Origin: Amoebophrya sp. A120
Lineage: Eukaryota; Protista; Dinoflagellata
Length of the DNA: 64,000 nucleotides
Direction: 5' to 3'
NCBI GenBank assembly: GCA_905178155.1
Contig: CAJINV010000011.1
Location: 2,163,503-2,227,502, forward strand
Shown here: piece after piece, positions 1 through 64,000 of the stretch
Layout: each line of letters starts with the position of its first letter
Numbering within the stretch: the stretch's first letter is position 1
The notes under the pieces: generated by a model
What the model was told of the DNA's origin: nothing
What the model saw: only the letters and a program-made list of their open reading frames with translations
Database searches by the model: none
Program-made: the position numbers and the translations under genes

Positions 1-669
1 CGCAGTTGGGAATGAGCGAAAAGGTATGTGCTATAAATAGTTTTCTCCTAGTTTTAGGTCTTGCAGTTGCTCTTCGTTGGTTCTTCGTGCCATGAGATGT
101 GATGATTTTTTTGGGTTGATCAATTTTTCAGGACGATCCTCATCACCAGCTGTTACTTGCTAAAAACATAAAAATCAAAGCGAAGTACACGACTACATCA
201 GGTCGGCCTGTTCAATTACCACGACAATCAGAGCAGCGAGGGGAATTTCACGAAGCCCTACAGCGAAGAGACTGCGCAGACGATTGACGTGGAAGTGAAG
301 AAAATTGTCGACGCGCAGTACGACCGCGTGAAAACCCTGCTGAAGGAAAAGGAGCACCTCATCCACGCCCTGTCCGATAAGCTTTTCGAAAAGGAAACCT
401 TGGTCTACCAAGACCTGGTCGAGGTGCTCGGGCCCAGGCCCGGCGGGTTGAAAGCCGGATACGAGGAATTTATCACGGCAACCTCGCAAGCCAGCGAGGA
501 CATAAAGAAGGCCAAGGCATCTGCAGAGGCTGCCGCAGCGGCCTCCTCGGGTGGGGATCCTGGCGCGTCAGGGGGATCATCTGGTGGGGAGAAAGAACTG
601 AAGCCAGACCTGGAAAAAGAAGTCCTGAAAGAGGACCCCCCTCTCAGTGCGACGCCTAGTGGCGCATAG
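1..669 (+). CDS. 3' end of FtsH/AFG3/paraplegin-type ATP-dependent metalloprotease (peptidase M41 C-terminus), 5'-truncated; GT-AG intron 24-201
   Basis: Spliced translation QLGMSEK|VGLFNY...KPYSEETAQTIDVEVKKIVDAQYDRVKTLL...LFEKETL..DLVEVLGPRP matches the m-AAA protease C-terminal pattern (GMSEKVG, KPYSE.TA.IDxEV, LGPRP). Confidence 0.88.
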
Positions 670-2162
670 AGGAATTATGGTGATCTTCACTTCAGGATAT
701 GGATCTTCATCTTCACAACTTCAGCATTGTGATCTACAACTCTGGGAAAAAATTTTATCTACCTTCTTGAAACAATGAATCTGATATACCGTACAACTCG
801 TTTATTAGTCTGAAACCTGGCAACCTTGATCGCACAGTAGTGCTTTCGCTTTTCGTTTTCTATCTGGTATAGCGTATAAGATTTTGTGGCAAAGAAAGTA
901 CTAAATGTGCAGACATAATCGAGATCAAATTCTCGAAATAACCATACGTGTCGTCGTGAAGATTGTATGTATTGATATGATAAGTTGTACCCAATAACAT
1001 ATCTGTGTGGAACTAGTTAGTCGAAGATGTCTAACCGCATTTTTTAGTCCACGTCTACCCCCTTTTTGCTCTTTTGATTTCTGAAACTATACCCACGACT
1101 ACCCGACAGATTGATACGGCATCTCGCTTCCCAATCCCAAATAATGGCCCTGCGACTTTTATCGTCGATACAAGATTAGTACGCTAAACACGCGACAACA
1201 TAATGGCAGCGATCTTTTCTTGGTTAGTACCTCCCGCACGAGGCCAATGGGCGCGTTGAAACGCGCTGGCGCGTCGTAAACAGAATTACTTCTGCGGAGT
1301 AGATTTTTTTGGTTAAGGTCAAGGAAAAGCAGCCCTGCTTTCACCTAGTACCCCGTGTGACAGACCACAACTGGTGCGCACCAGCTCCCATTATCTATCT
1401 ATCAGTGCGAAACGTAAACCCTACCCTTTGATTTGCCAGTGAGAGGACGATCAGCATAAAGAAAGTATCTATCCGAAAAAACGAGCAGTATAAGAAAGGC
1501 GACAACAAAAGCGACAAAGAAGTAGTACCGTTCTACAGAGCGAAGCGTGGCCACAAGGTCGTGCATTTTTGGATCGATTAAGGATCTGCTCTGGAAGGTG
1601 GTGTGTTCGTCGCAACTACTCGTGGTGGGCAGATTAAATCGGAAATAAGTGTCGATCGACTCCTCGTGGAGAACTTTTGGCAAATACAAACAAATGAATC
1701 AATGCTGTTCGTTTTCTTTTTTTCCTTTTCGTTCGTGAGGGATCGTTAAGCACTTCGTCGGGGGGCAGTTTAGTACGCAGGGGTACAATTTCAAGGATGA
1801 AAATTGCTATACATTTACTGATCTACTGGCTCGTCTGCTTTTATGTACTATCGACGTGCTTATCATGATCTTCGAAGACACCAGGGTGTCTGTCGTATTC
1901 GTTGCATGCGTTTGTATCGTTTCTTGCAAGAACACCTATTCGCCTTCGCAGCTTTCCCAAATCGCGTGCATTGTCGTCGTCGCGTTGCATTTACGGTTTG
2001 TTCACATCAAAAGATTCTGAAAGCACAAAAGAACGGCAGGAGGGGCTACAGGGGGTGGTGTTTTTTGAAAGAAGATGAGGGATTGATAGAAGGACCTCCG
2101 TATTTCTACTCTAGACTATTCGTTCCTCATCCTTGTACACAGGAGGAAAACAAAAGAAAGCT

Positions 2163-5100
2163 ATGTCGATCCGGAATATCGTAGCCCAGTATTCCTCCGG
2201 ACAGCTGTCCCGCGAGGAGTACTATGCTGCGCTGGCCGAGGCAGTTGAAGTGCGAGGCGGGGGGGAAGAAGAACAACAGCCGAGGAGAGGACCGTCGTCC
2301 TCCTCCAGTAGTTCCTCGTCATCGTCCGCCGGCAGAACAGGACCACTACGCGGCCCCGGGGGCTCTGAAAGAACGAAGAAGCAGGACCACGACATTTCGT
2401 CGCCGGACGAGAATATAGTTGCAAATTATAACGGGGGACGACCCGGCGGACCACACGCCTCCTCGTCTTCCGGCAGTACAAGTTCGAACAAATTTCTCTT
2501 TTCTGCGGAGCCCGACGGGAGTTCTCCTGCGCCACAGGCCGCGATACCGAGGAAGACCGCGCAGGAGTCCGAGTTGGGGACTACAGCAAGACAGGGTTTC
2601 CGGCGGCAAGTGGAGTACGATGCGTCGGGGAAGCGCGTCAAGGTCAAGTCTTCGTATGACGATCAAGGGTCTTTCCGCAATTTCGGCGAGGGGTCGGGGG
2701 CAGGCCAAAGTGTTCAGGCGGAGGGAAGCATGGGCTCGTTCAACGAGGATTTGGAACAAAGATCGCAGTCGCGACAAGAAACAACCTCAAAAACGTCTAG
2801 GACCGACAGCCGCGGCGGGAGCGATATAAAGTCTTCTTCTAGTCGCGCGGATCAAACGAAAGCTAGTCGAGTAGAGAAGTCCAGCCGCAAAGAGCAGTCC
2901 AGCCGCACAGAGCAGTCCAGCCGCAAAGAGCAGTCAAGCCGCAAAGAGCAGTCCAGCCGCACAGAGCAGTCCAGCCGCAAAGAGCAGTCCAGTCGCGCGG
3001 AGCAGTCCAGCCGCAAAGAGCAGTCTTCAGCAATAGCGGATAAAGAGCAAAAATCTCGTAGAAGCAGTGCCTCTATGCGTAGTTCCGGTTCTGGTGAAAT
3101 AAGGGCGCCGTCGAGTAAAAATTCGTCACATCAAGATGAAAACCTGCAGAGCAGTTTTCAGGAACCGCGGAGCAGTGCGGCCATGCGTTCGGTCGTACAA
3201 GGATCCAAAAGTATGCAAGAGGAGGAGGAAATAAACAGATATTCATCGCAACAGCAGGGGAAGTTTTCAGCGAACGCATTTTCAACATCCGCAGGCGAGC
3301 CACCCCGGGGAGCTACAACAACCGGGGGTAACAGTAGATTCTCGTCCCCTTTTGCAGGAGGAGGTCAGGGAGAAGATGAAGATAGTGCGAATGACAACAA
3401 CTTCTACAGAGGCACGACAGCTTCAAGAGGTGGTGGCCCCACCGCCGCCACCGGATCTCTTTCCGCCGCGCGGTTCGAGAAAAGCAGCAGACAGCTATCC
3501 GAGAATGAACTGCAGCAGAGTCGTGGTTCATTTGCTGGTGATGTTCAACAACATCCGAAAGTTGGCGACTCGGCGTCCGCGCCATCGCGGAGCAGGAGCA
3601 ATGGGACAGCGGGTGGAAGCAGTGGAAATAGTACAACAAAGAAAAAACAAGCTTCTAAACCGCAGCCGAAATCGAAGCAGCCGATCAATTACGAGCACAA
3701 CCACGAGCGGCCGGAGGGCGGGCGGAGAACGCAGGGTTACAAGCACAAAAAGCAAATGATTGGTCGCGACAGCGACTTCACGTTTCAGCCGAAGCACCGA
3801 GTCACCCCACCAAGTAGGAGTAACAGTCCACCCTACGAGAGGGAAAAAGAGAAACCCAAGTGGATGATGCTGTCGGAGGAAGAAAATTGCTCCTTTTCCC
3901 CACGGTTGATGACAGCTGCACACCGGTCCAGATCGCACTCCCCACAGTTCAAACTGTCTACATCTCCGAAGCGGATCGAGAAAAACCCGGAATACTGGGG
4001 CGGCGGCCCCCCGCAGTACATGCTGCAGAGTGAGGACCGCAATTGCACCTTTACGCCGAAAATCTCCACGCGGGCGCAGAAGTACCAGTTGCCAAACTTC
4101 CGCGATCGGCTGGAAGCCTGGGCCGCGAAGAGCCGGGAGAAGAGGAAACGATTAGTGGAGAAATCCATGGAAGCGGAGCTTGAACGTAAATAATTTTCGT
4201 ACGTGTTTTTTGCTAATATGCTATCATGGCAAGAAGAGATGCTTTCAGCTTCATCAAAAAGAAACACCTGTACTATGCTAAAAAAACTTTTAAAGTCGCC
4301 AAGCAGCAGCCGGGGAACCGCGGCAGCGCTCCTTCCCAGTTTGACCCGGAGGCCATGGGGCGGTCCATGCACGATTCGCAGGTAGCGCACAAACAGAGGA
4401 TCCTCGCCTACGTGTCGCAGAAGCACGGGCACAGCGAGAGCATGAAAAAAAAGGACGAGCAGCAGGAGTGCACCTTTCAGCCGGATCTGCGGTCCAGTAA
4501 AGACTCGTTTGAACGCGTCCGCGAGACGATGGCGCCGAGTACCCGAACGGGTGCGCGAGACCGAGTGCGGACACCGGACGCGAATAAAGTGGTCGCGGAT
4601 ATTCTGAAGCACGGAAGGAGGTATGAATCTGTTTTTCGGAAGCTACATGGCTCGTTTCTACTTTTGCGGGATTACTTGGTTCGAAAGTCATTGAATTTCC
4701 AGATTCCGAAAAAATGAAAAAATAAAAATCCAGCCACTACGAGGAGCCCGGTTTTTCTTTGTCTCCGACGGCGATCCGCACGCACCTTGACGGAGCGCGG
4801 CACGCGAAGTGTCGCGAGGAGCAGCCGACGTTTAAACCGCGAGTGAATTCCGTACGGCCGGAGATGACCGCCGCGAAGCTGTACCTCACCAGCGACGTTT
4901 TTACCCGACTCACCGAGGGGGTGCTGTACAGCCGGGATTTGAAGGACGACCAACAGTACGAGAAGGAGCACGGGATGGGCAGGTGGCACATCAAGGCGAT
5001 GGAGAAGGAACTGCAGGACGAGGAGGAGGCTAAGTTTGCCGCCGTGATTGAAGCGCGGCACGGGGTGAAAAAGGAGGAGGGGCCGAACTGGTGGCGCATC

Positions 5101-8100
5101 CAGCGGTTTCTGTGGCACCAAAACCTGTGCGAGGAGCGGCGGTTGCTGAATTTGGACGACTTGGGCAAAACCTACACGGTGCAAATGAAGGGGAAGCCGC
5201 AGATCAGCGGGGGAAGCAGGTATTTGGCGGATAAATTGGTGACGAAGGACCTCTACATCCCCCCCGGCGGCAGTGGGCAGCAGGGCTACTCCTGGCGGCT
5301 CGAGGCCGCGCAAAAGGCGGAAAACAAGGAGTGCACCTTTCAACCCAAAATTTCACAACGGTACGATAAAAGTATTCCGTGCAGTTTATTGATGTTGCGT
5401 GATCCGATACACTTATGGTACTTCTTTTCGACAGCTTCTCTCTGCATGAGTATATGAAAATGAAGCAGTAGTTGTAGTAGAGTGCGCCTGCCGCGCCCGC
5501 ACCGGAGAAAATAATCTTATCCGCTACAATTATCTTCTTCGATCCGACATTGTCAGCAGAAAAACCCGAACTATATGACTCACAGGTCCCGGTCTGTGGA
5601 GCGTGATTGGCGGATTCTGTATGAGGACGCTGCGAAGAGACGGGAGCGGAATAAGGAGCGGGAAAAACAGCAGGGCATGGACCAGCTGCAGGGGGCGACG
5701 TTTCACCCGAGAATATCCGAGTTTGCGAAGTCGCGCTCGGTATGCATTGCAAATATGTCTGGGTCTGGAAACTTGTGATGCTGGGCTGGGAACAGACTGA
5801 ATGCTCTGTAATGCACAGCCGAGCATGAGAAATAATTTGCGCGGCTTAGTGTTGCCTTTTTCGAATGATAAGCTGCGCTTTGCATGACAAGTAAAAGAGT
5901 CTCTTCTTGGACACGCATCACAAACTCGTCAGTCATGCCAGACAAGCATGACAAACCTGGCAATCTTCCAGACCCAGACACATTTGCATTTGATACTCGG
6001 GGGTGATCAACTCCTCTGGGGCGCTGGACGACTACCTGGCGCACCTGCAGTATCCCAAGCAAAAACGTCCCCGCCCCATAGTCAAGTTGGGAATCTAGCA
6101 ACACAAATCTCCAAGTTTTGGGAGCTGTGCATGACAAGTTTCCCTCTACTGCAGTGTCGTGCTGGTTGGCAAGGGAAGCCGCATGAGACAGCCACTCCTT
6201 CATCCTGTTTACAGCATTACAAATTCTAAAACGCGATTGGTAATACCTCGCATGCCGCTGCGCATTACAAATGTTCCTGTCATTGCACATTTGCATGACA
6301 ACTCTGGGGTGGGGACGTTTTTACTCAGGATATGCAGAAGAAGGACGAGAGGCTGCTGCTGACAAGACAAAAGTACGTGGACCGAATGGAACAAGTGCAG
6401 CGGGAGCTGTGTCCCTTCAAGCCAAATCTGATGCACGCCGCGGGGCACGTACCTAAGGTGGAGTCCGCGTCCTTGGACACCTTTAAACTGTACAACGAAC
6501 TGCGGCACGCCAGGGATGCAGAGGTGCAGGACAGAATTGGGGAGGAAAAAAACTACGCACGGGAACAGGCCCGGCTGGCCAGGAGCAGGAGTCGTACTTA
6601 CTCTGAATTAGCTTGATGCAGCTGTTCTTGCTGGTTTTTTGGTTGTAGTCACTAGCGATAGGATTTTAAAGCGCGAGATTTGATTTCCACATTCGACGAG
6701 ATAACAGACTCAGGAGACACGATCATGATTATCAATTTAAGACGAATGATCTGGGAAAGAAATCGATCAAACTTCCCGCAGCTGACGCCGCCAATTCGTC
6801 CGATGGTGGGAACAACAATACGGCGTCGAGGAGTCGATCGCAGTCCCAGCCGCCGTCCCAACCTCGCTCGCGCTCGCCCACAACGACGAACACCGGGGCT
6901 CCAAAAATGCTCTCCGAGAAAAAGAAGGATAATCAGCTGCAAAAATGTCTGGGTCTGGAAGATTGCCAGGTTTGTCATGCATATTTTGAATGACCCATGA
7001 TGTCTGTGATGCATGCCGTAGCATCACAGATTTTTAGAGGACTTTGTGATGCCTCTACCGCATGAGAAATGCCCTCTCCACGTAGCACACACTGGAGTCC
7101 TTTTGCTGGTCATGCAATACAAATTTTTTTAGAATCCAGAGACAGCATTACAAGTTTATAATCTTCCAGACCCAGACACTTTTACATTTGATAAAGGAGA
7201 TCTTGATGCAGAAGTTCGCCCACGACCAGGCTATCGACATTCCGAGCAAAACCGCGAAAGCCCACCCGAAACACACGCCGCTGACCAAGTGGGAACCGAG
7301 CCGGTGGAGGCCGATGAGCGGATCAAAAGGTGGTTCGAAGTCCCGTAGTTCCCCGGCGAGGGGCAGTCGCTCCGCTTCCCCGGACAATCTTCCGCGCGCA
7401 CGACGTTCCCTCACTGCGGTTAAGAAGCCGGAAGCGACGACGAAACGGGAGCCGTCGCACAAGCACGGATCCGTGTTGTTCAACCACGTCCCGATCAACT
7501 TCGACCCGACGCGGCGGTCCGTGCGGTCCGACGCACATCTATCTTCGAGCACCGGAAATGATACAAGTAGTGTCGAACAGGGAGCGGTGAGCAAACTGAT
7601 CCAGAATTTCTCGCGCGAAAACAAGCTTTTGTCATCAAACGCGGTGGAGAACTTCTCGTCGTCGGATAGAAGTCGCAGCAACAGTCCGAGTCCTGTTCCC
7701 GCACGACCTCCGTCTCGGAAAACAGCCCCGAATCTTCGCGAGACGAACAGCGGCTTGGCTTCCACTGCCGCGGGAACGAACTTTGGAAATTCCATGAATC
7801 AGACGGATTCCGGCGCTTCTGCCTCGCCGGTCATGTACCACCGGGGGGTTGCCATCCCGACCGCGACGTTTGTGCCGCGGAAAACGGCACCGATTGAGGA
7901 GGAAACACCAAAGAAGAGCCGCGTGACCAATCTGTACTATGCGGAGCCGGGAAGTGGTGATGAGGCCTTGAATGCGTTTTACAAAGGCGCTTCTTCTACA
8001 CAAGCATTACAGATGAAAACGAACAACAACCCCAGCGCCGGTGTTCCAAAGTTACCCTTGAACAGTACCGGCGCGAGTCGGCAGTGGGCGCAGGCGAGAC

Positions 8101-8543
8101 GGGAGAAAGAAGACGTGTGGGAGGAGCTCCTTGGCGCGAGCGAGTACAGTAACAGTGAAGATGTGATCTCGGACGTGTCGTCGGAAAAGCAGCAAGCCAT
8201 AAAACCTTCTACTTCTCTCCAGTTTAACAAGAAGAACAGCAATCACCAGGCTCGCGACGACGCGGAACAAGAGCGTCGATTGCAACCAAAGATTCTCTAT
8301 CAGCCGCGCAACCCGCAGGAGAAACACGAGTTGCAATCTGCGCAAGCGGCGGTGAGCTATGCGAAAGCGGTGGAGAATCTGGAGCGCATGACGAAACACA
8401 TCTCGGCACGCAACCAGTTTTTGGAAGCGTCTTTAGAAGCTACCGAGGTAGCGGAGCTTGATAGGAAGTTCGGCAGAAATAACAACTACGCGGGCGGCAG
8501 TACTACTAGCGGCTCAGTGGGTCCACGGTGGGACACCTCGTGA
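2163..8543 (+). CDS. Large multi-exon Ser-rich protein with about 8 (E)CTFxP(K/R)(I/L) repeats; several GT-AG introns plus 3 introners
   Basis: ORFs at 2133, 4226, 4759, 5575, 6332 and 7188 appear to be exons of one gene; introner junctions are in frame. Motifs DFTFQPK, NCSFSPRL, NCTFTPKI, ECTFQPDL, QPTFKPRV, ECTFQPKI, GATFHPRI, LCPFKPNL. Not all canonical intron boundaries were fixed. Confidence 0.7.
2880..3023 (+). repeat. Coding minisatellite, 8 x 18 bp (TCCAGCCGCAAAGAGCAG) encoding SSR(K/T/A)EQ
   Basis: Directly visible tandem array, 144 bp. Confidence 0.95.
5741..5995. mobile_element. Introner, TIR family A
   Basis: TAT..ATGTCTGGGTCTGGAA ... TTCCAGACCCAGACAC..GATA; DR CTCGG/CTCGG; removal gives KSRS-GVINSS. 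Confidence 0.93.
6051..6332. mobile_element. Introner, TIR family B
   Basis: TATCCCAAGCAAAAACGTCCCC ... GGGGACGTTTTTACTCAGGATA; DR TGCAG; removal gives AHLQ-KKDER. Confidence 0.93.
6930..7193. mobile_element. Introner, TIR family A
   Basis: Family A TIRs, left end TAATC variant; DR AAGGA; removal gives SEKKK-EILMQK. Confidence 0.9.
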
Positions 8544-9767
8544 GGAGGGCTGAGTGTAAGTAGCTTCTTCTGGCACCACCAGAAGACCGGGTAGATAAGT
8601 ATCAGTGGTGGCAAAAATTGAAGTTGTATCTAATGAATGCAATAACGCACGAAAATCTAAAAACCGCGAACAGAATACTGTTCAGATTCACAAGGACAAA
8701 GCTAAGATTTCTCTCAGGTACTATGTGTTTATAGGTATTCGACAAGGTGAAAGATGGTATGATGCAGTGGAGCAATCTGTATGCATCGTGCGTATCCAAC
8801 AGGTATTCTTCAGGTATTCAGGTAATTTAGAGAGTGTGAAAAAATACTATAAGCAGGACGTAGATGATTGAGCTTGAATGTTCTAGTCGCGGCAACTTAA
8901 GCAGATGAATTCAAAATAAATGTGCCGCGCAAGGTGGTGCACTCGAGGAGAGAAGGCCGTTCGGACTACATTCGTGTCGTCCGTTGTTGGTGGCGACAAG
9001 TAGATACAAGCAGTGTTCACACGACGAGGTGTCATTCAAATCACATTTGATTCATTAACACTCTTCCCACGCAGATTCTCTCATCTCACCGCTTCAACAG
9101 ACAGCGCAGTTCTGCAGCGTTCTAGGCACAAGTTTCGAAGGCGCACAGCAGCATTTCTATCTCATTCATGAAGCAACGGCCCATTTTTATATGCGTGGTT
9201 TGATTGCAGATCATTAACATGACGCTAGTCCATTGAAGCGACGGATGGTTTTTTTCTGTTGAGTGGAGCTGCGTAATGTCCATTAACAAGATCATCCATT
9301 CTCAACAACACCTGCCCTCGACGTAGACAATAACAGCGAAGCAACGAGGTGGTACGTAGGAGATTTTGAATGCTCGAAAGATAAAGTGGTCGAATCACAA
9401 CGAACTTCGTAGATGTACCATTCAACATCCTATTGTCGCAACAAGAACAGGGAGAGCAGCAGGTGGAGGTGATGTAGAAAGGTTCGGAGTGGTAGTAGCA
9501 GAGTAGTAGACAAGTTCAGTGTCCTCGTTTTGTATCGCTGTGGAGACCCACATCGGATCGCTCCACTTCGGACATTGCTCGGTCGTCGCTTGATGGCATA
9601 GCTTCGCGCAAGATGTCGCTGCTCCCTGCCTTTCGGAAAATAAAATCGGGAAAAATTGCCGACGTTTCTTTATGTGCACTGCACCAACTTCTGCATAATT
9701 TTTTATGTAGAGGTGGTGGGCGACTACCCCTACAGGAACAAACAGGACGCGGCTCTACTAGAAAAAG

Positions 9768-12700
9768 ATGCAACCTGAGGAGAAACTTACTTCTACGGGG
9801 GCGGAAAAGGACGATGGTGTTGACATCAAGATTGATGCGAGTGCAGCTGCGTTTAGCAGCAGGAGGAGGAGCCTTAAGACGACGACCACATCTTTTACTG
9901 TTCTCAACAACCCCACCAGCTACTCCGGTGCAGCAGTCGTCGTTCCAGGTGCGTCGATCACATCAAATGGGAGCAAAAATATCAGCGCCGCAGGCGCAGG
10001 AGCCAATAACACGACCCAAGGGTACTACAACACCAACCCTCTTGGTGCTGTCCTCACCGGCGCCTCAGCCAGCTCCTCGTCGAGTCGGCCCCCGCCACAT
10101 TTTTCAGCGCTATCTGGGAGAAAAGGAGGCTCACAGCCGAGTAGCAGCTCCAAGGCGGCGCGGCAGAATACGGAGGACCATGATGAAAGTGCTTTATTTA
10201 TCCAAGCAGCGGCAGGAGGAGGAGCAGCAGCATCCAGTAGCCTCCACGCTGCACCGGGCGCGGCGCACAGTGCTTTCGGTACTGTTCTAGGGAAATGCAT
10301 TGATTTCATGTTGACATTCGAGAAAATGATGAAATCAAATGCTAGCGCTTGCAACATGTATCATTTGTTATTACTTTTGGTCTGTGATGATCAAATCTAT
10401 CTGTACATAACATAAGTGTTTTCGGAATGCGGCAATTTCACTGCCTGGCTTGCTTGAAAAGAAGTTGAACCTCGGGCGATTTATTGTTTATCACAGGTTC
10501 GAACCCGTTCCGATCGCCAGACGCCCCCGGTACTAGTTCTTCGTACAACTACAATGGGCTTTCCTCGCTCAAAAAATCCACCGCCCGCCGGTTCTCGCCC
10601 GAAGACCAGGCCTGGTGCGACGAGCAAACACAGCAGAAGCTGGACGTCTCGCAGTTACTCACTGCCTTGATGGACATTCACTCCTTGACGCCCGGGACGG
10701 AGGAGGCGGATGTGTACCAAGCCAGTTTCCAGCAGGCGTACGACGGGCGGATGCGGCTCTCTCTGTCCGCGTTGAAGACTGGGTTGAGCGAAAGCGAACG
10801 CGTGAAGGAGGAAAACAAAAAGTTGATTTCCCAGGAGTCCATCGATTCGAAGTTCAATAGAAATGATCGGTTGCAGCAGCAAGAAGGCAGTGGAAACGAT
10901 AGTAGTCCAGAATACGACTTCGCACAGAATTCCGCTTCTGCCGCCTCTTCCGCCGCAAAGAAATCCTCATCCTGGGGCTCGGATTTCAAGGGGACCAGGC
11001 TCGATCGCGGGTCTTGCTTCGGCGAGAATTCCTTCGGGGAAGCTGCTTCTCCACCGGGGGTTGTTGCGCACAACAACCCTAGCTCACTCTTCGCCCGAAG
11101 CGTTTCTGCTAGTAGCGGCCGTGGTGCAGCACCTTCTTCACACGAAAAGCAGCATCAAATCGAAAATGAGGAGAGCGAACAGTTGCCGCTCGACATCGGT
11201 GGGCTGAACCACCTCAAGCAGATCGGGGGGAAAGACGCAGGAAATCTTAAACCCGCGTATTCCCCGCCCGGGCCAAGAACCCGACTACCGGCGTTTTCCG
11301 TTCTGCTTCGGCGGGGGTTGGACAGCTTAAAGGCCTCCCACCGGTCCAGATCAGGGTCTGCGTCGCCCGATTCTGGTGCGGTCTCCCCGCCCGCGTCCGA
11401 GCAGGACCACGGGTTCGATCCGCAGATCTATCGGGGTCCTCACAACGCGCGGGATGTGTTGCGCAGTCAGTATGGCGGTGATGGTGTTTCTTCTGTAGGG
11501 GCCAGCGCGCAATTTGGAGCCGGGGGTGCAGCATCTTCAAGTAGAACGGGGGCATTTTCCTCCTTTGGTGCTGGTGTGACGAGTTCGAGTTTTGGTCCTG
11601 CTGGAGCTCCTGCGTCCTCCTCGTCTGCCTCGCGACCTTTTTCGCAGACCTCGACTGGTCTTCTTGTACAACAAAACCGAGGACCAGCACCGCAAAATCT
11701 GCGTGACGAGCACGTGACATCCCTAGCTCCGTCGCTGAGCCGCACAAACGCGGTGGTTTTCAGTAGTGCCACGGAGACCGAGCCACAACATCAGCAGCTT
11801 CACCTTATTTCAACATCTAATGGTTCGGTAAAAAAGAAAAATGCATCCAGTACCTCTGTCAATAAGACCCCGAGTCCTCCGGCAAATAGGGGCTTCTTAG
11901 CTGCTGCAAAGTCGGGGTTCTCCCCCGAGAACCCGTGGCAGCAGGGCACACCGTACAGTGCGGACAAAAAGCTCCGGGAGGAGGAAGCTGCGAGAAAGGA
12001 GGCCGCGGAACGACAGGATAGAAAAGCTGCAGATCATAGAGAAAATAATCTTCTCCTAAGGCCCACAAACTTCAACGACTTGCTCGAGGAAGTGCCAGAA
12101 GCTCCTCCTGCAATGGAGGACCTGGATGAAGCAGCAGCAGAGTCCTCGCCTGAGCAAAAAGTGCATGATCATTCTGTTGATTTTTCGTTCGGAGGTCCAG
12201 AAGCAGTGCGGCAAGAACTTCTTCTACAACAACCCGCGCAAGGAGAAGTGCAGACAATAACGTCTCAACGGCACCGAATGGCTGGCTCTTCTCGTACAGA
12301 ACACGAGGACACTTTCACGGCCACGGGTAAAGATGACTCCTCCCCCGACTTCGGAAATGGTCTGGTACCGAATCAGACGTTGAAAGTCGGGAGCGCGACG
12401 CGAACGGTCGTGTCACCCATGAGACGACGGGAGCTCGGCATGTCGAATTCCAACTACATCGACCTCACCAATTCGACGACGACGTCCAATTTTTACGGCA
12501 GTAAAACTTCCCTAGTGCCGCCTCCAGGTCGTCCAGGGATTGTGCAAAGACTATTGCAACATGCTGGAGGCCGTGGTATAACTGGGGGTGGCAGCAGCAG
12601 TAGCACCAGCAGGTTCCAGTTTCCTTCTATTCATCAACAGCTGCGGGGGCCACAAGAAGAGCTGCTAAAATCGTCTGCAACTTCCGTGGTACAACAGTAC

Positions 12701-15700
12701 GACGCATCCGGACAGCCACTTGCGACGCCGACGCCCATATCAAATGTAAAAAAAATGTCTGGGTCTGGAAGAGGAGAAGCTTGTCATGCACATTATCCAT
12801 GATCCATGATGTCTCTGATGTATGCAATAGCATCACAGATCTTTTGAGCGCCTATCGATGCGCGGCCTGCATGACAAATGCCCTCTCCGCGTAGCCAAAT
12901 TTGACTCCTCTTGCTGCTCATGCAATACAGATTTTTTTAGCATCCAAATGCAGCATCACAAATTTGGCTCTACCAGACCCAGACATTTTTGCAATGCATA
13001 ACCCAAGTCCGCGGCCATGCGCGCGACTTTCGCCAAGGCAGCTTCCGCGTCCGGAAATTTTGCGGCGGCCGCGCCGGGGACAAATGCTAATTTGATGAAC
13101 AAGAATAATTATCTCCACCCGAGCAGTAGTTCCACAGCAGTTCGGAGTACTTCTTCTTTCCTCGCACCGACTAGCAAAGAGGATCCGGAAGATGATGTTG
13201 AGATGGTAGACGCCACGACAAGCACCACTGGAATCATCGCAGCAGGAGTTGGAAGTGCCGCAAGTTCAAGTTCTATGGCGCAAAGGCACCAACTTCCGAA
13301 TAGCGCAATTCCACCGACGACACTGCAGATGAAAGCAACAAACTTATCGAACCAGCAGCAACCGCCGGGGACCATCTCGTCGTCGCAGCTGCCTCAGCTT
13401 CCCCCAGCTACGCGTGAACTGTCGTCGGGCACCAGTACGAGTTTGAAGCGGCCCACGCCGTCGGAAGTAGTAGATCTCAACTACGCCTCCAGCGCGATCG
13501 TCCCCTGCTCGGAAGAACAACCTGGGATGCAGTGGAGCAAGTCGGATCCCACGCACGACAAGTTGTTTGATCCGCGGAGCTTGATTGATCAATTCAAATT
13601 GAAGAACGCGCCGGTGGGCCTGCACAAAAATTCTAAACCGTTCTTGCAGAACAGCGAGACGGAGGACCAATCGGCCCGGGCGCGAAAGAAAGCGAAAGCG
13701 GCGGGCCTCAGCGCGAAGGACGTGAAGAAGCTCGAGGCGTCCCGCGCCAAAGCGGAGCTGTTTGGCAAGGCGACGCCGGGGCGGTCGACGAAGCTTGGCC
13801 ACATCCCGCCCATCGTGGAAGCGAACCAGGAATTGTCCAGTTCAGTGTCACCGCAAGCAACACGACCCGCGGGGGCTCTTGCGAAGGTTAGTGCTGCGCC
13901 GGTAAAGACGATGGTGGTCGTTCCTCCAGAGGTAGTTTCTGCACAGCCTGGCTTAGTTGTCGGCGGTGGAGGTTCCTCCTCGTCGTCATCAGCGAAACAA
14001 CCTGCATACAAAAACGAAAGCGCAGCAGTAGAACCGTCCAGGTCTGCGCCCCCGCCTGTACCGAAGAATAAACCGGACGAGAGACTGCTGCCTGAGGATG
14101 ACAACTTGCACTATGGTACGATTGATTCGCGTAAAAATTCGCCAGAGGTGGATAAAAACAGCGATAAGAGAAATGCAGCTACGACGACCGCGGCGGCCGA
14201 CACCATCGTGGCACCAGAAGTAGAGGCACATCAAGCGCATCGTGATCGTCGTGTAGGCGGAGGAAGGAATCAAGAAGTGGTAGTCCAACAAGAAGATGAT
14301 AATAAACCACTCACAACGAGGACCACTCCGGTCCTCGCCCTCGCGAAGTACTACGAGCCCGACCGGGACTACATCGCGAACCCGCGGTGGTACAGCCCCA
14401 CGGATCCGGTGGATGTCGCAATCGGCAAGATCCCACCCGGGAAAATCATGAGCTGGCGGTGCGAACAGTACGGGTACCCGATTCACTACCACATCTACCG
14501 CGATAAGATCGACGGCTCCTTGCGGGACTTCCACACCGGTCGGAAAGTCCACTTCATCGACAGTACCTCCGGGGAAAGGGTCCCGCTGAAAGACGCGCTC
14601 ATGAGGCCAACAGAGGACTTTGTTCGGAAGTACCTGGAGGGCCGCGGGGGAGATGAAGTTGCCGGCGTGCTGGAAAACGGAGCGGAAAGTTCTGGTAAGC
14701 GAGGCGTTGGTGACCACGAAGAAGACAATTTGTACCAGCGAAGTAGCAACACCCGGCAGAACATCGCGAAGGCGGCGAGCACGCGGCTGTTTTCGAACGA
14801 GACTACTGGAGGTTCTTTTGCTGTGCAGCACTTGTCGTTCAACAACGTAGAACCAGCACCAGCAGGGGAACATCAAGCTTCTGCTTTCGCAAAGTCCCCG
14901 CCACCGAAGAGGCCATTTCTTGCAGCTGCTAATATCGGCGGCAACGGATCCTCGACCATCTCTCAGGCTGGCCTGCCCATCCCGTCGGGCGCCGCGGGCC
15001 TGCCGGTCCCCGGGGGATCCTCGTGTTCCTTCCGGAACGGGTTGCCGGACACGAGTGGCTCCAGTCCCGATTTGCCGAGGGAGCCCAGTCACGGAACGAC
15101 CGTGGTGCATCTGCCGGCCGCGACCTCGAGTAGTCTCGTGCGGCCAGCGGGGATCGACATGACGCAGTCGTCTCCGCCCGAGAGGATGGTGGAGCCGGGC
15201 GGTGGGGCGAGTATGAGTAGCAACGGGGACTGTTTCCGAATTTTGCGGAAGCAGCCGGGCTTTAGCGGGGATCATGCGACGAGTCCTTCTCTAGCTGTGT
15301 TTAGTACTAACAATAAGTACGCAAGTGTTGAGACGAGTGGTGCGGTGAATGGTCCTCTTCCAATCGCAGGAGCTGCGACGGAGTCTAATGATACTAGCGG
15401 CAACCTCCACGCAGCGTCCTCGTCGAGTCTGGGTCGGCAACCTCCATCGGGAGGTGCGGAGCAAAGCAGAAGGGTTCCTCCGAGCGATTCGCTGGGCATC
15501 CTTTCGCGGCCAGGAGCGGCACTGCTTGGTGGAACCACGGCAAATTCCACCTCTGCTCTCGTGCCCATTGGAAGTACTATGAGAGAAGGAGATCCTAGCG
15601 CAGCGGTGGCTGGTGATGATCCACCAGGACCCGGGGCAGACCAAGGCAGTGCCGGCGCAGACCAGATAGTAGCGGCAGAACCGTTATCAGGGTCGATTGG

Positions 15701-18167
15701 CAGTCGAGAAATAAAGCAGCCGTCAGGAGGTGACGTGGAAATGAATCTTCGTGCAGCTTCTAGCAGTTCAACATCTGTGAACAATAATTTTTACACCGGA
15801 CTGCCCTCGCTGTCGCTTCCCAATGCTAATGGAAGTGGTGCAGGTGCGAGAGTTCTTCCCGGGCAGCTGCTGGCACCGCTAAGTGGCGGGTCGGTAGCCT
15901 CGTCCTCCTCCAAGCCGCCCCTCGCCCCGCCAAACACAGCCGATCGAATGCCCTCCTCCGCTCTGGACGAAGTGTTGCACGAGCGGCCGCGGCGGATGTC
16001 CTCACTGCAACCAGTGGTCGCCGGCAACAACACGTCCGGCGCCTCCAGCAGCAGTGCGCCACTGGTAGCCGCGCGGTCGGCCTCCTACTCGCCCACGAGC
16101 CGGCGGAACCGGACGGACGCGGACACGAACAAGGAGGGCACCGCCTTTGACGCCCACGCGTTCCAACGAGGCTCCTCCCCGCCGCGACGGGCGCACGGCG
16201 AGCAGAACCAGGACGACGGGGTGCCCAATCAGCAGCCCACGACGGTCAACGAAAGCACGGACTTACCGCGTTCCGCGCACCTGCAGCGGACCAACATCGA
16301 CCCCAACGACCCGAAGTATAAGGAAGCGTTCTTCGCCGGCGCTGTGTCAACCGGGGGCTGGGTGCCCGTCATCTACGAGGGCGCAGCGGCAAAGCTGCAG
16401 GGGGTACGGATTTGTATGTTCATTTCAACATTGTTATTTTAACCGACTGCTTAAGCGACCAATTTGAATTTCAATTTGGTGGAGTGAGATGAAGTTGTGT
16501 CCTGTTTTGCTACCATAAATAAGGAGGCTGCAGTATCTATTCTTTCTTCATCTTCCGCAAAAATCAACCTTCAAACTAACTGCAGGCTCCCGAGCAGAAG
16601 CAGATCCAGGGCCCCATCGTCGTTCGTCGACCTGGGTCTCGTGCCCTTCCGACCGAAGAGGAGGCAGGAGAGGGAGCGCAGAACAAACTGTTACCAAGCA
16701 GTGGGATTATCAAGACGGAAACAGCTACCTCCTCAACCGCGAATAACAGGGACAACAAGCGCGTGCGATTTTCCGAAATCTCCGACATTCGCGAGTTGGA
16801 CAGCCACGAACTTCCAGACTTTTCCATCGAGGGCGAGCCCCTGGTACTTGTGCACAATAACAGCAACGGTTGTCGTGACACCAACTTTTCGAACCTTTCC
16901 GCGATCCCGCACCGGCGGTCTTCGGCCGCTCCGGATCAACATGCAAATCCAACAGCGTACGGAAACTGCAACCCGGTACCTGGCCTACCGGTCGGGACGT
17001 ACTGGAAACAGAAGGAGGGTTATCGTAAGGAAAAATCCCCCCTCCCCATATCAAAAGGAAGTTTCTGATGCTGGATTTGCGTACACAAATCAGATCTGTC
17101 TTGCAGAAAGTGCTTGGCGGCCGCATTTTCTAAGCCTGTTTGGATATGCAGAAGGCTAGCAATTAGGCATGACAAACAGGTTTGCAGTAGTCAAAAGCGC
17201 ATGACAGACTGTCTGCGGAATGCGCCACATTGCTCCCATTACCGTATAGGCAAGACAGAGGGTATTTGTGGCCACAAATCAGCATCACAAATTTCCTTTT
17301 CGATATGGGGAGGTGGGATTTTTACTTTTGATAAGGGCAGAGACACCATCCACCGGTTTGTCGGGTCCAACGTCGGCGCGTCGGAGGACATCAACGGAAC
17401 GTACCCGGATAACGGGGACGTCTACCGGGACCGGATTTTCAACCCGAATTATCTCCCCCTGCCCTTCCGCGCGAGCTCGAAGAACGCGAGCACAAACTTC
17501 GCGCTAGTATCCGCCGGGCGGAAGATCAAGATACCCCGCGGCGCGGTGCGCGACCGGCTCTCCACGCAGATCCGACACGACCACCGGGAGAAGGTGCTGA
17601 AGAGCCGCCGAAATCGGCTGGACTCGGGCAGCGACAGCGAGCCTGCACAACAAGAACATCCGATGGACAGCAACAACCGGCGGCCGCGCATGAGTGACGT
17701 GCCCTGGATCCGCACGCCCCCGCATGATAAGGCCTACACCTGGGAGGAGGGCGACTGGCTCCAGACGCCGGAGGGAAAGAAGCCACCGGAAAAACCGGCT
17801 GACCAGGCGAAGTGGCTCGACAAACCGCCCAGGGCGGCGAGAAGGTACTTATGCTATGCAATTAATTGAATCGTCTTCGTCTTTTGTCGGCATCCATGAG
17901 GGTATGATTTCGATTTGCAACTTCATCGAGAGGAGATTCTGGTCGATTTACTTTCGTTTGCACTGTGTACTAAAATCCTTCCTGCGCGTACCACAGGCAC
18001 CTCGCGGAGGCAGACGAGCTCGATTTTGAGTACGAGTACTTCGTCACACTAGCGTACACGAAGCCGGGCGATCCACAGCCCGTGCCGCACGCGTCGGTTC
18101 TGGCGGATAGCTTCCAGAGCTGTATCGACGTGTCGTCGTCCCATGTGCACCATCAGCAGTCTTTTGC

Positions 18168-18198
<31 letters not shown>

Positions 18199-21100
18199 GC
18201 GCAAAACCAATCGGAGCGGCCGCCCCCGTTCGAAATGAATAACCAGCAGATTGTTCCCACGCCGCCAAGTATGGCGCCCTCGGACCCGAGAAACAACGCG
18301 ATGATTATGTCAGCGTACATATCCTGAGTAAAAACGTACCCACACCAGAGTCAGGATGGGGATTTTGCAACACAAACCTAGGAGTTTTTAGAGTCACGCA
18401 TGACAAATTTCAGTTCGTACTGTAGTGCAGATTAGCGTGGACAGCCGCATTACAAATCCATCTGCTTATCCTGTTTACAGCATTGCAAATTTTGGAACAC
18501 GATGGGAAATGCCTACCATGTGTATGCGCATCACAAATGTTCCTGTCATTGGAAATCAGCATTGCAACTCTGGGGTGGGGACGTTTTTACACAGGATAGT
18601 ACAGCGACCGGTCCGCCTCCGCTGCGGTCCTCAGCGGTAAGATCAGTCCGGTACGGAGTCTGGCGGACCGGGAGCGCGACGAAGCCGAGAAGGAGCAAAA
18701 TAACAGTCAACATCAAAACGCGAGTCAGGACCAGCAACAGCAAGATGAAAATCAGCAGTCCTCTAGAGGTACAGATCTCCACGACCAAAGCAGCAACATG
18801 CAGCAACGGAGTAGGAACGAGGACGAAAGCGCGGCTTTTCATTCGATCGTGGAAGACCGTTCTTCGTTCCTCCGGATCAGCGAGGGGGAGCACAGGCCGA
18901 AAATTTCTCCGCCGACCTTTGGCATCGCAGGCGTGACCGCCGCGGAACTCCGGGCAAAGGAAGTGTCCTTTGGTGGGGACCATCAGGGGGCCTTCGACCC
19001 GCACCCGGGGAACAATTTGAATGGGGTATTGGTTTAGTTTCTAAGTTGTACTTATCTCCTACGATGTGTTTCAGTAGATTCGAAGAATGGTCAATATTAC
19101 GAGTAGACGCACGAGGAAGAAATAGTGGCTGCATTTGTTCAGTAAGTCGCTGAAATAATAAATCTATCCCTGGAATCCCGTTTTTATTGTGTAATGGATT
19201 CTGTGTCGAATTCGTCATCTATCATGATGCTACTTCAAATCTTCAACAAATACAAAACAGCACACGCCACAGTTTGGCGCGCAGCATCCGACGCCGCAAT
19301 TTGGCGGTCTGGTTCCCCGCGGTGGCCTGTTTGACCGCGAACACGAGCATTCGCCCGGCCCCAGCTTCGTACCGTCCCCGCGTGGGGGCCGGCTGCCCCA
19401 CGTGACCTCGCCCGTGTTCGTGCCCAGTCCAAAGGGAGCGGACGGGGCGCGGGGACGGGACGCGGAAAATCGGGTAAGAAAGTTTTTTTACTTGTAGCGT
19501 GCTTATTGGGTTTAGGTTTTCTTGTTGTTACGTGATAAAGTGTAACAAGGTGAAACAACCTTCGCAATGTCAAAAAATCGCAAAAATATCTATCATGCCC
19601 TACAGGTTTTCACTCCTGAAGATCCGCGTGGTAGTTTCCCAGCACATCAGGCGCTGGATCCGGAAGCGCAGCGACGCCTTGACGCGATCCAGGATATTCT
19701 AGTGTCCAAGGGGCACGACGCAGAAGCCGCGCTGCCGCTGGCCAAGGAGCTGTTATCCGTGCTGAGATCGGAGGAAGAGGTCACGATTGAGAACCTGCAG
19801 GAAGCGGAGAGACGACTGCAGGAAGCGGCAGAGTACGATTCAAATAGATACAACTTTACAATGAGCTTACTGTTTGTGTAATGGATACTGTCTTCCTCTT
19901 CCGAGTTGTATGCCGAACAAAAAGAAAAATATGATCCAAAAAAAAAAGAAAGTCTATGAAGCACCAACATCCCGGTTGTACCACCTACAGCATTTTCACA
20001 GGCTTCGCAAGATCGCGGATTTTGCCTATCCGGTGATGACTTTGTCTGAGGAGCGAGACTTCCAAAAGCGCACGGAATCCAGGATTCGGGCCGCTGACTT
20101 GAATTACATGACCGAGGATCAGGTCGACATGCTGTTGTGGCAAATGTGCGTGCAGGAGGAAGTGCGCCGGTTGGACCGCCTCGGCGCGCAGCCCGGCGGG
20201 CCGGAGGGCGTGGCCGCAATGGCGGAGTACAATTAGATACACGCTGGCTAAAAGTTTTTCTTGATTTCGATATTTCTAAGATTTCACATCTGTTGCTTTC
20301 TCAGCGGCCAGTTTTGTCATACTTATGCAGGTGCTGCTTCTTGCTACATGAATTCCATGGCAAAATAAATGATTTTCAAACCACCAAACTCTGACGTGAC
20401 TCTCACAGCGCCCTGGACGAAATGATCTCCATGTCGTTCGACCACTTCCAGGAGGAGGACGGTGATAGTAATTCGTTGCAGCTCGGAAAGCAAAGGCCGG
20501 CGAAGACCCGCGAGCAGATGCTGAAAGAGGCCCAGAGTCTGCAGCAGTCCGCTGTTAACATCGAGAGGGAGACCGAGTTTTGGCGCAAGGGCAAGGCAGA
20601 CACGTCGAAGCACCGACTGCCGCCGTCGATTCTGGAGGACATGCGGAGGGTGGTGGCGGAAAACCTGGACACGCGGAATGTGGTATGCTATTTAAAAGCG
20701 TTCCCACCCCATAGTTGTCATGCAGATTTGCATCGACAGAAAAATCTGTAATGCACATCCGCAAGAGAGGAATTTGTAGTCGCGTTTTGGGATTTGTAAT
20801 GCTGTAAACAGGATGAGCAGGCGTCTTTGTGATGCGGCTGTCCTTACTAAACAGCACTACACTACAGATGGAAACTTGGCATGCAGAACTCCCAAAACTT
20901 GGAGATTTGTGTTGCAGATTTACCAACTTGACTACGGGGTGGGGATGTTTTTCCTCAGGATATGTGGACATGGAGGCGCTGGTCGGGGCGGAGTCCGCGG
21001 AGGGGGAATTTTCCCTGCACCTGCTCGAGCAGTTTTGCCTCGACCACCAGCAGCTCACTGCGGAGATGGACCACGCGCAAAAGGTGCGGGAGGAGGGAAT

Positions 21101-21245
21101 CCGCCGGTGGGAGGAGACGTTCGACTCGAAAAAGAGGTGGAACGCAAGAAGAAGCATCCTCGGAAGCCCGGGACCGGGGGGAGCTGCTGGGTCGGGTGGT
21201 CAGCAAGGGTCCTCGCCGCCCGGGGCGGGGAGTGCGGGGTCGTAG
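9768..21245 (+). CDS. Very large low-complexity (Ser/Ala/Pro/Gly-rich) hypothetical protein, multi-exon; 4 introners and several GT-AG introns
   Basis: ORFs at 9768, 10484, 13017, 16763, 17114, 18082, 18798, 19567, 19874, 20422 and 20829 can be chained on the + strand; introner junctions are in frame. Start codon and single-gene status are uncertain; no recognisable domain. Confidence 0.55.
12738..13000. mobile_element. Introner, TIR family A
   Basis: DR GCCCA/ACCCA; removal fuses the 772-aa and 1141-aa ORFs (TPTP-KSAAMRATF). Confidence 0.92.
17021..17333. mobile_element. Introner, TIR family C
   Basis: TATCGTAAGGAAAAATCCCCCCTCCCCATATC ... GATATGGGGAGGTGGGATTTTTACTTTTGATA; DR AGGGT/AGGGC; removal gives WKQKEG-RDTIHRF. 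Confidence 0.92.
18320..18598. mobile_element. Introner, TIR family B
   Basis: DR GTACA; removal gives MSAY-SDRSAS. Confidence 0.93.
20684..20962. mobile_element. Introner, TIR family B (opposite orientation to 6051, 18320, 24211)
   Basis: DR TGTGG; removal gives TRNV-DMEAL; interior is the reverse complement of those B copies. Confidence 0.9.
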
Positions 21246-23167
21246 ATGTATGAACAAGCGCGATTCAACATCTTCCCGCGGGTACTATCCTGTGTCTGAG
21301 ATTTGTAAGCAGTGTGGGTGGTGCTTTACTCTTGTCAATAGAGGGCCGGCTCTTCGAGGTACTATAGAGGTCACGAGAACTACGTGCTCCAAAGCTGGAT
21401 TTCAGGAGATTCGGAAACAAACAGCAGACTAGCAAAAAATGTAAAGCGAAAGAGTTCACGACTTACTGAACGGTTTGCAAGACGAGCCGTGGTTTGCGAG
21501 AAAGAACGAAATAAACAAGCAAAAATCAGCAGTAGAATACTAGAGTTTTTACCCTTACATCGTATGAAAATCAAGTAGGAGTCTGTCTCAGAGGGAAACA
21601 AAGATTTTCCGTCGCGAGCGGACCTACTGCGAATCGCAATTATCAAGTTAAACAGTTCATTACATCATAGGAGCGAGCAACTGGCTCGGCCGAAACCGAA
21701 GTATTATAATCAAGTTCTTCTTGCGCGAAAATTTTATAAACAGACTCGTTACAAGATGCATATCGAAAAGAAACCCACTGGAGGGATCCAAGCACAAACG
21801 TCGTGGCATTACCCGTAAAAATGGACTTAGTAGAATTTTATCGAGCGAAACCGCATCAGCAGTTGTTATCAAGTTACTATAGCAGACCCGTAATATTGAA
21901 AAGAGTTGAGTTTTTACCTTTGTAGCCAATCAGAGTAGACTCGTCGTAATTGGTGAGTACTAGACCTGTTGTAATGTCATTATCGCAACAAAACGAAGCA
22001 GGAGAAGCTGCTGGACGATGATTTCCCGTTCTTGACGTTTTCAGTTTTCTTTGCGTAGTGAAGCTACTACGTAAGCGAGGCGAATGGAAGGAAGTAAGCA
22101 GAAGAAAGAGATTTAGAAGAAGAAGGGATGATGTTCCTGAGCGCACTACTAGTGGCGCTTTGAAAATAAACATGAAGTAAAGACAGCAAGTGTTCGATGG
22201 CGGGTGCGTCGATGTGAAAAGAACTTTCCGCTGCTACAACTACTAGAGATCCGCGTTTTCGATTTCGATCGAGCCTTTTTAGGATCAGACTTTTGCGACA
22301 TGCGTTTAAGTATGATGCGGAAGATTCTGCGTGCGTGCGGCGGAAGCGGATCCCTGTTGCAATGCATTTCTTCTGCGGTTTTTTTTTTGCCACATTTTGA
22401 TTTTTCCGCGTTGGATTCTTGCGGCCCTCTCTTTCCATTCAAGGCCAATAATTTTTGTAAAGAAGTTTGAAGAAAAATTAAGATTGGGAATATCTAGGTC
22501 GAACTTTTAATGAATAGTTTTCGAATCGTTTCAAAACCAAAAGAAATCTTGTGGAAACTAAATTGCGTAGCTGATTTGCAACTAAGTTCTATGTTTTTGC
22601 TTTTTTGGAAAAATTAAGCTTCAACTACAATTTCAACGCTTTATAACAATCTTTACCCCGCCTGCACTGGACATCTTTCACGGTCTCGTAACGTGAAATT
22701 GAGGTCCAATTTAATAAATCTACGTTGTTCAACAGCATCTTTGCAAAAACCACACAAATGGTTCGTTTCTCACTAACTCTTTGCGCGGCGGCGGGTGCTG
22801 CTGTGTTGATTTCTCGAAGCACCATTATCGCCAGTGCAAAAGACATCTCCGACCCGGCAATCAAATGGGAAGGCAGGACAGCCAGCGCCGCCCGGGCGGC
22901 CCGAAGATGGGAGCAGGCATTCAGTACATTTTTGAAGGATGTAGTATTTGAAGCAGAGCCCTTGCATGTATGTCAATTGTGTGAAGCAACTATATCTATA
23001 ACCAGTCTTGCAATTCGAAAAACAAAAACAAAAATTGACTTGCAGCTCCCCCCGGACCCGCGAAAAAATCCCCCGGGGTCGCCGCACCCGCGGGAAAGAG
23101 ATCCAATTCAGCAGCGCGAGATCAAGCGCGGCCGGGGAGCAAAATCTCAGCAGCATCACCGTCTGAT

Positions 23168-26100
23168 ATGGAGGTGGACGCAGCAGGAGTACCCGCAATG
23201 GAGGTAGGGAGGAATATCACCAAAGGTAGCAAGAAATCCGTGGCTGGTGCAGCATCATCTGCGGCATCAGGGCCAGGCAGAACAAGTAAGGCAAAAGGTA
23301 AGGCTGTGTCAGCACCAGCAGCCGCGTCGCAGACCGCTGTAGCTCCTGTCTCTTCTTCACCTGTTGAGCCAGCTCTCGGCGGCATTCTGCATAACCTCCC
23401 GAACGTGAAGCAAAAACGGTACATCCGGCTGTGCTACCTGGACACCGAGAACACCGGCTTCGACGCCTACAAGAGGACGGCCTACAAGGGAGAACCTGGA
23501 ACGCACAAACTGGCCCACGCGGTGGCCCCGGACTTCCTGCTAGAAATCGCGGTCCGGGTCGTAGAGGTGGACACGAAAACCGGAAAAGTCGTGCCGATTC
23601 AGCTCAGTAAAGCGGAAAAGGAGCTGTTCGCCCTGCACAAGGAAGCGGTCGGCCCGCAGTTCTATCAAATGCAAAAATGTCTGGGTCTGGAAACTTGTGA
23701 TGCAAGTCCGTGAACAATAAGTGCTCTGTAATGCGCCGCCAAGCATGACAAGTGTTTTCGTGCTTCTGTGATGCGTATCTCGCATGAGAAACTGCGTTTT
23801 TGCATGACAGGCAAGCGGACCTCTTGGTGGCCGCGCAATACAGAGCGCAGAGTCATGCCAGAGTAGCATGACAATCTTCCAGGCCCAGACATTTTTGCAT
23901 TTGATAAGTTCACAAAAGCAACAAAACTACCCGCTGAAGTTTTGCAGACGATTTCCGAGCAGCAAGGCGGTTCTTCGTGCGGTCCATCTGGACAGAGCAA
24001 CAGTTTGACGAGAACAAATAAGGCGTCCAAAGTGGCTGGTAAGAATAAATGTAGTTCAACTACAGCGTCGTCAAACGTTCCGCATAACGACGATTACTCG
24101 AAAGCGTTCCACGCATGGTTGATGCAGCAGACCTATCACTCGTCTCCAGAAGGAGACAGCAAGAAAGCCGCTGGAAGTGGAGCAGATGATGATGACAAGC
24201 GAGGAAGATCTATCCTAATGAAAAACGTCCCCACCCCAGAGTCAAGATGGGGATTTTGCGAACACAAACCTTGAAGCTTTGGGAGCCACGCATGACAAAT
24301 TGCTAGCTGTATTGTAGTGCAGTTTAGAAAGGAAAGTCGCATTACAAATCCATCTGCTTATCCTGTTTACAGCATTACAAGTTCCAAAACACGATCGGAA
24401 ATGCCTATCATAGGGATGCGCACTACAAATGCTCTTGCGCTTGCAGATCTGCGTGACAACTCTGGGATGGGGATGCTTTTACACAGGATAAGATCAACAG
24501 CCTCGTCTTTCCTTGCTGGAATTACAACAGCCTCGAAAACAAGTAGTAGATCTTCTTCCCTCACCCGAGCAACGGGCACTTCTCCTTTGCCGGCTCCGAA
24601 GGTCGTTGTAAACCTCCCAAATGACAGCGAGCTGTTTTCCTACCTGTCTCTCGAGGAGCCCAATCCCCAGCGCTTCACGGAGAAGTTTGGCGGGTGGGAA
24701 CATTACGAGGTGGAGTCGAACGCCGCTTACGCGGTGAATCTGATCGGCTACGAGGACGACCCGGAGCGGAAAGTAAAAGACCGGGTGGGGATCCGCGGCG
24801 TGAAGGGGAAAAAGATCGATTGGGCGTACGTCGGGAAGCTGATTGAAATCTCTGATTTTATCGTCGCTCACATATCAAATGCGAAAATGTCTGGGTCTGG
24901 AAGAAAATGGATACTTGTCATGCAGTTTTTGCATTTGCGAGAAGGTGTGGAATGCTCACAGAGCATGAGAAATTCTGCGAAGGCTTTTCCATGCCTAGTC
25001 TGCATGAGAAATGCCCTCTCCATAATGCACGAATCGGCGATCTTTTGCTCACTAAGCGACACAGATTTTTGCCTACTGCAGAATCTTCCGCATCACAAGT
25101 TGGCATCCCTCCAGACCCAGACATATTTGCAATGCATATCACAACGCCGACTACGACTTCCGATTCGTTGCGCGCGACTTCCCGCCGTCGGCCTTCAAAC
25201 CCTGGCTGTGTTCGCAGAAGGACATCGTGTGGGAGAATTTCGTGCCGGCGGAAAAGAAGCCGCTGTTGATCAATTTAAAAGCGGAAACTTTGTCCGCTGT
25301 CTTTGACATCGCGGCCGGGCAGCACGTATGGATTGCAAAAATGTCTGGGTCTGGAAGATTGCAACTTGTCACGCTAAATCCGAATCATGCAGAAATCTGT
25401 GTTGCATGAGTTCCAAAAGCTGTCCACTTTCGACCAAGTTTGGAGGGAGTTTCTCATGCTGCAGGATAGGCATGGTAGAGGACTCACAGACTCTGTCATG
25501 CTAGGTCCCGCATTCCAGACCTGATGGGTCATGGATAACCTGCATGACAAGCTTACACTCTTCCAGACCCAGACATATTTGCACTTGATAGCACGACGCG
25601 CTGTCCGACATTACCGCGTGCATCCAGGTGTTGGAGAATATGGAAGCGTCAGGATCGAAATTGACAAAATCGAAAAATTTGTGATGCACAAAATCGATGT
25701 CAGTTGGAGACTCACTTTCCAAGTGCCGCATGACAAATTTCGGGAGTACCCAAATCCAGTCCGTGATGCTGTTTGGACAAAGAAGACTCCTCCTGTAATG
25801 CCACTCTGGCAGCACATTGTATACCCCTAAACAGGCTTACAATCGGCCTCATTTGCTTGCTCCCCAATACAGGCCTTCAGTGCCCTACATTTTATGCATC
25901 ACAAATTTTTAGATTTTGTCGATTTCGATCCTGACTCATCCATAGAGAAGGCGCGAGCGTTTCAGCCCCTGATCGCCACCGGGATCAACCGGATTGAAAA
26001 GCAGTGGTTCTACGAGATTGGCACCACGGAGACGGAAGAACACCCCGCGACGCGGCAGATGATGACCTGGCGGGGGAAGTTTAAGGAGGAGGAAGCCTGG

Positions 26101-26743
26101 CTCGGGAAAAACAAGGACTACGGGCCCAGACCCTTTAAAGCAGTATAGCACTTATTGATTGTTCATCGTGGTCTCTCAGAAAGGTCGAAGCATGGTGCAG
26201 TGCCGTCGACTGTGGATTTGATATATATAGGAAAAATCAGATTTGCGTGAAGATATTCATCACGGATAGTTGCGCTTAGTTATTTTAATATCAAAGCCCC
26301 CCTCCGAAAAACGACAGGTCTTCATGCACGCGCCCGGCCCCAAACCGTGGGAGAAGGAAAAGCAGGACTGGCTGAGTGATGCGCAAAAGCATGAGTGGTT
26401 GGACAACGCGGCGGGTATCGTCAGCAAGATCGGGTTCCAAACCCGCAAGTATACCGATCCAGAGGGGGTGAAAAAGCCTTTTCTTCTCGTCACAAAATAC
26501 CTCTCGAAAGAGACCGCGGAAACAACGATGCAGCAGTTTTACTACGAATTTTACGCCAAACCCTTCTTCAAGCTTTCGGGGCGGCCGGGCCTGGGCCATT
26601 TCTACTTCGAGCCGTATTTTCCGGTGCTGAATCGACGATTGAAGGCTGGGTGCGAAGTGTTTGCGGGAGCAGGGGATTTGGCCCGCTTTGCGCAGGGCGG
26701 AGATGGTGCGGAGGCGGAGGTTGCGGCCACGATGCAGAAATAA
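23168..26743 (+). CDS. DEDDh (DnaQ/epsilon-like) 3'-5' exonuclease; 5 introners plus 1 GT-AG intron (about 26143-26317)
   Basis: ExoI YLDTENTG; after element removal ExoII IVAH-NADYDFRFV, then KPWLCS..I.W, and ExoIII QH-DALSD are reconstituted. Confidence 0.85.
23663..23906. mobile_element. Introner, TIR family A
   Basis: DR AGTTC; removal gives GPQF-TKATK. Confidence 0.93.
24211..24490. mobile_element. Introner, TIR family B
   Basis: DR AGATC; removal gives KRGRS-TASSF. Confidence 0.92.
24873..25138. mobile_element. Introner, TIR family A, inside exonuclease motif II
   Basis: DR TCACA; removal gives VAH-NADYD. Confidence 0.95.
25327..25590. mobile_element. Introner, TIR family A, inside exonuclease motif III
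   Basis: DR GCACG; removal gives GQH-DALSD. Confidence 0.95.
25639..25944. mobile_element. Introner, TIR family D
   Basis: TATGGAAGCGTCAGGATCGAAAT ... ATTTCGATCCTGACTCATCCATA; DR GAGAA; removal gives QVLE-KARAF. Confidence 0.93.
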
Positions 26744-27526
26744 GTTTTGATTTACACAGATATAGATTGTTGGGTCGTGAGAAAAATAGAACTCCACAAC
26801 AAACCAGGTTGTAGCTCTTGTCATTGATTCGTATCAAAAAGGGATAAGCGGCCAACAACTACTGCTCTTTGGAAAATGTAATGTAGAGCACTATTTCATT
26901 TTGATGAATTCTTGAGTGTGCTCATTTTGTCGAGAAAAAACGGACGTTGTATTCGAAGATGCACGAGGAATAAATCTAGCGAAAATGAATACGATGATCA
27001 CGACCATATGTTGCCCGAAGAACTTTTCAAAGTAGAACCTTCACGCGAGCAAGTGTATAGTTGCACTTCTTTGATGCTGTAAGGTAAACGTCGCAAAAAT
27101 TGGAATGATCGCTAATATACTGCATTCGCATGCCTATAATTTCGTTAGTAGACACGTCGTAGTCCTCCTCGTCCTAGGGATGCTGCTGTTTTTCTCTTTT
27201 CCTGTCGGATGGAGGACAAATGCAGATAAAACTGGTGACACCTCTTTGATCATGTTCCTGCTTGTCATCGTGCGGAAGTTCTAGACTGCTAATTGCGGGG
27301 TCGTGGCTGCGAATCGATGGGGGTAGCATGAGAGTTCGGACGAGTGAAAACTCGCAAAGCGAGGGATACTACGCATACAAATCCTTGCGCAGCGTCTCAC
27401 TTTTCGGGAGACAGAGAGAGGGTTCCTTCTTCGATATCACAACATGCATCTGAGCACAAAGGATCGCTGAGCCGTCGCTGTGCTTGAGGGCAACAGCTAT
27501 TTGTTAGTGACGATGAGAAGATCTTC

Positions 27527-30500
27527 ATGCGGCCTACCGGTCAGAAGCAGAAGTGGTCTCCCGTAGAATACGGTTGTGAAACCAGTGTCTGCATCTCCTT
27601 CATAAAGATGGTTATAATCTTCGGAAAGGGCCGGCGTACCTGCCGAGATGAAATGCCGCGACACGACGACACGGGCGCTTCTGTTACACGACGTTGTCCA
27701 GCAGAGGTGCTGGAACAACGAGGCAATGCTAATGACATCCACCCGAGTAGTGCAACTACAACTACAAGTTCGAGGGAGAATCTGATAAAGCAGGAAAGTC
27801 GGGAAGGTAACGCTCCGCTTGCAGGAGCATTGATAACGCTGCACAACTCCATGAAGATGATCATACCCGGTAGTGGAGGTACTACAGCCAGAGCGTTTAG
27901 GACGTCAGGAGCCAACATCAAGAAAAGCACCACATCAAAGAATAAGTCGGCCCAACTACAAGTAGAACGCAAGGAAACTACTACTGCAAGGAACGCCACG
28001 GGTGCGACGTCCGCATTTTCATCGTGCAGAAATGCAAGATTATCGACTTATTTTCGACTTGCGACACGGAATTCTAAACGAGCTTTTTCACCATGGAACG
28101 GCTTCAGGTCGTCAACATCGTCTCCCGCAATGAAGAACCACATCGGTGCTCCTGCGCGGCAACACTACTTCCTCCTGTGGATTTGTGGGCTGGTACTGTT
28201 GGTGCAGCACCTTGCCGGAATGATTTTGCTGTCGCGTGTGTGCGAGCAGGAGCAACAGGTAGAAATAAATCTCTCTCCTCCACAACAACTACAACGCACC
28301 GGCTCGAGGACATCGCATGATCTACTCCGGGAAGATGATGATGATGAAAACACCACAATGTGGTTCATTTTTGTCCGGGCGGTACGACAAGACCCGCCTA
28401 ACATCAATCATCAGAGCGTTGTCGAGGCCGGTGGGGGCGTCCTCGTCGCGGAGGAGCAAAGCGCAGCAGCAGAAGGAGAGGAATCTTCACCCGCTTTTTA
28501 TGACCAGATCGCGGAAGATCAGAGGTTCTCACCAGTGTCAACAACATCGCCGTCTGTTTATTCGGTTAACACCTTGACGCACGAGGTCGACGAGACAGAT
28601 CAAGATGTGCTCGTGGGCGGAGGTGGGGAAAAAATTACAGTACTCGCCAGCAGCAGCAGTGTTCTGCAGGAAGAGAGAACCTCCAAACCGGAGTCAACAA
28701 CATCTCCACAATACGAACAGCAAAAATGTCTGGGTCTGGAAGGATATAACCTGTCATGCTAATTCTGGATACTTAGTGCAAAAATCTGTGTTGCGTGATT
28801 ACCAAAAGCTGCCTACTTGTTTTGACCAAGTTGAGAGGCAATTTCTCATGCAGGCGAGGCATGATAGAGGTCGCGCAGAATCTGTCATGCTAGATCATGC
28901 ATGACAGACCTCATGCGTCTTGGAAAACCTGCATGACAAGTCTTGCAACCCTTCAGACCCAAACATTTTTGCAATTCATACACAACTACATGAAGAGGAC
29001 GAAGTTCATCTTCTGTCGCCCAGCGGGACGAGAACTGATGCAACGAAGAACTTGGAAAAGGTCCACGAAGATGACCTCGGATCTTCAACTGCTGCTGGCG
29101 CAGGAGCCCAGAATGCGACAGTAGTGCAGATCATCTCGCCCCTCTTCCAGAATGGTGTCACGTCCATGCTACAGCTGATAGAGGAAGGTCCAGTCTTCTT
29201 CCCAGGGGCTGCGGAGGGAAAATCTATCCTGGAATTGATGCAGCAGCCACCGGGTACCACAAAGAACAAGCAAAAGCGTACAAATACTCCCAAAAAAAGT
29301 CACCGGAATAGTAAAAGAGAAGAGAAGAAACGGGCGCAGCATCATCATCACCATCATCATCATCATCATAAATCGCAAACAGAAGGAGCATCTACATCTG
29401 GGACAGCGATGGAGACAAGTACAAAGGACACAAGCCAGTCCCCCGAACAAAAACCGGAGGGAGACATCAAAGCGGACCAGCAGGGGGGAAGGGAGAGCGG
29501 AGAAGAAGTGTATCTTAGACAAAAACGTCCCCGCGTTATAGTCAAAATAAGGAATCTGCTAGTACACACATTGACTCAACACAAGATTTGGCAGCTGTCG
29601 CGCATGACAAGTTTTGGCACGTAGTGTAGTTGTCCTGTTTAGCTCTGGCGCAGCCGCATGACAAATCGACTACTTTATGCCGTCGATTCCAGCATGACAA
29701 CCTCTCCAATAGCATGAAAAAATGGTCCTCGTGGGGGTGCGCATGAGAAACGTTTCAGGCTTGCAGATTTGCATGACAAGTCTCCGCAGGTGGGGACGTT
29801 TTATTTTGCACAGGATAAAGCGAACAAAGACAAACCGGAGGAGAACGGCGCGGACAACGTTCACCATGACGGGCACGCTGAATCCTTTGTACCAAATGTA
29901 AAAATGTCTGGGTCTGGAAGAATTCATGTTTGTCATGCTTGTCTGGCATGACTCTTAAATCTGTCATGCACGTTTCCCAAGAGCTCCGCTTTTCTGTGGT
30001 GCAGCGGCGCAGTTTGTCATGCAGAATAGGCAACACCTAGGAGCTCAGAAACTTGTCATGCTGAGCCAGCATTTGTAGCCTCATCATGAGACGCCACCCA
30101 GCATCACAAGTTCCCAGACCCAGACATTTTTACATTTGATCCTTTGCGGTCACGTACGAAAAGCTGCAGAAAGGGTGCTTATTGAGAGGAAAAATCCCCC
30201 CTCCCCATATTGAAAGAGTTTGTTTCCAAAGATTTGTGTTGCGGATTTGAGGTCACAAATCACATCTGTCTTGCAAGAAGACAAGGGCAGAAGCTTCCGC
30301 CCCATTATGGAGGCGGTTTGTCATGCTGTTGGGCCTAAAGGGTGGCCGTTTGCCATGCTGAACTACTAGACCCATACGCCCCTACCTAGCCTGGGGATCT
30401 GGCCGCAGTGCCTCTCTGCAATACAAAGCTGATTTGTGGTCACGAATCTGCATCACAAATTTCCGTTTTGATATGGGGAGGGGGGATTTTTCATTTTGAT

Positions 30501-33500
30501 AGTGCTACACGATAAACGATGACGTAGGACGCCTCTCTCGAGCCCGGGAAATGATCGCGACCGCACGCGTATGCATTGCAAATATGATGTCTGGGTGTCT
30601 GAAAAATTGGAACTTGTTTTGCATGTTTTGCATGGCTGACAAATCTGCATTGCACAGCCAGCAAAGGCGCCACTTTTTCGTCATGCAAAAACTCAGTTTG
30701 TCATGCGTGCTATGCATCAGACTGCGTCACGTAAAAAACCCGTCGTGTTTATTGGCTGCGCCTGCACTTCAGAGCGCCAGACTTATCCATGCTTTAGCAT
30801 CAGAAGTTTCCTCCAAAGGACCCAGATCGATGTTTGCACTGCATAACGCGTGCGAGTGTCCGCGGCGAGCGACTGCGAGGAAGGCAAGGATTGTATGGAG
30901 GGAATGGGTGAAAATCTTACGTGCAATTGGGTGTTTGACAACATTGCGTGGACCAATCACCACAATTGGGAGAAGTGTGCGAAGCTGTCCGATCGGGTTT
31001 CGCACGAGATCGGGTGCGAGCCCGTGCCCGCCGGAAAAGGCGCCATTACCCGGCCGGGGTTCATCCGTCTGCCCGTGCACGCGCTGAACTTCGGGGGACT
31101 GGTGCGGGACCTGATGAAGCCGCTCCTGGCGATATTACAGTTAAAGATGCCCCCACCCCCACAGTTGCAAAAATTTGTGATGCGAAGTTCCCAAAGGTAA
31201 ACTTTTTGTCATGCGTGAAAGGAGTATGAATCTTTCTGATGCAGCAGGGTCTAGGCGTATATCGCAACGCTTGCATGACGAGCGCCGCTCGTGCTGGGAT
31301 CTTTTGCAATGCAAATTTTTGCTATTCGCGATTGGAAATCGATGCAAGAGGGCGAATGTTTCTTTTGGAAAGGTTTGCAATACAAATGCTCCCGAGTTCG
31401 GGAAAGGGGGCATTTTTGATTGTAATAGGCGAGAATGGGCGCGGCGATGTCCGAGGGCAGCAGCAGCAGCGCTTCCTCCTTCGTGGCAGTCACGCAGGGA
31501 GAGCAGATGCAGCAGGGCGAGAAAAAATTTGTCGGGTGGGTGACCGAAAAGTGGCGCAACGCGACCAGTTCGGTGGGCTTTTCGTGGTATCCCTCCTCGA
31601 TCTGGAGAGCGGCGGCCGAGTTTTTTTCAAGACAAACGAAGCGAGTGCTGCACCCCATCGAGCACATCAAAGACGAAATGGGCAACTTTTTCAACCAGCG
31701 CATCCCGCCGTTAATTTCAGCGTTGCTGTCTTCCCATCTGGTGATGTTCATTGACATGTTGGACGTGGACGGCAGCGGCGAAGTGTGCCCGAACGAGATC
31801 AGTCAGATATCAAAACGAAAAATCCCCCCTCCCCATATCAAAAAGGAAATTTGTGATGCTGATTTGTGACCACAAATCTACTTGTATTGCTAGAAGGCCA
31901 AAAGACGCGGCTGTTCCTTCGTTTGCAGGAAATTTGTCATGCTGTTTCCCCCTTTCCAGTTGCTTCCTGTCATGCTGAAGACGCAAAGTTTTCCCACGCC
32001 AGCCAGCACTAAAATCTGGATCTCTTCCCTTCTAGCATGACAACGTGATTGGTGATCACAAATCATGCTATACAAATCTCCCTTTGAGTATGGGGTGGGG
32101 GGATTTTTCATTGTAATATCAGAAGGTCCTGGAAGAGTTCGAGGCCCGCGTGATCGACCCGCTGGTGGAGGCGTTCGGGGTACCAAATGTAAAAATGTCT
32201 GGGTCTGGAAGAGTGCCATTTTTAGCATGCATATTTTGCATGACACATTATGCCTGTAATGCATGGCCTAGCATCAGAGATCTTGAGAGGGCTTTCTGGT
32301 GCGTATTCCGCATGAGAAATGCCCTCTCGCCGTGGCAAAAACTGGGCCTCTTTTGCTGTTCATGCAATACAGATTTTTGTAACATCCAAATGCAGCATCA
32401 CAAGTTGCATTCTTCCAGACCCAGACATTTTTGCATTTGATACGGGGCCGTGAAACTGGGGCCGCTTCCCGTCGGCGAACTAGTGGCGTCCCCCCTGCGT
32501 CGCTTGTGGAACGTGGCCGCGAGCCAGTTTGCGGTGTTCTTGGACACCCGCCTGGGCTACGTGTTGAACGAAGTCTCGCGCACGCTCGTCTTCTCCCTGG
32601 ATCATGCCAAAAAAACTGGGACGAGCGCGGTGGCAGAACTGGAAGCGGGCACAACGGATATCATGCAGCTTATGGATGTGTCAGGATCGAAATCGTCAGA
32701 GTTGAAATAGTTTGTCATGCATAATATGCAACGCAGAAATTGCCTCTCTTGCAGAGGACGCAAGGGAGGCAGATTGTAGTACTGGTTAGGGTCGAGAATT
32801 GGGCTGCTGATTAGCATCACAGAGGGGAGCCCCTTTGCCCTAAACAGCATGACAAATAATTGGCCTCCCGTACGGACAAAATTTGTCATGCACCGACTAC
32901 AAACTGTAGGTCTAAGTGGTATCCGTTGTATGCATCACAAATCATTTCAACTTTGACGATTTCAATCCTGACAGTTCCATAGAGCTCGTGCTCTTCGAGC
33001 TGCTTTTCCCGGACGCGGTGCACGGCAAGGAGGACGGGGGGAAGGCCGCGCTGGGACGGTTTCGCGATGGAACGCAGAAAATGTGGTGCATGACCACGCC
33101 GGCCGCGCTCATAGACAGAGCAAAGGACCTGGCTGCGAGCGCCAAGAAGATTCTGCGCACGCCGCTCAGCGAGCGGAAACTGGTGAAAAAGATGGATCCG
33201 CGGGTGTACGAAAAGATGGCTAAGATGGAGAGCACCGAGCTGTACGCGGTGATGATGCGAGTGAGAACGGTGCTGCGCCGCGCGATTGCCAACCCGAAAC
33301 TGCTCACCGAGCTGCAGGAACTCGTGAAGGCGTCCTTTCACCGGGAGCAGGAGAAGGTCAAGGAGAGGGACAAAGCGGTCACGGTGCTGCAAATCGGCGA
33401 CGAAGTGGTAGCGGGAAATATGTTGATGAAAGCAGGTACGAACGCTGCTGCTCTCTTTAATACTGGTCGTACTACAGGGGAGCAGCAGGTGGGGGTGAAC

Positions 33501-36500
33501 CTCGGTGGCTGGTGGACGAGCAGCACACCAGCAGCAGAGGAGGAGCCAGAAGGCGAAGAACATGCTGTTGGTTTATCGACGCTGGAGCTGTTTGAAGATG
33601 CGACAGCACCCGCTGCGCCGGGTGTTGTGCCGGAATTTGTCACGGCCTATGACAAGCTGAAGCAATCCTGTTACAGTGTGGACGACGACGATCGGGTGGG
33701 GCGCGTGAAGCAGCTCCTGGCCACGGCGGAAGCGGCGCACTCGATCAAGGAGGGCATGCAAAAGGGCGAGGGGGGTGAGATGAAGCAGTGCGAGTGGGTG
33801 TTCGACAACGAAGCGTGGACAGTGGGGGATAACTTTGACGAGTGCGCAGAGTTGTCGGAACAGATCTCGGAAGCGCTCGGCTGCCCCCGACTGGCAGCGA
33901 AAGCGGAAATTATCGCAAACTCTGGCTTCATCCGCATGCCGGTGCTGGAGCTGAATTTCGCAGGTCTTGTCAACGACGTGCTGACGCCACTGTACATATC
34001 CCATAGAAAAAAGCAGGCAGGTCATGTTTGTCATGCAAAATAGATACGCAGAAAAAATTTTTCTGCGTATCTATTTTTTCATAAATCTGGGGCTACTACA
34101 TAAATCTGGGGCCGCCCATGACAGATTTTTCAAAAATCTGTCATGGGCGGCCCCGTAGCGTTCTGTCTAGGATGCGCAATACAGATGTTTTATTTTTGCA
34201 TTACAAATGATATGACCTACCTGCTTTTTTCGGTGGGATAGTACAAGTCGGTGAAAAAGAAGATTTACCAGGGCGCGGGGGAGCTGCTGAAGGTGGCGGA
34301 AACGTTTTTTGTGCGCAACGTCCCGCGCCTCGTGTCCGCACTTATGTCCTCGCACCTGGCGCTCTTCATCAGTCTGCTGGACGCGGACGAGAGCGGGGAG
34401 GTCTGCCCTAACGTATCAACTGCAAATATGTCTGGGTCTGGAAGAACGCCAGACTTGTCATGCAGGTTTTCCATGACCCATGAGGTCTGGTATGTAGGAC
34501 CTAGCGTGACAGCTTTTGAGATAGTTCTATGATGCCTATTCTGCATGAGAAACTGTGTCTCGATTAGGTCACACGTGGACAGCTTTTGGTAATCATGCAA
34601 CACAGATTTTTACATGATTCAGATTTAGCATGACAACTTCCAACCTCCGAGACCCAGACATATTTGCAATGCATACAACGAGGTGAGCGACAAGATCATC
34701 GAGGAGTTCGAGAAGCGTGTTATCCTGTGTGAAAACGTCCCCATCCCATAGTAAAGATAGGAAAGGTGCTGGACAAATCCGCCAGCTTAGGGTGTTGCGC
34801 ATGACAAGTCTGGGCTCGGAATGTGCAACTAGTCGCATTTAGCTAGTGCAGCAGCATCACAAATTTAGTGTCCCATGCTGATCATAGCATTACGGCACTA
34901 CGTAAAAAATGCCTCTCATGGGGCTCCGCATGAGAAACATTTTCAGCATGCAAATTTGCATATACAACTATGGGTTGGGGGGGTTTTAAACAGGACGCGC
35001 GTGATCACCCCCCTCCTGGCGTTGTTTTCCGGGATCAGCCTGGGGGGGATCGCTATCGGCGAGCTCGTTGTGGCGCCCCTGCGGTCCTTTTGGAAAGTCG
35101 CCGCCTCGGATATTACAATGAAAAATGCCCTCGCCCCAGAGCCAGAACTTGGGAGCATTTGTGTTGCAAGCCTTTATTCCAATGGAAACACTCGCCGTCT
35201 ATTGCATGTATCAGCATCACAGATTTTCAATTGTGAATTATTGAAAAAATCTGTATTGCAAAAGATCCCAGCTGGAAGAGCGGCGCTATCATGCAAGCGA
35301 TGCTGTATCCTCCTACGACTAGACTCTGCATTAGAAAGATTCACAGTCTTTTCATGCAAGACAAAAAGTTTTGATTTGGAAGCTTCGCATCACAAATTAT
35401 TGCGGTGAGGTGCCCTTACAGGTTGTGTAGTGGTTTCGGTCAGTTTAGTATCACAAATTATTGCAACTTTCTGGGTGGGGGCGTTTTTCACTGTGATATC
35501 GGAGTTTGGCGTGTTTTTGGACATCCGGCTGGCGGACCTGATGAACGATGTGGCGTACGCGATTCTGGTCTCGTACAATCCTATGCACAGCGTGCAGCTG
35601 AAGCTGCAGGATCGTGGGCAACTGAATCTCCACTTGCCGACGAAAATGGACGCGGATAGTCGTGCCGTGCGGTTGGTTATCCAGAGAAAAAAGTGTTACA
35701 GTTACACATTGTATTGCAAGACCGGCAACACAGACAACCTTTCTCATGCAGGAAATCCTTAGGAGCCTCGTTTCCTTCCTGTTTAGCCTTATGATCTTCG
35801 CATTACAAGTTTTCTCTGACACACAGAGAAAATTTGTGATGCAGAAACTCCAACAAATGTGTAACTGTATACACTTTTTTCTCGTGATATTGGTGCTCCT
35901 GGAACTTTTGTTCCCGGATCACATTCGCGGCAAAGATTCCGACGCGCGCATGAAGGTGCTGAAGAGCTTTGAGGATCCGAGGAAAGGGACGAAAATGTGG
36001 TGTATGCCGACACCGACGGCGATCGCCCAAAGTGGGAAGAAATTGATAGAGGACGTCAAGTATCATTCTGCAAAATGTATATAGTGTAATATCGTAGCAA
36101 GCATGTATAGTACAAATGTAATTGTAAGAAAGTACAGCATGACATTACAGCATTACAAATTTTTCGGTGTCTCGTAGATGCATTGATTTCAACGACGATA
36201 AAATCCATTTTGCGGTGCATATCAAGGAGAAACTGGAGCACCCGGAAGAAATTACCGACGTGGAAAGAAAATTTCAGGAGAAGCTGCAATTCGTGCCCAA
36301 TTACCTCTTCAAAGTGCTTGGCCAAGTGACCGCAACGATCCGGGAAAAGGTCGCCAGTGCGGAAAACCGCGCTCATATCCTGAGCAAAAGCGTCGCCATC
36401 CGACAGTTGAGATGGCGACATTGGTACAGAAAGCAGCAAGCTTTGGCTGTTGTTGCGCATGACAAGCTTGGGTTCGTAGAAGTGTACTTAGTCCTGTTTA

Positions 36501-36772
36501 TTAGCTATTGGATCCGACTGAGAAATCGACTACCTTATCCTTATTCCAGAACGACTACAAATCCCTAATCAGCATTACAACATGCTCCTCAACATGGTGT
36601 TCTTGCGCATGAGAAACATGGTAGGCGTGCTACTTTGCATGACATCGATCTCTGCTGCTCTGGGGTCGACGTGGGGACGTTTTTGCTCTTGATCGCGGAG
36701 CTGAAGTGGATGCTGCGGAATGCGCTGAGCGCGGCAAACCCTAACATGGGGAAGAGCACGGATGAGGATTGA
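27527..36772 (+). CDS. Large hypothetical protein: hydrophobic segment, His tract and two tandem homologous domains each with an EF-hand-like loop; split by 16 introners
   Basis: Frame is continuous after removing all 16 elements. Domain copies align: CNWVFDNIAW/CEWVFDNEAW, GFIRLPV/GFIRMPV, LDVDGSGEVCPNE/LDADESGEVCPNE, ELLFPD/ELLFPD, KMWCM/KMWCM. Start codon uncertain (could be the ATG at 28130). Confidence 0.75.
28712..28980. mobile_element. Introner, TIR family A
   Basis: Left end TAC variant; DR CACAA; removal gives TSPQ-LHEED. Confidence 0.9.
29511..29817. mobile_element. Introner, TIR family B
   Basis: DR AAGTG/AAGCG; removal gives GEEV-NKDKP. Confidence 0.88.
29890..30141. mobile_element. 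Introner, TIR family A
   Basis: Ends TAC...ATC; DR CTTTG; removal gives AESF-AVTYEKL. Confidence 0.9.
30180..30501. mobile_element. Introner, TIR family C
   Basis: DR GTGCT; removal gives QKGC-YTIND. Confidence 0.93.
30570..30845. mobile_element. Introner, degenerate TIR family A
   Basis: TATGCATTGCAAA ... TTTGCACTGCATA; DR ACGCG; removal gives ATAR-VRVSA. Confidence 0.88.
31133..31427. mobile_element. Introner, TIR family E
   Basis: TATTACAGTTAAAGATGCCCCC ... GGGGGCATTTTTGATTGTAATA; DR GGCGA; removal gives PLLA-RMGAA. Confidence 0.92.
31808..32118. mobile_element. Introner, TIR family C
   Basis: DR TCAGA; removal gives EISQ-KVLEEF. Confidence 0.93.
32181..32442. mobile_element. Introner, TIR family A
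   Basis: Left end TAC variant; DR CGGGG; removal gives EAFG-AVKLG. Confidence 0.93.
32671..32981. mobile_element. Introner, TIR family D
   Basis: DR CAGCT/GAGCT; removal gives IMQL-VLFELLFPD. Confidence 0.92.
33997..34240. mobile_element. Introner, TIR family F (single copy here), with two internal perfect palindromes
   Basis: TATCCCATAGAAAAAAGCAGGCAGGTCAT ... ATGACCTACCTGCTTTTTTCGGTGGGATA; DR GTACA; removal gives TPLY-KSVKK. Confidence 0.92.
34414..34675. mobile_element. Introner, TIR family A
   Basis: DR TAACG/CAACG; removal gives VCPN-EVSDK. Confidence 0.92.
34721..34997. mobile_element. Introner, TIR family B, right end eroded (CAGGACG)
   Basis: DR CGTGT/CGCGT; removal gives EKRV-ITPLL, matching the paralogous EARVIDPL. 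Confidence 0.85.
35111..35498. mobile_element. Introner, TIR family E (opposite orientation to 31133)
   Basis: DR TCGGA; removal gives VAAS-EFGVF. Confidence 0.92.
35678..35889. mobile_element. Introner, TIR family G (single copy here)
   Basis: TATCCAGAGAAAAAAGTGTTACAGTTACACATT ... AATGTGTAACTGTATACACTTTTTTCTCGTGATA; DR TTGGT; removal gives VRLV-LLELLFPD. Confidence 0.92.
36061..36221. mobile_element. Short (161 bp) introner, TIR family H
   Basis: TATCATTCTGCAAAATG ... CATTTTGCGGTGCATA (imperfect TIR); DR TCAAG; removal gives EDVK-EKLEH. Confidence 0.8.
36376..36694. mobile_element. Introner, TIR family B, degenerate right end and DR
   Basis: TATCCTGAGCAAAAG ... GGGGACGTTTTTGCTCTTGATC; DR GCTCA/GCGGA; removal gives NRA-(Q/E)LKWMLR. 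Confidence 0.78.
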
Positions 36773-37584
36773 GTTGGACCTGATGATATATTCAAAAAAT
36801 GTCGTGGTCGAATGCAAGGAAATGTGCCGATGAAAACACACGACGAGTCGCAATTTATAGAAATTTGGTGATTATGGCGGATTTCTAATTTTCAAGCGTA
36901 AAAGTAAAACGAAAATTCCGACGAAGTCTTCGAGGCTGTTAGTTTATCTAGATAGCTCGTCCACGACTGACAACGCAGTAGTCTTGATTAGGAGAGACTT
37001 CTGAGCTTATAGTATCACACTAAATCGTAATCGACAATGATCGAGGTGATATCAAGGATGTGAATCTGATTATATGTTTCATCCGCCAAAATAGAAATTG
37101 TCAGGAAAGAAAACCAGAAAGATCGACGAGTCAACATCTTCCATCCCCCCCATCTCGTTTTATTTCCGTGTGGAAAAATTATGCCGAAAATGTTGTTCCC
37201 GTGCGGGTGCGCGTGCATCACTCAAAAAAGTTGTTCACATATACTGAATCAATCAGCATAAAGCTACAAGCTCTTGTGCGGATCAGCTATGGACGGAAAG
37301 GTAAAGAAGTGATCAGTTCTCATCTTCAAGAATTTTTGCAATAGCAGCTACATCGATCGAATCTTTTTTACGTATTGATGACATGCCTTGTTTCATTTTC
37401 ATGTACTTGCTTGTTCACAGGCGGCATCTAACTCGGGACATAGAAAATAAATTAATACACACATTGTAGTTTCACCTAACAGACATAGGCGAGACCTTGT
37501 TTGGCGACATTTTTGTATTGTACCGCGGTGGCAGTTAATATTTCCTTTTTTTTGTCGTCCTTATGTCCCACGATTTACTTCCCT

Positions 37585-40500
37585 ATGTCGTATTTTTTCC
37601 CGCCCCCACCTGTGCCCCCCTACGCAGCAGCAGCTGCTATGGCAGCAGCCGCGCATGAACAGCACCAACAATCAATTCTAGCTTCCACTCATTTCTGGAA
37701 TAAGTCTAAAGATAGTAGTACAGGAGCAACCATTTCTAGCGAGACTTTAACTTCGGGTAGTTCTTCGCAATTTCATTCCGCACTAAAAGGGAACCCTTTT
37801 AACTTCCCATACAACAAGAATAGTAATCCGCTCTCCCCATGGACAACAACAGCCTCTCCGCACAAAGGCAAAGGCAAACAGAAATCGTTTCCAGGTTCGG
37901 GAAAAAAGTCTTCTAAAGAGGCGAGCTGTAATATTGTTGAACATCCATTCGACAAAAACAACTTTGGCTCCAGCTCTTACAACAATTTCGATTTCCCGCC
38001 GCCTCCTTTCGGAGGCACGTTATCATCTAGCGCCGGCGCAGCACGACAAGAGCTGCAGCAACACCAGTCCTATAATCAGTATAATCACGAAAGGAGCCTA
38101 CAATTTGTCAATAGTACCCAGCAGCTCTCTTCTTTCGACTCAGTTCGTAGTAGTGGGAGAAGTAGTAAAAGAAGCGCCGGCGCTGCACCCTCCGAAGTGG
38201 AGTTGGATAACAAGGGTTTACTACACGGGCGGAACTACCCGGGAACAAACAAGCGGAAAAACAAAATCAAAAATAAAGAGAAGCGAACGGGGAAAATAAA
38301 TAAGACTTCAAGCATTTTTCCGACGCTGGAGTCTACCTTTCTCGGACCACACGGAGGGAAGCAGCAGGAGCAGTTTGGTGGTGGAAAAGGAAATAGTAAA
38401 GGAAGTCACAGTACAGCAAATCCACTTTTGCCAGGAAATATTATTAACATAGACGCCAGCATCAATACTAGTAGCACCTACAACTTCGACGGCTGTGCAC
38501 AGCACAGTGCTGCAGCTGCTGCTGCACTACAGCACAGTACAGCAAGCAGACCTGGTGGGCATCTTCAGCCGGCGCATACGTCGTCGATCGTGGCGGCTGG
38601 TGTACAACTTCCGGATAGGTCTTCGGTGACGAACGTGAATCCGTATCAAAACATAGCCATTAGTGGAACAAGACCAGCAACGACATCAGCGCTTGTTCAA
38701 GATATTAGCGGCGGACCACCAGGTCATCTAGAAGGAGATTTTGCAGCTGGTGCGTCACAGCAGGACCACAATATTTTTACCACCGATACTGAGTATAATA
38801 TTGAAAATTGTGGTAACAACATCAACGATATCACGACGCCTCTGCACAACTCCGACGACGAAAATCAAAATCTCGAGGAATTATACCAAGACGAGCAGGA
38901 GCTGCACCGAAGTACTTCTAGCAGCCACGAAGGAGTAGAAGTAGACCACAAGGAGGACGACGTCGTGGTCATCGAGGAGACATCAAATAACTTGTGCGAG
39001 GACGAGGAAGAGGACTACGAGTACCACCACCATCACCATCAGGAAGAAGAAGAGCTGAAAATATTAAACTATAGTGCGAACAACATCAAAATCGAGAACA
39101 ACACCAGCGCGACCCGGAGAAGAACCACCGCCGGCACGTCTGCTTCCCAGCTGCGAGCAGACGACCAGGATACTATATTTAACTACGACCAGGAAGTGGA
39201 AGAACATCAAAGCGGAGAAGAAAACGCACCCATCCTGGGGGAAAACTTGATCCCCCAGTTCCGCGATCGAATCTCCTCCTCTTCGTCCGTTGAGGAAAAG
39301 ACCATCGTTTTCCCTAGCCCCTTCAGTCCCGCGCTGCCACCGGAAGCTTTGTGGAATCATCTCGACACCAGGATGGCCGACCCCACGGACCACTTCCCCG
39401 CGCGGGCCTTCCGCTGCGTCATATGAGAGTGCACAACACTCCTTCCCCCTTATTTGTATGGCATGAACAGCAACACAAGTGCTGGCAGAGATGCAGGCTC
39501 TGCATGAGAAATTCACCACTGACTCTAGCGCTGTTTCGGCTTCGGGAGCCTGTCATGCAAGCAGTGCCAAAATGCAATGGGTGGACTTGGCATTTTGCAT
39601 GACAAATAAGGAGGAGGGGGAGTTGTGCACTCTCATACGTCATCGAGTTTTTTGAGAAGGTGTGGGACGCAGACAAGGAAAAAGAGGGCGAGTGCGAGTT
39701 TTCGGTTGCGGTTGACATGATTAACAAGTACATTTTGACGGAGTGCGTCGACCTGCCATCCGAGTGGCAACTGCAGATCGAGAAGGTGCTGACGCTGCTG
39801 TTGCTTTCCCTGGACGTTTTGGACACGTTTCTGTTTGAGCGCATGGACGAGCAGGAACGCGGGCCGCCGGAGCTATCAACTGCAAAAGTGTCTGGGTCTG
39901 GAAGAGTGTAAACTTGTCATGCAGATTCGCCATGACAGCTGAGGTCTGGAATGCGGGACCTAGCATGACAGACTCTGTGAGGTCTCTGCCATGCCTATCT
40001 TGCATGAGAAACTTCCTCCCAACTTGGTCAAAAGTGGACAGCTTTTGGCAGTCATGCAACACAGATTTTTACATGCTTCAGATTTACCATGACAAGAAGT
40101 TGCCACCTTCCAGACCCAGACATTTTTACACTTGATAGGAGCTCACCCCCGTACGACTCGCGATGCTCAGGTAGATTTGGACGTTTTTGCATATCCTGAG
40201 TAAAAACGTACCCACACCAGAGTCAGGATGGGGATTTTGCAACACAAACCTAGGAGTTTTGTGAGTCACGCATGACAAGTTGCACTCTGCAGTGTAGTGC
40301 AGGTTAGCAAGTGCAGCCGCGTCACAGATTCATCTGCTCATCCTGTTCACAGCATCACAAATTCCAAAACGCGATTGGAAATGGTCCTCATGCGGATGCA
40401 CATTACAAGTCTTCCTGTCTTTGCAAATCCGCATGACAACTCTGGTGTGGATTTTTGTTGTGAAAAAATTCTGTTCATCTTCCAGGTCGGACCATATGAT

Positions 40501-43309
40501 CTTTTCTAAAACTGGTAACGCTAACGCATGATAGTGCTGCGATTGTTCTTCACTGGTGATTAAGATGAAGTCAGAATTCTACTGGTTGTCTACTTGTATT
40601 ACGAGAAGGTGATAATGACATAGATGATAACTGCCAACAGGTTTGCTGCGTTTTGGGTTGCCGCCGAGGAAAAAGGCGACGGGCAAGCGCACATCCGCGC
40701 TGCGCAGACGATTTGCAAGATTGCCGCCCTGTTTTTCGATGAGGACGTGGATTTCGTGAAGACCGTAACGGCCCGGTTTCAGCCGGGAGCGTTCGCCGAG
40801 TTCCAGCGCCGCCACGAGATGCAGAACTTGCCCCCGTTACTGCCCCCCCTCTCCACGAACGCCCCAGCCAATAACACGCCCGGCGGACAGCAGGGCGGGC
40901 AACATCAACCCCCCACGCCCGCGGGCGCGCAGACGATGGCGCACGCGCAACAGCAGCTGCAGCAGGTGGGTGCAGCAGCAGTTTCGATGCAGCTCCAACA
41001 ACAACAGCAGCAGCAGAATATGGATAAGGACCGGTCCCCCGTCACGCCCGGCACCACGACGAACGTGGCTGCGGGGAACATGATCGTTCCCCCTGGGATG
41101 ACACCCGGAGGCACGATGAACAGCAAGGGCGGACTCCCGGGTAACGCCGGCGCGAAGTTTCTGATGCCGATGCAGCCGGGGATGCCGATGCCACCGCAGG
41201 TGGTGGGTGGGTTCACGCCCACGGGCCCGCAAAGTGGGAAGAACTTGTTGCACTTTCCCGGACAGCAGCACCCGCCGGGGGTTGGCGCTCCCGGAGGACC
41301 TCCTGGAGGTTTCCCGCAGTACGGGCAGTTGCCGCCCCCCTACGGCACGCCGAACGCCGGAACGGGACCTCCCGGGTTTCCCCACCCGGGCACGCCGGGC
41401 GGATTCCCGGGCAACCCGGGGGGCCCCACGCCGCCAGGCGGATTGCCACCGCAGCTGCAGGTACAGCCACCACCCGGGACAAAGGGGCCCGCGCTGAAGC
41501 CCGGTGCTATGCCGCCCATGTTCCCGCCGGGGCTGGTGCCGCCCCCCGGAGTGCCGATGCCGGCCAACTACAGTCCGTTCAAGGGGAATCACTTGCAGCT
41601 GATGCAGCTGCAAAGCCCGCGGGGCGCCGGAACCATGCCGCCGGTATCTGGGCCGGGGGGACCACAGCAACCACAACTTCCTCCAGGGGTTTTAGTACAA
41701 CAACCTCCTCCAGGAGGACCCGGTGGACCACCGCAGCTTTTACCCATCGGAGCGGCAGGAGTTGCACTGGACCCCGCAGCTGCACAACAGATGGCCACCA
41801 CGACATCCTCCCCGAATGCAGGTGGAGCACCCGCAGCTTCGGCTGCACCAGATTCGCTGCCGTTGCCTGTCACTGAAAACAACGAGGATGAGATGGACGT
41901 TGACGATGATGACAAAATGGGCGTCGATAGTATTATTGCGAATAAAAAGTCTTCGTCAAAACGGCGGTCGAGCAAGCGCTCGTCCAAGCGGGACCGCAGC
42001 AAAAGCAGTTCTTCCTCCGAGCTGTCCGATGAAGCTTCCGGTGCCGCGCGGAAGAAGAATATTAAACAGCGCCGTGGGTCGTCCTCATCGGCTAGTAAGA
42101 ACAATTCCAGTGATAATAACGAGGAGGAAAACGTCGAAAATGAAGATAAAAAGAGCGGCAAAAAATCAACAAACATTGAAACCAGAAGTCGGCGCAGAAG
42201 GAGCAAAGAGAAAAAGACGACTCGAAAAAGCAAGAGCAGTAAACGAAGCAAGAGTAAAAACACCTCCCGAAGCGGGTCGAATAAATCGAAGAGCAGCAAC
42301 AGGTCGAAAAGCAGCAAAAGTAACAGCAGCAAGAGCGCCAGAGACCGCTCCAAGTCATCGAGTAGGAGCTCGCGAAGTCGAAGATCCAGCTCGCGCGGCT
42401 CTTCTAAGTCCTCGCGGTCCAAGTCTAAAAATTCCGACCGCTCTTCTGACAGCGATGAGGAGTCCAGTGAGGTGCAGGGACCGCTGTTGGAAACCCCGCT
42501 GGAACTGAAGCAAATGGCCAGCACGTTGCATTCCGGAACGAGCGCGGACGGGTTGCAGAGTGCTGGGCAGGGTGCCGGCGACCGAAACAACACCACGGAT
42601 CATCCGTTGGATGAAAACCTTTCCAAATCTTTGCAAAAAGCGAAGAACAAGCAGAAGCAGAAGAAGGACATGCTGACGGGGATTAAGCAATTAAACGTTT
42701 CCAACACGTTGTCCGACCTGCGGGACCGCCGGGCGGAGGAGCAGGTTCGCATCGTGAAGACCTACGCCAGTGAAGGCTGCCAGACCGAGCAGGCGCCGGA
42801 CTTGTATGATCGGAAGAACCTCGTGAAGATCATGACGGCCCGCGCGGACCGGTTCGTGTCGTCCCGGACAAAAGAGGAAATTGACGCCGACGAGGAAAAA
42901 GGAGTCTCTATCCCAAGTAAAAACGTCCCGACCCCATAGTTGTAATGCAAATCTGCACGCTGGAAATGCAAATGTTTCTCATGCGGAGCCCCATGAGAGG
43001 CGTTTTCTACCCTAGTGCTGATTTGAGATTTGTCATGCTCGAATCAGAATGACAAACTGGATCTGTGATGCTGCTGTACGAGCTAAACACGACTAAATTG
43101 CGAGCCCAAATTTGTCATGCGCAACAGCCAAAGCTTAGGGATTTGTGTAGCAGATTTCCCATCTTGACTCCGGGGTGCTAGGGACGTTTTTACACAGGAT
43201 AGTCTCTCACTGTCCCGACATTATGCCCGACTTCTCGTTTGATCAAGCCTCATCTCAGCCGGAGGTGACAAACAAAGCGAGCGGACTCTCCACGATCATG
43301 GAGGAGTGA
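37585..43309 (+). CDS. Hypothetical protein with low-complexity N-terminus, small helical core, Pro/Gly/Gln-rich region and Ser/Lys/Arg-rich region; 3 exonic introners plus GT-AG intron 40171-40640
   Basis: ORFs at 37501, 39660 and 40624 join in frame (RCV-IEFF, PPE-LTPV, AMLR-FAAFW, KGVS-HCPD...IMEE*). Confidence 0.7.
39422..39637. mobile_element. Introner, TIR family I (single copy here)
   Basis: TATGAGAGTGCACAAC ... GTTGTGCACTCTCATA; DR CGTCA; frame restored. Confidence 0.93.
39874..40137. mobile_element. Introner, TIR family A
   Basis: DR GGAGC; removal gives PPE-LTPVRL. Confidence 0.93.
40192..40460. mobile_element. Family B element nested in a canonical GT-AG intron, right TIR lost (end approximate)
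   Basis: First 69 nt identical to the copy at 18320; similarity stops after GACAACTCTGG near 40450; no GGATA end and no DR seen. Confidence 0.85.
42909..43201. mobile_element. Introner, TIR family B
   Basis: DR GTCTC; removal gives KGVS-HCPD. Confidence 0.93.
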
Positions 43310-44260
43310 TTAGAGTATGTTGATCTTTGGTGGGAGCAAAATGATTAAATTACGACTGCTGGGCATACTACTAAAAGTACTTCTGATTGTCCTGGCAAAT
43401 ACTAAACGACTGATGTGAGCAGGAGGTATCCCCTCTGAATCAATTTGATGAAAAGGAAAAATCGAGGGCGAAGGCAAGCGCTTTGGTGAAGTTCTTTTTG
43501 CAGGCTGGTAGTATTCGACAGTAATACTAATATTGCTGGGAAAAAATGCTGCTTTCGTTACAAATCGCAAGATGATGGATGAAGAAGGCAAAGAGCCCTT
43601 TTCACCGTTTCGTATGCTACAGATTTCAGTTGTGTCACTCAAACGAACGACGGCACAGTGAGAAACGTACACTGCAAAAATGTTGCTGAATTCTTGCAAT
43701 CAACAGAACATCAAGGGTCTTCTCTATAATGCGTCTGCATTTTTTGGTGGGATTTTGAAAAAACGAGTCGCTCGCGGGGGCCCTCGTGTGCAACTGGAGG
43801 CCATGGCAATTTTGATGTCTGCCAATACAGATGCTGATGTTCCGGTCGTCCAGTACGTGTAAGTAGCATGTCTGGTCATTTGGTCGTGTGTTAAAATTGT
43901 TCTACGTTGGTCGTAAGAGTTCTTCCTGGAATTATTTCCGAGCCCAGCAGCTCCGTGACACGCTGTTTTGGTCCCAAAAATCGTAGCGGTCGTTGGTCGG
44001 GTGAATGAATGCTTCGTGTTTATTCGTGGGACACAATTTCGTTGTATAGATACGGTCGCCTAGCTGAAGCGTTGTAATCGTGAAGGCCCCGCGAAATTGT
44101 AGGAGTTTTTTTAGGATCTTGTATGCTAACCGCGGTCGCAAATTTGTTCTCGGCTTCAGCACTATGGTAGGTGCCCCAAAAAATTATAACCTCTTTTACG
44201 ATCGCAGCAGAGTCTTCACAGCCATGCAGACAAGTTTTTGAATAAATACAACACCGAAAA

Positions 44261-44677
44261 ATGCTTTTTCGCGCAATCTTGGAATCTTTGTGTGAGCAGC
44301 TGCAGCTCCCCGACTTTTCACAGACAGCAACCACTCCACAAGCGCCACTTGTTCAACATTCGCATGCCGCTGCACCACGACTATCCGGAACGAATAAAGA
44401 TCTTCTAGTTGCCATGCGCATGCCGCACCACCCCCGCCACCGCGCAAGAACCAGTTTCGCCGAGGGTGCCATCTGCGGGGTGCGCGGCGATGGACAGATG
44501 ACCTGCGGCGTGCCGGTGGCGACGGATGCCGTAACCGGGGCGCCCATGATCATCGAGTTTGCACACGTCCAATCGCAGCAGGAACAGGCTGGCTGTGCCA
44601 ACAGTGCGGCGGGAGACAACAAAGCCATTACGCAAGGGCTGGCGCAGTTGCTCGAGACGGTGAATTCGGCACCATAA
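44261..44677 (+). CDS. Possible small hypothetical protein or terminal exon
   Basis: 138-aa ORF with GC-rich coding-like composition in AT-richer flanks; no motif recognised. Confidence 0.35.
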   Translation: MLFRAILESLCEQLQLPDFSQTATTPQAPLVQHSHAAAPRLSGTNKDLLVAMRMPHHPRHRARTSFAEGAICGVRGDGQMTCGVPVATDAVTGAPMIIEFAHVQSQQEQAGCANSAAGDNKAITQGLAQLLETVNSAP

Positions 44678-45442
44678 TTGAATACAAGAGCAGTACGCGT
44701 TCACTTTGCACGTTTGTTCTTTCATGGACAGGATTAGGAAGATTCTCGACCTGAAAGCTTTTTTGTACCAAACCAGATCATATTTGCACGCGCTCTCACT
44801 GATTTGTCCTCATGCCGGACCTCCACATACCATGTAGCAGAAGTCGGACACACACACAGCGTTGATTTTTTTATAAAACACCCGATCGTAAAAAGATCCA
44901 ATTATATCTTGGCTGTCTTAGCTGATGAGGCCATCACTTCCGATCATGGCCTTAGTCCAGCTGACGCCAGATGAGGAGGATGCACAAAGTGTCAGTGGTT
45001 CCAGATGGCGTGGAAGCTCGCATGTTGATCAGAGATTGTTAGTGCCCGTTTTTTGGAACACGGATCCCGAAGAGTGCCATAGGTCGTGATATCTTTTGTC
45101 TCTGTTGTTGAAGATCCTGCGATGATTTCATCTTGCAAGCTGATGTAGATGTTTCTTTTACTTGCGTGCGGCGGCGAAGTTTCATATTGACAAAAGAAGG
45201 GAAGAAGTAGAATCATGCGCTGTAATGTGCTCCTCTCTCAAGTAGATCTTAATCTTTATCCTCTGCAAGGACTAACGAAGGTCGTGGATATCTATGAGGT
45301 TCTTTTTGCCCTGATCAGATTCAGTCTTCGTGCCAACGCAAGCGAAAAGCGCGGAGCACTTCGTGTTGATATTTTTCGAGGTTTCATCATTTCATTCTTA
45401 ATCTTCGGAGTTAGCAACGCACGAACTCGAGAACAAGCAAAA

Positions 45443-48400
45443 ATGCGCAAACTCTCAAAGCGGTGCATCTTCTTGTCGGCGGCCATAAGTGCCGGCGGCA
45501 TGAGCATGATGCTGCACCAAGCCAGTGCGAGCACGGCGGCCGCGTTTGCAGCACCGGCTGCGGTGGCCATTTCCGAAAGTGGTCGTGGCTCCAGTGGTCA
45601 AGATCCTCGCGCCGGCCAGGGAACTACTGCGGAAGCAGGAGCGCATAATAATTCCCTGGTAGTTCCAGACACCGAATTCCAACTGGTTTCGTCACAAGAT
45701 CTGAAAGACTTATCTTCCGACAAGAAGGCACCGGGTGGGTTTCAGTTGATTTCCCCTCGAAAAACCAGAACGGTCAAGCTTCCCGGCAAGGAAGGACAGC
45801 AGCAGCAACCTCTACACGGAGGTGGGAAGAGTAATAAGCACAAAGGTTCTCGTGGTGAGAAAATCAATCTCGGCCCATCAGACCCAACCGAGGTACACCC
45901 GCAAGCGGAAGCGCTCTTGCGGATCTTAAACCAGAGTAGCAAAGTTGAAGAGGAACAACACCAAAGGCAGCGGTTTCTCGAGGATCAGATTTTGCCGAAA
46001 CTGCAGCAACGACTGCGGCCGATTCTGGAGCAAGATTCATCGCCTTCTTCCACGCCGAAGAAAGTTGGAAGTTTGGATAGCCTAGACGATGAGAGTGATG
46101 GAACAAAAATCGAGGAGATGATAATGTTGAAGTGGCAGAAAAACAAAAACGTCGGCAAGAAGATACTTGACATCACGAAGAGCCCTCCTACAACTACATC
46201 AACTTCCCACTACTACACCGCCGAGTTGAAAAAGCTCGGTGGCTTTGCACTGGGCCTCGCCTCGGACCGCGCGTTCGATTTGCAGATCTCGCTCCATTTC
46301 GATTTCGCGCCAGACACGCCGGAAATGTCGCGACAAGTGTCGAACAAGAAATCGTTCCTGTTCCCGAACGGCGCGCCGCGGATCAAGCTGTTACTGGCTC
46401 TCGAGAACAACTCTCCAGGCTATCGGATGAGTGCTGAGGATAAAGAAGAGCTCGCGCACTGGCGCACGCACGTCTTGAGTCACGCTGCCCGAACGCTGTT
46501 CGGCTCAGCAGGTTTTGAAGATACGGAGGTTGCGCGGCAGAAGAAGACGAACCAACATTTACCACTATTTGGGGCATGCCCCTCGGAGAACATCGGTAGC
46601 TCGGCGTACGGGGTGCTGGAGCAGCTGCACCAGGAAGGGATTTTGCCCTCCAACATGACTATGCATTGCAAATATGTCTGGGTCTGGAAGGTTGGAACTT
46701 GTGATGCTAACTTTGGACTCTAAAAAAATCTGTATTGCATGACCAGCAAGAGCAGGCGCCCGGTTTGTGTTACGCGGGGAGGGTATTTGTCATGCGGGAT
46801 AGGCATCAGGAAGGCCTCTAAAAATATGTGATGCTAGATCGTGCATTACAGACATCCTGAGTCATGCAAAATGGGCACGACAAACTAACCTGGCAACCTT
46901 CCAGACCCAGACACTTTTGCCCTCCAACATGACCACCGATTTGCTACCCGCAGTTAGCGCAGCAAGCTGCATTGGCAGTAGTTTTTCGCGTTCTTCGCCT
47001 GGCAAGAAAAGCTGCGCGTCAGACACAGCAGGTGAAGATGACCAGGAACTACAGAGCAAGGCCTTTCTGTACATTCGTTACGGCGATTCCGTTCGCATTC
47101 GTCTGACCGTGGCAGATTACCGACGGGCTGCTGAGACGGATTTCTTGAAGAATACATTGGCTAAGTTTAGCTTGAAAGGGGAAGCGGTGCTGTTTCGGAT
47201 CGTGCGACAGGTACACCTAACATAGAAACAAACCATGCAGAAGATAAAGATTCTTCCTTTGCAAAGTCGTGATATCAAGTATTCGTTCATTCTTGCTAGT
47301 AAAGGGTCGAGTTGGATGAAAGAGGGATTGTGTTCTAGTACTTCGCAATCATCGCAATTAAATCCCAATTCCCAGTTGAAATTCTGGGCCGAAGCCAGCG
47401 GCAAAGATTGGCTGCGCGCGGCGGACCACCTGGCGCTCGGACTGGCTCTTGCGTATTTGAAAGACGAAAGAACGGATTTTGGCTCCGCAACCCTGCAGGG
47501 ATTTTTCGAATTCTACACGACGATTCTTTCTTCGCACAGCGGCCGCCGCTGCTGGCCCCGACGTGGAGTCGTTGCTGTTCCGGCGTCCTCCTCTGGGGCA
47601 AGTCGAGAAGATCCTACGGTGGGAAGTACAACAGGAGAGAAGAATTTTTCCAGCCAGATAACACCACCAGCAGCACGTCAGGATTCCAGTGAAGATTGGA
47701 TTATGCTGGACGGTAAGGAGGACGTTGAGGGTCATGCCGCTGCCGAGTCCGCTGGTCATGTCCGCCTGGTAGCAGCTCCTGCGGATCACGGCGTATCCAG
47801 CTCTTTTGGTGGAAAAAGTTCCGCCTACTGTCCGTCTCCGTCCGTTAGTTCATCCCCCTACGTGTTCAACAACAAGAACCCCCACGAAATTACCCTGCCC
47901 AGGCACCAGCCGAGGACGCCAACGCAGCAACTTGTCAAGCCGTTTCTGGTGATGGCGAAAAGCATGCACGACATCGTGCCACCGACCCTTGTTGCCTCGG
48001 TGTTTAGTACTATGACCACTCCTGCGGCAGCTGCCACTGCTTGTTCAACAACATCTTCTGCCGGTCTAGTATCCTACGAAGGAAGTTGTACACGACATCA
48101 AGAACATCCGCAACAGACGAGTGTGACCACGAATGTCCTTGAAGACATTGTGGCAGCAGACTCGGCCTGCACGCCTGTGCCGGACATGTGTCGTGGAAAT
48201 AAGAAAGACGATGAAGAAGAAGAGCTCATCCTGTACTGCAAAACACAGGACAGCGAGTTTTACGTGAAGCCGAGTACCGCGAAGCAGAAAAAGTCGTCGA
48301 AGGGAAACAAAAAGATAGCACCAAACAAGCAGTCTTGCACCTCCTCGCCCGAGTTAAGTCCCGCCAGTTCTACTTCCTATTTCCCGCCAAGCAAGACAAC

Positions 48401-49782
48401 TTTGGCGCCGACTGGCGGTATTAGCGGACAGAAAAAGAACAAATTCCTCGGACGAGAGGAAGAAGAGACCACTAGCGGCTCTTGCTGCAAGCACCGAAAT
48501 GGCAGCCAACACCAGCCTACGCGGGCCAGCTCCCCGCCCGCGAGCGCGGCGCTGCTTTGCAACAACATCTGCCGTGGGGTCTTGCCTTGGGCGACGAGTG
48601 GTTCTGCGGGTCGCGACGGTCGTGGTGCCACGGATCATGCGGGCGGGAGACGCACGAAGGTCGAGACATCAAAATCCGCTATGATAGGCAGTCCCATCCT
48701 GGCAGGGAGTGTGAAGACAAGGGAAGAAGGACAAGCAAGCAACCAGGAGGTGAAAAAAGGTGACTCAGTCCTCTCAGGTCGTGCAGCGGTTCCCTTGCAG
48801 GAGACAATGCGATGGGAGCACGTTGGAGAACACCGGCCGCAGCAACCGCAGCGGCAGCAATGTGAGGATGACGAGTGCGATGGTTGGGAACAACTTGAAG
48901 TAGACGCAGACATGATGCAGTCATCTTCTACCCCCGCAAAGCAAGACCAAGACGATGAAAATGAAGCAGCACCAGCGCCAGCAGTCCCTGATGAAGACAA
49001 AAACAGGAAGTCAACATCTGCTGCGATGAAACTGCTTGAGCGCCTATTGTAAGGAAAAATCCCCCCTCCCCATACCTCCAAAGCGGGATACGTATGAAAA
49101 TTTGTGATGCTGATTCGAGGCCACAAATCGTCTCTGTATTGCCAGAAGGCAAATCCCAAGACCTGGCCGCGTTCTGCAGGCAATTGGTGATGCTGTAGGA
49201 CCTACGGAAAGAGGATGTGCCTGCCTTGCTAGGCGCCTACACCAAAACGCCCCTACTCCGGCTTTGCATCTGTTTGCAGTCCTCTACTGCAAGACGAATC
49301 CGATTTGGGTACACAAGTCTCGCATCAGAGATTTCCATTTCGATGTGGGGAGGGGGGATTTTTCCTTTTGATAGTCCCTGCAACCCGCGATGCAGATCCA
49401 ACTCCTCGATGACTTCGAGTACGCCGCCCGCTTGCTGTATGGGAGTGTCAGAATTGAAATCGTCAAAGTTGAAACGATTTGTCATGCATAAAATGCAGCC
49501 CACAAAGTGCTTGTCTTGCAGAGTAGGCAAGTGAGGCAGATTGTAAGCCTGTTGAGGGGTAGCATCTGAGCTGCTAAAATAGCATGACAGAAGGCGTCTT
49601 CCTTACCCAAACAGCATGACAAACTGGATTTCGGCTCTACCCAAATTTGTCATGCGCCACTTAGAAACTGGGTTGCAACTGGTATCCATTTTATGCATGA
49701 CAAACCATTATTTCAACTTTGACGATTGCGATCCTGACGCTTCCATATGCTGCGAAATCTGACCGCGTCGGAGAAGAAATAG
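45443..49782 (+). CDS. Hypothetical protein, possibly a degenerate TRF4/Cid1-like nucleotidyltransferase; 3 introners plus GT-AG intron starting at 47211
   Basis: LGGFALGLASDRAFDLQ resembles hG[GS]x9-13DhD; FRIVRQ-LKFWA...LALAYLK...LQGFFEFY resembles the poly(A) polymerase central domain. By-eye similarity only; the gene is more certain than the product call. Confidence 0.5.
46660..46928. mobile_element. Introner, TIR family A, right terminus replaced by exon sequence (19-bp DR)
   Basis: TTTTGCCCTCCAACATGAC occurs at 46641-46659 and 46915-46933; removal gives PSNMT-TDLLP. Confidence 0.88.
49045..49373. mobile_element. Introner, TIR family C
   Basis: DR GCGCC/GTCCC (3 of 5 match); removal gives LLER-LQPAMQ. 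Confidence 0.88.
49438..49747. mobile_element. Introner, TIR family D
   Basis: DR TGCTG; removal gives ARLL-RNLTASEKK*. Confidence 0.93.
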
Positions 49783-51028
49783 AATTACGGCGGTGTGCGA
49801 AGGAACAGCAACATCTGGGTGGATGATCGACTTGTAGTTGTTATTTCGATTCTCTATACAAGTTGTTGCTTGGGTTACCGTTACGGTTGCCACCTGCAGC
49901 TCAACATCTACCAGGAGAAAAGCTGGAGAAAAGTTATATTAAACCGTGTAAACAAATCCCGCCCAGCACATTGACATGCTGATGCGAAATCCACTGGGAC
50001 GAGTGGTCTGAAGATGTCGTGTATGAAAGCACTTTTTATTACTTCTGAATCGCGCAGACAAATGAGAATGACGAACTGACTGTTGTCAAACGACAGCCGC
50101 GTCATAATCTTGATCTTCACACATAAAGAGTGTCTGGTCTCTTACTCTAAGAAGGAACATAATCGAGACCACAGAACCTGCAGTTTCTTTCAGCTCTTCG
50201 GATTATCTACGCCTCATAGCAACGCTAGCGCACTTTAGCAGCTTTATCAAATTTTTGGCACGTATAGGATGTTGCCCGGTTCATCTTCGCATCTCATTTT
50301 GTTTGGGAAAATGTAGCTCCACCTCACCCAGGGACGTTGTTCGACCTGTGTCTCCTTCTTGCATAGGCTTTGCCATTCGAAAAGTCGTCTCTCGAAGCCC
50401 GCAAAGAGTTTCGTCGTTAATGAAAAGCTGATCTCGATGGGTGGTAATTATATCGTTCCTCTTCCGTGGCCGTGGGAGATCGAAGTGATCTTCGTGGGGA
50501 TTGCGATTGCAAGACAGGTATAATAATTTCGTCTTGTCAAGGAAATCGAAAATCAAACTTGCTTCTGCGAAGTCCTGAAATTTTTCGGTACAACCTCTAC
50601 GTCTGCCTCCTCGTTTCACCGTTTCGAACAAAATCGTTTTCATAAGATTCCTCTAGAGCAAGAAGAGAGCATGGAGGTGCAATGATGGAGTATTTTTACT
50701 TGACGCCTATCGCAGCATCGTTTTTTTGAAACGACGAGGACACTATCGAAGGGGAATGATCGCATGTATTTGAAGATATCGGGAACTTCTTGACTTTCAC
50801 ACTGTATCTACTGTTTTGGATATTTTTAACTACGTCTGATTTTCACTATCTGGGCGGGTTTGTTGTAGAAGTGATCGCTAAAAATTACCTTGACTTCTCG
50901 GAGGTAAAATAGAAGCAGCTTGATATTGCATTTAGCAACTTCACAAAGAACAAGTTGCTTCTGTTGTATTATTCGTAGCTGGTACAACATATTTCACGAA
51001 AGGAACGTACAGATAAGCCACCATTACT

Positions 51029-52026
51029 ATGCCGGAATCCAGCAGTTCTTCCAGTACGCGTCCGCTGGACAAGTCCGAGTCGCAGCCAGCTCTGGTGGTG
51101 ACGAAGGATTTTTCCACGAACCCAAACTACTGGAATAAGTACGTCACCCCCTACGTGGCAGACAGGACAGAGGAGTACGCTTTCAACCCGCTGCACGTCC
51201 CGGAAAAGGACAACTTCGATCTAAAATGGCGGTTTGTCAACAAGGGCCCGTACATGATGAAAAAATACGGAAGATTTCCACGACCAGAGAAGGAAAGAAC
51301 CATTGGCGACATAAGGGAAGAAGTGGGGCGGATTGAGGAGCAGAAGGCCATGGTATATAGTGAAAAAAGTACTTATTTTTATTTCGCGTGCGTGCATATT
51401 AAAGTGCATGTGATGTTCTACTTCAGCCCTGCTCATGCGCGTACTAGTAGTTCTTCACACATTTCTATGTCGTTTCAAAAAATCAAAAACAGCAACCACT
51501 AGTATCACCAAAGTCCCGTGCGGTCTTCTCACCTCGTGGCGGGGAATCCAGGACGACATCCCCTGGGGGAACGAAAAAAGCCTCGAACTACGAAAACCAA
51601 AAGCCCGGGCCGGAAATTTTCAGGGAAAAGGGGGATTACCAGGGATTGAAAAATATCGACAACTTCGAATTGGCGCAAATGAAGTTGAAGGAAGGTAGAG
51701 CAGACAAATTTTTACAGGACTGGTCACTACTCATGGTGCTGCGTGTAGTTTTTTCTGTAGTACCTTGTTGTTCAGGATAAGAATTGATCTCTCCATTTCC
51801 ATGTGACCCGATTGATGACTGTGTCGTGTACTATAATTTCGAAAACTACATTCTATCAGATACGATGTACGTGCCACCCGGGAGTAAGTATCAAGCCCCG
51901 CACCCGATGTCAAACACGCGAAAACACTTCCATGACGACGCGACGGTAGATATGAAGAAGGTGATGGCGTTAAGGAAACTCGGTGGGGCAGTCATTCCAA
52001 CAAGCAAGAGCTTGACCAATGTATAG
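51029..52026 (+). CDS. Small hypothetical protein, probably 3 exons with canonical introns
   Basis: Coding-like segments about 51029-51352, 51500-51694 and 51860-52026, with GT donors at 51353 and 51695; acceptors uncertain. Confidence 0.55.
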
Positions 52027-52964
52027 GAATTTCTCATGAATGTAGGTCTAGTCGCAGCTTTGACAACGTGAGATTTATGGTCGCGTCTGTATCACACAAT
52101 CCGATCTTTGTAAAATGCAATGAATTATGCGCGAACCAACCAATATATAGAAAAACAAAAACGACACCAGCTCCCGCTTGCGACCGACAAGGCTGCCACG
52201 GAATTTGGCAGTGTCAAGCAGCTGCACAAATGCAGAAGTACTGATGTGTTTTTTTTTGTTTCATTCATCCTGATTCATCTGAGTAGATAGCGCTGCATCA
52301 TGCAACGAGATGTGATGTATGTATGACTATGATTTCGAAACCGCAAAGACAAATATAAAAAAAATCAGATAAGCACATGCGATCGATCCACAACCCCTGC
52401 GAGCGATTCTCCGGGAAAATGATGTTGGGCTCACAAGCGGTCGGTTGGGCGCAGGATGATGACAGGTGCGCGAGGGCGGTGCACTACAAGGGCCCAACGC
52501 ACGGGATCACTGACTCGTTTGTCACACAGTACAATTTTGGATGCTTGTTTCTGTTTGCTTTTCGCATGGCAACAAATTCAAATATGAGAATCAATGCGCA
52601 TGCTGCACAAAAAAAAATGGCAAACATCTTCAGTACTGTGAAAGAACATGAAAAACTATCAACTTGTTGAAAAAGGTACTATCACAACATGAGGATGACA
52701 AACATGGAGGCGATTCTGCGCTACGAGGGCTAGGAGCAAGACGGAGACACTCTTTCGAGTGGGGAAGTTTTCTTTCTCCCTGGTATCTTCTATCAGCTGG
52801 TGCTGTGTATGATTTATTGACTGGTAAAAGAAACACGAAAACGAAGCCATTATCATCAAAAATGCAGCTATTACGTGTACCAAAACGGATGCAGGCTCAG
52901 TTATTTTCAGATTTTTAGCAACAGGTGACACGACAATACGAAACGCGATTTTTAGCAGGTTTAT

Positions 52965-53415
52965 CATTTCGATTTTTAGCATCAATAGATTCGCAATAGA
53001 TTCGAAACGCGAGATAGCTCAGCAGGACGAGTGCAAGATTTTTAGCAGGTTGACGCGCTTGAGATAGCGGTAACGAAAATGTGCTTGTCTTTATGCAAGA
53101 TGAGTTTCGAGTTCACGGATAGCGGAAGTTGTGGAAGGTTGTGAGATAACATCCAGTGCGGATGTGGCTGCGCAGGCTGTTCGAATGATTATCCGAAACA
53201 AGTGACTCCCAGATGATCCGTGGATCAACACGCAAGAAAACTTTTTTTTGGAATCTGATCTCAATTTCTTTTCCCTCGTCCTCTTTTTTGTTATCGCTTT
53301 CGCTTTCCAAGGATGCAACGTCTTTGCATGCAAATATACTTACACCGTAGAAACCTCCTACCGCACAAACGAAATGCATTTCGACGTTCGAAAAAACCTT
53401 AAAGTACTCGAGCTG
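52965..53415 (+). repeat. Diverged non-coding direct repeat, copy 1 (boundaries approximate)
   Basis: Colinear blocks shared with 54755-55252, e.g. ATTTTTAGCA, ATGCAAGATG, GATCCGTGGATCAACACGC, ACGAAATGCATTTCGAC.TTCGAAAAA, AAGTACTC. Confidence 0.85.
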
Positions 53416-53695
53416 TAGAAAGATTGATAAAGGGGCGGGAGCGAATAATTGGAGCGGTTGTTTGCGTCGAGATAAGTATAAATATCACATTCGTTTTGAG
53501 AGAATATTTTCTTCTTCACCGCAAAGTGGCACGCATCGACTGACATCAAAGGGGAAAGGAAGTTTCGTAATCCCCTAGAGCGAGGTGGAATTTTTTTTTT
53601 TAAGCTGTAGCGATTCTTCGGTCGCCCTCCTCGCGGGAACACTTCTTACCTTTCGACGAAGTTGTAGTTTACGCGCTCAGCACGTAGAAACTACA

Positions 53696-54688
53696 ATGGC
53701 GGACACGACGCTAGTGACCCCTGCTCCAACCGTCGTCGCCATCGTTGGTGCCTCCGGCGGTGTCGGCTGCAAGGTGGTGGAGTGTGCGCTCGCGCAGGGC
53801 TTTGTTGTGAAGGTGCTGGTGCGCAACGCCGAGAAACTGGCGAAGAAGATCGGGCAGGAGAACGTCGACAAGCTCGACAAAATCGTCCTGGGCAGTGTGG
53901 ACGACGAGGCCGCGCTCAAGCAGCTGCTCGAAAACGCGTCCGTGGTGGTCTCCTGCCTCGGCATATCAAATGTAAAAATGTCTGGGTCTGGAAGGTTGCA
54001 ACTTGTGATGCTGTCTTTGAAAGGTAAAAAAATCTGTATTGCATGACCAGCAAGAGGAGTTCAGTTTGTGCTACGCGGAGTGCGCGTTTCTCATGCGGAA
54101 TACGCATCAGAAGGCCCTTTAAAAGTCTGTGATGCTCGGCCAGGCATTACAGGCATCATGGGTTATGCAAAATTTGCATGACAAACCTGGCAATCTTCCA
54201 GACCCAGACATTTTTACATTTGATACGGCACCCCCCCGAAAGAAAAGCCGATCGTGGCGGCCGGTACGGCGAAGATCCTGAAGCAGATGGAAGAATGTAG
54301 CGTGAAAGACCTGGTGATGATTTCGTCTATTTGCGTCGGAGATTCGCTGCCGCAGGGGAAGAAGGTCGCGTGCTGCTTCGCGAACTGCATCCGACCACTG
54401 ATTCTGTCCAAGGTGTTCGCAGACCTCGAAATCGCGGAGAAAATGTGCTTCGAACAGCAGGGAAAACTCTCCATCGTCATCGTGCGGCCGCCGCACTTGA
54501 CGGACAAACCGGGCACCGGGGGTTACCAGTGGACGGACGCGGCAGATTTTAACCCGGGGGCGCCGGCGGCGATTTCGCGGAGCGACGTGGCGCTGGCGAT
54601 GGTGGATCTGTGCAGGGGGGATAGCAAGTTTAAGGAGCTCGCGGGCACGGCGCCGAGCCTGTTTCCGGCGAAGAAGATGAAGGCGTGA
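53696..54688 (+). CDS. NAD(P)-binding Rossmann-fold protein, flavin reductase/biliverdin reductase B-like atypical SDR; 1 introner
   Basis: VAIVGASGGVG, V.VLVRN..KL, VVSCLG, VMISS, IVRPPHLTD.P.TG and ISRSDVA are typical motifs of this family. Confidence 0.85.
53964..54225. mobile_element. Introner, TIR family A
   Basis: Perfect 30-bp TIR TATCAAATGTAAAAATGTCTGGGTCTGGAA; DR CGGCA; removal gives SCLG-TPPKEKP. Confidence 0.96.
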
Positions 54689-54754
54689 GATTTTTTAATA
54701 GCAGGAGTTCTAGCTACTATCTTCTTCATTTTTTCATCAATTTTTGGCATCAAT

Positions 54755-55252
54755 TTTTCAATTTTTAGCACTAATAAGTTGTCGATTCGAATACTTAACC
54801 GCTAGATTGCTGAGCAGGAGTTCAAGATTTTGTAGCGGGTTTACGCGATTGAGATACTTAGTTGGAACGAAAATTTGCTGCATCTCATGCAAGATGTTGT
54901 TTCGGGTTCAAGTTCATGGATACTTAAAACGGAATTGAAAAGTGGTGGGATAATATTGTCCTTCCAGTGTGGATATTACTGTGCAAGTTGTTCGAATTTT
55001 TTCTCCGAAAGTGAGTCTCAGATCCGTGGATCAACACGCCATAGAACTTTTTTTTTGAATCTGGTCTCAATTTCTATTTCTTTTCCCTTGTTCTTTTTTC
55101 CGGCCTTCAGTTTCGCTCTTTTTCCTTCGTTCATTCGCATTCCAAGGTTGATGCAACAACGTGCTTGCATCCACGTAGCTACTAAGACCACCTACCATGC
55201 AGACGAAATGCATTTCGACATTCGAAAAACTCTCAAAGTAGAAGTACTCAGA
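54755..55252 (+). repeat. Diverged non-coding direct repeat, copy 2 (boundaries approximate)
   Basis: Homologous to 52965-53415; ends a few bases before the ATG at 55258. Confidence 0.85.
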
Positions 55253-55257
55253 GCACG

Positions 55258-58200
55258 ATGAAGCGCAGTCGGCTCCGTCGGTTTTGCGCGGGAGCAGCTC
55301 CGGCTGGGCCGGGACGGGTGGGGCAAAACGGTGGTCCTGGGTCCTCTAGTGGTAGCACCGCAAGAACTCCGGGTGAGCATGCTACGCCTGGCAGTCAGCA
55401 TCGGACCCTCCTCGAGCAGATTGACGCCGTGTACCCGAGAAGCGCGCTGGTTAATTTCTTCCACACGAACAGAACACAGTTCTACCCCCGTGCTTTGCTG
55501 CACTGTCTGGACCGACTCGCCCCGGCGCTAGGTGCCGCGTGTAGTGGTCGTACACCAGCTTCTGGTGCGTCGAATAACAGTGCTGATGGAAAAAATGATC
55601 TCACATCTAACGGCGGTTCCTGTGATTCCACGGCACTCTTCGCTGCCATGGATTGGCAGCCGTTTAGAACAACATCAAGTAGAGATCCAAAAAGATTGGG
55701 AACAACAAAAGGCGCAGGGAAAAGGACCACAGGCAGACTAACTGACCAGAAGTACGCTTCGAAAGAACACCGGAAGATGTCTACGTTGCAGAAGGAGGCA
55801 GTCCCTCTCCTGATGGAGATTGTCCGGAAACTGGACCAATTTGCGCCCGCGGAATTATTGCAAGTCGTCTCCATCGCGCACCGGTTGAACGATTATGGCT
55901 TGTTGAAGGCGTTGGAATCCTTTCTCAAACCGCACATCTCCGGCTACACCGTCGCGCAAGTGGTGGAAGTGGCCAACGCGTTTGTCTCTTTGCAGGTCGG
56001 GACGCAGCCGTTCTTCGCGACGATGGTGCATCGGTTGGCGAATCACGACTGGGGACTGGAGCAGAAGCCGACTTTAGTGTTGTACGTGCGGACGTTTTCC
56101 AACTCCGTGTACATGCCGAAGAAAGCGCTGGCGGGCGTGGTGCCGCACTTACTGCGGTGGGTCAAGAAGGACGGGGAGGTGCAGGCAATCATGTTCTGCA
56201 GTTCGAGAACATCAAATAAGGGACGAAGTCGAACTGGAACCACCGGTCGTGCTAGCTTATCCGACGTGCAGAGAACATCAAATACGGATGCTACTACTTC
56301 CCTCCAAGCGAGCGCAAGCCATAGAAACAAGTTAGACAGGAAAGTGGCAAGGCTTTTGAACGCAGAAACGGCGTCTTCGGGAGGCGGAGGCGGGGCCGAG
56401 GTATCGTATGCTGACGAAGAATTCGAAATTCTGGACGACGCAATACCAGTACCGCAGCCGATGCAAGGAGAAGGACCAGGAACTCACCAGCATGTGCTTA
56501 GTACGGCGGCGAGCACGAACGCCGTCAGTGATGCTCTTGAAAAGAGCCCCGATTTACCACCAGAGAGCAGCGTTGCGGCCGAATCACCGAGCGGAGAATC
56601 CTACGCGCAAGAACGACGTCACCACAGTAATACTGAACCTCCGAGCACATGCACATCCAGTGCTAGTGCAACGACAAAGAATGACGCCGCCGCTCTGAGT
56701 CTCTATCACGCCTCCTACGACTCTATCTGGCACCCGCAGGAGGTGCTGGAGATCGCGCGGAGCTTCGCACGGTGGCCGAACCCCTCGGAACGGGAGGCGG
56801 GAAGCAAGGTGATAAAGCAATTTTGCCAAGCGTACTTCCTGCACGAGTCCGCAGGTGCGGCGCGGCGCGAAAAGGTCCCGCTAAACCGGTTTGTGGATTT
56901 CCTTCTCGCGCTGCAAGAATGGGACAAGTCGGAAAACGCCAGCTGGAAGTGTCTGGAGAAGAGGATGCAGCTTCTTCGTGTGGTGGAAGACGAAAGATTG
57001 GTTCCGCATTTGAAGAGATTGTCGATGCACGTGGAGGCTCCTGCTGGAACTGATGTAGGAGAGCACGACCGGGTCAAACAAGAAGCACAGCTGCAGCACG
57101 AGGATTCTGCAATATGTGCAGGAAGGGATGAGGAAAGCGGGTCGAGCCCTGAAGTAGATAGCGGGGATCTTTCCAGCGCCGAAACGGACAAGCACTTGTC
57201 AGAAACTTGTGACACTGTTATTTCACCTACACATGAACAGTCACCAGCTGACTACTTCTACGTCTCTACTACATCATCGTCAGAATTTCATCAGCCTCTG
57301 CACGCATCATTTGGCGCAACAACAGCCGCTGCGTCTTCTCCAATTGCGTTTCAAGACGAAGAAGGCTTGAAAGCGGCGGCTGCAAGAACCGGGACAAATC
57401 AAGTAAACAAATCCCCACTGCATCATCAAGAACTCTGCGCCATCCCCTGTCCCTTCGACAGCACGCGGAATCTGCTCTGTACCGGCACGGTGGCTGGTAT
57501 CTGCTACGTGTACGCGAAGCTTCAGATCCCCATGCGGGCCGAGATTCTGGAAAAGCTGCTCTTACCCCAGGCCCAGCTCCCCGTGCATTTAGTCCGGTTC
57601 TCGCCCAAGGAACTGGGGCAGATCTCGCTCGGCCTGGCGCACATGGAGCACGCGGGCCGGGATGTCAATGCGGTGCGGAGGGTGGAAGCGAGCTTGGGGA
57701 ACGTTTCTGGTTCTGGAGACGACGTGCCGAGGACGCTGCAGTGTAAGGAGAAGGATCTACTTCGCAGGGTAGAAGGACAGCACGCACAGGAAACGCAAGT
57801 GGAAGAGGAAGATGAGGGAAGAACCACGACCACCAGCAGGGCTACGCAAGTCGCCGCAGCAAATTCTTTTTCCTGCAGAGAAGCAGACGAAGGAGGAGGC
57901 GACAACACGAATAGAATCGCAGCACTCGGAACTACGTCAGGAAGCCAGGATGTCGACCTCAGCTGCGAAGAGGACGCGAGCAGCCTTCAGTCCACCATAG
58001 ACCTCTTTGCGAAGCTCCGTTCTAAGCGAAAGGAACAAAAAGTTACGGTGCAGGAAGATGCTGCAGCTAGCAAAGGACCTGCGCAAAGGCAGGACGAGGA
58101 GGACCTACACATTGGCGACGCTTCAGCGGAAACAATAGACATGGAAAGTAACACTAATGGACGCTTTCCTGCTGCACGAACTTCCTTTTCCGACGAAGCT

Positions 58201-59604
58201 ACTACAGAAGAATGTCACCCAAGCACCTACACGCTTTCCCCCGCTACCAGGAGCCAACTCCTCGACTTTTTCACCTCTCTCGAGCGCCGCGTAATCAAGA
58301 CCATTGTGACCATCCGCAACGCGAAAGACCTGACTAACCTCCTCTACGCGTTCTCTTTCTACGGCGCCGGCGGGCCGGAGTTCTACTCTTTACTGCAAAC
58401 GAAGCTGCATGGCAAGCTCCGCGAGTGCGACACGCACTCGCTGGCGAGAATTCTGTGGAGTTTCGGCAACGTGGGGAAGAAGACCGGCCTGCTGTCCAGT
58501 AAGTTCCTCGAGCAGTGGAAGCTGTGTGCGGCGGAGCGGCTGCACCAGTGGTGGCCGGGGCACCTCTGCGTCGCGTTGTGGGGCGCGGCGACTTTGGATT
58601 TGGAGCAGGACCCGTTTTTTCGGCGCGAACTGCTGAATTTACTGAACCCCGGGGGCCTGAGCCGCATGCGGGACAGCGGGTTTTTGTACCCGTTTCTGCG
58701 GGTGGCAAGTCAGGTGGGGGAGGCGGAAGGAACAGGAAGTGAAAAAAGTGCAAAAGATGGGGAAATAAAATACGAGGAGAATGATTCAAATAGAGGTACA
58801 ACTACTTCAAGTACAACAAGAACCTCTACCTGTACTACGCCCGCAGCAGACGACTGGCGGCGACCGGCGTTCCAACGGCCGCAGGGCTACGCGCTTTTCT
58901 CCGACAAAGAGGAGTACGAGCGTTACTGCACCTACGTGCGACCGAAATTCTGGACCATGCAGGCGAGAAAGCAGTGCATGACGCCGGGGTTTGATCTCTG
59001 GGCCCAGGACATTCGGTCAGTGTTGTTCTCGCTCGGTCAGGAACAGCTCGAAGAGGAAGTAGATCTAGATCCGAGTTCATCTGTAACACACGATCGAAAT
59101 GAAGTCGGAAACAGCATCAATCTATCCTCGTCAGAGAGCGAAAAACATCAACTACCAGAGGCGACAGTATCGGAAATAACCAGCAGTTCTTCTAGTTCCA
59201 CCGATTCTTGCGCGGAACGCGCCCCGCGCTCTCCCATCCACATGCTTCCCAGGTCAGGTCTGGAGTGGAGCGACGCGACGGGCGACACCCGCGTCCTGTT
59301 CGAGGAGCGAAAGGATTTGGACGGATTTTTGGTTGACTTTTTCGTAACGGTGGTGCGGAACGCCCGCGTGGAAGACCCGCGAGACCGAGACGTTTCGTTT
59401 CACTGTCTCCTCTACCACAGCGCGGACTCTAGTTTGCATCGGGACACAAAAAGACCGCTCGGCGCGGCGCTGCTGCGACAACGGTTCCTGAAGAAAACGA
59501 CGACCTGCAACGTGTTGAACATACTGGCAGACAATTGGGAAGTTGCGACGTGGGCGGAAAAGAGGACGCTGGTTTTGAGAAAGCTGGGGTTGATGGTGGT
59601 GTAA
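55258..59604 (+). CDS. Intronless helical-repeat (HPR/OPR/FASTK-like) RNA-binding protein with C-terminal RAP domain, probably mitochondrial
   Basis: Repeats such as FSPKELGQISLGLA, NAKDLTNLLYAFS, DTHSLARILWSFG, WPGHLCVALWGAA; C-terminus GFLVDF...PLGAALLRQRFLKK..CNVLNI...W...EKR..V.RKL fits RAP; Arg-rich N-terminus. Confidence 0.72.
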   Translation: MKRSRLRRFCAGAAPAGPGRVGQNGGPGSSSGSTARTPGEHATPGSQHRTLLEQIDAVYPRSALVNFFHTNRTQFYPRALLHCLDRLAPALGAACSGRTPASGASNNSADGKNDLTSNGGSCDSTALFAAMDWQPFRTTSSRDPKRLGTTKGAGKRTTGRLTDQKYASKEHRKMSTLQKEAVPLLMEIVRKLDQFAPAELLQVVSIAHRLNDYGLLKALESFLKPHISGYTVAQVVEVANAFVSLQVGTQPFFATMVHRLANHDWGLEQKPTLVLYVRTFSNSVYMPKKALAGVVPHLLRWVKKDGEVQAIMFCSSRTSNKGRSRTGTTGRASLSDVQRTSNTDATTSLQASASHRNKLDRKVARLLNAETASSGGGGGAEVSYADEEFEILDDAIPVPQPMQGEGPGTHQHVLSTAASTNAVSDALEKSPDLPPESSVAAESPSGESYAQERRHHSNTEPPSTCTSSASATTKNDAAALSLYHASYDSIWHPQEVLEIARSFARWPNPSEREAGSKVIKQFCQAYFLHESAGAARREKVPLNRFVDFLLALQEWDKSENASWKCLEKRMQLLRVVEDERLVPHLKRLSMHVEAPAGTDVGEHDRVKQEAQLQHEDSAICAGRDEESGSSPEVDSGDLSSAETDKHLSETCDTVISPTHEQSPADYFYVSTTSSSEFHQPLHASFGATTAAASSPIAFQDEEGLKAAAARTGTNQVNKSPLHHQELCAIPCPFDSTRNLLCTGTVAGICYVYAKLQIPMRAEILEKLLLPQAQLPVHLVRFSPKELGQISLGLAHMEHAGRDVNAVRRVEASLGNVSGSGDDVPRTLQCKEKDLLRRVEGQHAQETQVEEEDEGRTTTTSRATQVAAANSFSCREADEGGGDNTNRIAALGTTSGSQDVDLSCEEDASSLQSTIDLFAKLRSKRKEQKVTVQEDAAASKGPAQRQDEEDLHIGDASAETIDMESNTNGRFPAARTSFSDEATTEECHPSTYTLSPATRSQLLDFFTSLERRVIKTIVTIRNAKDLTNLLYAFSFYGAGGPEFYSLLQTKLHGKLRECDTHSLARILWSFGNVGKKTGLLSSKFLEQWKLCAAERLHQWWPGHLCVALWGAATLDLEQDPFFRRELLNLLNPGGLSRMRDSGFLYPFLRVASQVGEAEGTGSEKSAKDGEIKYEENDSNRGTTTSSTTRTSTCTTPAADDWRRPAFQRPQGYALFSDKEEYERYCTYVRPKFWTMQARKQCMTPGFDLWAQDIRSVLFSLGQEQLEEEVDLDPSSSVTHDRNEVGNSINLSSSESEKHQLPEATVSEITSSSSSSTDSCAERAPRSPIHMLPRSGLEWSDATGDTRVLFEERKDLDGFLVDFFVTVVRNARVEDPRDRDVSFHCLLYHSADSSLHRDTKRPLGAALLRQRFLKKTTTCNVLNILADNWEVATWAEKRTLVLRKLGLMVV

Positions 59605-59879
59605 AGCTAAAGAGCAGATCAAAAAATACTACACCACAGCCGAGCCTTCATATCTAATGATGTGGCCTACCAAATATATGATCATATTGAAAATGGTCAG
59701 CATGGTGGGTTTGATAAATACGCATGATGTAAGTTGTACTGACTGTTTGTTTCATCTGTATAATCGAAGTGATTATTGTTTGATCCGGTTTCGGCTCTCC
59801 TCGGTTGATGGTTGACCGGCACATGTGTTTTGTTCTATTCTTCTAGGTTTTCATGACTGTGGGTTTCCGCCGCTGAAGA

Positions 59880-62330
59880 AATGCCGCTGTCACGGCTGTG
59901 GGCCCTCAGGAGGCGCGCTCGCAGCCCCAGCTGTTGCGCCGCGCGCCGCAAGCGTTATGTATTGCTGGCTACATTGGGCGCCGCGGTCATCGGCATGTTG
60001 GAATAAGGAAGACTGTGCTTCTTGTGAGTTTTTTGCTTTTTCGTATCTTTACGTTTCTTGTTTGGCTAGATTCGAGGTCCGTCGAGGATCACAAAAAAGG
60101 AGCGGTTTTATGTGAGGAGTACAAAACGGAGCAGATAAAGCTGAAATCGAGCAGAGAGAGAAATCTACAAGCTGAAGTAACGTTCTGGGCTCCTCGTTAC
60201 GTGCTGCAAGCGGCTACGCTAAGAGCATTACTCGGGAATAAAGGCTTCATTCTCGACACCCGCCCTCGTATTCGGTTTTACTTTCTTCATCGAAATTAGT
60301 AAAACTCAATTTGGCTCTTGCACTCGAGCGCACTGCCCCGAGTCATAATGTCGCACCTTCCCGATGCCGGCCTTAATGTCTCACGGTCACGAGGACGCTG
60401 GCGCGTTTACATCTCAGATTCTGGAGCTATGGCTTCAGTTTCCTCGCCCGCTCAAGGACATGGCCGAGCAGCTAGAGAGAAGGCGGGCGCGGCCCTAGCG
60501 GCCGCGCTTTCCGCTGAAAACAGGGCCAGGCCGAGCTGGCGCCGGTCGCGCGGGTCGACCCGCGCAAAACGTACGGGGCCGGCGCCTGTTTTCCCGGCCC
60601 GTATCTGGCCAGCCTGCCCCGCCGCTCTTCGAATGGCGCGCGGGAGGGCCCCGCGCTCCACCGTCTGCCCGGGGGCTCGGGCACACCAGGAAGTCCCACA
60701 GCGTGCAAGCGCTTGCCGCAATTCTCGGGCAGATGGTCTCGTCGGCGGCGCAGCGTGAAGCGCCTTCCGCACTCCCACCGGGGAGACGTCGGCGCTGCGG
60801 CTGCGCGCTCTATTTACCGAGGCACGCGACAGCCCCAGCTGTTCTGCCGCGCGTGGGGAGCGTTATATGCGCCGCGGACGAGTCCTGCTCGAACTTCAGT
60901 TAGTGTTAGCAAAGAAAGGCGTTGGCGAGTGCCGAACTACCTCGCTGTTGCGTGTTCGTATTCTTTCGAGTTTAATAGGAATAGCAGAGCAGGCCGCAGA
61001 GTTCGAGTAGAAAAGAGAGTAAGTGCTGTAGGTGAGACTTGCAAAGCGGAGTCATGGCAGAAAGCGAGTGGAGAAAGAAATCTGCAGCTGAGTATAGCTT
61101 TAGGCTCCTGAGAAAGACTTTTGTTTTTGTTTACTTGCTGTTACTAGCTGTTGCTTGTATGAACGGGTGGCGCTGCCGCGTCGCCCGGTTCCAAGTTTCC
61201 CACTCAGCGATGCTACGTCGTCGCGCGGGACGGGGCTGCAGGCGCTTTTCGAGTCCTATAAGCAGCAGGGCTCGTCGTGTAGCAGCAGGCCGGTCGGCGC
61301 AGCGAGCCCGGGATCGGCATCCAGCTCAAGTGCCCCACCGAGCGCAATGAATGCAGCCGGCTACGGGTTCCGAAGGGCGTCAGGCGTCAGCATTGAAGGA
61401 CGCCGCGCCGGCGTCGGTGGCTGGCTGGGCGCGACCCACGCAAAACGGGGCCGGCGCCCGTTTGCCTGGCCCTTATTTATCTGGCCGAGCCGGCCCCGCT
61501 GCTGTCCGATTAGCGGGAGAGCCCAGCGCGCCACCGTGCGCCGCGCGCCCGAGTCCGTAGGCGCGCACGTTAGGAAGCCCCGCAGCGTGCAAGCGCCTGC
61601 CGCAGCTCTGGGGCAGATCGCCCCAGAGGCACAGTGTTAAGCGTCTTACGCACCCCTACCCGGGAGAGATCGCCACTGCGGCTGCGCGCCCGCTCTGTTT
61701 AAGGAGGCGCGCGGCAGTCGCAGCTGTTGTGCCGCACGCCCGGAGCGTTCGTTCCTTCCATATTTGCGCCGCGGGTGGGGAGTCGCGCCAGAGCTCAATT
61801 ACAGAAGAGTTTCGGTGAGGGCCGATCTGTCTTGCTGTTGCTTGTTGGCATCCGTTCGAGTAGTTTAATATCAGACCAAGGTCGACGAGCTTGGGCAGAG
61901 CGTGACTGAGACTGAGTATATATGAGAGTTGCAAACGAAAGTTATCTACTCAAGCTTCGTTTTTTGAATTTAGATCGCAAGATATGAGAATTGTGGAGCG
62001 GAGACGGAGTCAGTGTCAGGGAAGAAAGCGAGCAGTGAGACGAGAAGTCTACAGCTGAGTTTTGCTGTAGACTCCCGAGAACTGGCTGCTTGTAACTTTA
62101 GTTTTCCGCTATTTTGCTGGTTATAGCAGCAGAACAAGCGGGTTGGATTTATCACGTCGCTGCCGCTACTGTAGGCCTCCTGCTGCTCCATGACGTCGTG
62201 GAAGGCGCGAGCTCCTGCTTTACCGGTTTGCAGAGCCGCACCGCTCCACCTACGCAACGTCGCGAGGCCGATATCGTTAACGCGGCGGAAGGTTGCGGAG
62301 CCGAAGCCCGAACCCGAGGAGACGCGGCGA
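59880..62330. repeat. Degenerate tandem array of about 0.9-kb GC-rich units (roughly 2.5 copies)
   Basis: CAG.C.CAGCTGTT recurs near 59922, 60830 and 61715; CAGCGTGCAAGCGC near 60699 and 61583; GAA.TCT.CA(A)GCTGA near 60160, 61078 and 62045. Confidence 0.75.
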
Positions 62331-63331
62331 CCCTGAAACGCGAGAACAAAGCGCGCGGGGGCTCTCGGAGATATCGCGGTATGACAGGCTACTATGCCGA
62401 ACTTCGGCGCAATAAATCCGGGCCTTCGGCGTGATCAACCCGGGCGCAGCCTGTCGCGGCCCCTTGCCAGCCTTGCTGCTTGTCTGACCCCTCCCAGCTT
62501 CGCCGCTGTTTGAGCTTCGCCCCCGACGCCCGCGAGCACGGTGCGGGCGGGGGTTGTCCGTTGGCCCGAGCGCTGCGCTGCCGCCAATTACCTCGGCGGG
62601 CGCGCCGCGGCCCGCGTGGGCGTTGGGCGCGCCCGCGCTCCGCGGCGGCGCGTTTTGATTTCGACACAGAATCGCCCCCATGCCCATTGGGCGGCACGCC
62701 GTTCCCGCACCAGGGGGGGGCGCAGTTTGCGCGCCCCGATGCAGCGCGCAGCCACAGTGGCGGTGCCGCGCGCCAAGGACATCAGTCGCGTTCGCCGCGA
62801 GCGATTCTTGCTTACTAACCTAAGGTAAGCGTCGAACGTGCTTCGCGGATGTCCGTGTCTCGTATCGATAAAGAATAAGAGGCCGTGGGCTCTTGCTTCG
62901 TCAAAGTTGAGTGATGGTCGCGAGTGTGTCTTCGCACTGACAGGCCCGAAGCGTATTGAGAAGGACTTGTTCGTTGCTCGTTTCGTTGTTTCGTTTTACC
63001 GACGCTTCAGCAGCTCCGTTTTTCTTTGGGTTTTCCAAACAATGAAGTATGTTTATTTATCATCCAGAACCAGAAGTAGCTGAGCGTTTTTGGTTTGCTA
63101 CATTTCGTGTTTGCTTCAGGCCTCAGGGGCGGAAGGTAAGCAAGTAGAAGCAGCAAAATGTCGCTCAGATCAGAGAACAAAAAGACTAGAATTGGAGAGA
63201 CGCGTACGCACCAAAAACCGCACCTGTCAGGGATGTTGGAGTTGGCAGACGTAGAACATTCAATAGACGACAAAAGTAATGGTTGAGTTGGAAACTTAGA
63301 CTTACTAAAATAAGTGAATTTTTACAATATC

Positions 63332-64000
63332 ATGCCGGGATTCTTCGGTATCTTCGGGGTCGCCTCGTCCGCCTCTCCTGATAGTGGAGAGCCAGCAACC
63401 ACCGAAACGCCGAGCTTTTCCAACGTTCTTCGCGAAAGGCAGAACGCTCTTCGCGAAAGGCAGCAGCGGCGGCTCACGAAAATCAAAGGGATGAAGGAAG
63501 AGGACGCATTCCAGTCGTTTGTCTCATCCTTGCGCCGAGCAAAAGCTCTCGGAGTCGATCTGGATGACTTTGGCGCATTTGCTCTCCAAGATGTCTATAC
63601 CGAGGCTGATGTACTGCAGCCGTTTGCTTATTTACTTCTTCATTTTGCCGGCTGAAATGCTGTAATTTTTTATAGTTCATTGTTACTAGTCATGTTTGAA
63701 ATTTAGCGCAACGCAAGATCCACACATATCTTCAGGTCCGGCCGGTGTGGGAAGGGCTTTCGGCGGAGGAAAAGCTGAGCGTCACACTGAATCTTGCGGA
63801 CGGCCTGTTAATCAACGCTCAGGCGCGCGCGCATTTCATGGCCGCCGTCAGTGCCGCGCGGACGAGGAGTGCTAATTCATCCCGCACTTTTGATGGCACC
63901 ACCTTGCCGGACTACTCCTCCACCAATCCGCGGCCGGCCGGCCGCACCAGCACGGGAGAGAGTCAAAACCCCGCGTCTTCGCCGCCGCCACCGAGCGGTA
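63332..64000 (+). CDS. 5' part of a hypothetical protein running off the window
   Basis: ORF from ATG 63332, putative GT-AG intron about 63593-63735, then open frame VRPVWEGLS... to the window end. Confidence 0.45.

What the first reader, a model, noticed from the sequence alone, without database searches (positions are those of the whole stretch)
5741..54225. 36 MITE-like introners in at least 9 TIR families obey one rule: 5-bp DR + TAT...ATA, non-GT-AG, frame-restoring
Seen: 35 exonic elements, each restoring the reading frame when the element plus one DR copy is removed. TIR sequences differ completely between families A-I, yet termini are almost always TAT...ATA and the DR is 5 bp with no evident consensus. 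Sliding the boundary within the DR gives GT-AG for none and GC-AG for one (31133). Established: inverted-repeat/direct-repeat introners as non-canonical introns were reported in Amoebophrya (Farhat et al. 2021, BMC Biology), so the class is not new, but to my knowledge the excision machinery and mobiliser are unresolved. Inference: one enzyme system inserts all families, and a second splicing pathway guided by the TIR stem works alongside the normal spliceosome.
Basis: partly seen in the sequence, partly recalled or inferred. Interest (0 to 1): 0.92.

Follow-up and report, generated by a model that had tools for sequence, protein, structure and literature searches.

The report
Transposon introns cut by a ruler
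A marine parasite's genes are interrupted by dozens of small transposon copies that lack normal intron ends yet are missing from the assembled transcripts checked; this intron class is already published, but here it appears to be cut at one fixed position around a predicted hairpin, which would give a direct test of its unknown splicing machinery.

Summary
Observation confirmed: 36 elements in 9 TIR groups, 35 exonic, 5-bp repeat, mostly TAT…ATA, none slidable to GT-AG. The window is Amoebophrya sp. A120, so these are the published introners: Farhat 2021 reports the TAT start and shows 5-bp repeats; Gozashti 2025 labels one family 'Ginger, 5-bp TSD, TA/TA termini'. Transcript-like contigs of one sample lack the elements exactly (one join shown, five by exact length), in both orientations. 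In a second assembly, 184 of 223 elements have an exact 5-bp repeat. Two features were not found in the papers searched. (1) Five imperfect repeats fit only one fixed cut, N-TAT…ATA-NNNN (1 nt before, 4 nt after the stem), with no G+1 or AG enrichment (141 junctions). (2) All groups share a ~10-bp motif spaced 31-33 bp apart, so the TIR groups are not wholly unrelated. Likely: one integrase-type transposase inserts them, and a stem-measured splicing mode, perhaps a relaxed spliceosome that still reads U+2/A+3, removes them. No transposase was found; the enzyme is untested. The scan noted similar hairpin introns in three other genomes.

The parts
5741..5995 (.). Introner, group A; DR CTCGG exact
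6051..6332 (.). Introner, group B; DR TGCAG exact
6930..7193 (.). Introner, group A; DR AAGGA exact; left tip TAA
12738..13000 (.). Introner, group A; DR GCCCA/ACCCA; mRNA base 1 inferred to come from the left copy
   Evidence: X1 contig piece stops at 13002
17021..17333 (.). Introner, group C; DR AGGGT/AGGGC; mRNA base 5 comes from the right copy
   Evidence: X1 and X3 contigs join 17015|17334 with no mismatch; X5 DNA contigs hold both DR copies
18320..18598 (.). Introner, group B; DR GTACA exact
20684..20962 (.). Introner, group B, opposite orientation to 18320 and 24211; DR TGTGG exact
   Evidence: X1 and X3 pieces begin at 20962; orientation
23663..23906 (.). Introner, group A; DR AGTTC exact
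   Evidence: (1100-nt length match)
24211..24490 (.). Introner, group B; DR AGATC exact
24873..25138 (.). Introner, group A; DR TCACA exact; splits a motif that is unbroken in the A25 orthologue
25327..25590 (.). Introner, group A, opposite orientation to 24873; DR GCACG exact; splits a motif that is unbroken in A25
25639..25944 (.). Introner, group D; DR GAGAA exact
28712..28980 (.). Introner, group A; DR CACAA exact; left tip TAC
29511..29817 (.). Introner, group B; DR AAGTG/AAGCG; annotated protein uses the left copy at base 4; no end-to-end stem in the predicted fold
29890..30141 (.). Introner, group A; DR CTTTG exact; tips TAC…ATC
30180..30501 (.). Introner, group C; DR GTGCT exact
30570..30845 (.). 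Introner, group A (degenerate); DR ACGCG exact
31133..31427 (.). Introner, group E; DR GGCGA exact; the only one slidable to GC-AG
31808..32118 (.). Introner, group C; DR TCAGA exact
32181..32442 (.). Introner, group A; DR CGGGG exact; left tip TAC
32671..32981 (.). Introner, group D; DR CAGCT/GAGCT; annotated protein and paralogue match the left copy at base 1
33997..34240 (.). Introner, group F; DR GTACA exact
34414..34675 (.). Introner, group A; DR TAACG/CAACG (synonymous)
34721..34997 (.). Introner, group B; DR CGTGT/CGCGT (synonymous); right tip ACG
35111..35498 (.). Introner, group E; DR TCGGA exact
35678..35889 (.). Introner, group G; DR TTGGT exact
36061..36221 (.). Introner, group I (161 bp); DR TCAAG exact
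36376..36694 (.). Introner, group B; DR GCTCA/GCGGA; annotated protein and paralogue match the left copy at bases 3-4; right tip ATC
39422..39637 (.). Introner, group H; DR CGTCA exact
39874..40137 (.). Introner, group A; DR GGAGC exact
40192..40450 (.). Truncated group B element (right tip lost; end approximate) inside a predicted GT-AG intron that starts at 40171
42909..43201 (.). Introner, group B; DR GTCTC exact
46660..46928 (.). Introner, group A; right 9 nt replaced by a copy of the left flank, giving a 14-bp repeat at unchanged length
49045..49373 (.). Introner, group C; DR GCGCC/GTCCC (non-synonymous; register untested)
49438..49747 (.). Introner, group D; DR TGCTG exact
53964..54225 (.). 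Introner, group A; DR CGGCA exact; splits Pfam PF13460 (profile 1-69 before, 76-181 after)
27517..36771 (+). Host gene holding 16 introners; product equals annotated A120 protein P0001 (1565 aa); ends approximate
22758..26743 (+). Host gene with 5 introners and 2 GT-AG introns; P0003 (767 aa), orthologue P0004 in A25; ends approximate

Best explanation
These are the published Amoebophrya A120 introners, short non-coding transposon copies with TA tips and a 5-bp target duplication, likely inserted by one integrase-type transposase and likely removed from the RNA at a fixed distance from their predicted terminal hairpin (1 nt before, 4 nt after), probably by a relaxed spliceosome. DNA level (inferred): an integrase-related DDE transposase acting in trans makes a 5-bp staggered cut. 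It would recognise what all groups share (TA tip, A-tract at 11-15, decamers spaced about three helical turns apart) rather than the group-specific TIR body. RNA level (removal shown for some, register inferred): the ends pair, and the intron is N-TAT…ATA-NNNN, so exactly one copy's worth of the duplication stays in the mRNA whatever its sequence and whichever way the element faces. This puts TA(T/C) at +2..+4, as in the genome's GTA(T/C) donors. I therefore favour a spliceosome that still reads U+2/A+3 but takes the hairpin, not G+1 or AG, as its measure. Rough odds: real introns 0.97; one integrase-type mobiliser 0.6; fixed 1+4 register 0.7; spliceosomal chemistry 0.5.
For: Removal: X1 and X3 contigs join 17015|17334 with no mismatch and also join the canonical intron 16404-16585. 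The 1100 nt between two pieces equal the span minus five elements plus DR and one GT-AG intron. X5 DNA contigs keep the elements. The A25 orthologue is ungapped across three of five junctions; the other two lie in unalignable regions. PF13460 resumes across 53964. Register (k = left-copy bases kept): k<=4 at 17021 and k>=1 at 12738; k>=1 at 32671, k>=4 at 29511 and 36376 in P0001, with paralogue P0002 matching the left copy at 32671 and 36376. In the second assembly k=1 gives a stop at L024:301 and k=0 a stop at L024:4759. Sequence-blind: G at +1 in 37 of 141 (flank 29%), AG at the end in 9 of 141 (flank 7%); orientation 27:34; opposite-facing B and A copies both removed. Hairpin: z -11.6 and -4.5 for two elements; 33 of 34 minimum-energy folds pair end to end. 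Shared signal: decamer 139 inside vs 7 outside, shuffles mean 4, max 11; spacing 31-33 bp 38 times vs null 4.6, max 13, in 7 of 8 groups; present in 308 of 311 elements of the second assembly, with peaks at 31-33, 93 and 124. Mobiliser class: A120 family 38 has TIRs, Copia/Gypsy-like ORFs and '5-bp TSD, TA/TA Termini'; GingerRoot has TA…TA tips. Donor match: 4 of 4 RNA- or annotation-backed canonical donors are GTA(C/T). All 18 predominant non-canonical sites of A25 and A120 have T at +2 (Farhat Table S4), though aligner sliding can inflate this.
Against: The register rests on five junctions. Only one sets the upper bound (one RNA sample), and the two that set k>=4 come from annotation, both group B in the same orientation; a mix of registers (4 and 1) is not excluded. 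RNA contigs were seen for 9 of the 17 elements in the one stretch laid; the tables were truncated, and contigs give no retention rate. Element sequence is abundant in X1/X3 contigs, and about 100 X9 RNA reads show a group A tip still attached to another locus's flank, so retention or pre-mRNA exists somewhere. 29511 has no predicted end-to-end stem; tip pairing is weak or absent in about nine others, and 46660 has lost its outer 9 bp. No G+1 or AG bias is hard to square with ordinary spliceosomal 3'-site docking (established knowledge). No transposase was found; Farhat found none in A120 and argued against general transposase mobilisation. One nested B copy has an 8-bp and one A copy a 7-bp repeat. 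Copies within a family are not independent, so the spacing null overstates significance.
Confidence: 0.5

Rival explanations
1. Same elements and ruler, but removal is spliceosome-independent: a structure-specific endonuclease cuts on each side of the stem and an RNA ligase joins the exons, as proposed for euglenid nonconventional introns.
For: No G+1 or AG enrichment in 141 junctions; either orientation removed; the stem would bury a donor; U1 snRNA not detected in A120; euglenid introns have a staggered stem and exit as circles without lariats.
Against: The inferred cut lands exactly where the tip gives U+2/A+3 of the native donor, one of six possible registers. Changes at tip positions 1-2 fall on the 3' end 6 times and the 5' end once in confidently oriented copies (small numbers, not significant). 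U2, U4, U5, U6 and nearly all spliceosomal proteins are present in A120.
Confidence: 0.3
2. There is no single register: the machinery recombines anywhere in the duplication, or alternates between a donor-led (k=4) and an acceptor-led (k=1) cut; the outcome is the same mRNA.
For: Published site counts for A120 family 1 are symmetric (5' NT 892 and 3' AN 864 of 1322); three of my five junctions also fit k=1.
Against: The symmetry is what an aligner sliding towards GT-AG/CT-AC would produce (recalled BLAT behaviour; BLAT was used). k=1 fails at 29511 and 36376 and gives a stop at L024:301.
Confidence: 0.15
3. The elements are excised from DNA in some life stage (IES-like), or spread by an RNA-based, non-transposase route, and the decamer is a chromatin-protein site rather than a transposase site.
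For: TA tips; no transposase in A120 according to Farhat and none found here; the 31-bp phasing fits a chromatin protein as well as a transpososome.
Against: X5 DNA contigs keep the elements, while contigs that lack them also lack canonical introns; uniform 5-bp duplication of unrelated targets and balanced orientation are DNA-transposon hallmarks. Contigs drop rare variants, so stage-specific DNA excision is not formally excluded.
Confidence: 0.05

Closest known systems
Amoebophrya A120 introner elements (Farhat et al. 2021, PMC7789003)
   Same: Same organism (P0001 and P0003 are 100% identical over the query exons); IR starting TAT with an A-tract after seven variable bases; 3-5-nt DRs with a 5-bp example; non-canonical ends; hairpin.
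   Different: Nothing in kind. The text I could read gives variable DR length, IRs '1-5 nt' from the splice sites and no fixed register or internal motif; here the DR is uniformly 5, with an inferred 1+4 register and a phased decamer. The figures were not visible to me.
A120 introner family 38 (Gozashti et al. 2025, PMC12130899)
   Same: TIR DNA element, '5-bp TSD, TA/TA Termini', filed as Ginger in the supplementary table.
   Different: About 810 bp with Copia/Gypsy-like ORFs; the window's elements are 161-388 bp and non-coding. Most other A120 TIR families are 'Unknown' with automated TSD 2-6 (56 of 58 rows read). No sequence comparison was possible.
Ginger1, Ginger2/TDD and GingerRoot integrase-type DNA transposons (PMC2836005, PMC6839031)
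   Same: TIRs; TDD-4/5 make 5-bp TSDs; GingerRoot ends TA…TA.
   Different: Ginger ends TGT and mostly makes 4-bp TSDs; GingerRoot makes 6-bp TSDs; neither combines TA tips with 5 bp; no transposase is at hand here.
Euglenid nonconventional introns (PMC3935182, review PMC11282704)
   Same: Non-canonical ends, terminal stem offset from the cuts with a longer 3' overhang, TSD-like repeats, MITE origin proposed, coexistence with GT-AG introns.
   Different: Stem pairs +4..6 with -8..-6 (CAG/CTG), versus an inferred +2 and -5 (TAT/ATA) here; circles are shown there and untested here; unrelated lineage.
Micromonas/Aureococcus MITE introners and Fritillaria non-canonical introns
   Same: Transposon-derived introns whose removal uses the TSD; Fritillaria is a precedent for an adapted spliceosome.
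   Different: Those keep recognisable splice dinucleotides; here no junction dinucleotide is enriched except T at +2 supplied by the tip.

Membership tests
Amoebophrya A120 introner elements | Located in A120 genes | tested here: met
   100% identity to annotated A120 proteins
Amoebophrya A120 introner elements | IR starting TAT, seven variable bases, A-tract | tested here: met
   (67 ends)
Amoebophrya A120 introner elements | 3-5-nt DR at exon/intron boundaries | tested here: met
   5 nt
Amoebophrya A120 introner elements | Repeated, and absent from mRNA at non-GT-AG ends | tested here: met
   copies up to 95.6% alike in a second assembly; 9 of 17 elements in the laid stretch, one sample
MITE (non-autonomous TIR DNA transposon) | Short, TIR-bounded, fixed-length TSD, multi-copy, either orientation | tested here: met
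MITE (non-autonomous TIR DNA transposon) | Cognate autonomous element or transposase exists | tested here: inconclusive
   none in the window or 380 kb of loci; no whole genome held
Ginger1/Ginger2 | TGT termini | tested here: not met
   tips are TAT vs TGTNR
GingerRoot | TA…TA termini | tested here: met
GingerRoot | 6-bp TSD | tested here: not met
   exact 6-bp repeat 0 of 223
Ginger-like superfamilies | Integrase-related DDE transposase | not testable with these tools
   no autonomous copy retrieved
U2-type spliceosomal intron | GT/GC-AG ends | tested here: not met
   GT-AG 0 of 33, GC-AG 1 of 33; no G+1 or AG enrichment
U2-type spliceosomal intron | Lariat intermediate and snRNP dependence | not testable with these tools
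   needs raw reads of this strain or bench work
Euglenid nonconventional intron | CAG/CTG pairing at +4..6 and -8..-6 | tested here: not met
   stem opens TAT/ATA
Self-splicing or other Rfam RNA | Match to an Rfam family | tested here: not met
   0 matches at gathering score in 5000-32500

The most novel reading that the evidence does not exclude
Most introns of this parasite are removed by a sequence-blind ruler: the cut falls exactly 1 nt before and 4 nt after a transposon-made hairpin, matched to the 5-bp stagger of a single integrase-type transposase that recognises all families through helically phased decamers. Any new insertion, in either orientation, is then a perfect intron at birth, and the splicing enzyme needs neither G+1, AG nor a fixed branch site.
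Probability: 0.45. Interest if true: 0.85.

Novelty: already known. Interest (0 to 1): 0.55.

Why it matters
About two thirds of RNA-supported A120 introns are non-canonical (65%, Farhat Table S4), and how they are spliced and spread is open. A fixed cut position turns 'variable splice sites' into one rule, tells where to look for lariats, circles or cleavage ends, and would let gene finders place these introns. A motif shared by all families gives bait to pull down the mobiliser. If a spliceosome does this without G+1 or AG, it stretches what that machine is thought to need; if another enzyme does, it is a second bulk mRNA-splicing route. The class itself is published, which caps the score.

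Tried and rejected
No whole genome is held, so a genome-wide search for an autonomous element was impossible. No listed holder run was on record as RNA; X1 and X3 count as RNA-like only because they join canonical introns. X9 (2026 raw RNA reads) covered no window exon and says nothing on this locus. RNA contigs were examined for 12550-32540 only. Long TA-tipped, 5-bp-flanked segments (7 listed, 6 distinct) are introners with secondary inserts. The 415-aa ORF in L049 has no Pfam family and only unnamed weak Atlas hits. 103 of 106 long ORFs of the loci were scanned and the other 3: no transposase or integrase. Two TIR patterns found nothing in viral contigs. A homologue search with exon 16595-17014 found nothing. 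P0001, P0003 and P0004 have no Pfam family, and P0002 only a sub-threshold hit. A purine bias at intron +1 in the window (24 of 34) vanished in the second assembly: rejected. Polarising DR mismatches by AT bias (by eye) was uninformative. Published dinucleotide counts were rejected as register evidence because aligners slide within repeats. Off-length repeats did not discriminate ruler from repeat-guided cutting. My automated scans missed the 161-bp element 36061 until it was read by eye, so further degenerate copies may exist; therefore use 33-35 elements. The tip-asymmetry signal (6 vs 1) is too small to count. Pseudogene reading rejected: transcripts, a 4.7-kb ORF and an A25 orthologue.

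Full report
Identity. An exon of the window matches an annotated Amoebophrya sp. A120 protein at 100% (P0001), as does a second (P0003). No whole genome was held. The host genes examined lie on the + strand.

Observation. Inverted-repeat scans, a motif-anchored search and reading by eye give 36 elements of 161-388 bp in 9 TIR groups. 35 are exonic; one is truncated inside a predicted GT-AG intron. The 5-bp repeat is exact in 27 of 35 and has 1-2 mismatches in 8. Both tips are TAT…ATA in 28 of 35. Sliding gives GT-AG in 0 of 33, GC-AG in 1 (31133), AT-AC in 3 and GA-AG in 2; the two not in that call give no GT-AG by eye. Retention stops or shifts the frame in 34 of 34. After removing 16 elements, one gene gives an ORF containing all 1565 residues of P0001.

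Independent test of the rule. They share no exon with the window but hold copies up to 95.6% alike. With tips placed from TIR positions 4-30 only, 184 of 223 elements have an exact 5-bp repeat and 206 have at most one mismatch. Exact repeats number 25 at length 2 and at most 3 at lengths 3, 4 and 6-10; tips are TAT in 213 and ATA in 216. The set is biased to group A (149). Further TAT…ATA families of 109-255 bp appear there. Exceptions include one nested copy with an 8-bp and one copy with a 7-bp repeat.

Are they spliced? Four runs were laid on 12550-32540, which holds 17 elements. X1 and X3 (one sample; RNA is a guess, but they join the canonical intron 16404-16585) join 17015 to 17334 with no mismatch. 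In the gene at 22.8-26.7 kb, both runs leave 1100 nt between two pieces, equal to the span minus five elements plus one repeat each and one GT-AG intron. Pieces stop at the edges of 12738 and 20684, and a contig length fits removal of 18320. So 9 of 17 have support; the other 8 were not in the truncated tables. X5 DNA contigs run into the elements. Against clean removal everywhere: element sequence is plentiful in X1/X3, and about 100 X9 RNA reads show a group A tip attached to another locus. Contigs give no retention rate. The A25 orthologue is ungapped across three junctions, two in near-identical motifs, and a Pfam domain resumes across 53964. Opposite-facing copies of groups A and B are both removed; orientation relative to transcription is 27:34 among 61 assignable copies.

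Where is the cut? Imperfect repeats show which copy each mRNA base comes from. Let k be the number of left-copy bases kept. 17021 gives k<=4 and 12738 gives k>=1. P0001 gives k>=1 at 32671 and k>=4 at 29511 and 36376, and paralogue P0002 agrees with the left copy at 32671 and 36376. The annotation came from transcript alignments. In the second assembly k=1 makes a stop at L024:301 and k=0 at L024:4759 (58 imperfect repeats listed, most uninformative). Only k=4 fits all five window junctions: the intron is N-TAT…ATA-NNNN. This is an inference from few junctions and assumes one register. Under it, +1 is G in 37 of 141 and the end is AG in 9 of 141, both at flank frequency (34 window elements plus 107 of 320 locus elements with confident orientation). 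But the tip supplies TA(T/C) at +2..+4, and the four canonical donors backed by RNA or annotation read GTA(C/T). 33 of 34 predicted folds pair end to end; 29511 does not, and tip pairing is weak in about nine more.

A signal shared by all groups. The motif GCAT(G/C/T)A(C/G)A, usually followed by two purines, occurs 139 times inside elements and 7 times outside (shuffles: mean 4, max 11); two of the seven lie in the element recognised later. Same-direction copies sit 31-33 bp apart 38 times (null 4.6, max 13) in 7 of 8 groups tested, with a 10.5-bp phase, and cluster 40-52 and 70-84 bp from the tips. In the second assembly 308 of 311 elements carry it, with spacing peaks at 31-33, 93 and 124. 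Copies are not independent, so the spread across families is the real evidence. Group B copies whose motifs point almost all one way or all the other are both spliced, so I read the motif as a DNA-level site (transposase or chromatin protein), not an RNA signal. This is inferred.

Mechanism. Shown: structure, 5-bp duplication, removal of some elements from transcripts, orientation independence, shared motif. Inferred: a single integrase-type transposase; a hairpin-measured 1+4 cut; spliceosomal chemistry with relaxed G+1 and AG (0.5 against 0.3 for endonuclease plus ligase). No transposase was found in the window or loci.

Literature, and what I saw. Farhat 2021 (PMC7789003; abstract, passages, sections 11, 16 and 25, supplement legends and table rows) describes the class, the TAT start with A-tract, 3-5-nt DRs with a 5-bp example, IRs 1-5 nt from splice sites, U1 not detected, and no transposase in A120. 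Gozashti 2025 (PMC12130899; passages and 56 of 58 A120 rows of supplementary file 8) describes family 38 with Copia/Gypsy-like ORFs, filed as 'Ginger, 5-bp TSD, TA/TA Termini'. Seen as passages only: PMC9860276, PMC11282704, PMC3935182, PMC2836005, PMC6839031. Roy 2023 was seen only as cited. I found no fixed register or internal decamer in searches or supplement look-ups. However, figures (Farhat Fig. 3, S19-S25), theses and subscription papers were not visible and may hold either. BLAT's sliding behaviour and spliceosome docking rules are recalled. Earlier scan notes report similar hairpin introns in three other genomes (unchecked); nothing by place or sequence.

Verdict. Real and accurately described, but an already known class whose headline rule is mostly in print. 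The value lies in the inferred fixed register and the shared phased motif, which make an open question directly testable. Interest 0.55.

Noticed in passing
L078:900-2756: A 1857-bp GC-rich element with long perfect TIRs, TTA…TAA tips like the A25 introner tips, a 5-bp duplication and no decamer, nested in a group A introner; three of its long ORFs scanned, no significant Pfam match.
   Followed up: partly
L049:476-2934: A group A introner carrying a ~2.2-kb secondary insert flanked by an 8-bp repeat, with a 415-aa ORF of no known family; both introner ends are intact.
   Followed up: partly
L024:3098-3377: A group B element with perfect TIRs but an 8-bp duplication, nested inside a group A introner; L063:2547-2801 has a 7-bp repeat.
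   Followed up: partly
window 46646-46933: The outer 9 nt of the right tip are replaced, length for length, by a copy of the left flank; a natural test of whether the outer stem is needed.
   Followed up: partly
window 22758-26743: The host protein has acidic/histidine motifs recalling a DEDDh exonuclease (label recalled; no Pfam hit), conserved in A25; two introners sit inside these motifs.
   Followed up: partly
window 27517-36771: P0001 is internally duplicated (two similar halves), has an 82%-alike paralogue on another contig and no Pfam family; 16 introners, with exons as short as about 40 nt between them.
   Followed up: partly
L028:132-5771: Introners interrupt the RNA polymerase largest-subunit gene (Pfam RNA_pol_Rpb1 domains), so essential genes tolerate them.
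   Followed up: no
window 52850-53420 and 54740-55260: Two similar non-coding stretches flank the NAD(P)H-binding gene, suggesting a duplicated intergenic or repeat segment (seen by eye).
   Followed up: no
window 30532 and 30535: Two base differences appear in contigs of X1, X3 and X5, probably from the paralogous gene rather than editing.
   Followed up: no

Follow-up and report, generated by a model that had tools for sequence, protein, structure and literature searches.

Introner elements in both orientations within same-strand genes of Amoebophrya sp. A120 and the question of their removal

More than 60% of Amoebophrya introns lack GT-AG borders, and the way in which they are removed is treated as an open question in the report that described them (PMC7789003). 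This question is raised anew by the 64,000-nt stretch of DNA analysed here (the window), which contains 36 elements with terminal inverted repeats (TIRs), TAT…ATA ends and a 5-nt target site duplication (TSD), 35 of them within + strand exons. Copies of one family lie there in opposite senses: what signal, then, could allow an element to be removed from a transcript whichever way it was inserted? The window is DNA of Amoebophrya sp. A120, as three deposited proteins (P0001, P0003 and P0004), all labelled as A120 by their source, are identical (100%) to the queried exons. The elements are the A120 introner elements published in 2021, and the system is thus already known (PMC7789003). Introner elements are reported to fill 17% of this genome (PMC7789003), which a rule silencing any insertion would explain.

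Host strand and element orientation

The initial annotation had placed all host genes on the + strand, and this assignment holds. Deletion of the element plus 5 nt results in + strand ORFs at 34/34 of the exonic elements then listed, the coding stretches are called + in 13/13 cases by a leave-one-out strand model, and the three deposited proteins all map to this strand. A first strand caller for the loci proved too noisy (11/38 loci inconsistent) or, in another version, too strict (21/78 loci), and was replaced. Rfam gave no match anywhere in the window. The short element at 36061-36221 is one beyond those first listed (Table 1), and two candidates were dropped, namely 50143-50365 (repeat 1/5, non-coding) and 19909-20272 (score 9, no repeat).

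Table 1. Host genes and elements of the window. For elements, the strand gives the sense with respect to the reference copy of the family, not to the gene.
Feature	Position	Strand	Remarks
Host gene of P0004	22758..26743	+	767 aa, DEDDh-exonuclease-like; 5 elements, 2 GT-AG introns
Host gene of P0001	27527..36772	+	1565 aa, 77% identical to paralog P0002; 16 elements
Host gene of P0003	45443..49782	+	1083 aa; 3 elements, 1 GT-AG intron
NAD(P)H-binding domain gene	53696-54688		split by element 53964..54225
Apparent GT-AG intron around element 40192	40171-40485		read from sequence
A3	5741..5995	+	exact 5-nt TSD, exonic
B1	6051..6332	+	exact TSD, exonic
A1	6930..7193	+	exact TSD; position 3 of the 5' end altered
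A1	12738..13000	+	TSD 4/5 (synonymous)
C	17021..17333	.	orientation weakly called; TSD 4/5 (synonymous)
B1, family reference	18320..18598	+	exact TSD
B1, reversed	20684..20962	-	exact TSD
A3, family reference	23663..23906	+	exact TSD; absent from P0004
B1	24211..24490	+	exact TSD; absent from P0004
A2	24873..25138	+	splits conserved HNxxFD-type exonuclease motif of P0004 gene
A2, reversed	25327..25590	-	splits HxAxxD-type exonuclease motif of P0004 gene
D, reversed	25639..25944	-	exact TSD; absent from P0004
A2, reversed	28712..28980	-	TAC start (P0001 gene)
B2, family reference	29511..29817	+	TSD 4/5; P0001 matches upstream copy
A3, reversed	29890..30141	-	TAC start, ATC end
C	30180..30501	.	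exact TSD
A3, reversed	30570..30845	-	exact TSD
E, family reference	31133..31427	+	exact TSD
C	31808..32118	.	exact TSD
A1, family reference	32181..32442	+	TAC start
D	32671..32981	+	TSD 4/5; upstream-copy residue in P0001 and P0002
No family assignment	33997..34240	.	run X1 contig spans whole element
A2	34414..34675	+	TSD 4/5 (synonymous)
B2	34721..34997	+	3' end decayed to ACG; TSD 4/5
E, reversed	35111..35498	-	exact TSD
F	35678..35889	.	exact TSD
Short TIR element, 161 nt	36061..36221	.	exact TSD; missed by self-BLAST
B2	36376..36694	+	ATC end; TSD 3/5; upstream-copy residue in P0001 and P0002
G	39422..39637	.	exact TSD
A2, family reference	39874..40137	+	exact TSD
B1	40192..40450	+	within apparent GT-AG intron; right arm and TSD lost
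B2, reversed	42909..43201	-	exact TSD
A1, reversed	46660..46928	-	absent from P0003; TSD register kept
C, family reference	49045..49373	.	TSD 3/5; P0003 matches upstream copy
D, family reference	49438..49747	+	exact TSD; absent from P0003
A1, reversed	53964..54225	-	splits NAD(P)H-binding domain gene

Orientation was assessed by aligning the interiors, minus 45 nt per end, in both senses, the top of 300 shuffled scores being 24. In family B, the elements at 6051, 18320 and 24211 share one sense (scores 128-195), whereas 20684 is opposite to all three (119-187 reverse vs 17-19 forward). Likewise, 31133 is opposite to 35111 in family E (159 vs 17), 25639 to both 32671 (67 vs 22) and 49438 (186 vs 28) in family D, and, in family A, 12738/32181 to 46660/53964 (126-184) and 34414/39874 to 25327/28712 (149-222). 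Two-sense alignment thus confirms 5/5 of the contrasts originally named within same-strand genes. For family C, whose partly palindromic interior makes the call ambiguous, 30180 and 31808 were opposite in one comparison and same-sense in another. Five families occur in both orientations among the elements checked against deposited proteins, and orientation counts in a related genome are 42 vs 41; the orientation of these elements is shown to be unbiased.

Exact removal and its polarity

Deleting the element with one TSD copy reproduces the deposited, transcript-based proteins at 24/24 elements (16 in P0001, 3 in P0003 and 5 in P0004), including elements in both orientations. In the related genome, the reading frame is kept after removal in 42/52 same-sense and 41/46 opposite-sense copies, and 2 mod 3 nt are required between the flanks at 96/112 independently framed copies. 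At 24873, none of the 149 unrelated homologues that could be aligned, out of 150, shows an indel, and most (72/91) show none at 25327, which is reversed; a profile favours the 5-nt rule at these two sites (115.2 bits vs 99.7-111.2), and at 25639 it does not tell the lengths of removal apart (113-117 bits). Exact removal whichever way the element points is thus supported.

Both arms, of ~25-30 nt, begin with TAT, followed by seven variable bases and then an A run (position counts, 34 copies). The TSD is an exact 5-nt repeat in 27/35 exonic window copies and in 213/278 copies in the related-genome loci, the eight mismatched window copies being 12738, 17021, 29511, 32671, 34414, 34721, 36376 and 49045. 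Wherever such a mismatch is non-synonymous, the protein matches the upstream copy (4/4, two of them backed by P0002), and the residue shared by P0001 and P0002 at 36376 indicates that at least 4 nt of that copy are kept; a comparison by codon frequency gave only 21 vs 10 for the upstream copy (p 0.07).

The ends are less constant than the initial annotation held when it described them, together with the stem, as orientation-invariant: among 35 exonic elements, 5' position 3 is altered in 4 and the 3' terminal base in 4. An end-to-end stem is predicted in both senses (~20/25 pairs). All of 131 copies keep the 5' TA, as against 7 with a changed 3' terminal base, and substitutions at 5' position 3 (9 copies) outnumber those at its 3' partner (1 copy). 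The interaction has a p of 0.0004 pooled and 0.048 in 96 independent copies, and this end polarity is weaker in a broad set (p 0.10), where the 5' TA is broken in 2/178 copies. The cut therefore appears polarised to the transcript, with the upstream TSD copy kept. Moreover, the terminal pair seems unnecessary, since the deposited proteins also lack the copies whose 3' ends have decayed (46660, 34721, 36376 and 29890); at 46660, a duplicate of the upstream flank stands in place of the final 8 nt. The removal signal, once proposed to be strand-symmetric, is thus so in that exact removal is independent of orientation, but the symmetry is incomplete: which TSD copy stays, and which end changes are tolerated, follows the transcript and not the element.

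A product with one repeat left could also arise with no splicing, if RNA polymerase or the ribosome skipped the hairpin between the repeats and the published junction reads were partly reverse-transcriptase jumps. Hairpins between direct repeats are a known source of template switching by reverse transcriptase, the 5-nt repeat always contains one full in-frame codon, and TSD mismatches are commoner at third codon positions (25/315 vs 16/575). However, mismatches at first and second positions are equally frequent within the full codon and outside it (9/356 vs 7/219, p 0.61), which gives ribosome hopping no support. A hop at 36376 would, in addition, read the downstream bases, whereas P0002 keeps the upstream residue, and 16 skips of 160-390 nt would have to occur along a single mRNA. 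Skipping is, on these grounds, barely credible.

Level and machinery of removal

Precise excision of the element and one repeat from DNA, as for ciliate IESs or the Oxytricha TBE transposons, would provide element-free genes in the expressing stage. TIRs, a direct repeat and a single copy left behind form the expected geometry, orientation would be immaterial, and G-U and A-C occur at equal rates within the stem. Nevertheless, contigs of run X1 (of a kind not on record, flat at 25-36x over non-coding DNA and possibly the assembly's source) span 33997-34240, 36061-36221 and 36376-36694 without differences, and depth over those elements (23.9 and 26.5) resembles that of unique flanks (23.4-29.3); contigs of this one run drop rare variants, and the element-containing form is the only one seen. 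The related genome retains 278 element copies in its DNA, and the retained repeat follows the transcript in the four cases given above. Moreover, Amoebophrya trophont nuclei give rise to spores, so that an excision would be inherited. Removal at the DNA level, which had been offered as an alternative, thus finds no support and is very unlikely. Raw RNA runs X9 and X10 gave only 2 matching reads each, and run X3, RNA by guess, covers mainly repeats, with no joint among those listed, which were repeat-derived joints of run X1. The longest paired copies (631 and 972 nt) contain no ORF >86 aa, and a search for an autonomous partner with the same ends gave 0 matches in viral contigs (one pattern) and none in the loci.

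Removal at the RNA level under the guidance of the stem is, as such, highly probable. The stem is predicted at 29511 and 36061 with 10-nt flanks and not with 30-nt flanks. Counted in the transcript sense, G-U pairs and A-C mismatches show no asymmetry (window, 40 vs 31; loci, 157 vs 175), and RNA-strand selection on the stem is therefore not indicated. Neither GT nor AG is enriched in any register beyond the ends and base composition, which fits structure-guided recognition; AG stays at background level in the registers that fit, and a GT-AG register is absent in 34/34 window copies, one GC-AG being possible at 31133. No canonical donor or AG acceptor is co-opted from the TSD, the +1/-1 bases are uncoupled (213 copies, p 0.50), and G is not enriched before TAT (63/178, p 0.86). 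Among predicted canonical introns, a noisy set of which 36 of 279 were kept, donors read GTAY in 16/36 vs 60/369 internal GT, and the three canonical introns fixed by deposited proteins begin GTAC or GTAT.

The occurrence of both orientations had been taken to argue against the spliceosome, whose donor, branch point and polypyrimidine signals are directional. This argument is not supported, since arms of this length present any donor, branch or pyrimidine signal within them both ways. Furthermore, TIR introners of Polarella and Aureococcus are reported to be spliceosomal in either orientation (10.1101/2020.10.14.339549).

We favour, with a probability of about 0.48, removal at the RNA level in which the paired ends guide a modified U2-type spliceosome that reads a relaxed donor, N|UAU. 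As the same end stands on both arms, either orientation would offer this donor, which would match positions +2 to +4 of the host's GUAY donors. The stem would draw in the far end and set the 3' cut 4 (or 5) nt past the element, with no AG, the mRNA would retain the upstream target repeat, and a possible branch point is the almost invariant A (130/131 copies) that lies three bases in from the 3' end. RNA-seq junctions for such introns are reported in A120, together with a nearly complete spliceosome in which U1 snRNA was not found (PMC7789003). In Table S4 of that report, T stands second in each of the nine top A120 motifs, and each of the nine top A25 motifs begins TT; these registers possibly reflect aligner tie-breaking inside the repeat. 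In Fritillaria, TIR introns without GT-AG are removed by the spliceosome (PMC11282704). Against a spliceosome, its putative donor and putative branch region are paired with each other in the stem, which it would presumably have to unwind; AG is at background level in the fitting registers and +1/-1 coupling is absent, unlike in the described spliceosomal TIR introners, which show orientation bias; and the TAT ends could be a transposase requirement, donor-like by chance.

The main idea of the initial annotation, a separate non-spliceosomal machinery that recognises the terminal stem with its end motif, cuts with a stagger and joins the exons, is a genuine, lesser possibility, either as a structure-specific endonuclease with an RNA ligase or as a second splicing system like that proposed for Euglena. 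It gains from an essentially unselective target site, with neither co-option of GT/AG nor coupling of flanking bases, from the absence of orientation bias and from a stem predicted in both senses. Moreover, 71.8% of Euglena introns are reported to be non-conventional, with paired ends and distinct factors suggested (PMC12501133), and excised Euglena RNAs to be circular (PMC11282704). However, the 5' end matches the host's own donor in the likely register, the motifs of two strains with different repeats both have T second, and the reported absence of U1 suggests a changed donor reading by the spliceosome itself (PMC7789003). Structure-guided cutting and ligation thus agrees with the unenriched GT/AG and the two-sense stem, but sits poorly with the donor-like 5' end and with the apparent removal of copies with decayed 3' ends. 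More tentatively, a dedicated RNA system distinct from the spliceosome may read the paired ends on the transcript, ignore the target, ligate the exons and delete one 5-base repeat by a fixed stagger. If so, any insertion, in any orientation or site, would be silent at the protein level, and the system would act on RNA as a general antidote to a DNA transposon.

Significance and comparison with known systems

Either answer matters: one would mean a spliceosome for which G+1 and AG are both dispensable, the other a second chemistry of nuclear splicing outside euglenids. Within the window, a single gene contains one family in both senses (24873 and 25327), the candidate branch A has a constant position, natural end mutants are apparently still removed, and eight copies with mismatched repeats would let ordinary reads locate the cut.

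Ciliate IESs and TBE transposons, which are removed from DNA in a separate somatic nucleus, likewise leave one short direct repeat, whereas the Amoebophrya elements persist in the DNA examined. No difference in kind separates the present elements from the A120 introners of Farhat et al. 2021 (PMC7789003), which share the strain, the inverted repeat (TAT, seven variable bases, A run), non-GT-AG borders overlapped by direct repeats and repeated families, and are described as ~240-260 nt long in co-oriented genes. The direct repeat is given there as 3-5 nt, with a 5-bp example in one supplement legend. The text of that report contains no mention that we found of element orientation relative to the gene, although Figs 3, 4 and S19-S25 may show it, nor of a strict 5-nt repeat, upstream-repeat retention or transcript-linked end asymmetry, although its figures may show the cut position. 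In the literature consulted, no report of the orientation point was found; the supplements of 10.1101/2020.10.14.339549 may show orientation or cut position. The TIR introners of Polarella glacialis and Aureococcus anophagefferens described in that work, and reportedly also treated by Huff et al. 2016, likewise combine TIRs with a TSD, lie in either orientation and leave the mRNA unchanged. However, they carry GT/GC/GA-AG sites or recruit them from the TSD, and the classes described are orientation-biased, whereas the Amoebophrya copies lack such a site and are unbiased.

Euglenid non-conventional introns are also non-GT-AG, with paired ends and slidable direct repeats, form a majority class and are suspected of a MITE origin (PMC12501133, PMC11282704). 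They bear a CAG/CTG motif inside the ends, from which the Amoebophrya consensus differs, and, unlike them, Amoebophrya has clear repeat families and a fixed 5-nt TSD, its paired ends being predicted. Circular excised products are reported for euglenids (PMC11282704), whereas the Amoebophrya elements are known here from DNA and proteins. Finally, Fritillaria borealis has introns with TIRs and a TSD that also lack GT-AG and are removed by an adapted U2 spliceosome (PMC11282704); their preferred ends are AG-AC and AG-AT, whereas the 3' end in Amoebophrya is arbitrary target sequence.

Element anatomy and occurrence in both orientations

Comparison of the window against itself revealed repeat families of 160–390 nt with inverted ends, and end scans combined with manual curation identified 36 elements, 35 of them exonic and 27 of these 35 flanked by an exact 5-nt target-site duplication (TSD). 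The remaining element sits within an apparent GT–AG intron and lacks its right arm, a loss that would be expected if selection on intact ends acts only in exons. The exonic share contrasts with a coding fraction of ~64% in the element-free window according to rough gene models (p 2.5e-6), an excess that reflects either an insertion preference or quicker decay outside exons. The elements, 9.7 kb in all, contain 91 copies of the internal motif GCATBASARA, against two in the 54 kb outside; the motif is arranged mirror-wise along the element and may be a site for a transposase or a splicing factor.

The system is already known: the elements are the introners that PMC7789003 describes in A120. The initial annotation had proposed that elements of one family occur in opposite orientations, and this is borne out: after stripping 45 nt per end, the interiors gave opposite-sense matches in all five named contrasts (scores 67–222 vs a shuffled maximum of 24), family C permitting no safe orientation call. 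The observation is apparently unreported so far. In the main text of PMC7789003, "strand" is absent and the four uses of "orientation" refer to genes, as do three mentions in its supplement; likewise, the open-access texts consulted, including PMC12130899 and PMC9860276, are silent, for Amoebophrya, on how the elements are oriented, which repeat is retained and by what chemistry splicing proceeds.

Coordinates of individual features in the window and in two loci of the second genome (L041, L061)
Feature	Position	Observation
FtsH-type peptidase M41 gene	172-669	3' end (Pfam PF01434)
DEDDh-exonuclease-like gene	22758-26743	Hydrophobic leader at N terminus; one 49% homologue, next closest relatives Pfam RNase_T proteins
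Multi-element ORF	27488-36084	Fourteen copies
Intron-located element	40171-40485	Sole such copy; target repeat lost as well as right arm
Natural end mutant	46640-46933	Final 8 nt of right arm are copied upstream flank, so that a 19-nt direct repeat results; template switching between short homologies is the probable origin; register intact; missing from P0003
Non-coding blocks	52967-53406, 54756-55240	68% identical, same orientation, flanking the NAD(P)H-binding gene
NAD(P)H-binding gene	53696-54688	
GC-rich repeat units	60530-60864, 61402-61749	72% identical, alternating with AT-richer spacers; not TIR elements
Long family-A copy	L041:3862-4492	631 nt, exact repeats
Long family-A copy	L061:6014-6985	972 nt, exact repeats

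Exact restoration of host proteins

The assignment of all host genes to the + strand holds, since a + strand ORF is present at every exonic copy once the element and 5 nt are taken out, and a strand model with leave-one-out called 13/13 coding stretches +. In the multi-element ORF, removal of the copies joins 1512 codons, and 96 of 4,782,969 frame combinations are open, the uniform 5-nt rule included, with ORF ends that had been fixed using this rule itself. Deposited proteins named Amoebophrya sp. A120 are 100% identical to the window exon queries, and virtual splicing reproduces P0001 across 1492/1492 residues of its main block (16/16 elements), P0003 at 3/3 elements and P0004 at 5/5 elements and 571/571 residues. 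Since A120 gene models, as described in the text of PMC7789003, rest on transcript and protein alignments, these matches constitute indirect RNA evidence. Independently of the A120 annotation, the paralog P0002 (77%) aligns without indels at 13 of the 15 junctions examined. Among 150 exonuclease-like homologues, no indel occurs at 24873 in 149/149 aligned, nor at the reversed copy 25327 in 72 of 91; the homologue profile favours the 5-nt rule at both sites and shows no preference for it at 25639.

Apparent transcript polarity and the second genome

A pattern scan of metagenome contigs yielded 144 stretches, of which 142 were used as loci, all belonging to one assembly among the matches listed. 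All 35 window elements tested have relatives in this second genome (identity up to 95.6%), and the window exons have none in its loci. The loci contain 278 unique elements, and in 213 of these the 5-nt TSD is exact. Strand was assignable for 75 of the 122 element-bearing loci, which left 221 copies with flanks of 60 nt; in 112 of the 221 both flanks could be framed independently, and 96 of these 112 need 2 mod 3 nt between the flanks. The two long family-A copies contain no ORF >86 aa; they may be nested or derive by deletion from an autonomous element.

The transcript seems to set the polarity of removal. At all four residue-changing TSD mismatches in the window, which include no opposite-orientation pair inside one family, the deposited proteins match the upstream copy; for two of them, 4 nt or more of that copy must be kept, and the paralog shares the residue at 32671 and 36376. 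Among the loci, cases in which the upstream codon is the more common one outnumber the others at repeat positions 1–4 (21 vs 10, p 0.07). Across the window and the strict set, the 5' TA is intact in 131/131 copies and the 3' terminal base changed in 7, while position 3 of the 5' end is changed in 9 copies vs 1 at its partner position; the interaction, first spotted in window data, gives p 0.0004 when the data are pooled, p 0.048 in the strict set, which is independent, and p 0.10 in the broad set. A cut one base ahead of TAT gives N|UAU. Predicted canonical donors in the loci read GTAY in 16 of the 36 kept (of 279 predicted) vs 60/369 internal GT, and the three canonical introns fixed by deposited proteins start with GTAC or GTAT. 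Among the top motifs of Table S4 in PMC7789003, T is second in 9/9 A120 rows and TT starts 9/9 A25 rows, motifs that may be partly shaped by aligner tie-breaking. Insertions in the broad set are spread unevenly over the three phases (84, 53, 41; p 0.0002), and its repeats have synonymous mismatches more often at positions 1–2 (17/137) than at 3–5 (8/178; p 0.012), which hints that junction-near bases are required to match.

Mechanism of removal and comparison with other introners

Taken together, a stem-guided, transcript-polarised removal at the RNA level is favoured, with a probability of about 0.87. The arms pair across ~25 nt (Watson–Crick at 733/873 aligned positions in the window), and an end-to-end stem of ~20/25 pairs is predicted for same-sense (29) and opposite-sense (31) copies alike; G–U pairs are not in excess over A–C, which counts against RNA-strand selection on the stem. 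Because the arms pair, any within-arm signal is presented in either orientation and, thus, orientation alone cannot exclude a spliceosome. The initial annotation was right in its observation and over-strong in arguing from it against spliceosomal removal, the more so as spliceosomal TIR introners also occur both ways round.

The paired ends would guide removal from RNA, and in the most likely version, which has close to even odds, a modified U2-type spliceosome would read a relaxed donor at the element 5' end, with the 3' cut placed at a fixed distance. According to the text of PMC7789003, A120 non-canonical introns are RNA-seq-supported and most spliceosome proteins are present, U1 not being found. 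A separate cut-and-ligate system, like that suspected in Euglena, is a serious but somewhat less probable candidate and ranks second. Excision at the DNA level, the other possibility initially raised, is unlikely: contigs of the sequencing run X1, which covers non-coding DNA evenly and is possibly the source of the assembly, span three whole elements without differences and at the depth of unique flanks, so the uncut form is present, with which a rare cut form is compatible. Skipping of the elements is marginally more improbable still.

The outcome is a sharper test set for a known system, whose unusual feature is its independence of target sequence. Across 213 copies, neither GT nor AG departs from background in fitting registers, and first and last bases are not coupled. 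Nor is G enriched before TAT. TIR introners of Polarella and Aureococcus likewise gave rise to spliceosomal introns in both orientations, as described in 10.1101/2020.10.14.339549. However, those show an orientation bias, whereas for the elements of the second genome, judged against the window references, the two orientations number 42 and 41 among the 96 copies of the strict set (13 without assignment) and 72 and 86 among the 178 of the broad set (20 without assignment; p 0.30).

What the first reader, a model, noticed from the sequence alone, without database searches (positions are those of the whole stretch)
5741..54225. A shared 10-mer GCAT(G/C/T)A(C/G)AAA is scattered through elements of unrelated families
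GCATGACAAA, GCATCACAAA, GCATTACAAA, GCATGAGAAA and their reverse complements occur several times per element (about 7 in 5741-5995). They appear in families A-I although TIRs and interiors are otherwise dissimilar, and look rare in exons and intergenic DNA by eye. A motif kept across unrelated families suggests a common protein binding site (subterminal transposase sites or a splicing factor) or internal pairing that folds the RNA. I do not recall this being described.
Basis: partly seen in the sequence, partly recalled or inferred. Interest (0 to 1): 0.8.

Follow-up and report, generated by a model that had tools for sequence, protein, structure and literature searches.

The report
Shared docking code in jumping introns
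Dozens of small transposon-derived introns in this marine protist's genes, from families with different ends, all carry the same 9-10-letter word in a spacing that matches turns of the DNA helix, likely as docking sites for the still unknown protein that moves them, which would give a bait to catch that protein.

Summary
The motif is real: 71 exact 10-mers in 9,985 bp of 36 elements, 1 in 54,015 bp outside, 0.4 expected from shuffles. In 355 further copies found without using the motif, 348 carry it. The elements are MITE-like introns with TAT...ATA ends and a 5-bp target duplication, matching the published Amoebophrya A120 introner elements. They are not unrelated: ends are shared and interiors partly align. 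Sites are arranged: same-strand pairs 30-33 bp apart in 14 of 15 family consensuses, first sites about 41, 50 or 61 bp from the end, and motif columns more conserved than neighbours in 10 of 10 families. Sites show no bias to the transcribed strand and no consistent covariation, and elements lacking a site pair or exact sense-strand sites are still cut from RNA-like contigs (17 of 17 listed joints remove element plus 5 nt). Best reading: double-stranded DNA binding sites used in transposition, like subterminal repeats of Muta1, but shared across families (0.6). No protein was found; binding is inferred. A DNA-bound splicing mark is not excluded. I found no description of the motif in the papers searched.

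The parts
5741..5995 (.). Family A element; 9-mer sites 5773-, 5806-, 5823+, 5882+, 5915+, 5946+
   Evidence: 5-bp duplication exact
6051..6332 (.). Family B element; sites all on +: 6098, 6129, 6214, 6262, 6293
6930..7193 (.). Family A element; sites 6972-, 7004-, 7021+, 7044-, 7060+, 7114+, 7145+
   Evidence: left end moved by one base by eye
12738..13000 (.). Family A element; sites 12781-, 12830+, 12869+, 12922+, 12953+
17021..17333 (.). Family C element; sites 17063-, 17096-, 17167+, 17199+, 17250+, 17282+
18320..18598 (.). Family B element; sites all on +: 18367, 18398, 18447, 18528
20684..20962 (.). Family B element inserted the other way round; sites 20715-, 20746-, 20761+, 20794-, 20827-, 20907-
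   Evidence: reading frame runs on after removing element plus 5 nt
23663..23906 (.). Family A element, 8 sites; absent from RNA-like contig with one duplication copy
   Evidence: (table 8)
24211..24490 (.). Family B element; sites 24290+, 24339+, 24372+; absent from RNA-like contig
   Evidence: (table 8)
24873..25138 (.). Family A element; sites 24915-, 24963+, 25002+, 25090+
25327..25590 (.). Family A element, reversed; sites 25397-, 25451-, 25493-, 25542+
25639..25944 (.). Family D element; sites 25679-, 25728+, 25793-, 25896+
28712..28980 (.). Family A element, reversed, 6 sites; joint 28706-28981 skips length+5
29511..29817 (.). Family B element, 5 sites on +; unequal duplication copies place the 5' cut at -1 or 0
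29890..30141 (.). Family A element, reversed, 5 sites; joint skips length+5
30180..30501 (.). Family C element; sites 30234-, 30266-, 30318-, 30418+, 30450+; joint skips length+5
30570..30845 (.). Family E (A-related) element, 2 sites, no 30-33 bp pair; joint skips length+5
31133..31427 (.). Family F element; sites 31175-, 31206-, 31234-, 31377+ (the + site is the GCAA variant); joint with 163 nt on the short side
31808..32118 (.). Family C element, reversed, 5 sites; joint skips length+5
32181..32442 (.). Family A element, 5 sites; joint skips length+5
32671..32981 (.). Family D element; sites 32712-, 32744-, 32814+, 32847+, 32883-, 32932+; upstream duplication copy kept in RNA
33997..34240 (.). 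Family G element, 3 sites, no 30-33 bp pair; joint skips length+5
34414..34675 (.). Family A element, 4 sites; upstream duplication copy kept in RNA
34721..34997 (.). Family B element, 3 sites on +; upstream duplication copy kept in RNA
35111..35498 (.). Family F element, 6 sites; joint skips length+5
35678..35889 (.). Family H element; sites 35709-, 35725+, 35741-, 35800+, 35834-
   Evidence: no joint listed, loose ends at 35677 and 35890 fit an exon join (table 7)
36061..36221 (.). Family I element, 161 bp, 1 site, no pair; joint skips length+5
36376..36694 (.). Family B element, degenerate, 3 sites on +; 5' cut at -1 or 0
39422..39637 (.). Family J element; sites 39470+, 39502+, 39550-, 39597+
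39874..40137 (.). Family A element; sites 39914-, 39963+, 40002+, 40056+
40192..40470 (.). Family B element with a damaged right end (boundary uncertain); 4 sites on +
42909..43201 (.). Family B element reversed: all 5 sites on -, none on the sense strand
   Evidence: a 755-codon frame runs on after removing element plus 5 nt; not covered by the RNA lays
46660..46928 (.). Family A element, reversed, damaged right terminus; sites 46699-, 46730-, 46787-, 46843+
49045..49373 (.). Family C element; sites 49102-, 49134-, 49322+
49438..49747 (.). Family D element; sites 49479-, 49511-, 49582+, 49614+, 49647-, 49695+
53964..54225 (.). Family A element with a perfect 30-bp TIR and 7 sites, splitting a NAD(P)H-binding domain gene
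   Evidence: Pfam PF13460 positions 1-69 and 76-181 on the two exons

Best explanation
The motif is a conserved, helically spaced word inside transposon-derived introns that likely serves as a binding site on double-stranded DNA for the protein that moves these elements (the transposase or a partner), and all families likely share it because they belong to one transposon system. Shown: enrichment, conservation within families, 31-33 bp pairs, about 10-bp phasing from the ends, no strand bias, removal of element plus 5 nt from RNA-like contigs in both orientations. Inferred: several protein subunits bind two or more sites on one face of the helix near each end, bring the TAT ends together and cut with a 5-bp stagger; copies with good sites transpose more, so the word is kept while spacers drift. 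Inferred: splicing relies mainly on the end-to-end RNA stem, not on this word. Untested: the identity of the protein; an integrase-type (Ginger / IS3EU-like) enzyme is the best lead.
For: Enrichment 71 vs 1; 348 of 355 copies found by TIR and duplication alone carry the 9-mer. Same-strand pairs 30-33 bp apart in 14 of 15 family consensuses, null mean 2.9, 0 of 5000 randomisations; 155 such pairs in non-A copies vs 23 expected. Nearest outward site 40-44, 49-52 or 60-63 bp from the end, 18 family-level modes, R=0.73-0.74 at period 10-10.5. An inverted half-site (TGC) sits 6-8 nt before the second site in 10 of 21 spacers vs 0.9 expected. Motif columns more conserved than other interior columns in 10 of 10 families, 0.90-0.92 vs 0.74-0.81 when matched for base; differences from nearest neighbours 0.02-0.03 at fixed motif positions vs 0.05-0.09 elsewhere inside, about the level of the TIR core. 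No strand bias: sites 547:600, family A 76:89, family B 10:14. Removal from RNA does not need a pair (E, G, I). Rare copy-specific changes hit motif, TIR and interior at similar rates and rise together with duplication decay (0.014/0.021/0.019 to 0.020/0.028/0.026). The smallest family (109 bp) is two TIRs plus one 32-bp pair. Analogue: Muta1 12-bp subterminal repeats with 3-4 bp linkers raise transposase binding and excision (PMC5499845, passages). A120 family 38 is listed as Ginger, 5-bp TSD, TA/TA termini (PMC12130899 supplement file 8).
Against: No protein was found: no transposase among the 100 longest of 225 open frames in the fetched loci, no long coding element between matching ends, and PMC7789003 reports no transposase in A120. 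The inner TIRs differ by family and are highly conserved within each, which would normally mean different transposases, so one shared site needs a shared domain or partner. Sites are spread through the whole interior and point inward in some families (clusters 1 and 11), unlike a strict end-facing array. Families are related, so the family-level p-values overstate independence, and sites were defined on the same consensuses. The after-insertion test is weak: fixed motif positions differ from neighbours at about 0.03 per site while the two duplication copies differ at 0.054, which leaves room for some constraint after insertion. Short-loop inverted pairs show z of 0.4, 1.6, 2.7 and 5.0 for complementarity.
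Confidence: 0.6

Rival explanations
1. The word is a DNA-level mark read by a host (perhaps domesticated transposase) protein that recruits the unknown machinery which cuts these introns from the nascent RNA.
For: A DNA mark would be strand-blind, as seen. All families need the same precise removal (17 of 17 joints skip length+5, only cut offsets -1 and 0 fit all) and U1 snRNA was not detected in A25/A120 (PMC7789003). One word across families with different inner TIRs suits a common host factor. Motif divergence is not above the per-copy decay of the duplication.
Against: Elements with one or two sites and no pair are removed (E, G, I). Copy-specific changes hit motif sites at close to the interior rate and rise with age. 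The word is not depleted elsewhere, as might be expected of a harmful ectopic signal. Terminal TAT is more constrained (0.015) than the motif.
Confidence: 0.14
2. The word binds an ordinary host DNA-binding or chromatin protein (for example an ApiAP2-type factor) that helps the elements spread or be tolerated but is not part of the cutting complex.
For: Its first letters resemble TGCATGCA, bound by PfAP2-EXP in apicomplexans (PMC6631176, passage). A host factor explains sharing across different TIRs. Phasing fits any DNA-bound multimer.
Against: The match is partial and the GCAA variants lack it. The word is not enriched in the window's intergenic DNA. Fixed phase to the element's end is more typical of a transposition complex (inference). 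No such protein was examined here.
Confidence: 0.1
3. The word works in RNA, either by pairing with inverted copies to fold the intron or as a site for a single-strand splicing factor.
For: In A, C and D predicted motif-with-motif pairing is 0.39-0.59. Inverted pairs with 7-8 nt loops show z 0.4 to 5.0. The near-palindrome could look alike on both strands.
Against: Family B has nearly all sites on one strand, pairing 0.06, and occurs both ways round in genes. Across 45 correctly registered site pairs z runs from -5.8 to +5.0; the outermost A pair is below shuffled (7.77 vs 7.92 of 9). A ends with unequal distances are common (47 of 133). A ban on A at position 5 is a sequence rule, not a pairing rule. 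F 31133 is removed with no exact sense 9-mer.
Confidence: 0.1
4. The word is a passive relic of common ancestry, copied and shuffled with interior modules and under no selection.
For: 13 of 136 consensus pairs align beyond the motif at p<=0.005; C and D align over about 110 bp, B and J over 36 bp. All families share ends and duplication length.
Against: Motif positions are clearly more conserved than spacers within families; spacer length is kept while spacer sequence differs; position 5 varies but avoids A.
Confidence: 0.05

Closest known systems
Amoebophrya A120 introner elements (Farhat et al. 2021, PMC7789003; read: abstract, passages, section 16, supplement text search; figures not visible)
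   Same: Non-canonical introns with terminal inverted repeats starting TAT, seven variable letters, then AAA; short direct repeats at the borders; lengths of 110-320 bp that match families listed in PMC12130899 supplement file 8 (about 107, 149, 160, 209, 234, 252-262, 278, 305, 317-321).
   Different: The paper describes ends only in what I could read; it leaves the border position open and doubts transposase-mediated movement. Here: an interior motif with fixed geometry, a 5-bp duplication (289 of 388 exact) and a 5' cut at -1 or 0.
Subterminal repeats of cut-and-paste transposons, e.g. Muta1 of Aedes aegypti (PMC5499845, passages); Ac, Hermes, En/Spm TnpA sites recalled, not checked
   Same: Several short repeats inside the ends, 15-16 bp period in Muta1, more copies giving more binding and excision.
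   Different: Those repeats are specific to one element and run in tandem; here one word is shared by at least 15 families with different inner TIRs, in pairs 31-33 bp apart and both orientations, through the whole interior. Muta1 makes 8-9 bp duplications. Binding is not shown here.
Integrase-type DNA transposons: IS3EU/GingerRoot, IS481EU, Ginger (PMC10045372, PMC6839031, passages) and A120 family 38 (PMC12130899, passages and supplement row)
   Same: TA..TA or TNT..AYA termini; family 38 has TA/TA termini, a 5-bp TSD and integrase-like coding fragments.
   Different: IS3EU/GingerRoot duplications are usually 6 bp, IS481EU about 4, 15 or 25 bp, Ginger ends are TG..CA. 'Subterminal' does not occur in the GingerRoot paper's text. 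No coding element was found here.
Euglenid nonconventional introns (PMC11282704, passages)
   Same: TIR stem joins the intron ends, duplication-like repeats at the borders, unknown removal mechanism.
   Different: Different terminal letters; no interior motif mentioned in the passages read.

Membership tests
Amoebophrya A120-type introner elements | Inverted repeat starting TAT, 7 variable letters, 3 or more A | tested here: met
   Family-weighted logo: T 0.97, A 1.0, T 1.0, then A 0.70-0.93 at positions 11-14; D, J and cluster 7 deviate at 11-13
Amoebophrya A120-type introner elements | Direct repeat of 3-5 nt at the borders | tested here: met
   5-bp duplication exact in 26 of 36 window elements and 289 of 388 copies
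Amoebophrya A120-type introner elements | Removed from transcripts without GT-AG | tested here: met
   17 of 17 listed joints skip length+5; no allowed cut gives GT..AG. Runs are guessed RNA, one study; a canonical intron is missing from the same contig
Amoebophrya A120-type introner elements | Repeated, in many families | tested here: met
   391 copies in 20 clusters
MITE (non-autonomous TIR transposon) | Short, TIR, target duplication, no coding frame | tested here: met
   stops in all three sense frames in 34 of 36
MITE (non-autonomous TIR transposon) | Cognate autonomous element with the same ends | tested here: inconclusive
   None in 545 kb of fetched loci or the window; no whole genome was available
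Subterminal transposase-binding repeats | Several copies near both ends in fixed spacing | tested here: met
   also present in the middle of the elements
Subterminal transposase-binding repeats | Bound by the transposase and needed for efficient movement | not testable with these tools
   No protein in hand; needs binding and excision assays
IS3EU/GingerRoot | TA..TA termini | tested here: met
   definition from PMC10045372
IS3EU/GingerRoot | Usually 6-bp duplication | tested here: not met
   5 bp here; not filed as a member
IS3EU/GingerRoot or IS481EU | Integrase-like DDE transposase | tested here: inconclusive
   Not found; reported for A120 family 38 in PMC12130899, whose sequence I did not see
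Single-strand splicing enhancer | Present on the transcribed strand | tested here: not met
   547 sense vs 600 antisense

The most novel reading that the evidence does not exclude
All the thousands of introner families of this genome are one system read by one protein: a domesticated integrase-type transposase that docks on the phased motif array and TAT ends, spreads the elements as DNA and also marks them for exact, spliceosome-independent removal from the nascent RNA, the inner TIR serving only as a stem.
Probability: 0.1. Interest if true: 0.92.

Novelty: new variant of a known kind. Interest (0 to 1): 0.6.

Why it matters
How the tens of thousands of non-canonical introns of Amoebophrya A120 move and how they are removed without a detected U1 are open questions (PMC7789003). 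A shared, phased interior word turns the first into a direct experiment: a double-stranded array is a bait for the missing mover, and a scrambled array tests whether the second depends on it. It also suggests that the many strain-specific families are one transposon system, offers a motif-pair signature for finding degenerate copies, and, with the cut placed at -1 or 0 of the TIR, narrows the splice border that the paper left open.

Tried and rejected
Depletion of the word outside elements: not significant in the window (CATGACA 0 vs about 4, nominal p 0.01-0.02, picked after the fact); in loci it is in excess because undetected copies remain. Covariation: the first run mixed orientations in family A and was redone by projection on the consensus; 4 of 49 rows were mis-registered and dropped. 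An EM run seeded with the motif drifted to a blurred palindrome and was not used. Search for the mover: no long TIR-bounded coding element; Pfam on the 100 longest of 225 open frames gave host domains only; three TIR patterns found nothing in viral contigs. No whole genome or record handle was available. Run X9 (raw RNA reads, same species label) covered only TIR-like pieces at 90-95% identity and told nothing on splicing; no RNA holder is on record as RNA. Reverse-transcriptase skipping across a hairpin was considered: unlikely as the sole cause, since 34 of 36 elements close all frames and element-only bins have depth 0-2.6 against 9-25 in exons, but direct RNA reads are lacking. DNA-level loss was considered: contigs of run X5 run through elements (table 8). 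ApT-methylation context (recalled) was dropped because the GCAAGACA and GCAACACA variants have no ApT. After-insertion selection test: inconclusive. Earlier scan notes held nothing on this genome or sequence.


Full report
Observation. The exact 10-mer occurs 72 times in the window. I delimited 36 elements by eye and refined them by end match and duplication. 71 copies lie in these 9,985 bp and one in the other 54,015 bp; 200 dinucleotide shuffles of the elements give 0.4 on average, at most 3. Every element has at least one. An unseeded k-mer count on TIR-masked interiors puts GCATGACA (63 inside, 0 outside) and GCATCACA (33, 0) on top. The first element has 3 exact copies and 7 with one mismatch. 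The fuller word is GCA(T/A)(G/C/T)A(C/G)A(A/G)(A/G); position 5 is almost never A. Outside it is at background, not depleted.

What the elements are. They are 161-388 bp, begin TAT and end ATA, have A at positions 11-14, and are flanked by a 5-bp duplication with no sequence preference. This matches the introner elements published for Amoebophrya A120 (PMC7789003, passages), and family lengths match rows in a supplement of PMC12130899 (file 8, parts 15-17 of 33). In contigs of runs guessed to be RNA (X1, X2, X3, one study) 17 of 17 listed joints at elements skip exactly element length plus 5; 15 of the 16 elements in 28300-36800 have a listed joint and the last has matching loose ends. Some joints have under 30 letters on one side. 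One such contig also lacks a GT-AG intron, and contigs of run X5 run through elements. In 5 of 5 cases where the two duplication copies differ, the upstream copy is kept; only cut offsets -1 and 0 from the TAT fit all 17. A, C and F are removed in both orientations.

A larger sample. A scan with a family A end pattern returned 164 loci from one public assembly; after dropping 7 redundant loci and trimming overlaps 157 remained, 544,528 bp. A detector using only ends and duplication found 364 elements (24 of 36 in the window, 0 in one shuffled window). Nine longer than 420 bp were set aside; 348 of the other 355 carry the 9-mer. With the window's copies they form 20 clusters, 17 with the motif; the three without are single copies. 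The sample is biased to family A and to younger copies.

Are the families unrelated? Not fully. Clusters share no alignment over half their length by construction, but 13 of 136 consensus pairs score at p<=0.005 against shuffles that keep the sites in place, and 50 at p<0.05 (this null also shuffles site flanks and is lenient). C and D align over about 110 bp, B and J over 36 bp. Ancestry and module exchange explain the origin of the word. They do not explain its retention: site columns are more conserved than other interior columns in 10 of 10 families, also base-matched, and differ from nearest neighbours about as rarely as the TIR core.

Geometry. Same-strand sites 30-33 bp apart occur in 14 of 15 family consensuses (null 2.9; 0 of 5000; five clusters left out: one A derivative and four single copies), with unlike spacers. 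Opposite-strand sites often sit 15-17 bp apart, and a TGC half-site lies mid-spacer in 10 of 21 pairs (0.9 expected). The nearest outward site lies 40-44, 49-52 or 60-63 bp from the end (18 modes; R 0.73-0.74 at period 10-10.5, seven periods tried). In the window the nearest sites point outward 45 to 0, but two clusters in the loci point inward. The smallest family is two TIRs and one 32-bp pair. Families are related, so these p-values overstate independence.

DNA or RNA? Using a strand model that called 68 of 74 held-out chunks correctly, sites fall 547 on the sense and 600 on the antisense strand (p=0.12); family B, whose sites nearly all face one way, lies 10 to 14. F at 31133 has no exact sense 9-mer (one variant site) and is removed; E, G and I have no pair and are removed. 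Reversed B at 42909 has no sense site and the frame continues if it is removed, though no RNA covers it. Predicted folding gives the TIR stem in most elements (0.88) but motif-with-motif pairing of 0.06 in B. Complementarity between inverted sites scatters from z -5.8 to +5.0 over 45 pairs; the outermost A pair is below shuffled, while short-loop pairs are mildly positive. So pairing may occur but is not the common function.

When does selection act? Rare copy-specific changes hit sites, TIR core and interior at 0.014, 0.021 and 0.019 and rise to 0.020, 0.028 and 0.026 in copies with a decayed duplication (370 copies). This leans to selection among copies that go on to transpose. It is weak: sampling is sparse (nearest neighbours 11% apart), the interior figure is undercounted, and the two duplication copies differ at 0.054 per site, more than sites do. 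Some constraint after insertion remains possible.

Mechanism. Most likely (0.6) several subunits of the transposase or a partner bind the word on one face of the helix near each end and help pair the TAT ends for a 5-bp staggered insertion. This is inferred from geometry and from the Muta1 analogy (PMC5499845, passages). The ends resemble integrase-type DNA transposons (PMC10045372, PMC6839031, passages) but the duplication is 5 bp, not 6, so I do not file them as IS3EU/GingerRoot; A120 family 38 is listed as Ginger with 5-bp TSD and TA/TA termini. No mover was found here. Rivals: a DNA-bound host mark for splicing (0.14), an ordinary host DNA-binding factor (0.10), an RNA role (0.10), a passive relic (0.05).

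Novelty. The elements are known and subterminal binding repeats are a known kind. A word shared across families with this phasing was not in the listings of six searches nor in the passages and supplement text read; the one paper holding the 8-mer has it in a primer. Figures of PMC7789003 (including the logos of Fig. S25), files 13-14 and most of file 8 of PMC12130899, theses and subscription papers were not seen and could mention it. Verdict: new variant of a known kind, interest 0.6.

Noticed in passing
window 29509-29822, 32666-32983, 34409-34677, 34718-35001, 36374-36699: Where the two duplication copies differ, RNA-like contigs keep the upstream copy: the intron starts at the TAT or one base before it and ends 4-5 nt past the ATA, whatever the letters. 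This narrows the border left open in PMC7789003.
   Followed up: partly
L009:13466-14720, L066:3862-4492, L065:571-1051, L032:632-1465, L034:10307-10763: Five retrotransposon-like inserts inside introners join at the CATG/CGTG of a motif site; three have 8-21 bp duplications starting at motif position 2, three have ATC/ATG/CATT-type tails, and L009 and L066 share an end. About half of interior CATGs are in motifs, so the target may be CATG or the motif: possibly a retroelement using these introns as a safe haven.
   Followed up: partly
TIR positions 4-10 of families A, C and cluster 1: The seven letters after TAT often mismatch between the two ends (0.1-0.55 paired at several positions, no more than chance), giving a TAT/ATA pair, a loose segment and then a long stem. 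In a few families this segment itself resembles the interior word.
   Followed up: no
L019:1641-1751 and L019:5259-5367: TAT-type elements nested inside other TAT-type elements; the first has no exact motif but one-mismatch variants.
   Followed up: no
L043:4815-5015, L021 from 683: Old-looking copies that keep recognisable ends but have no exact motif; whether they are spliced is unknown.
   Followed up: no
window 34040-34155: Inside element G an extra stretch with two internal palindromes and a short direct repeat replaces part of the interior.
   Followed up: no
window 59900-62800: Three to four diverged GC-rich repeats of about 900 bp period with no TAT-type elements and no motif.
   Followed up: no
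window 52950-53410 and 54760-55240: A diverged duplication (about 80% in blocks, 1.8 kb apart) of intergenic DNA on both sides of the NAD(P)H-binding gene.
   Followed up: no
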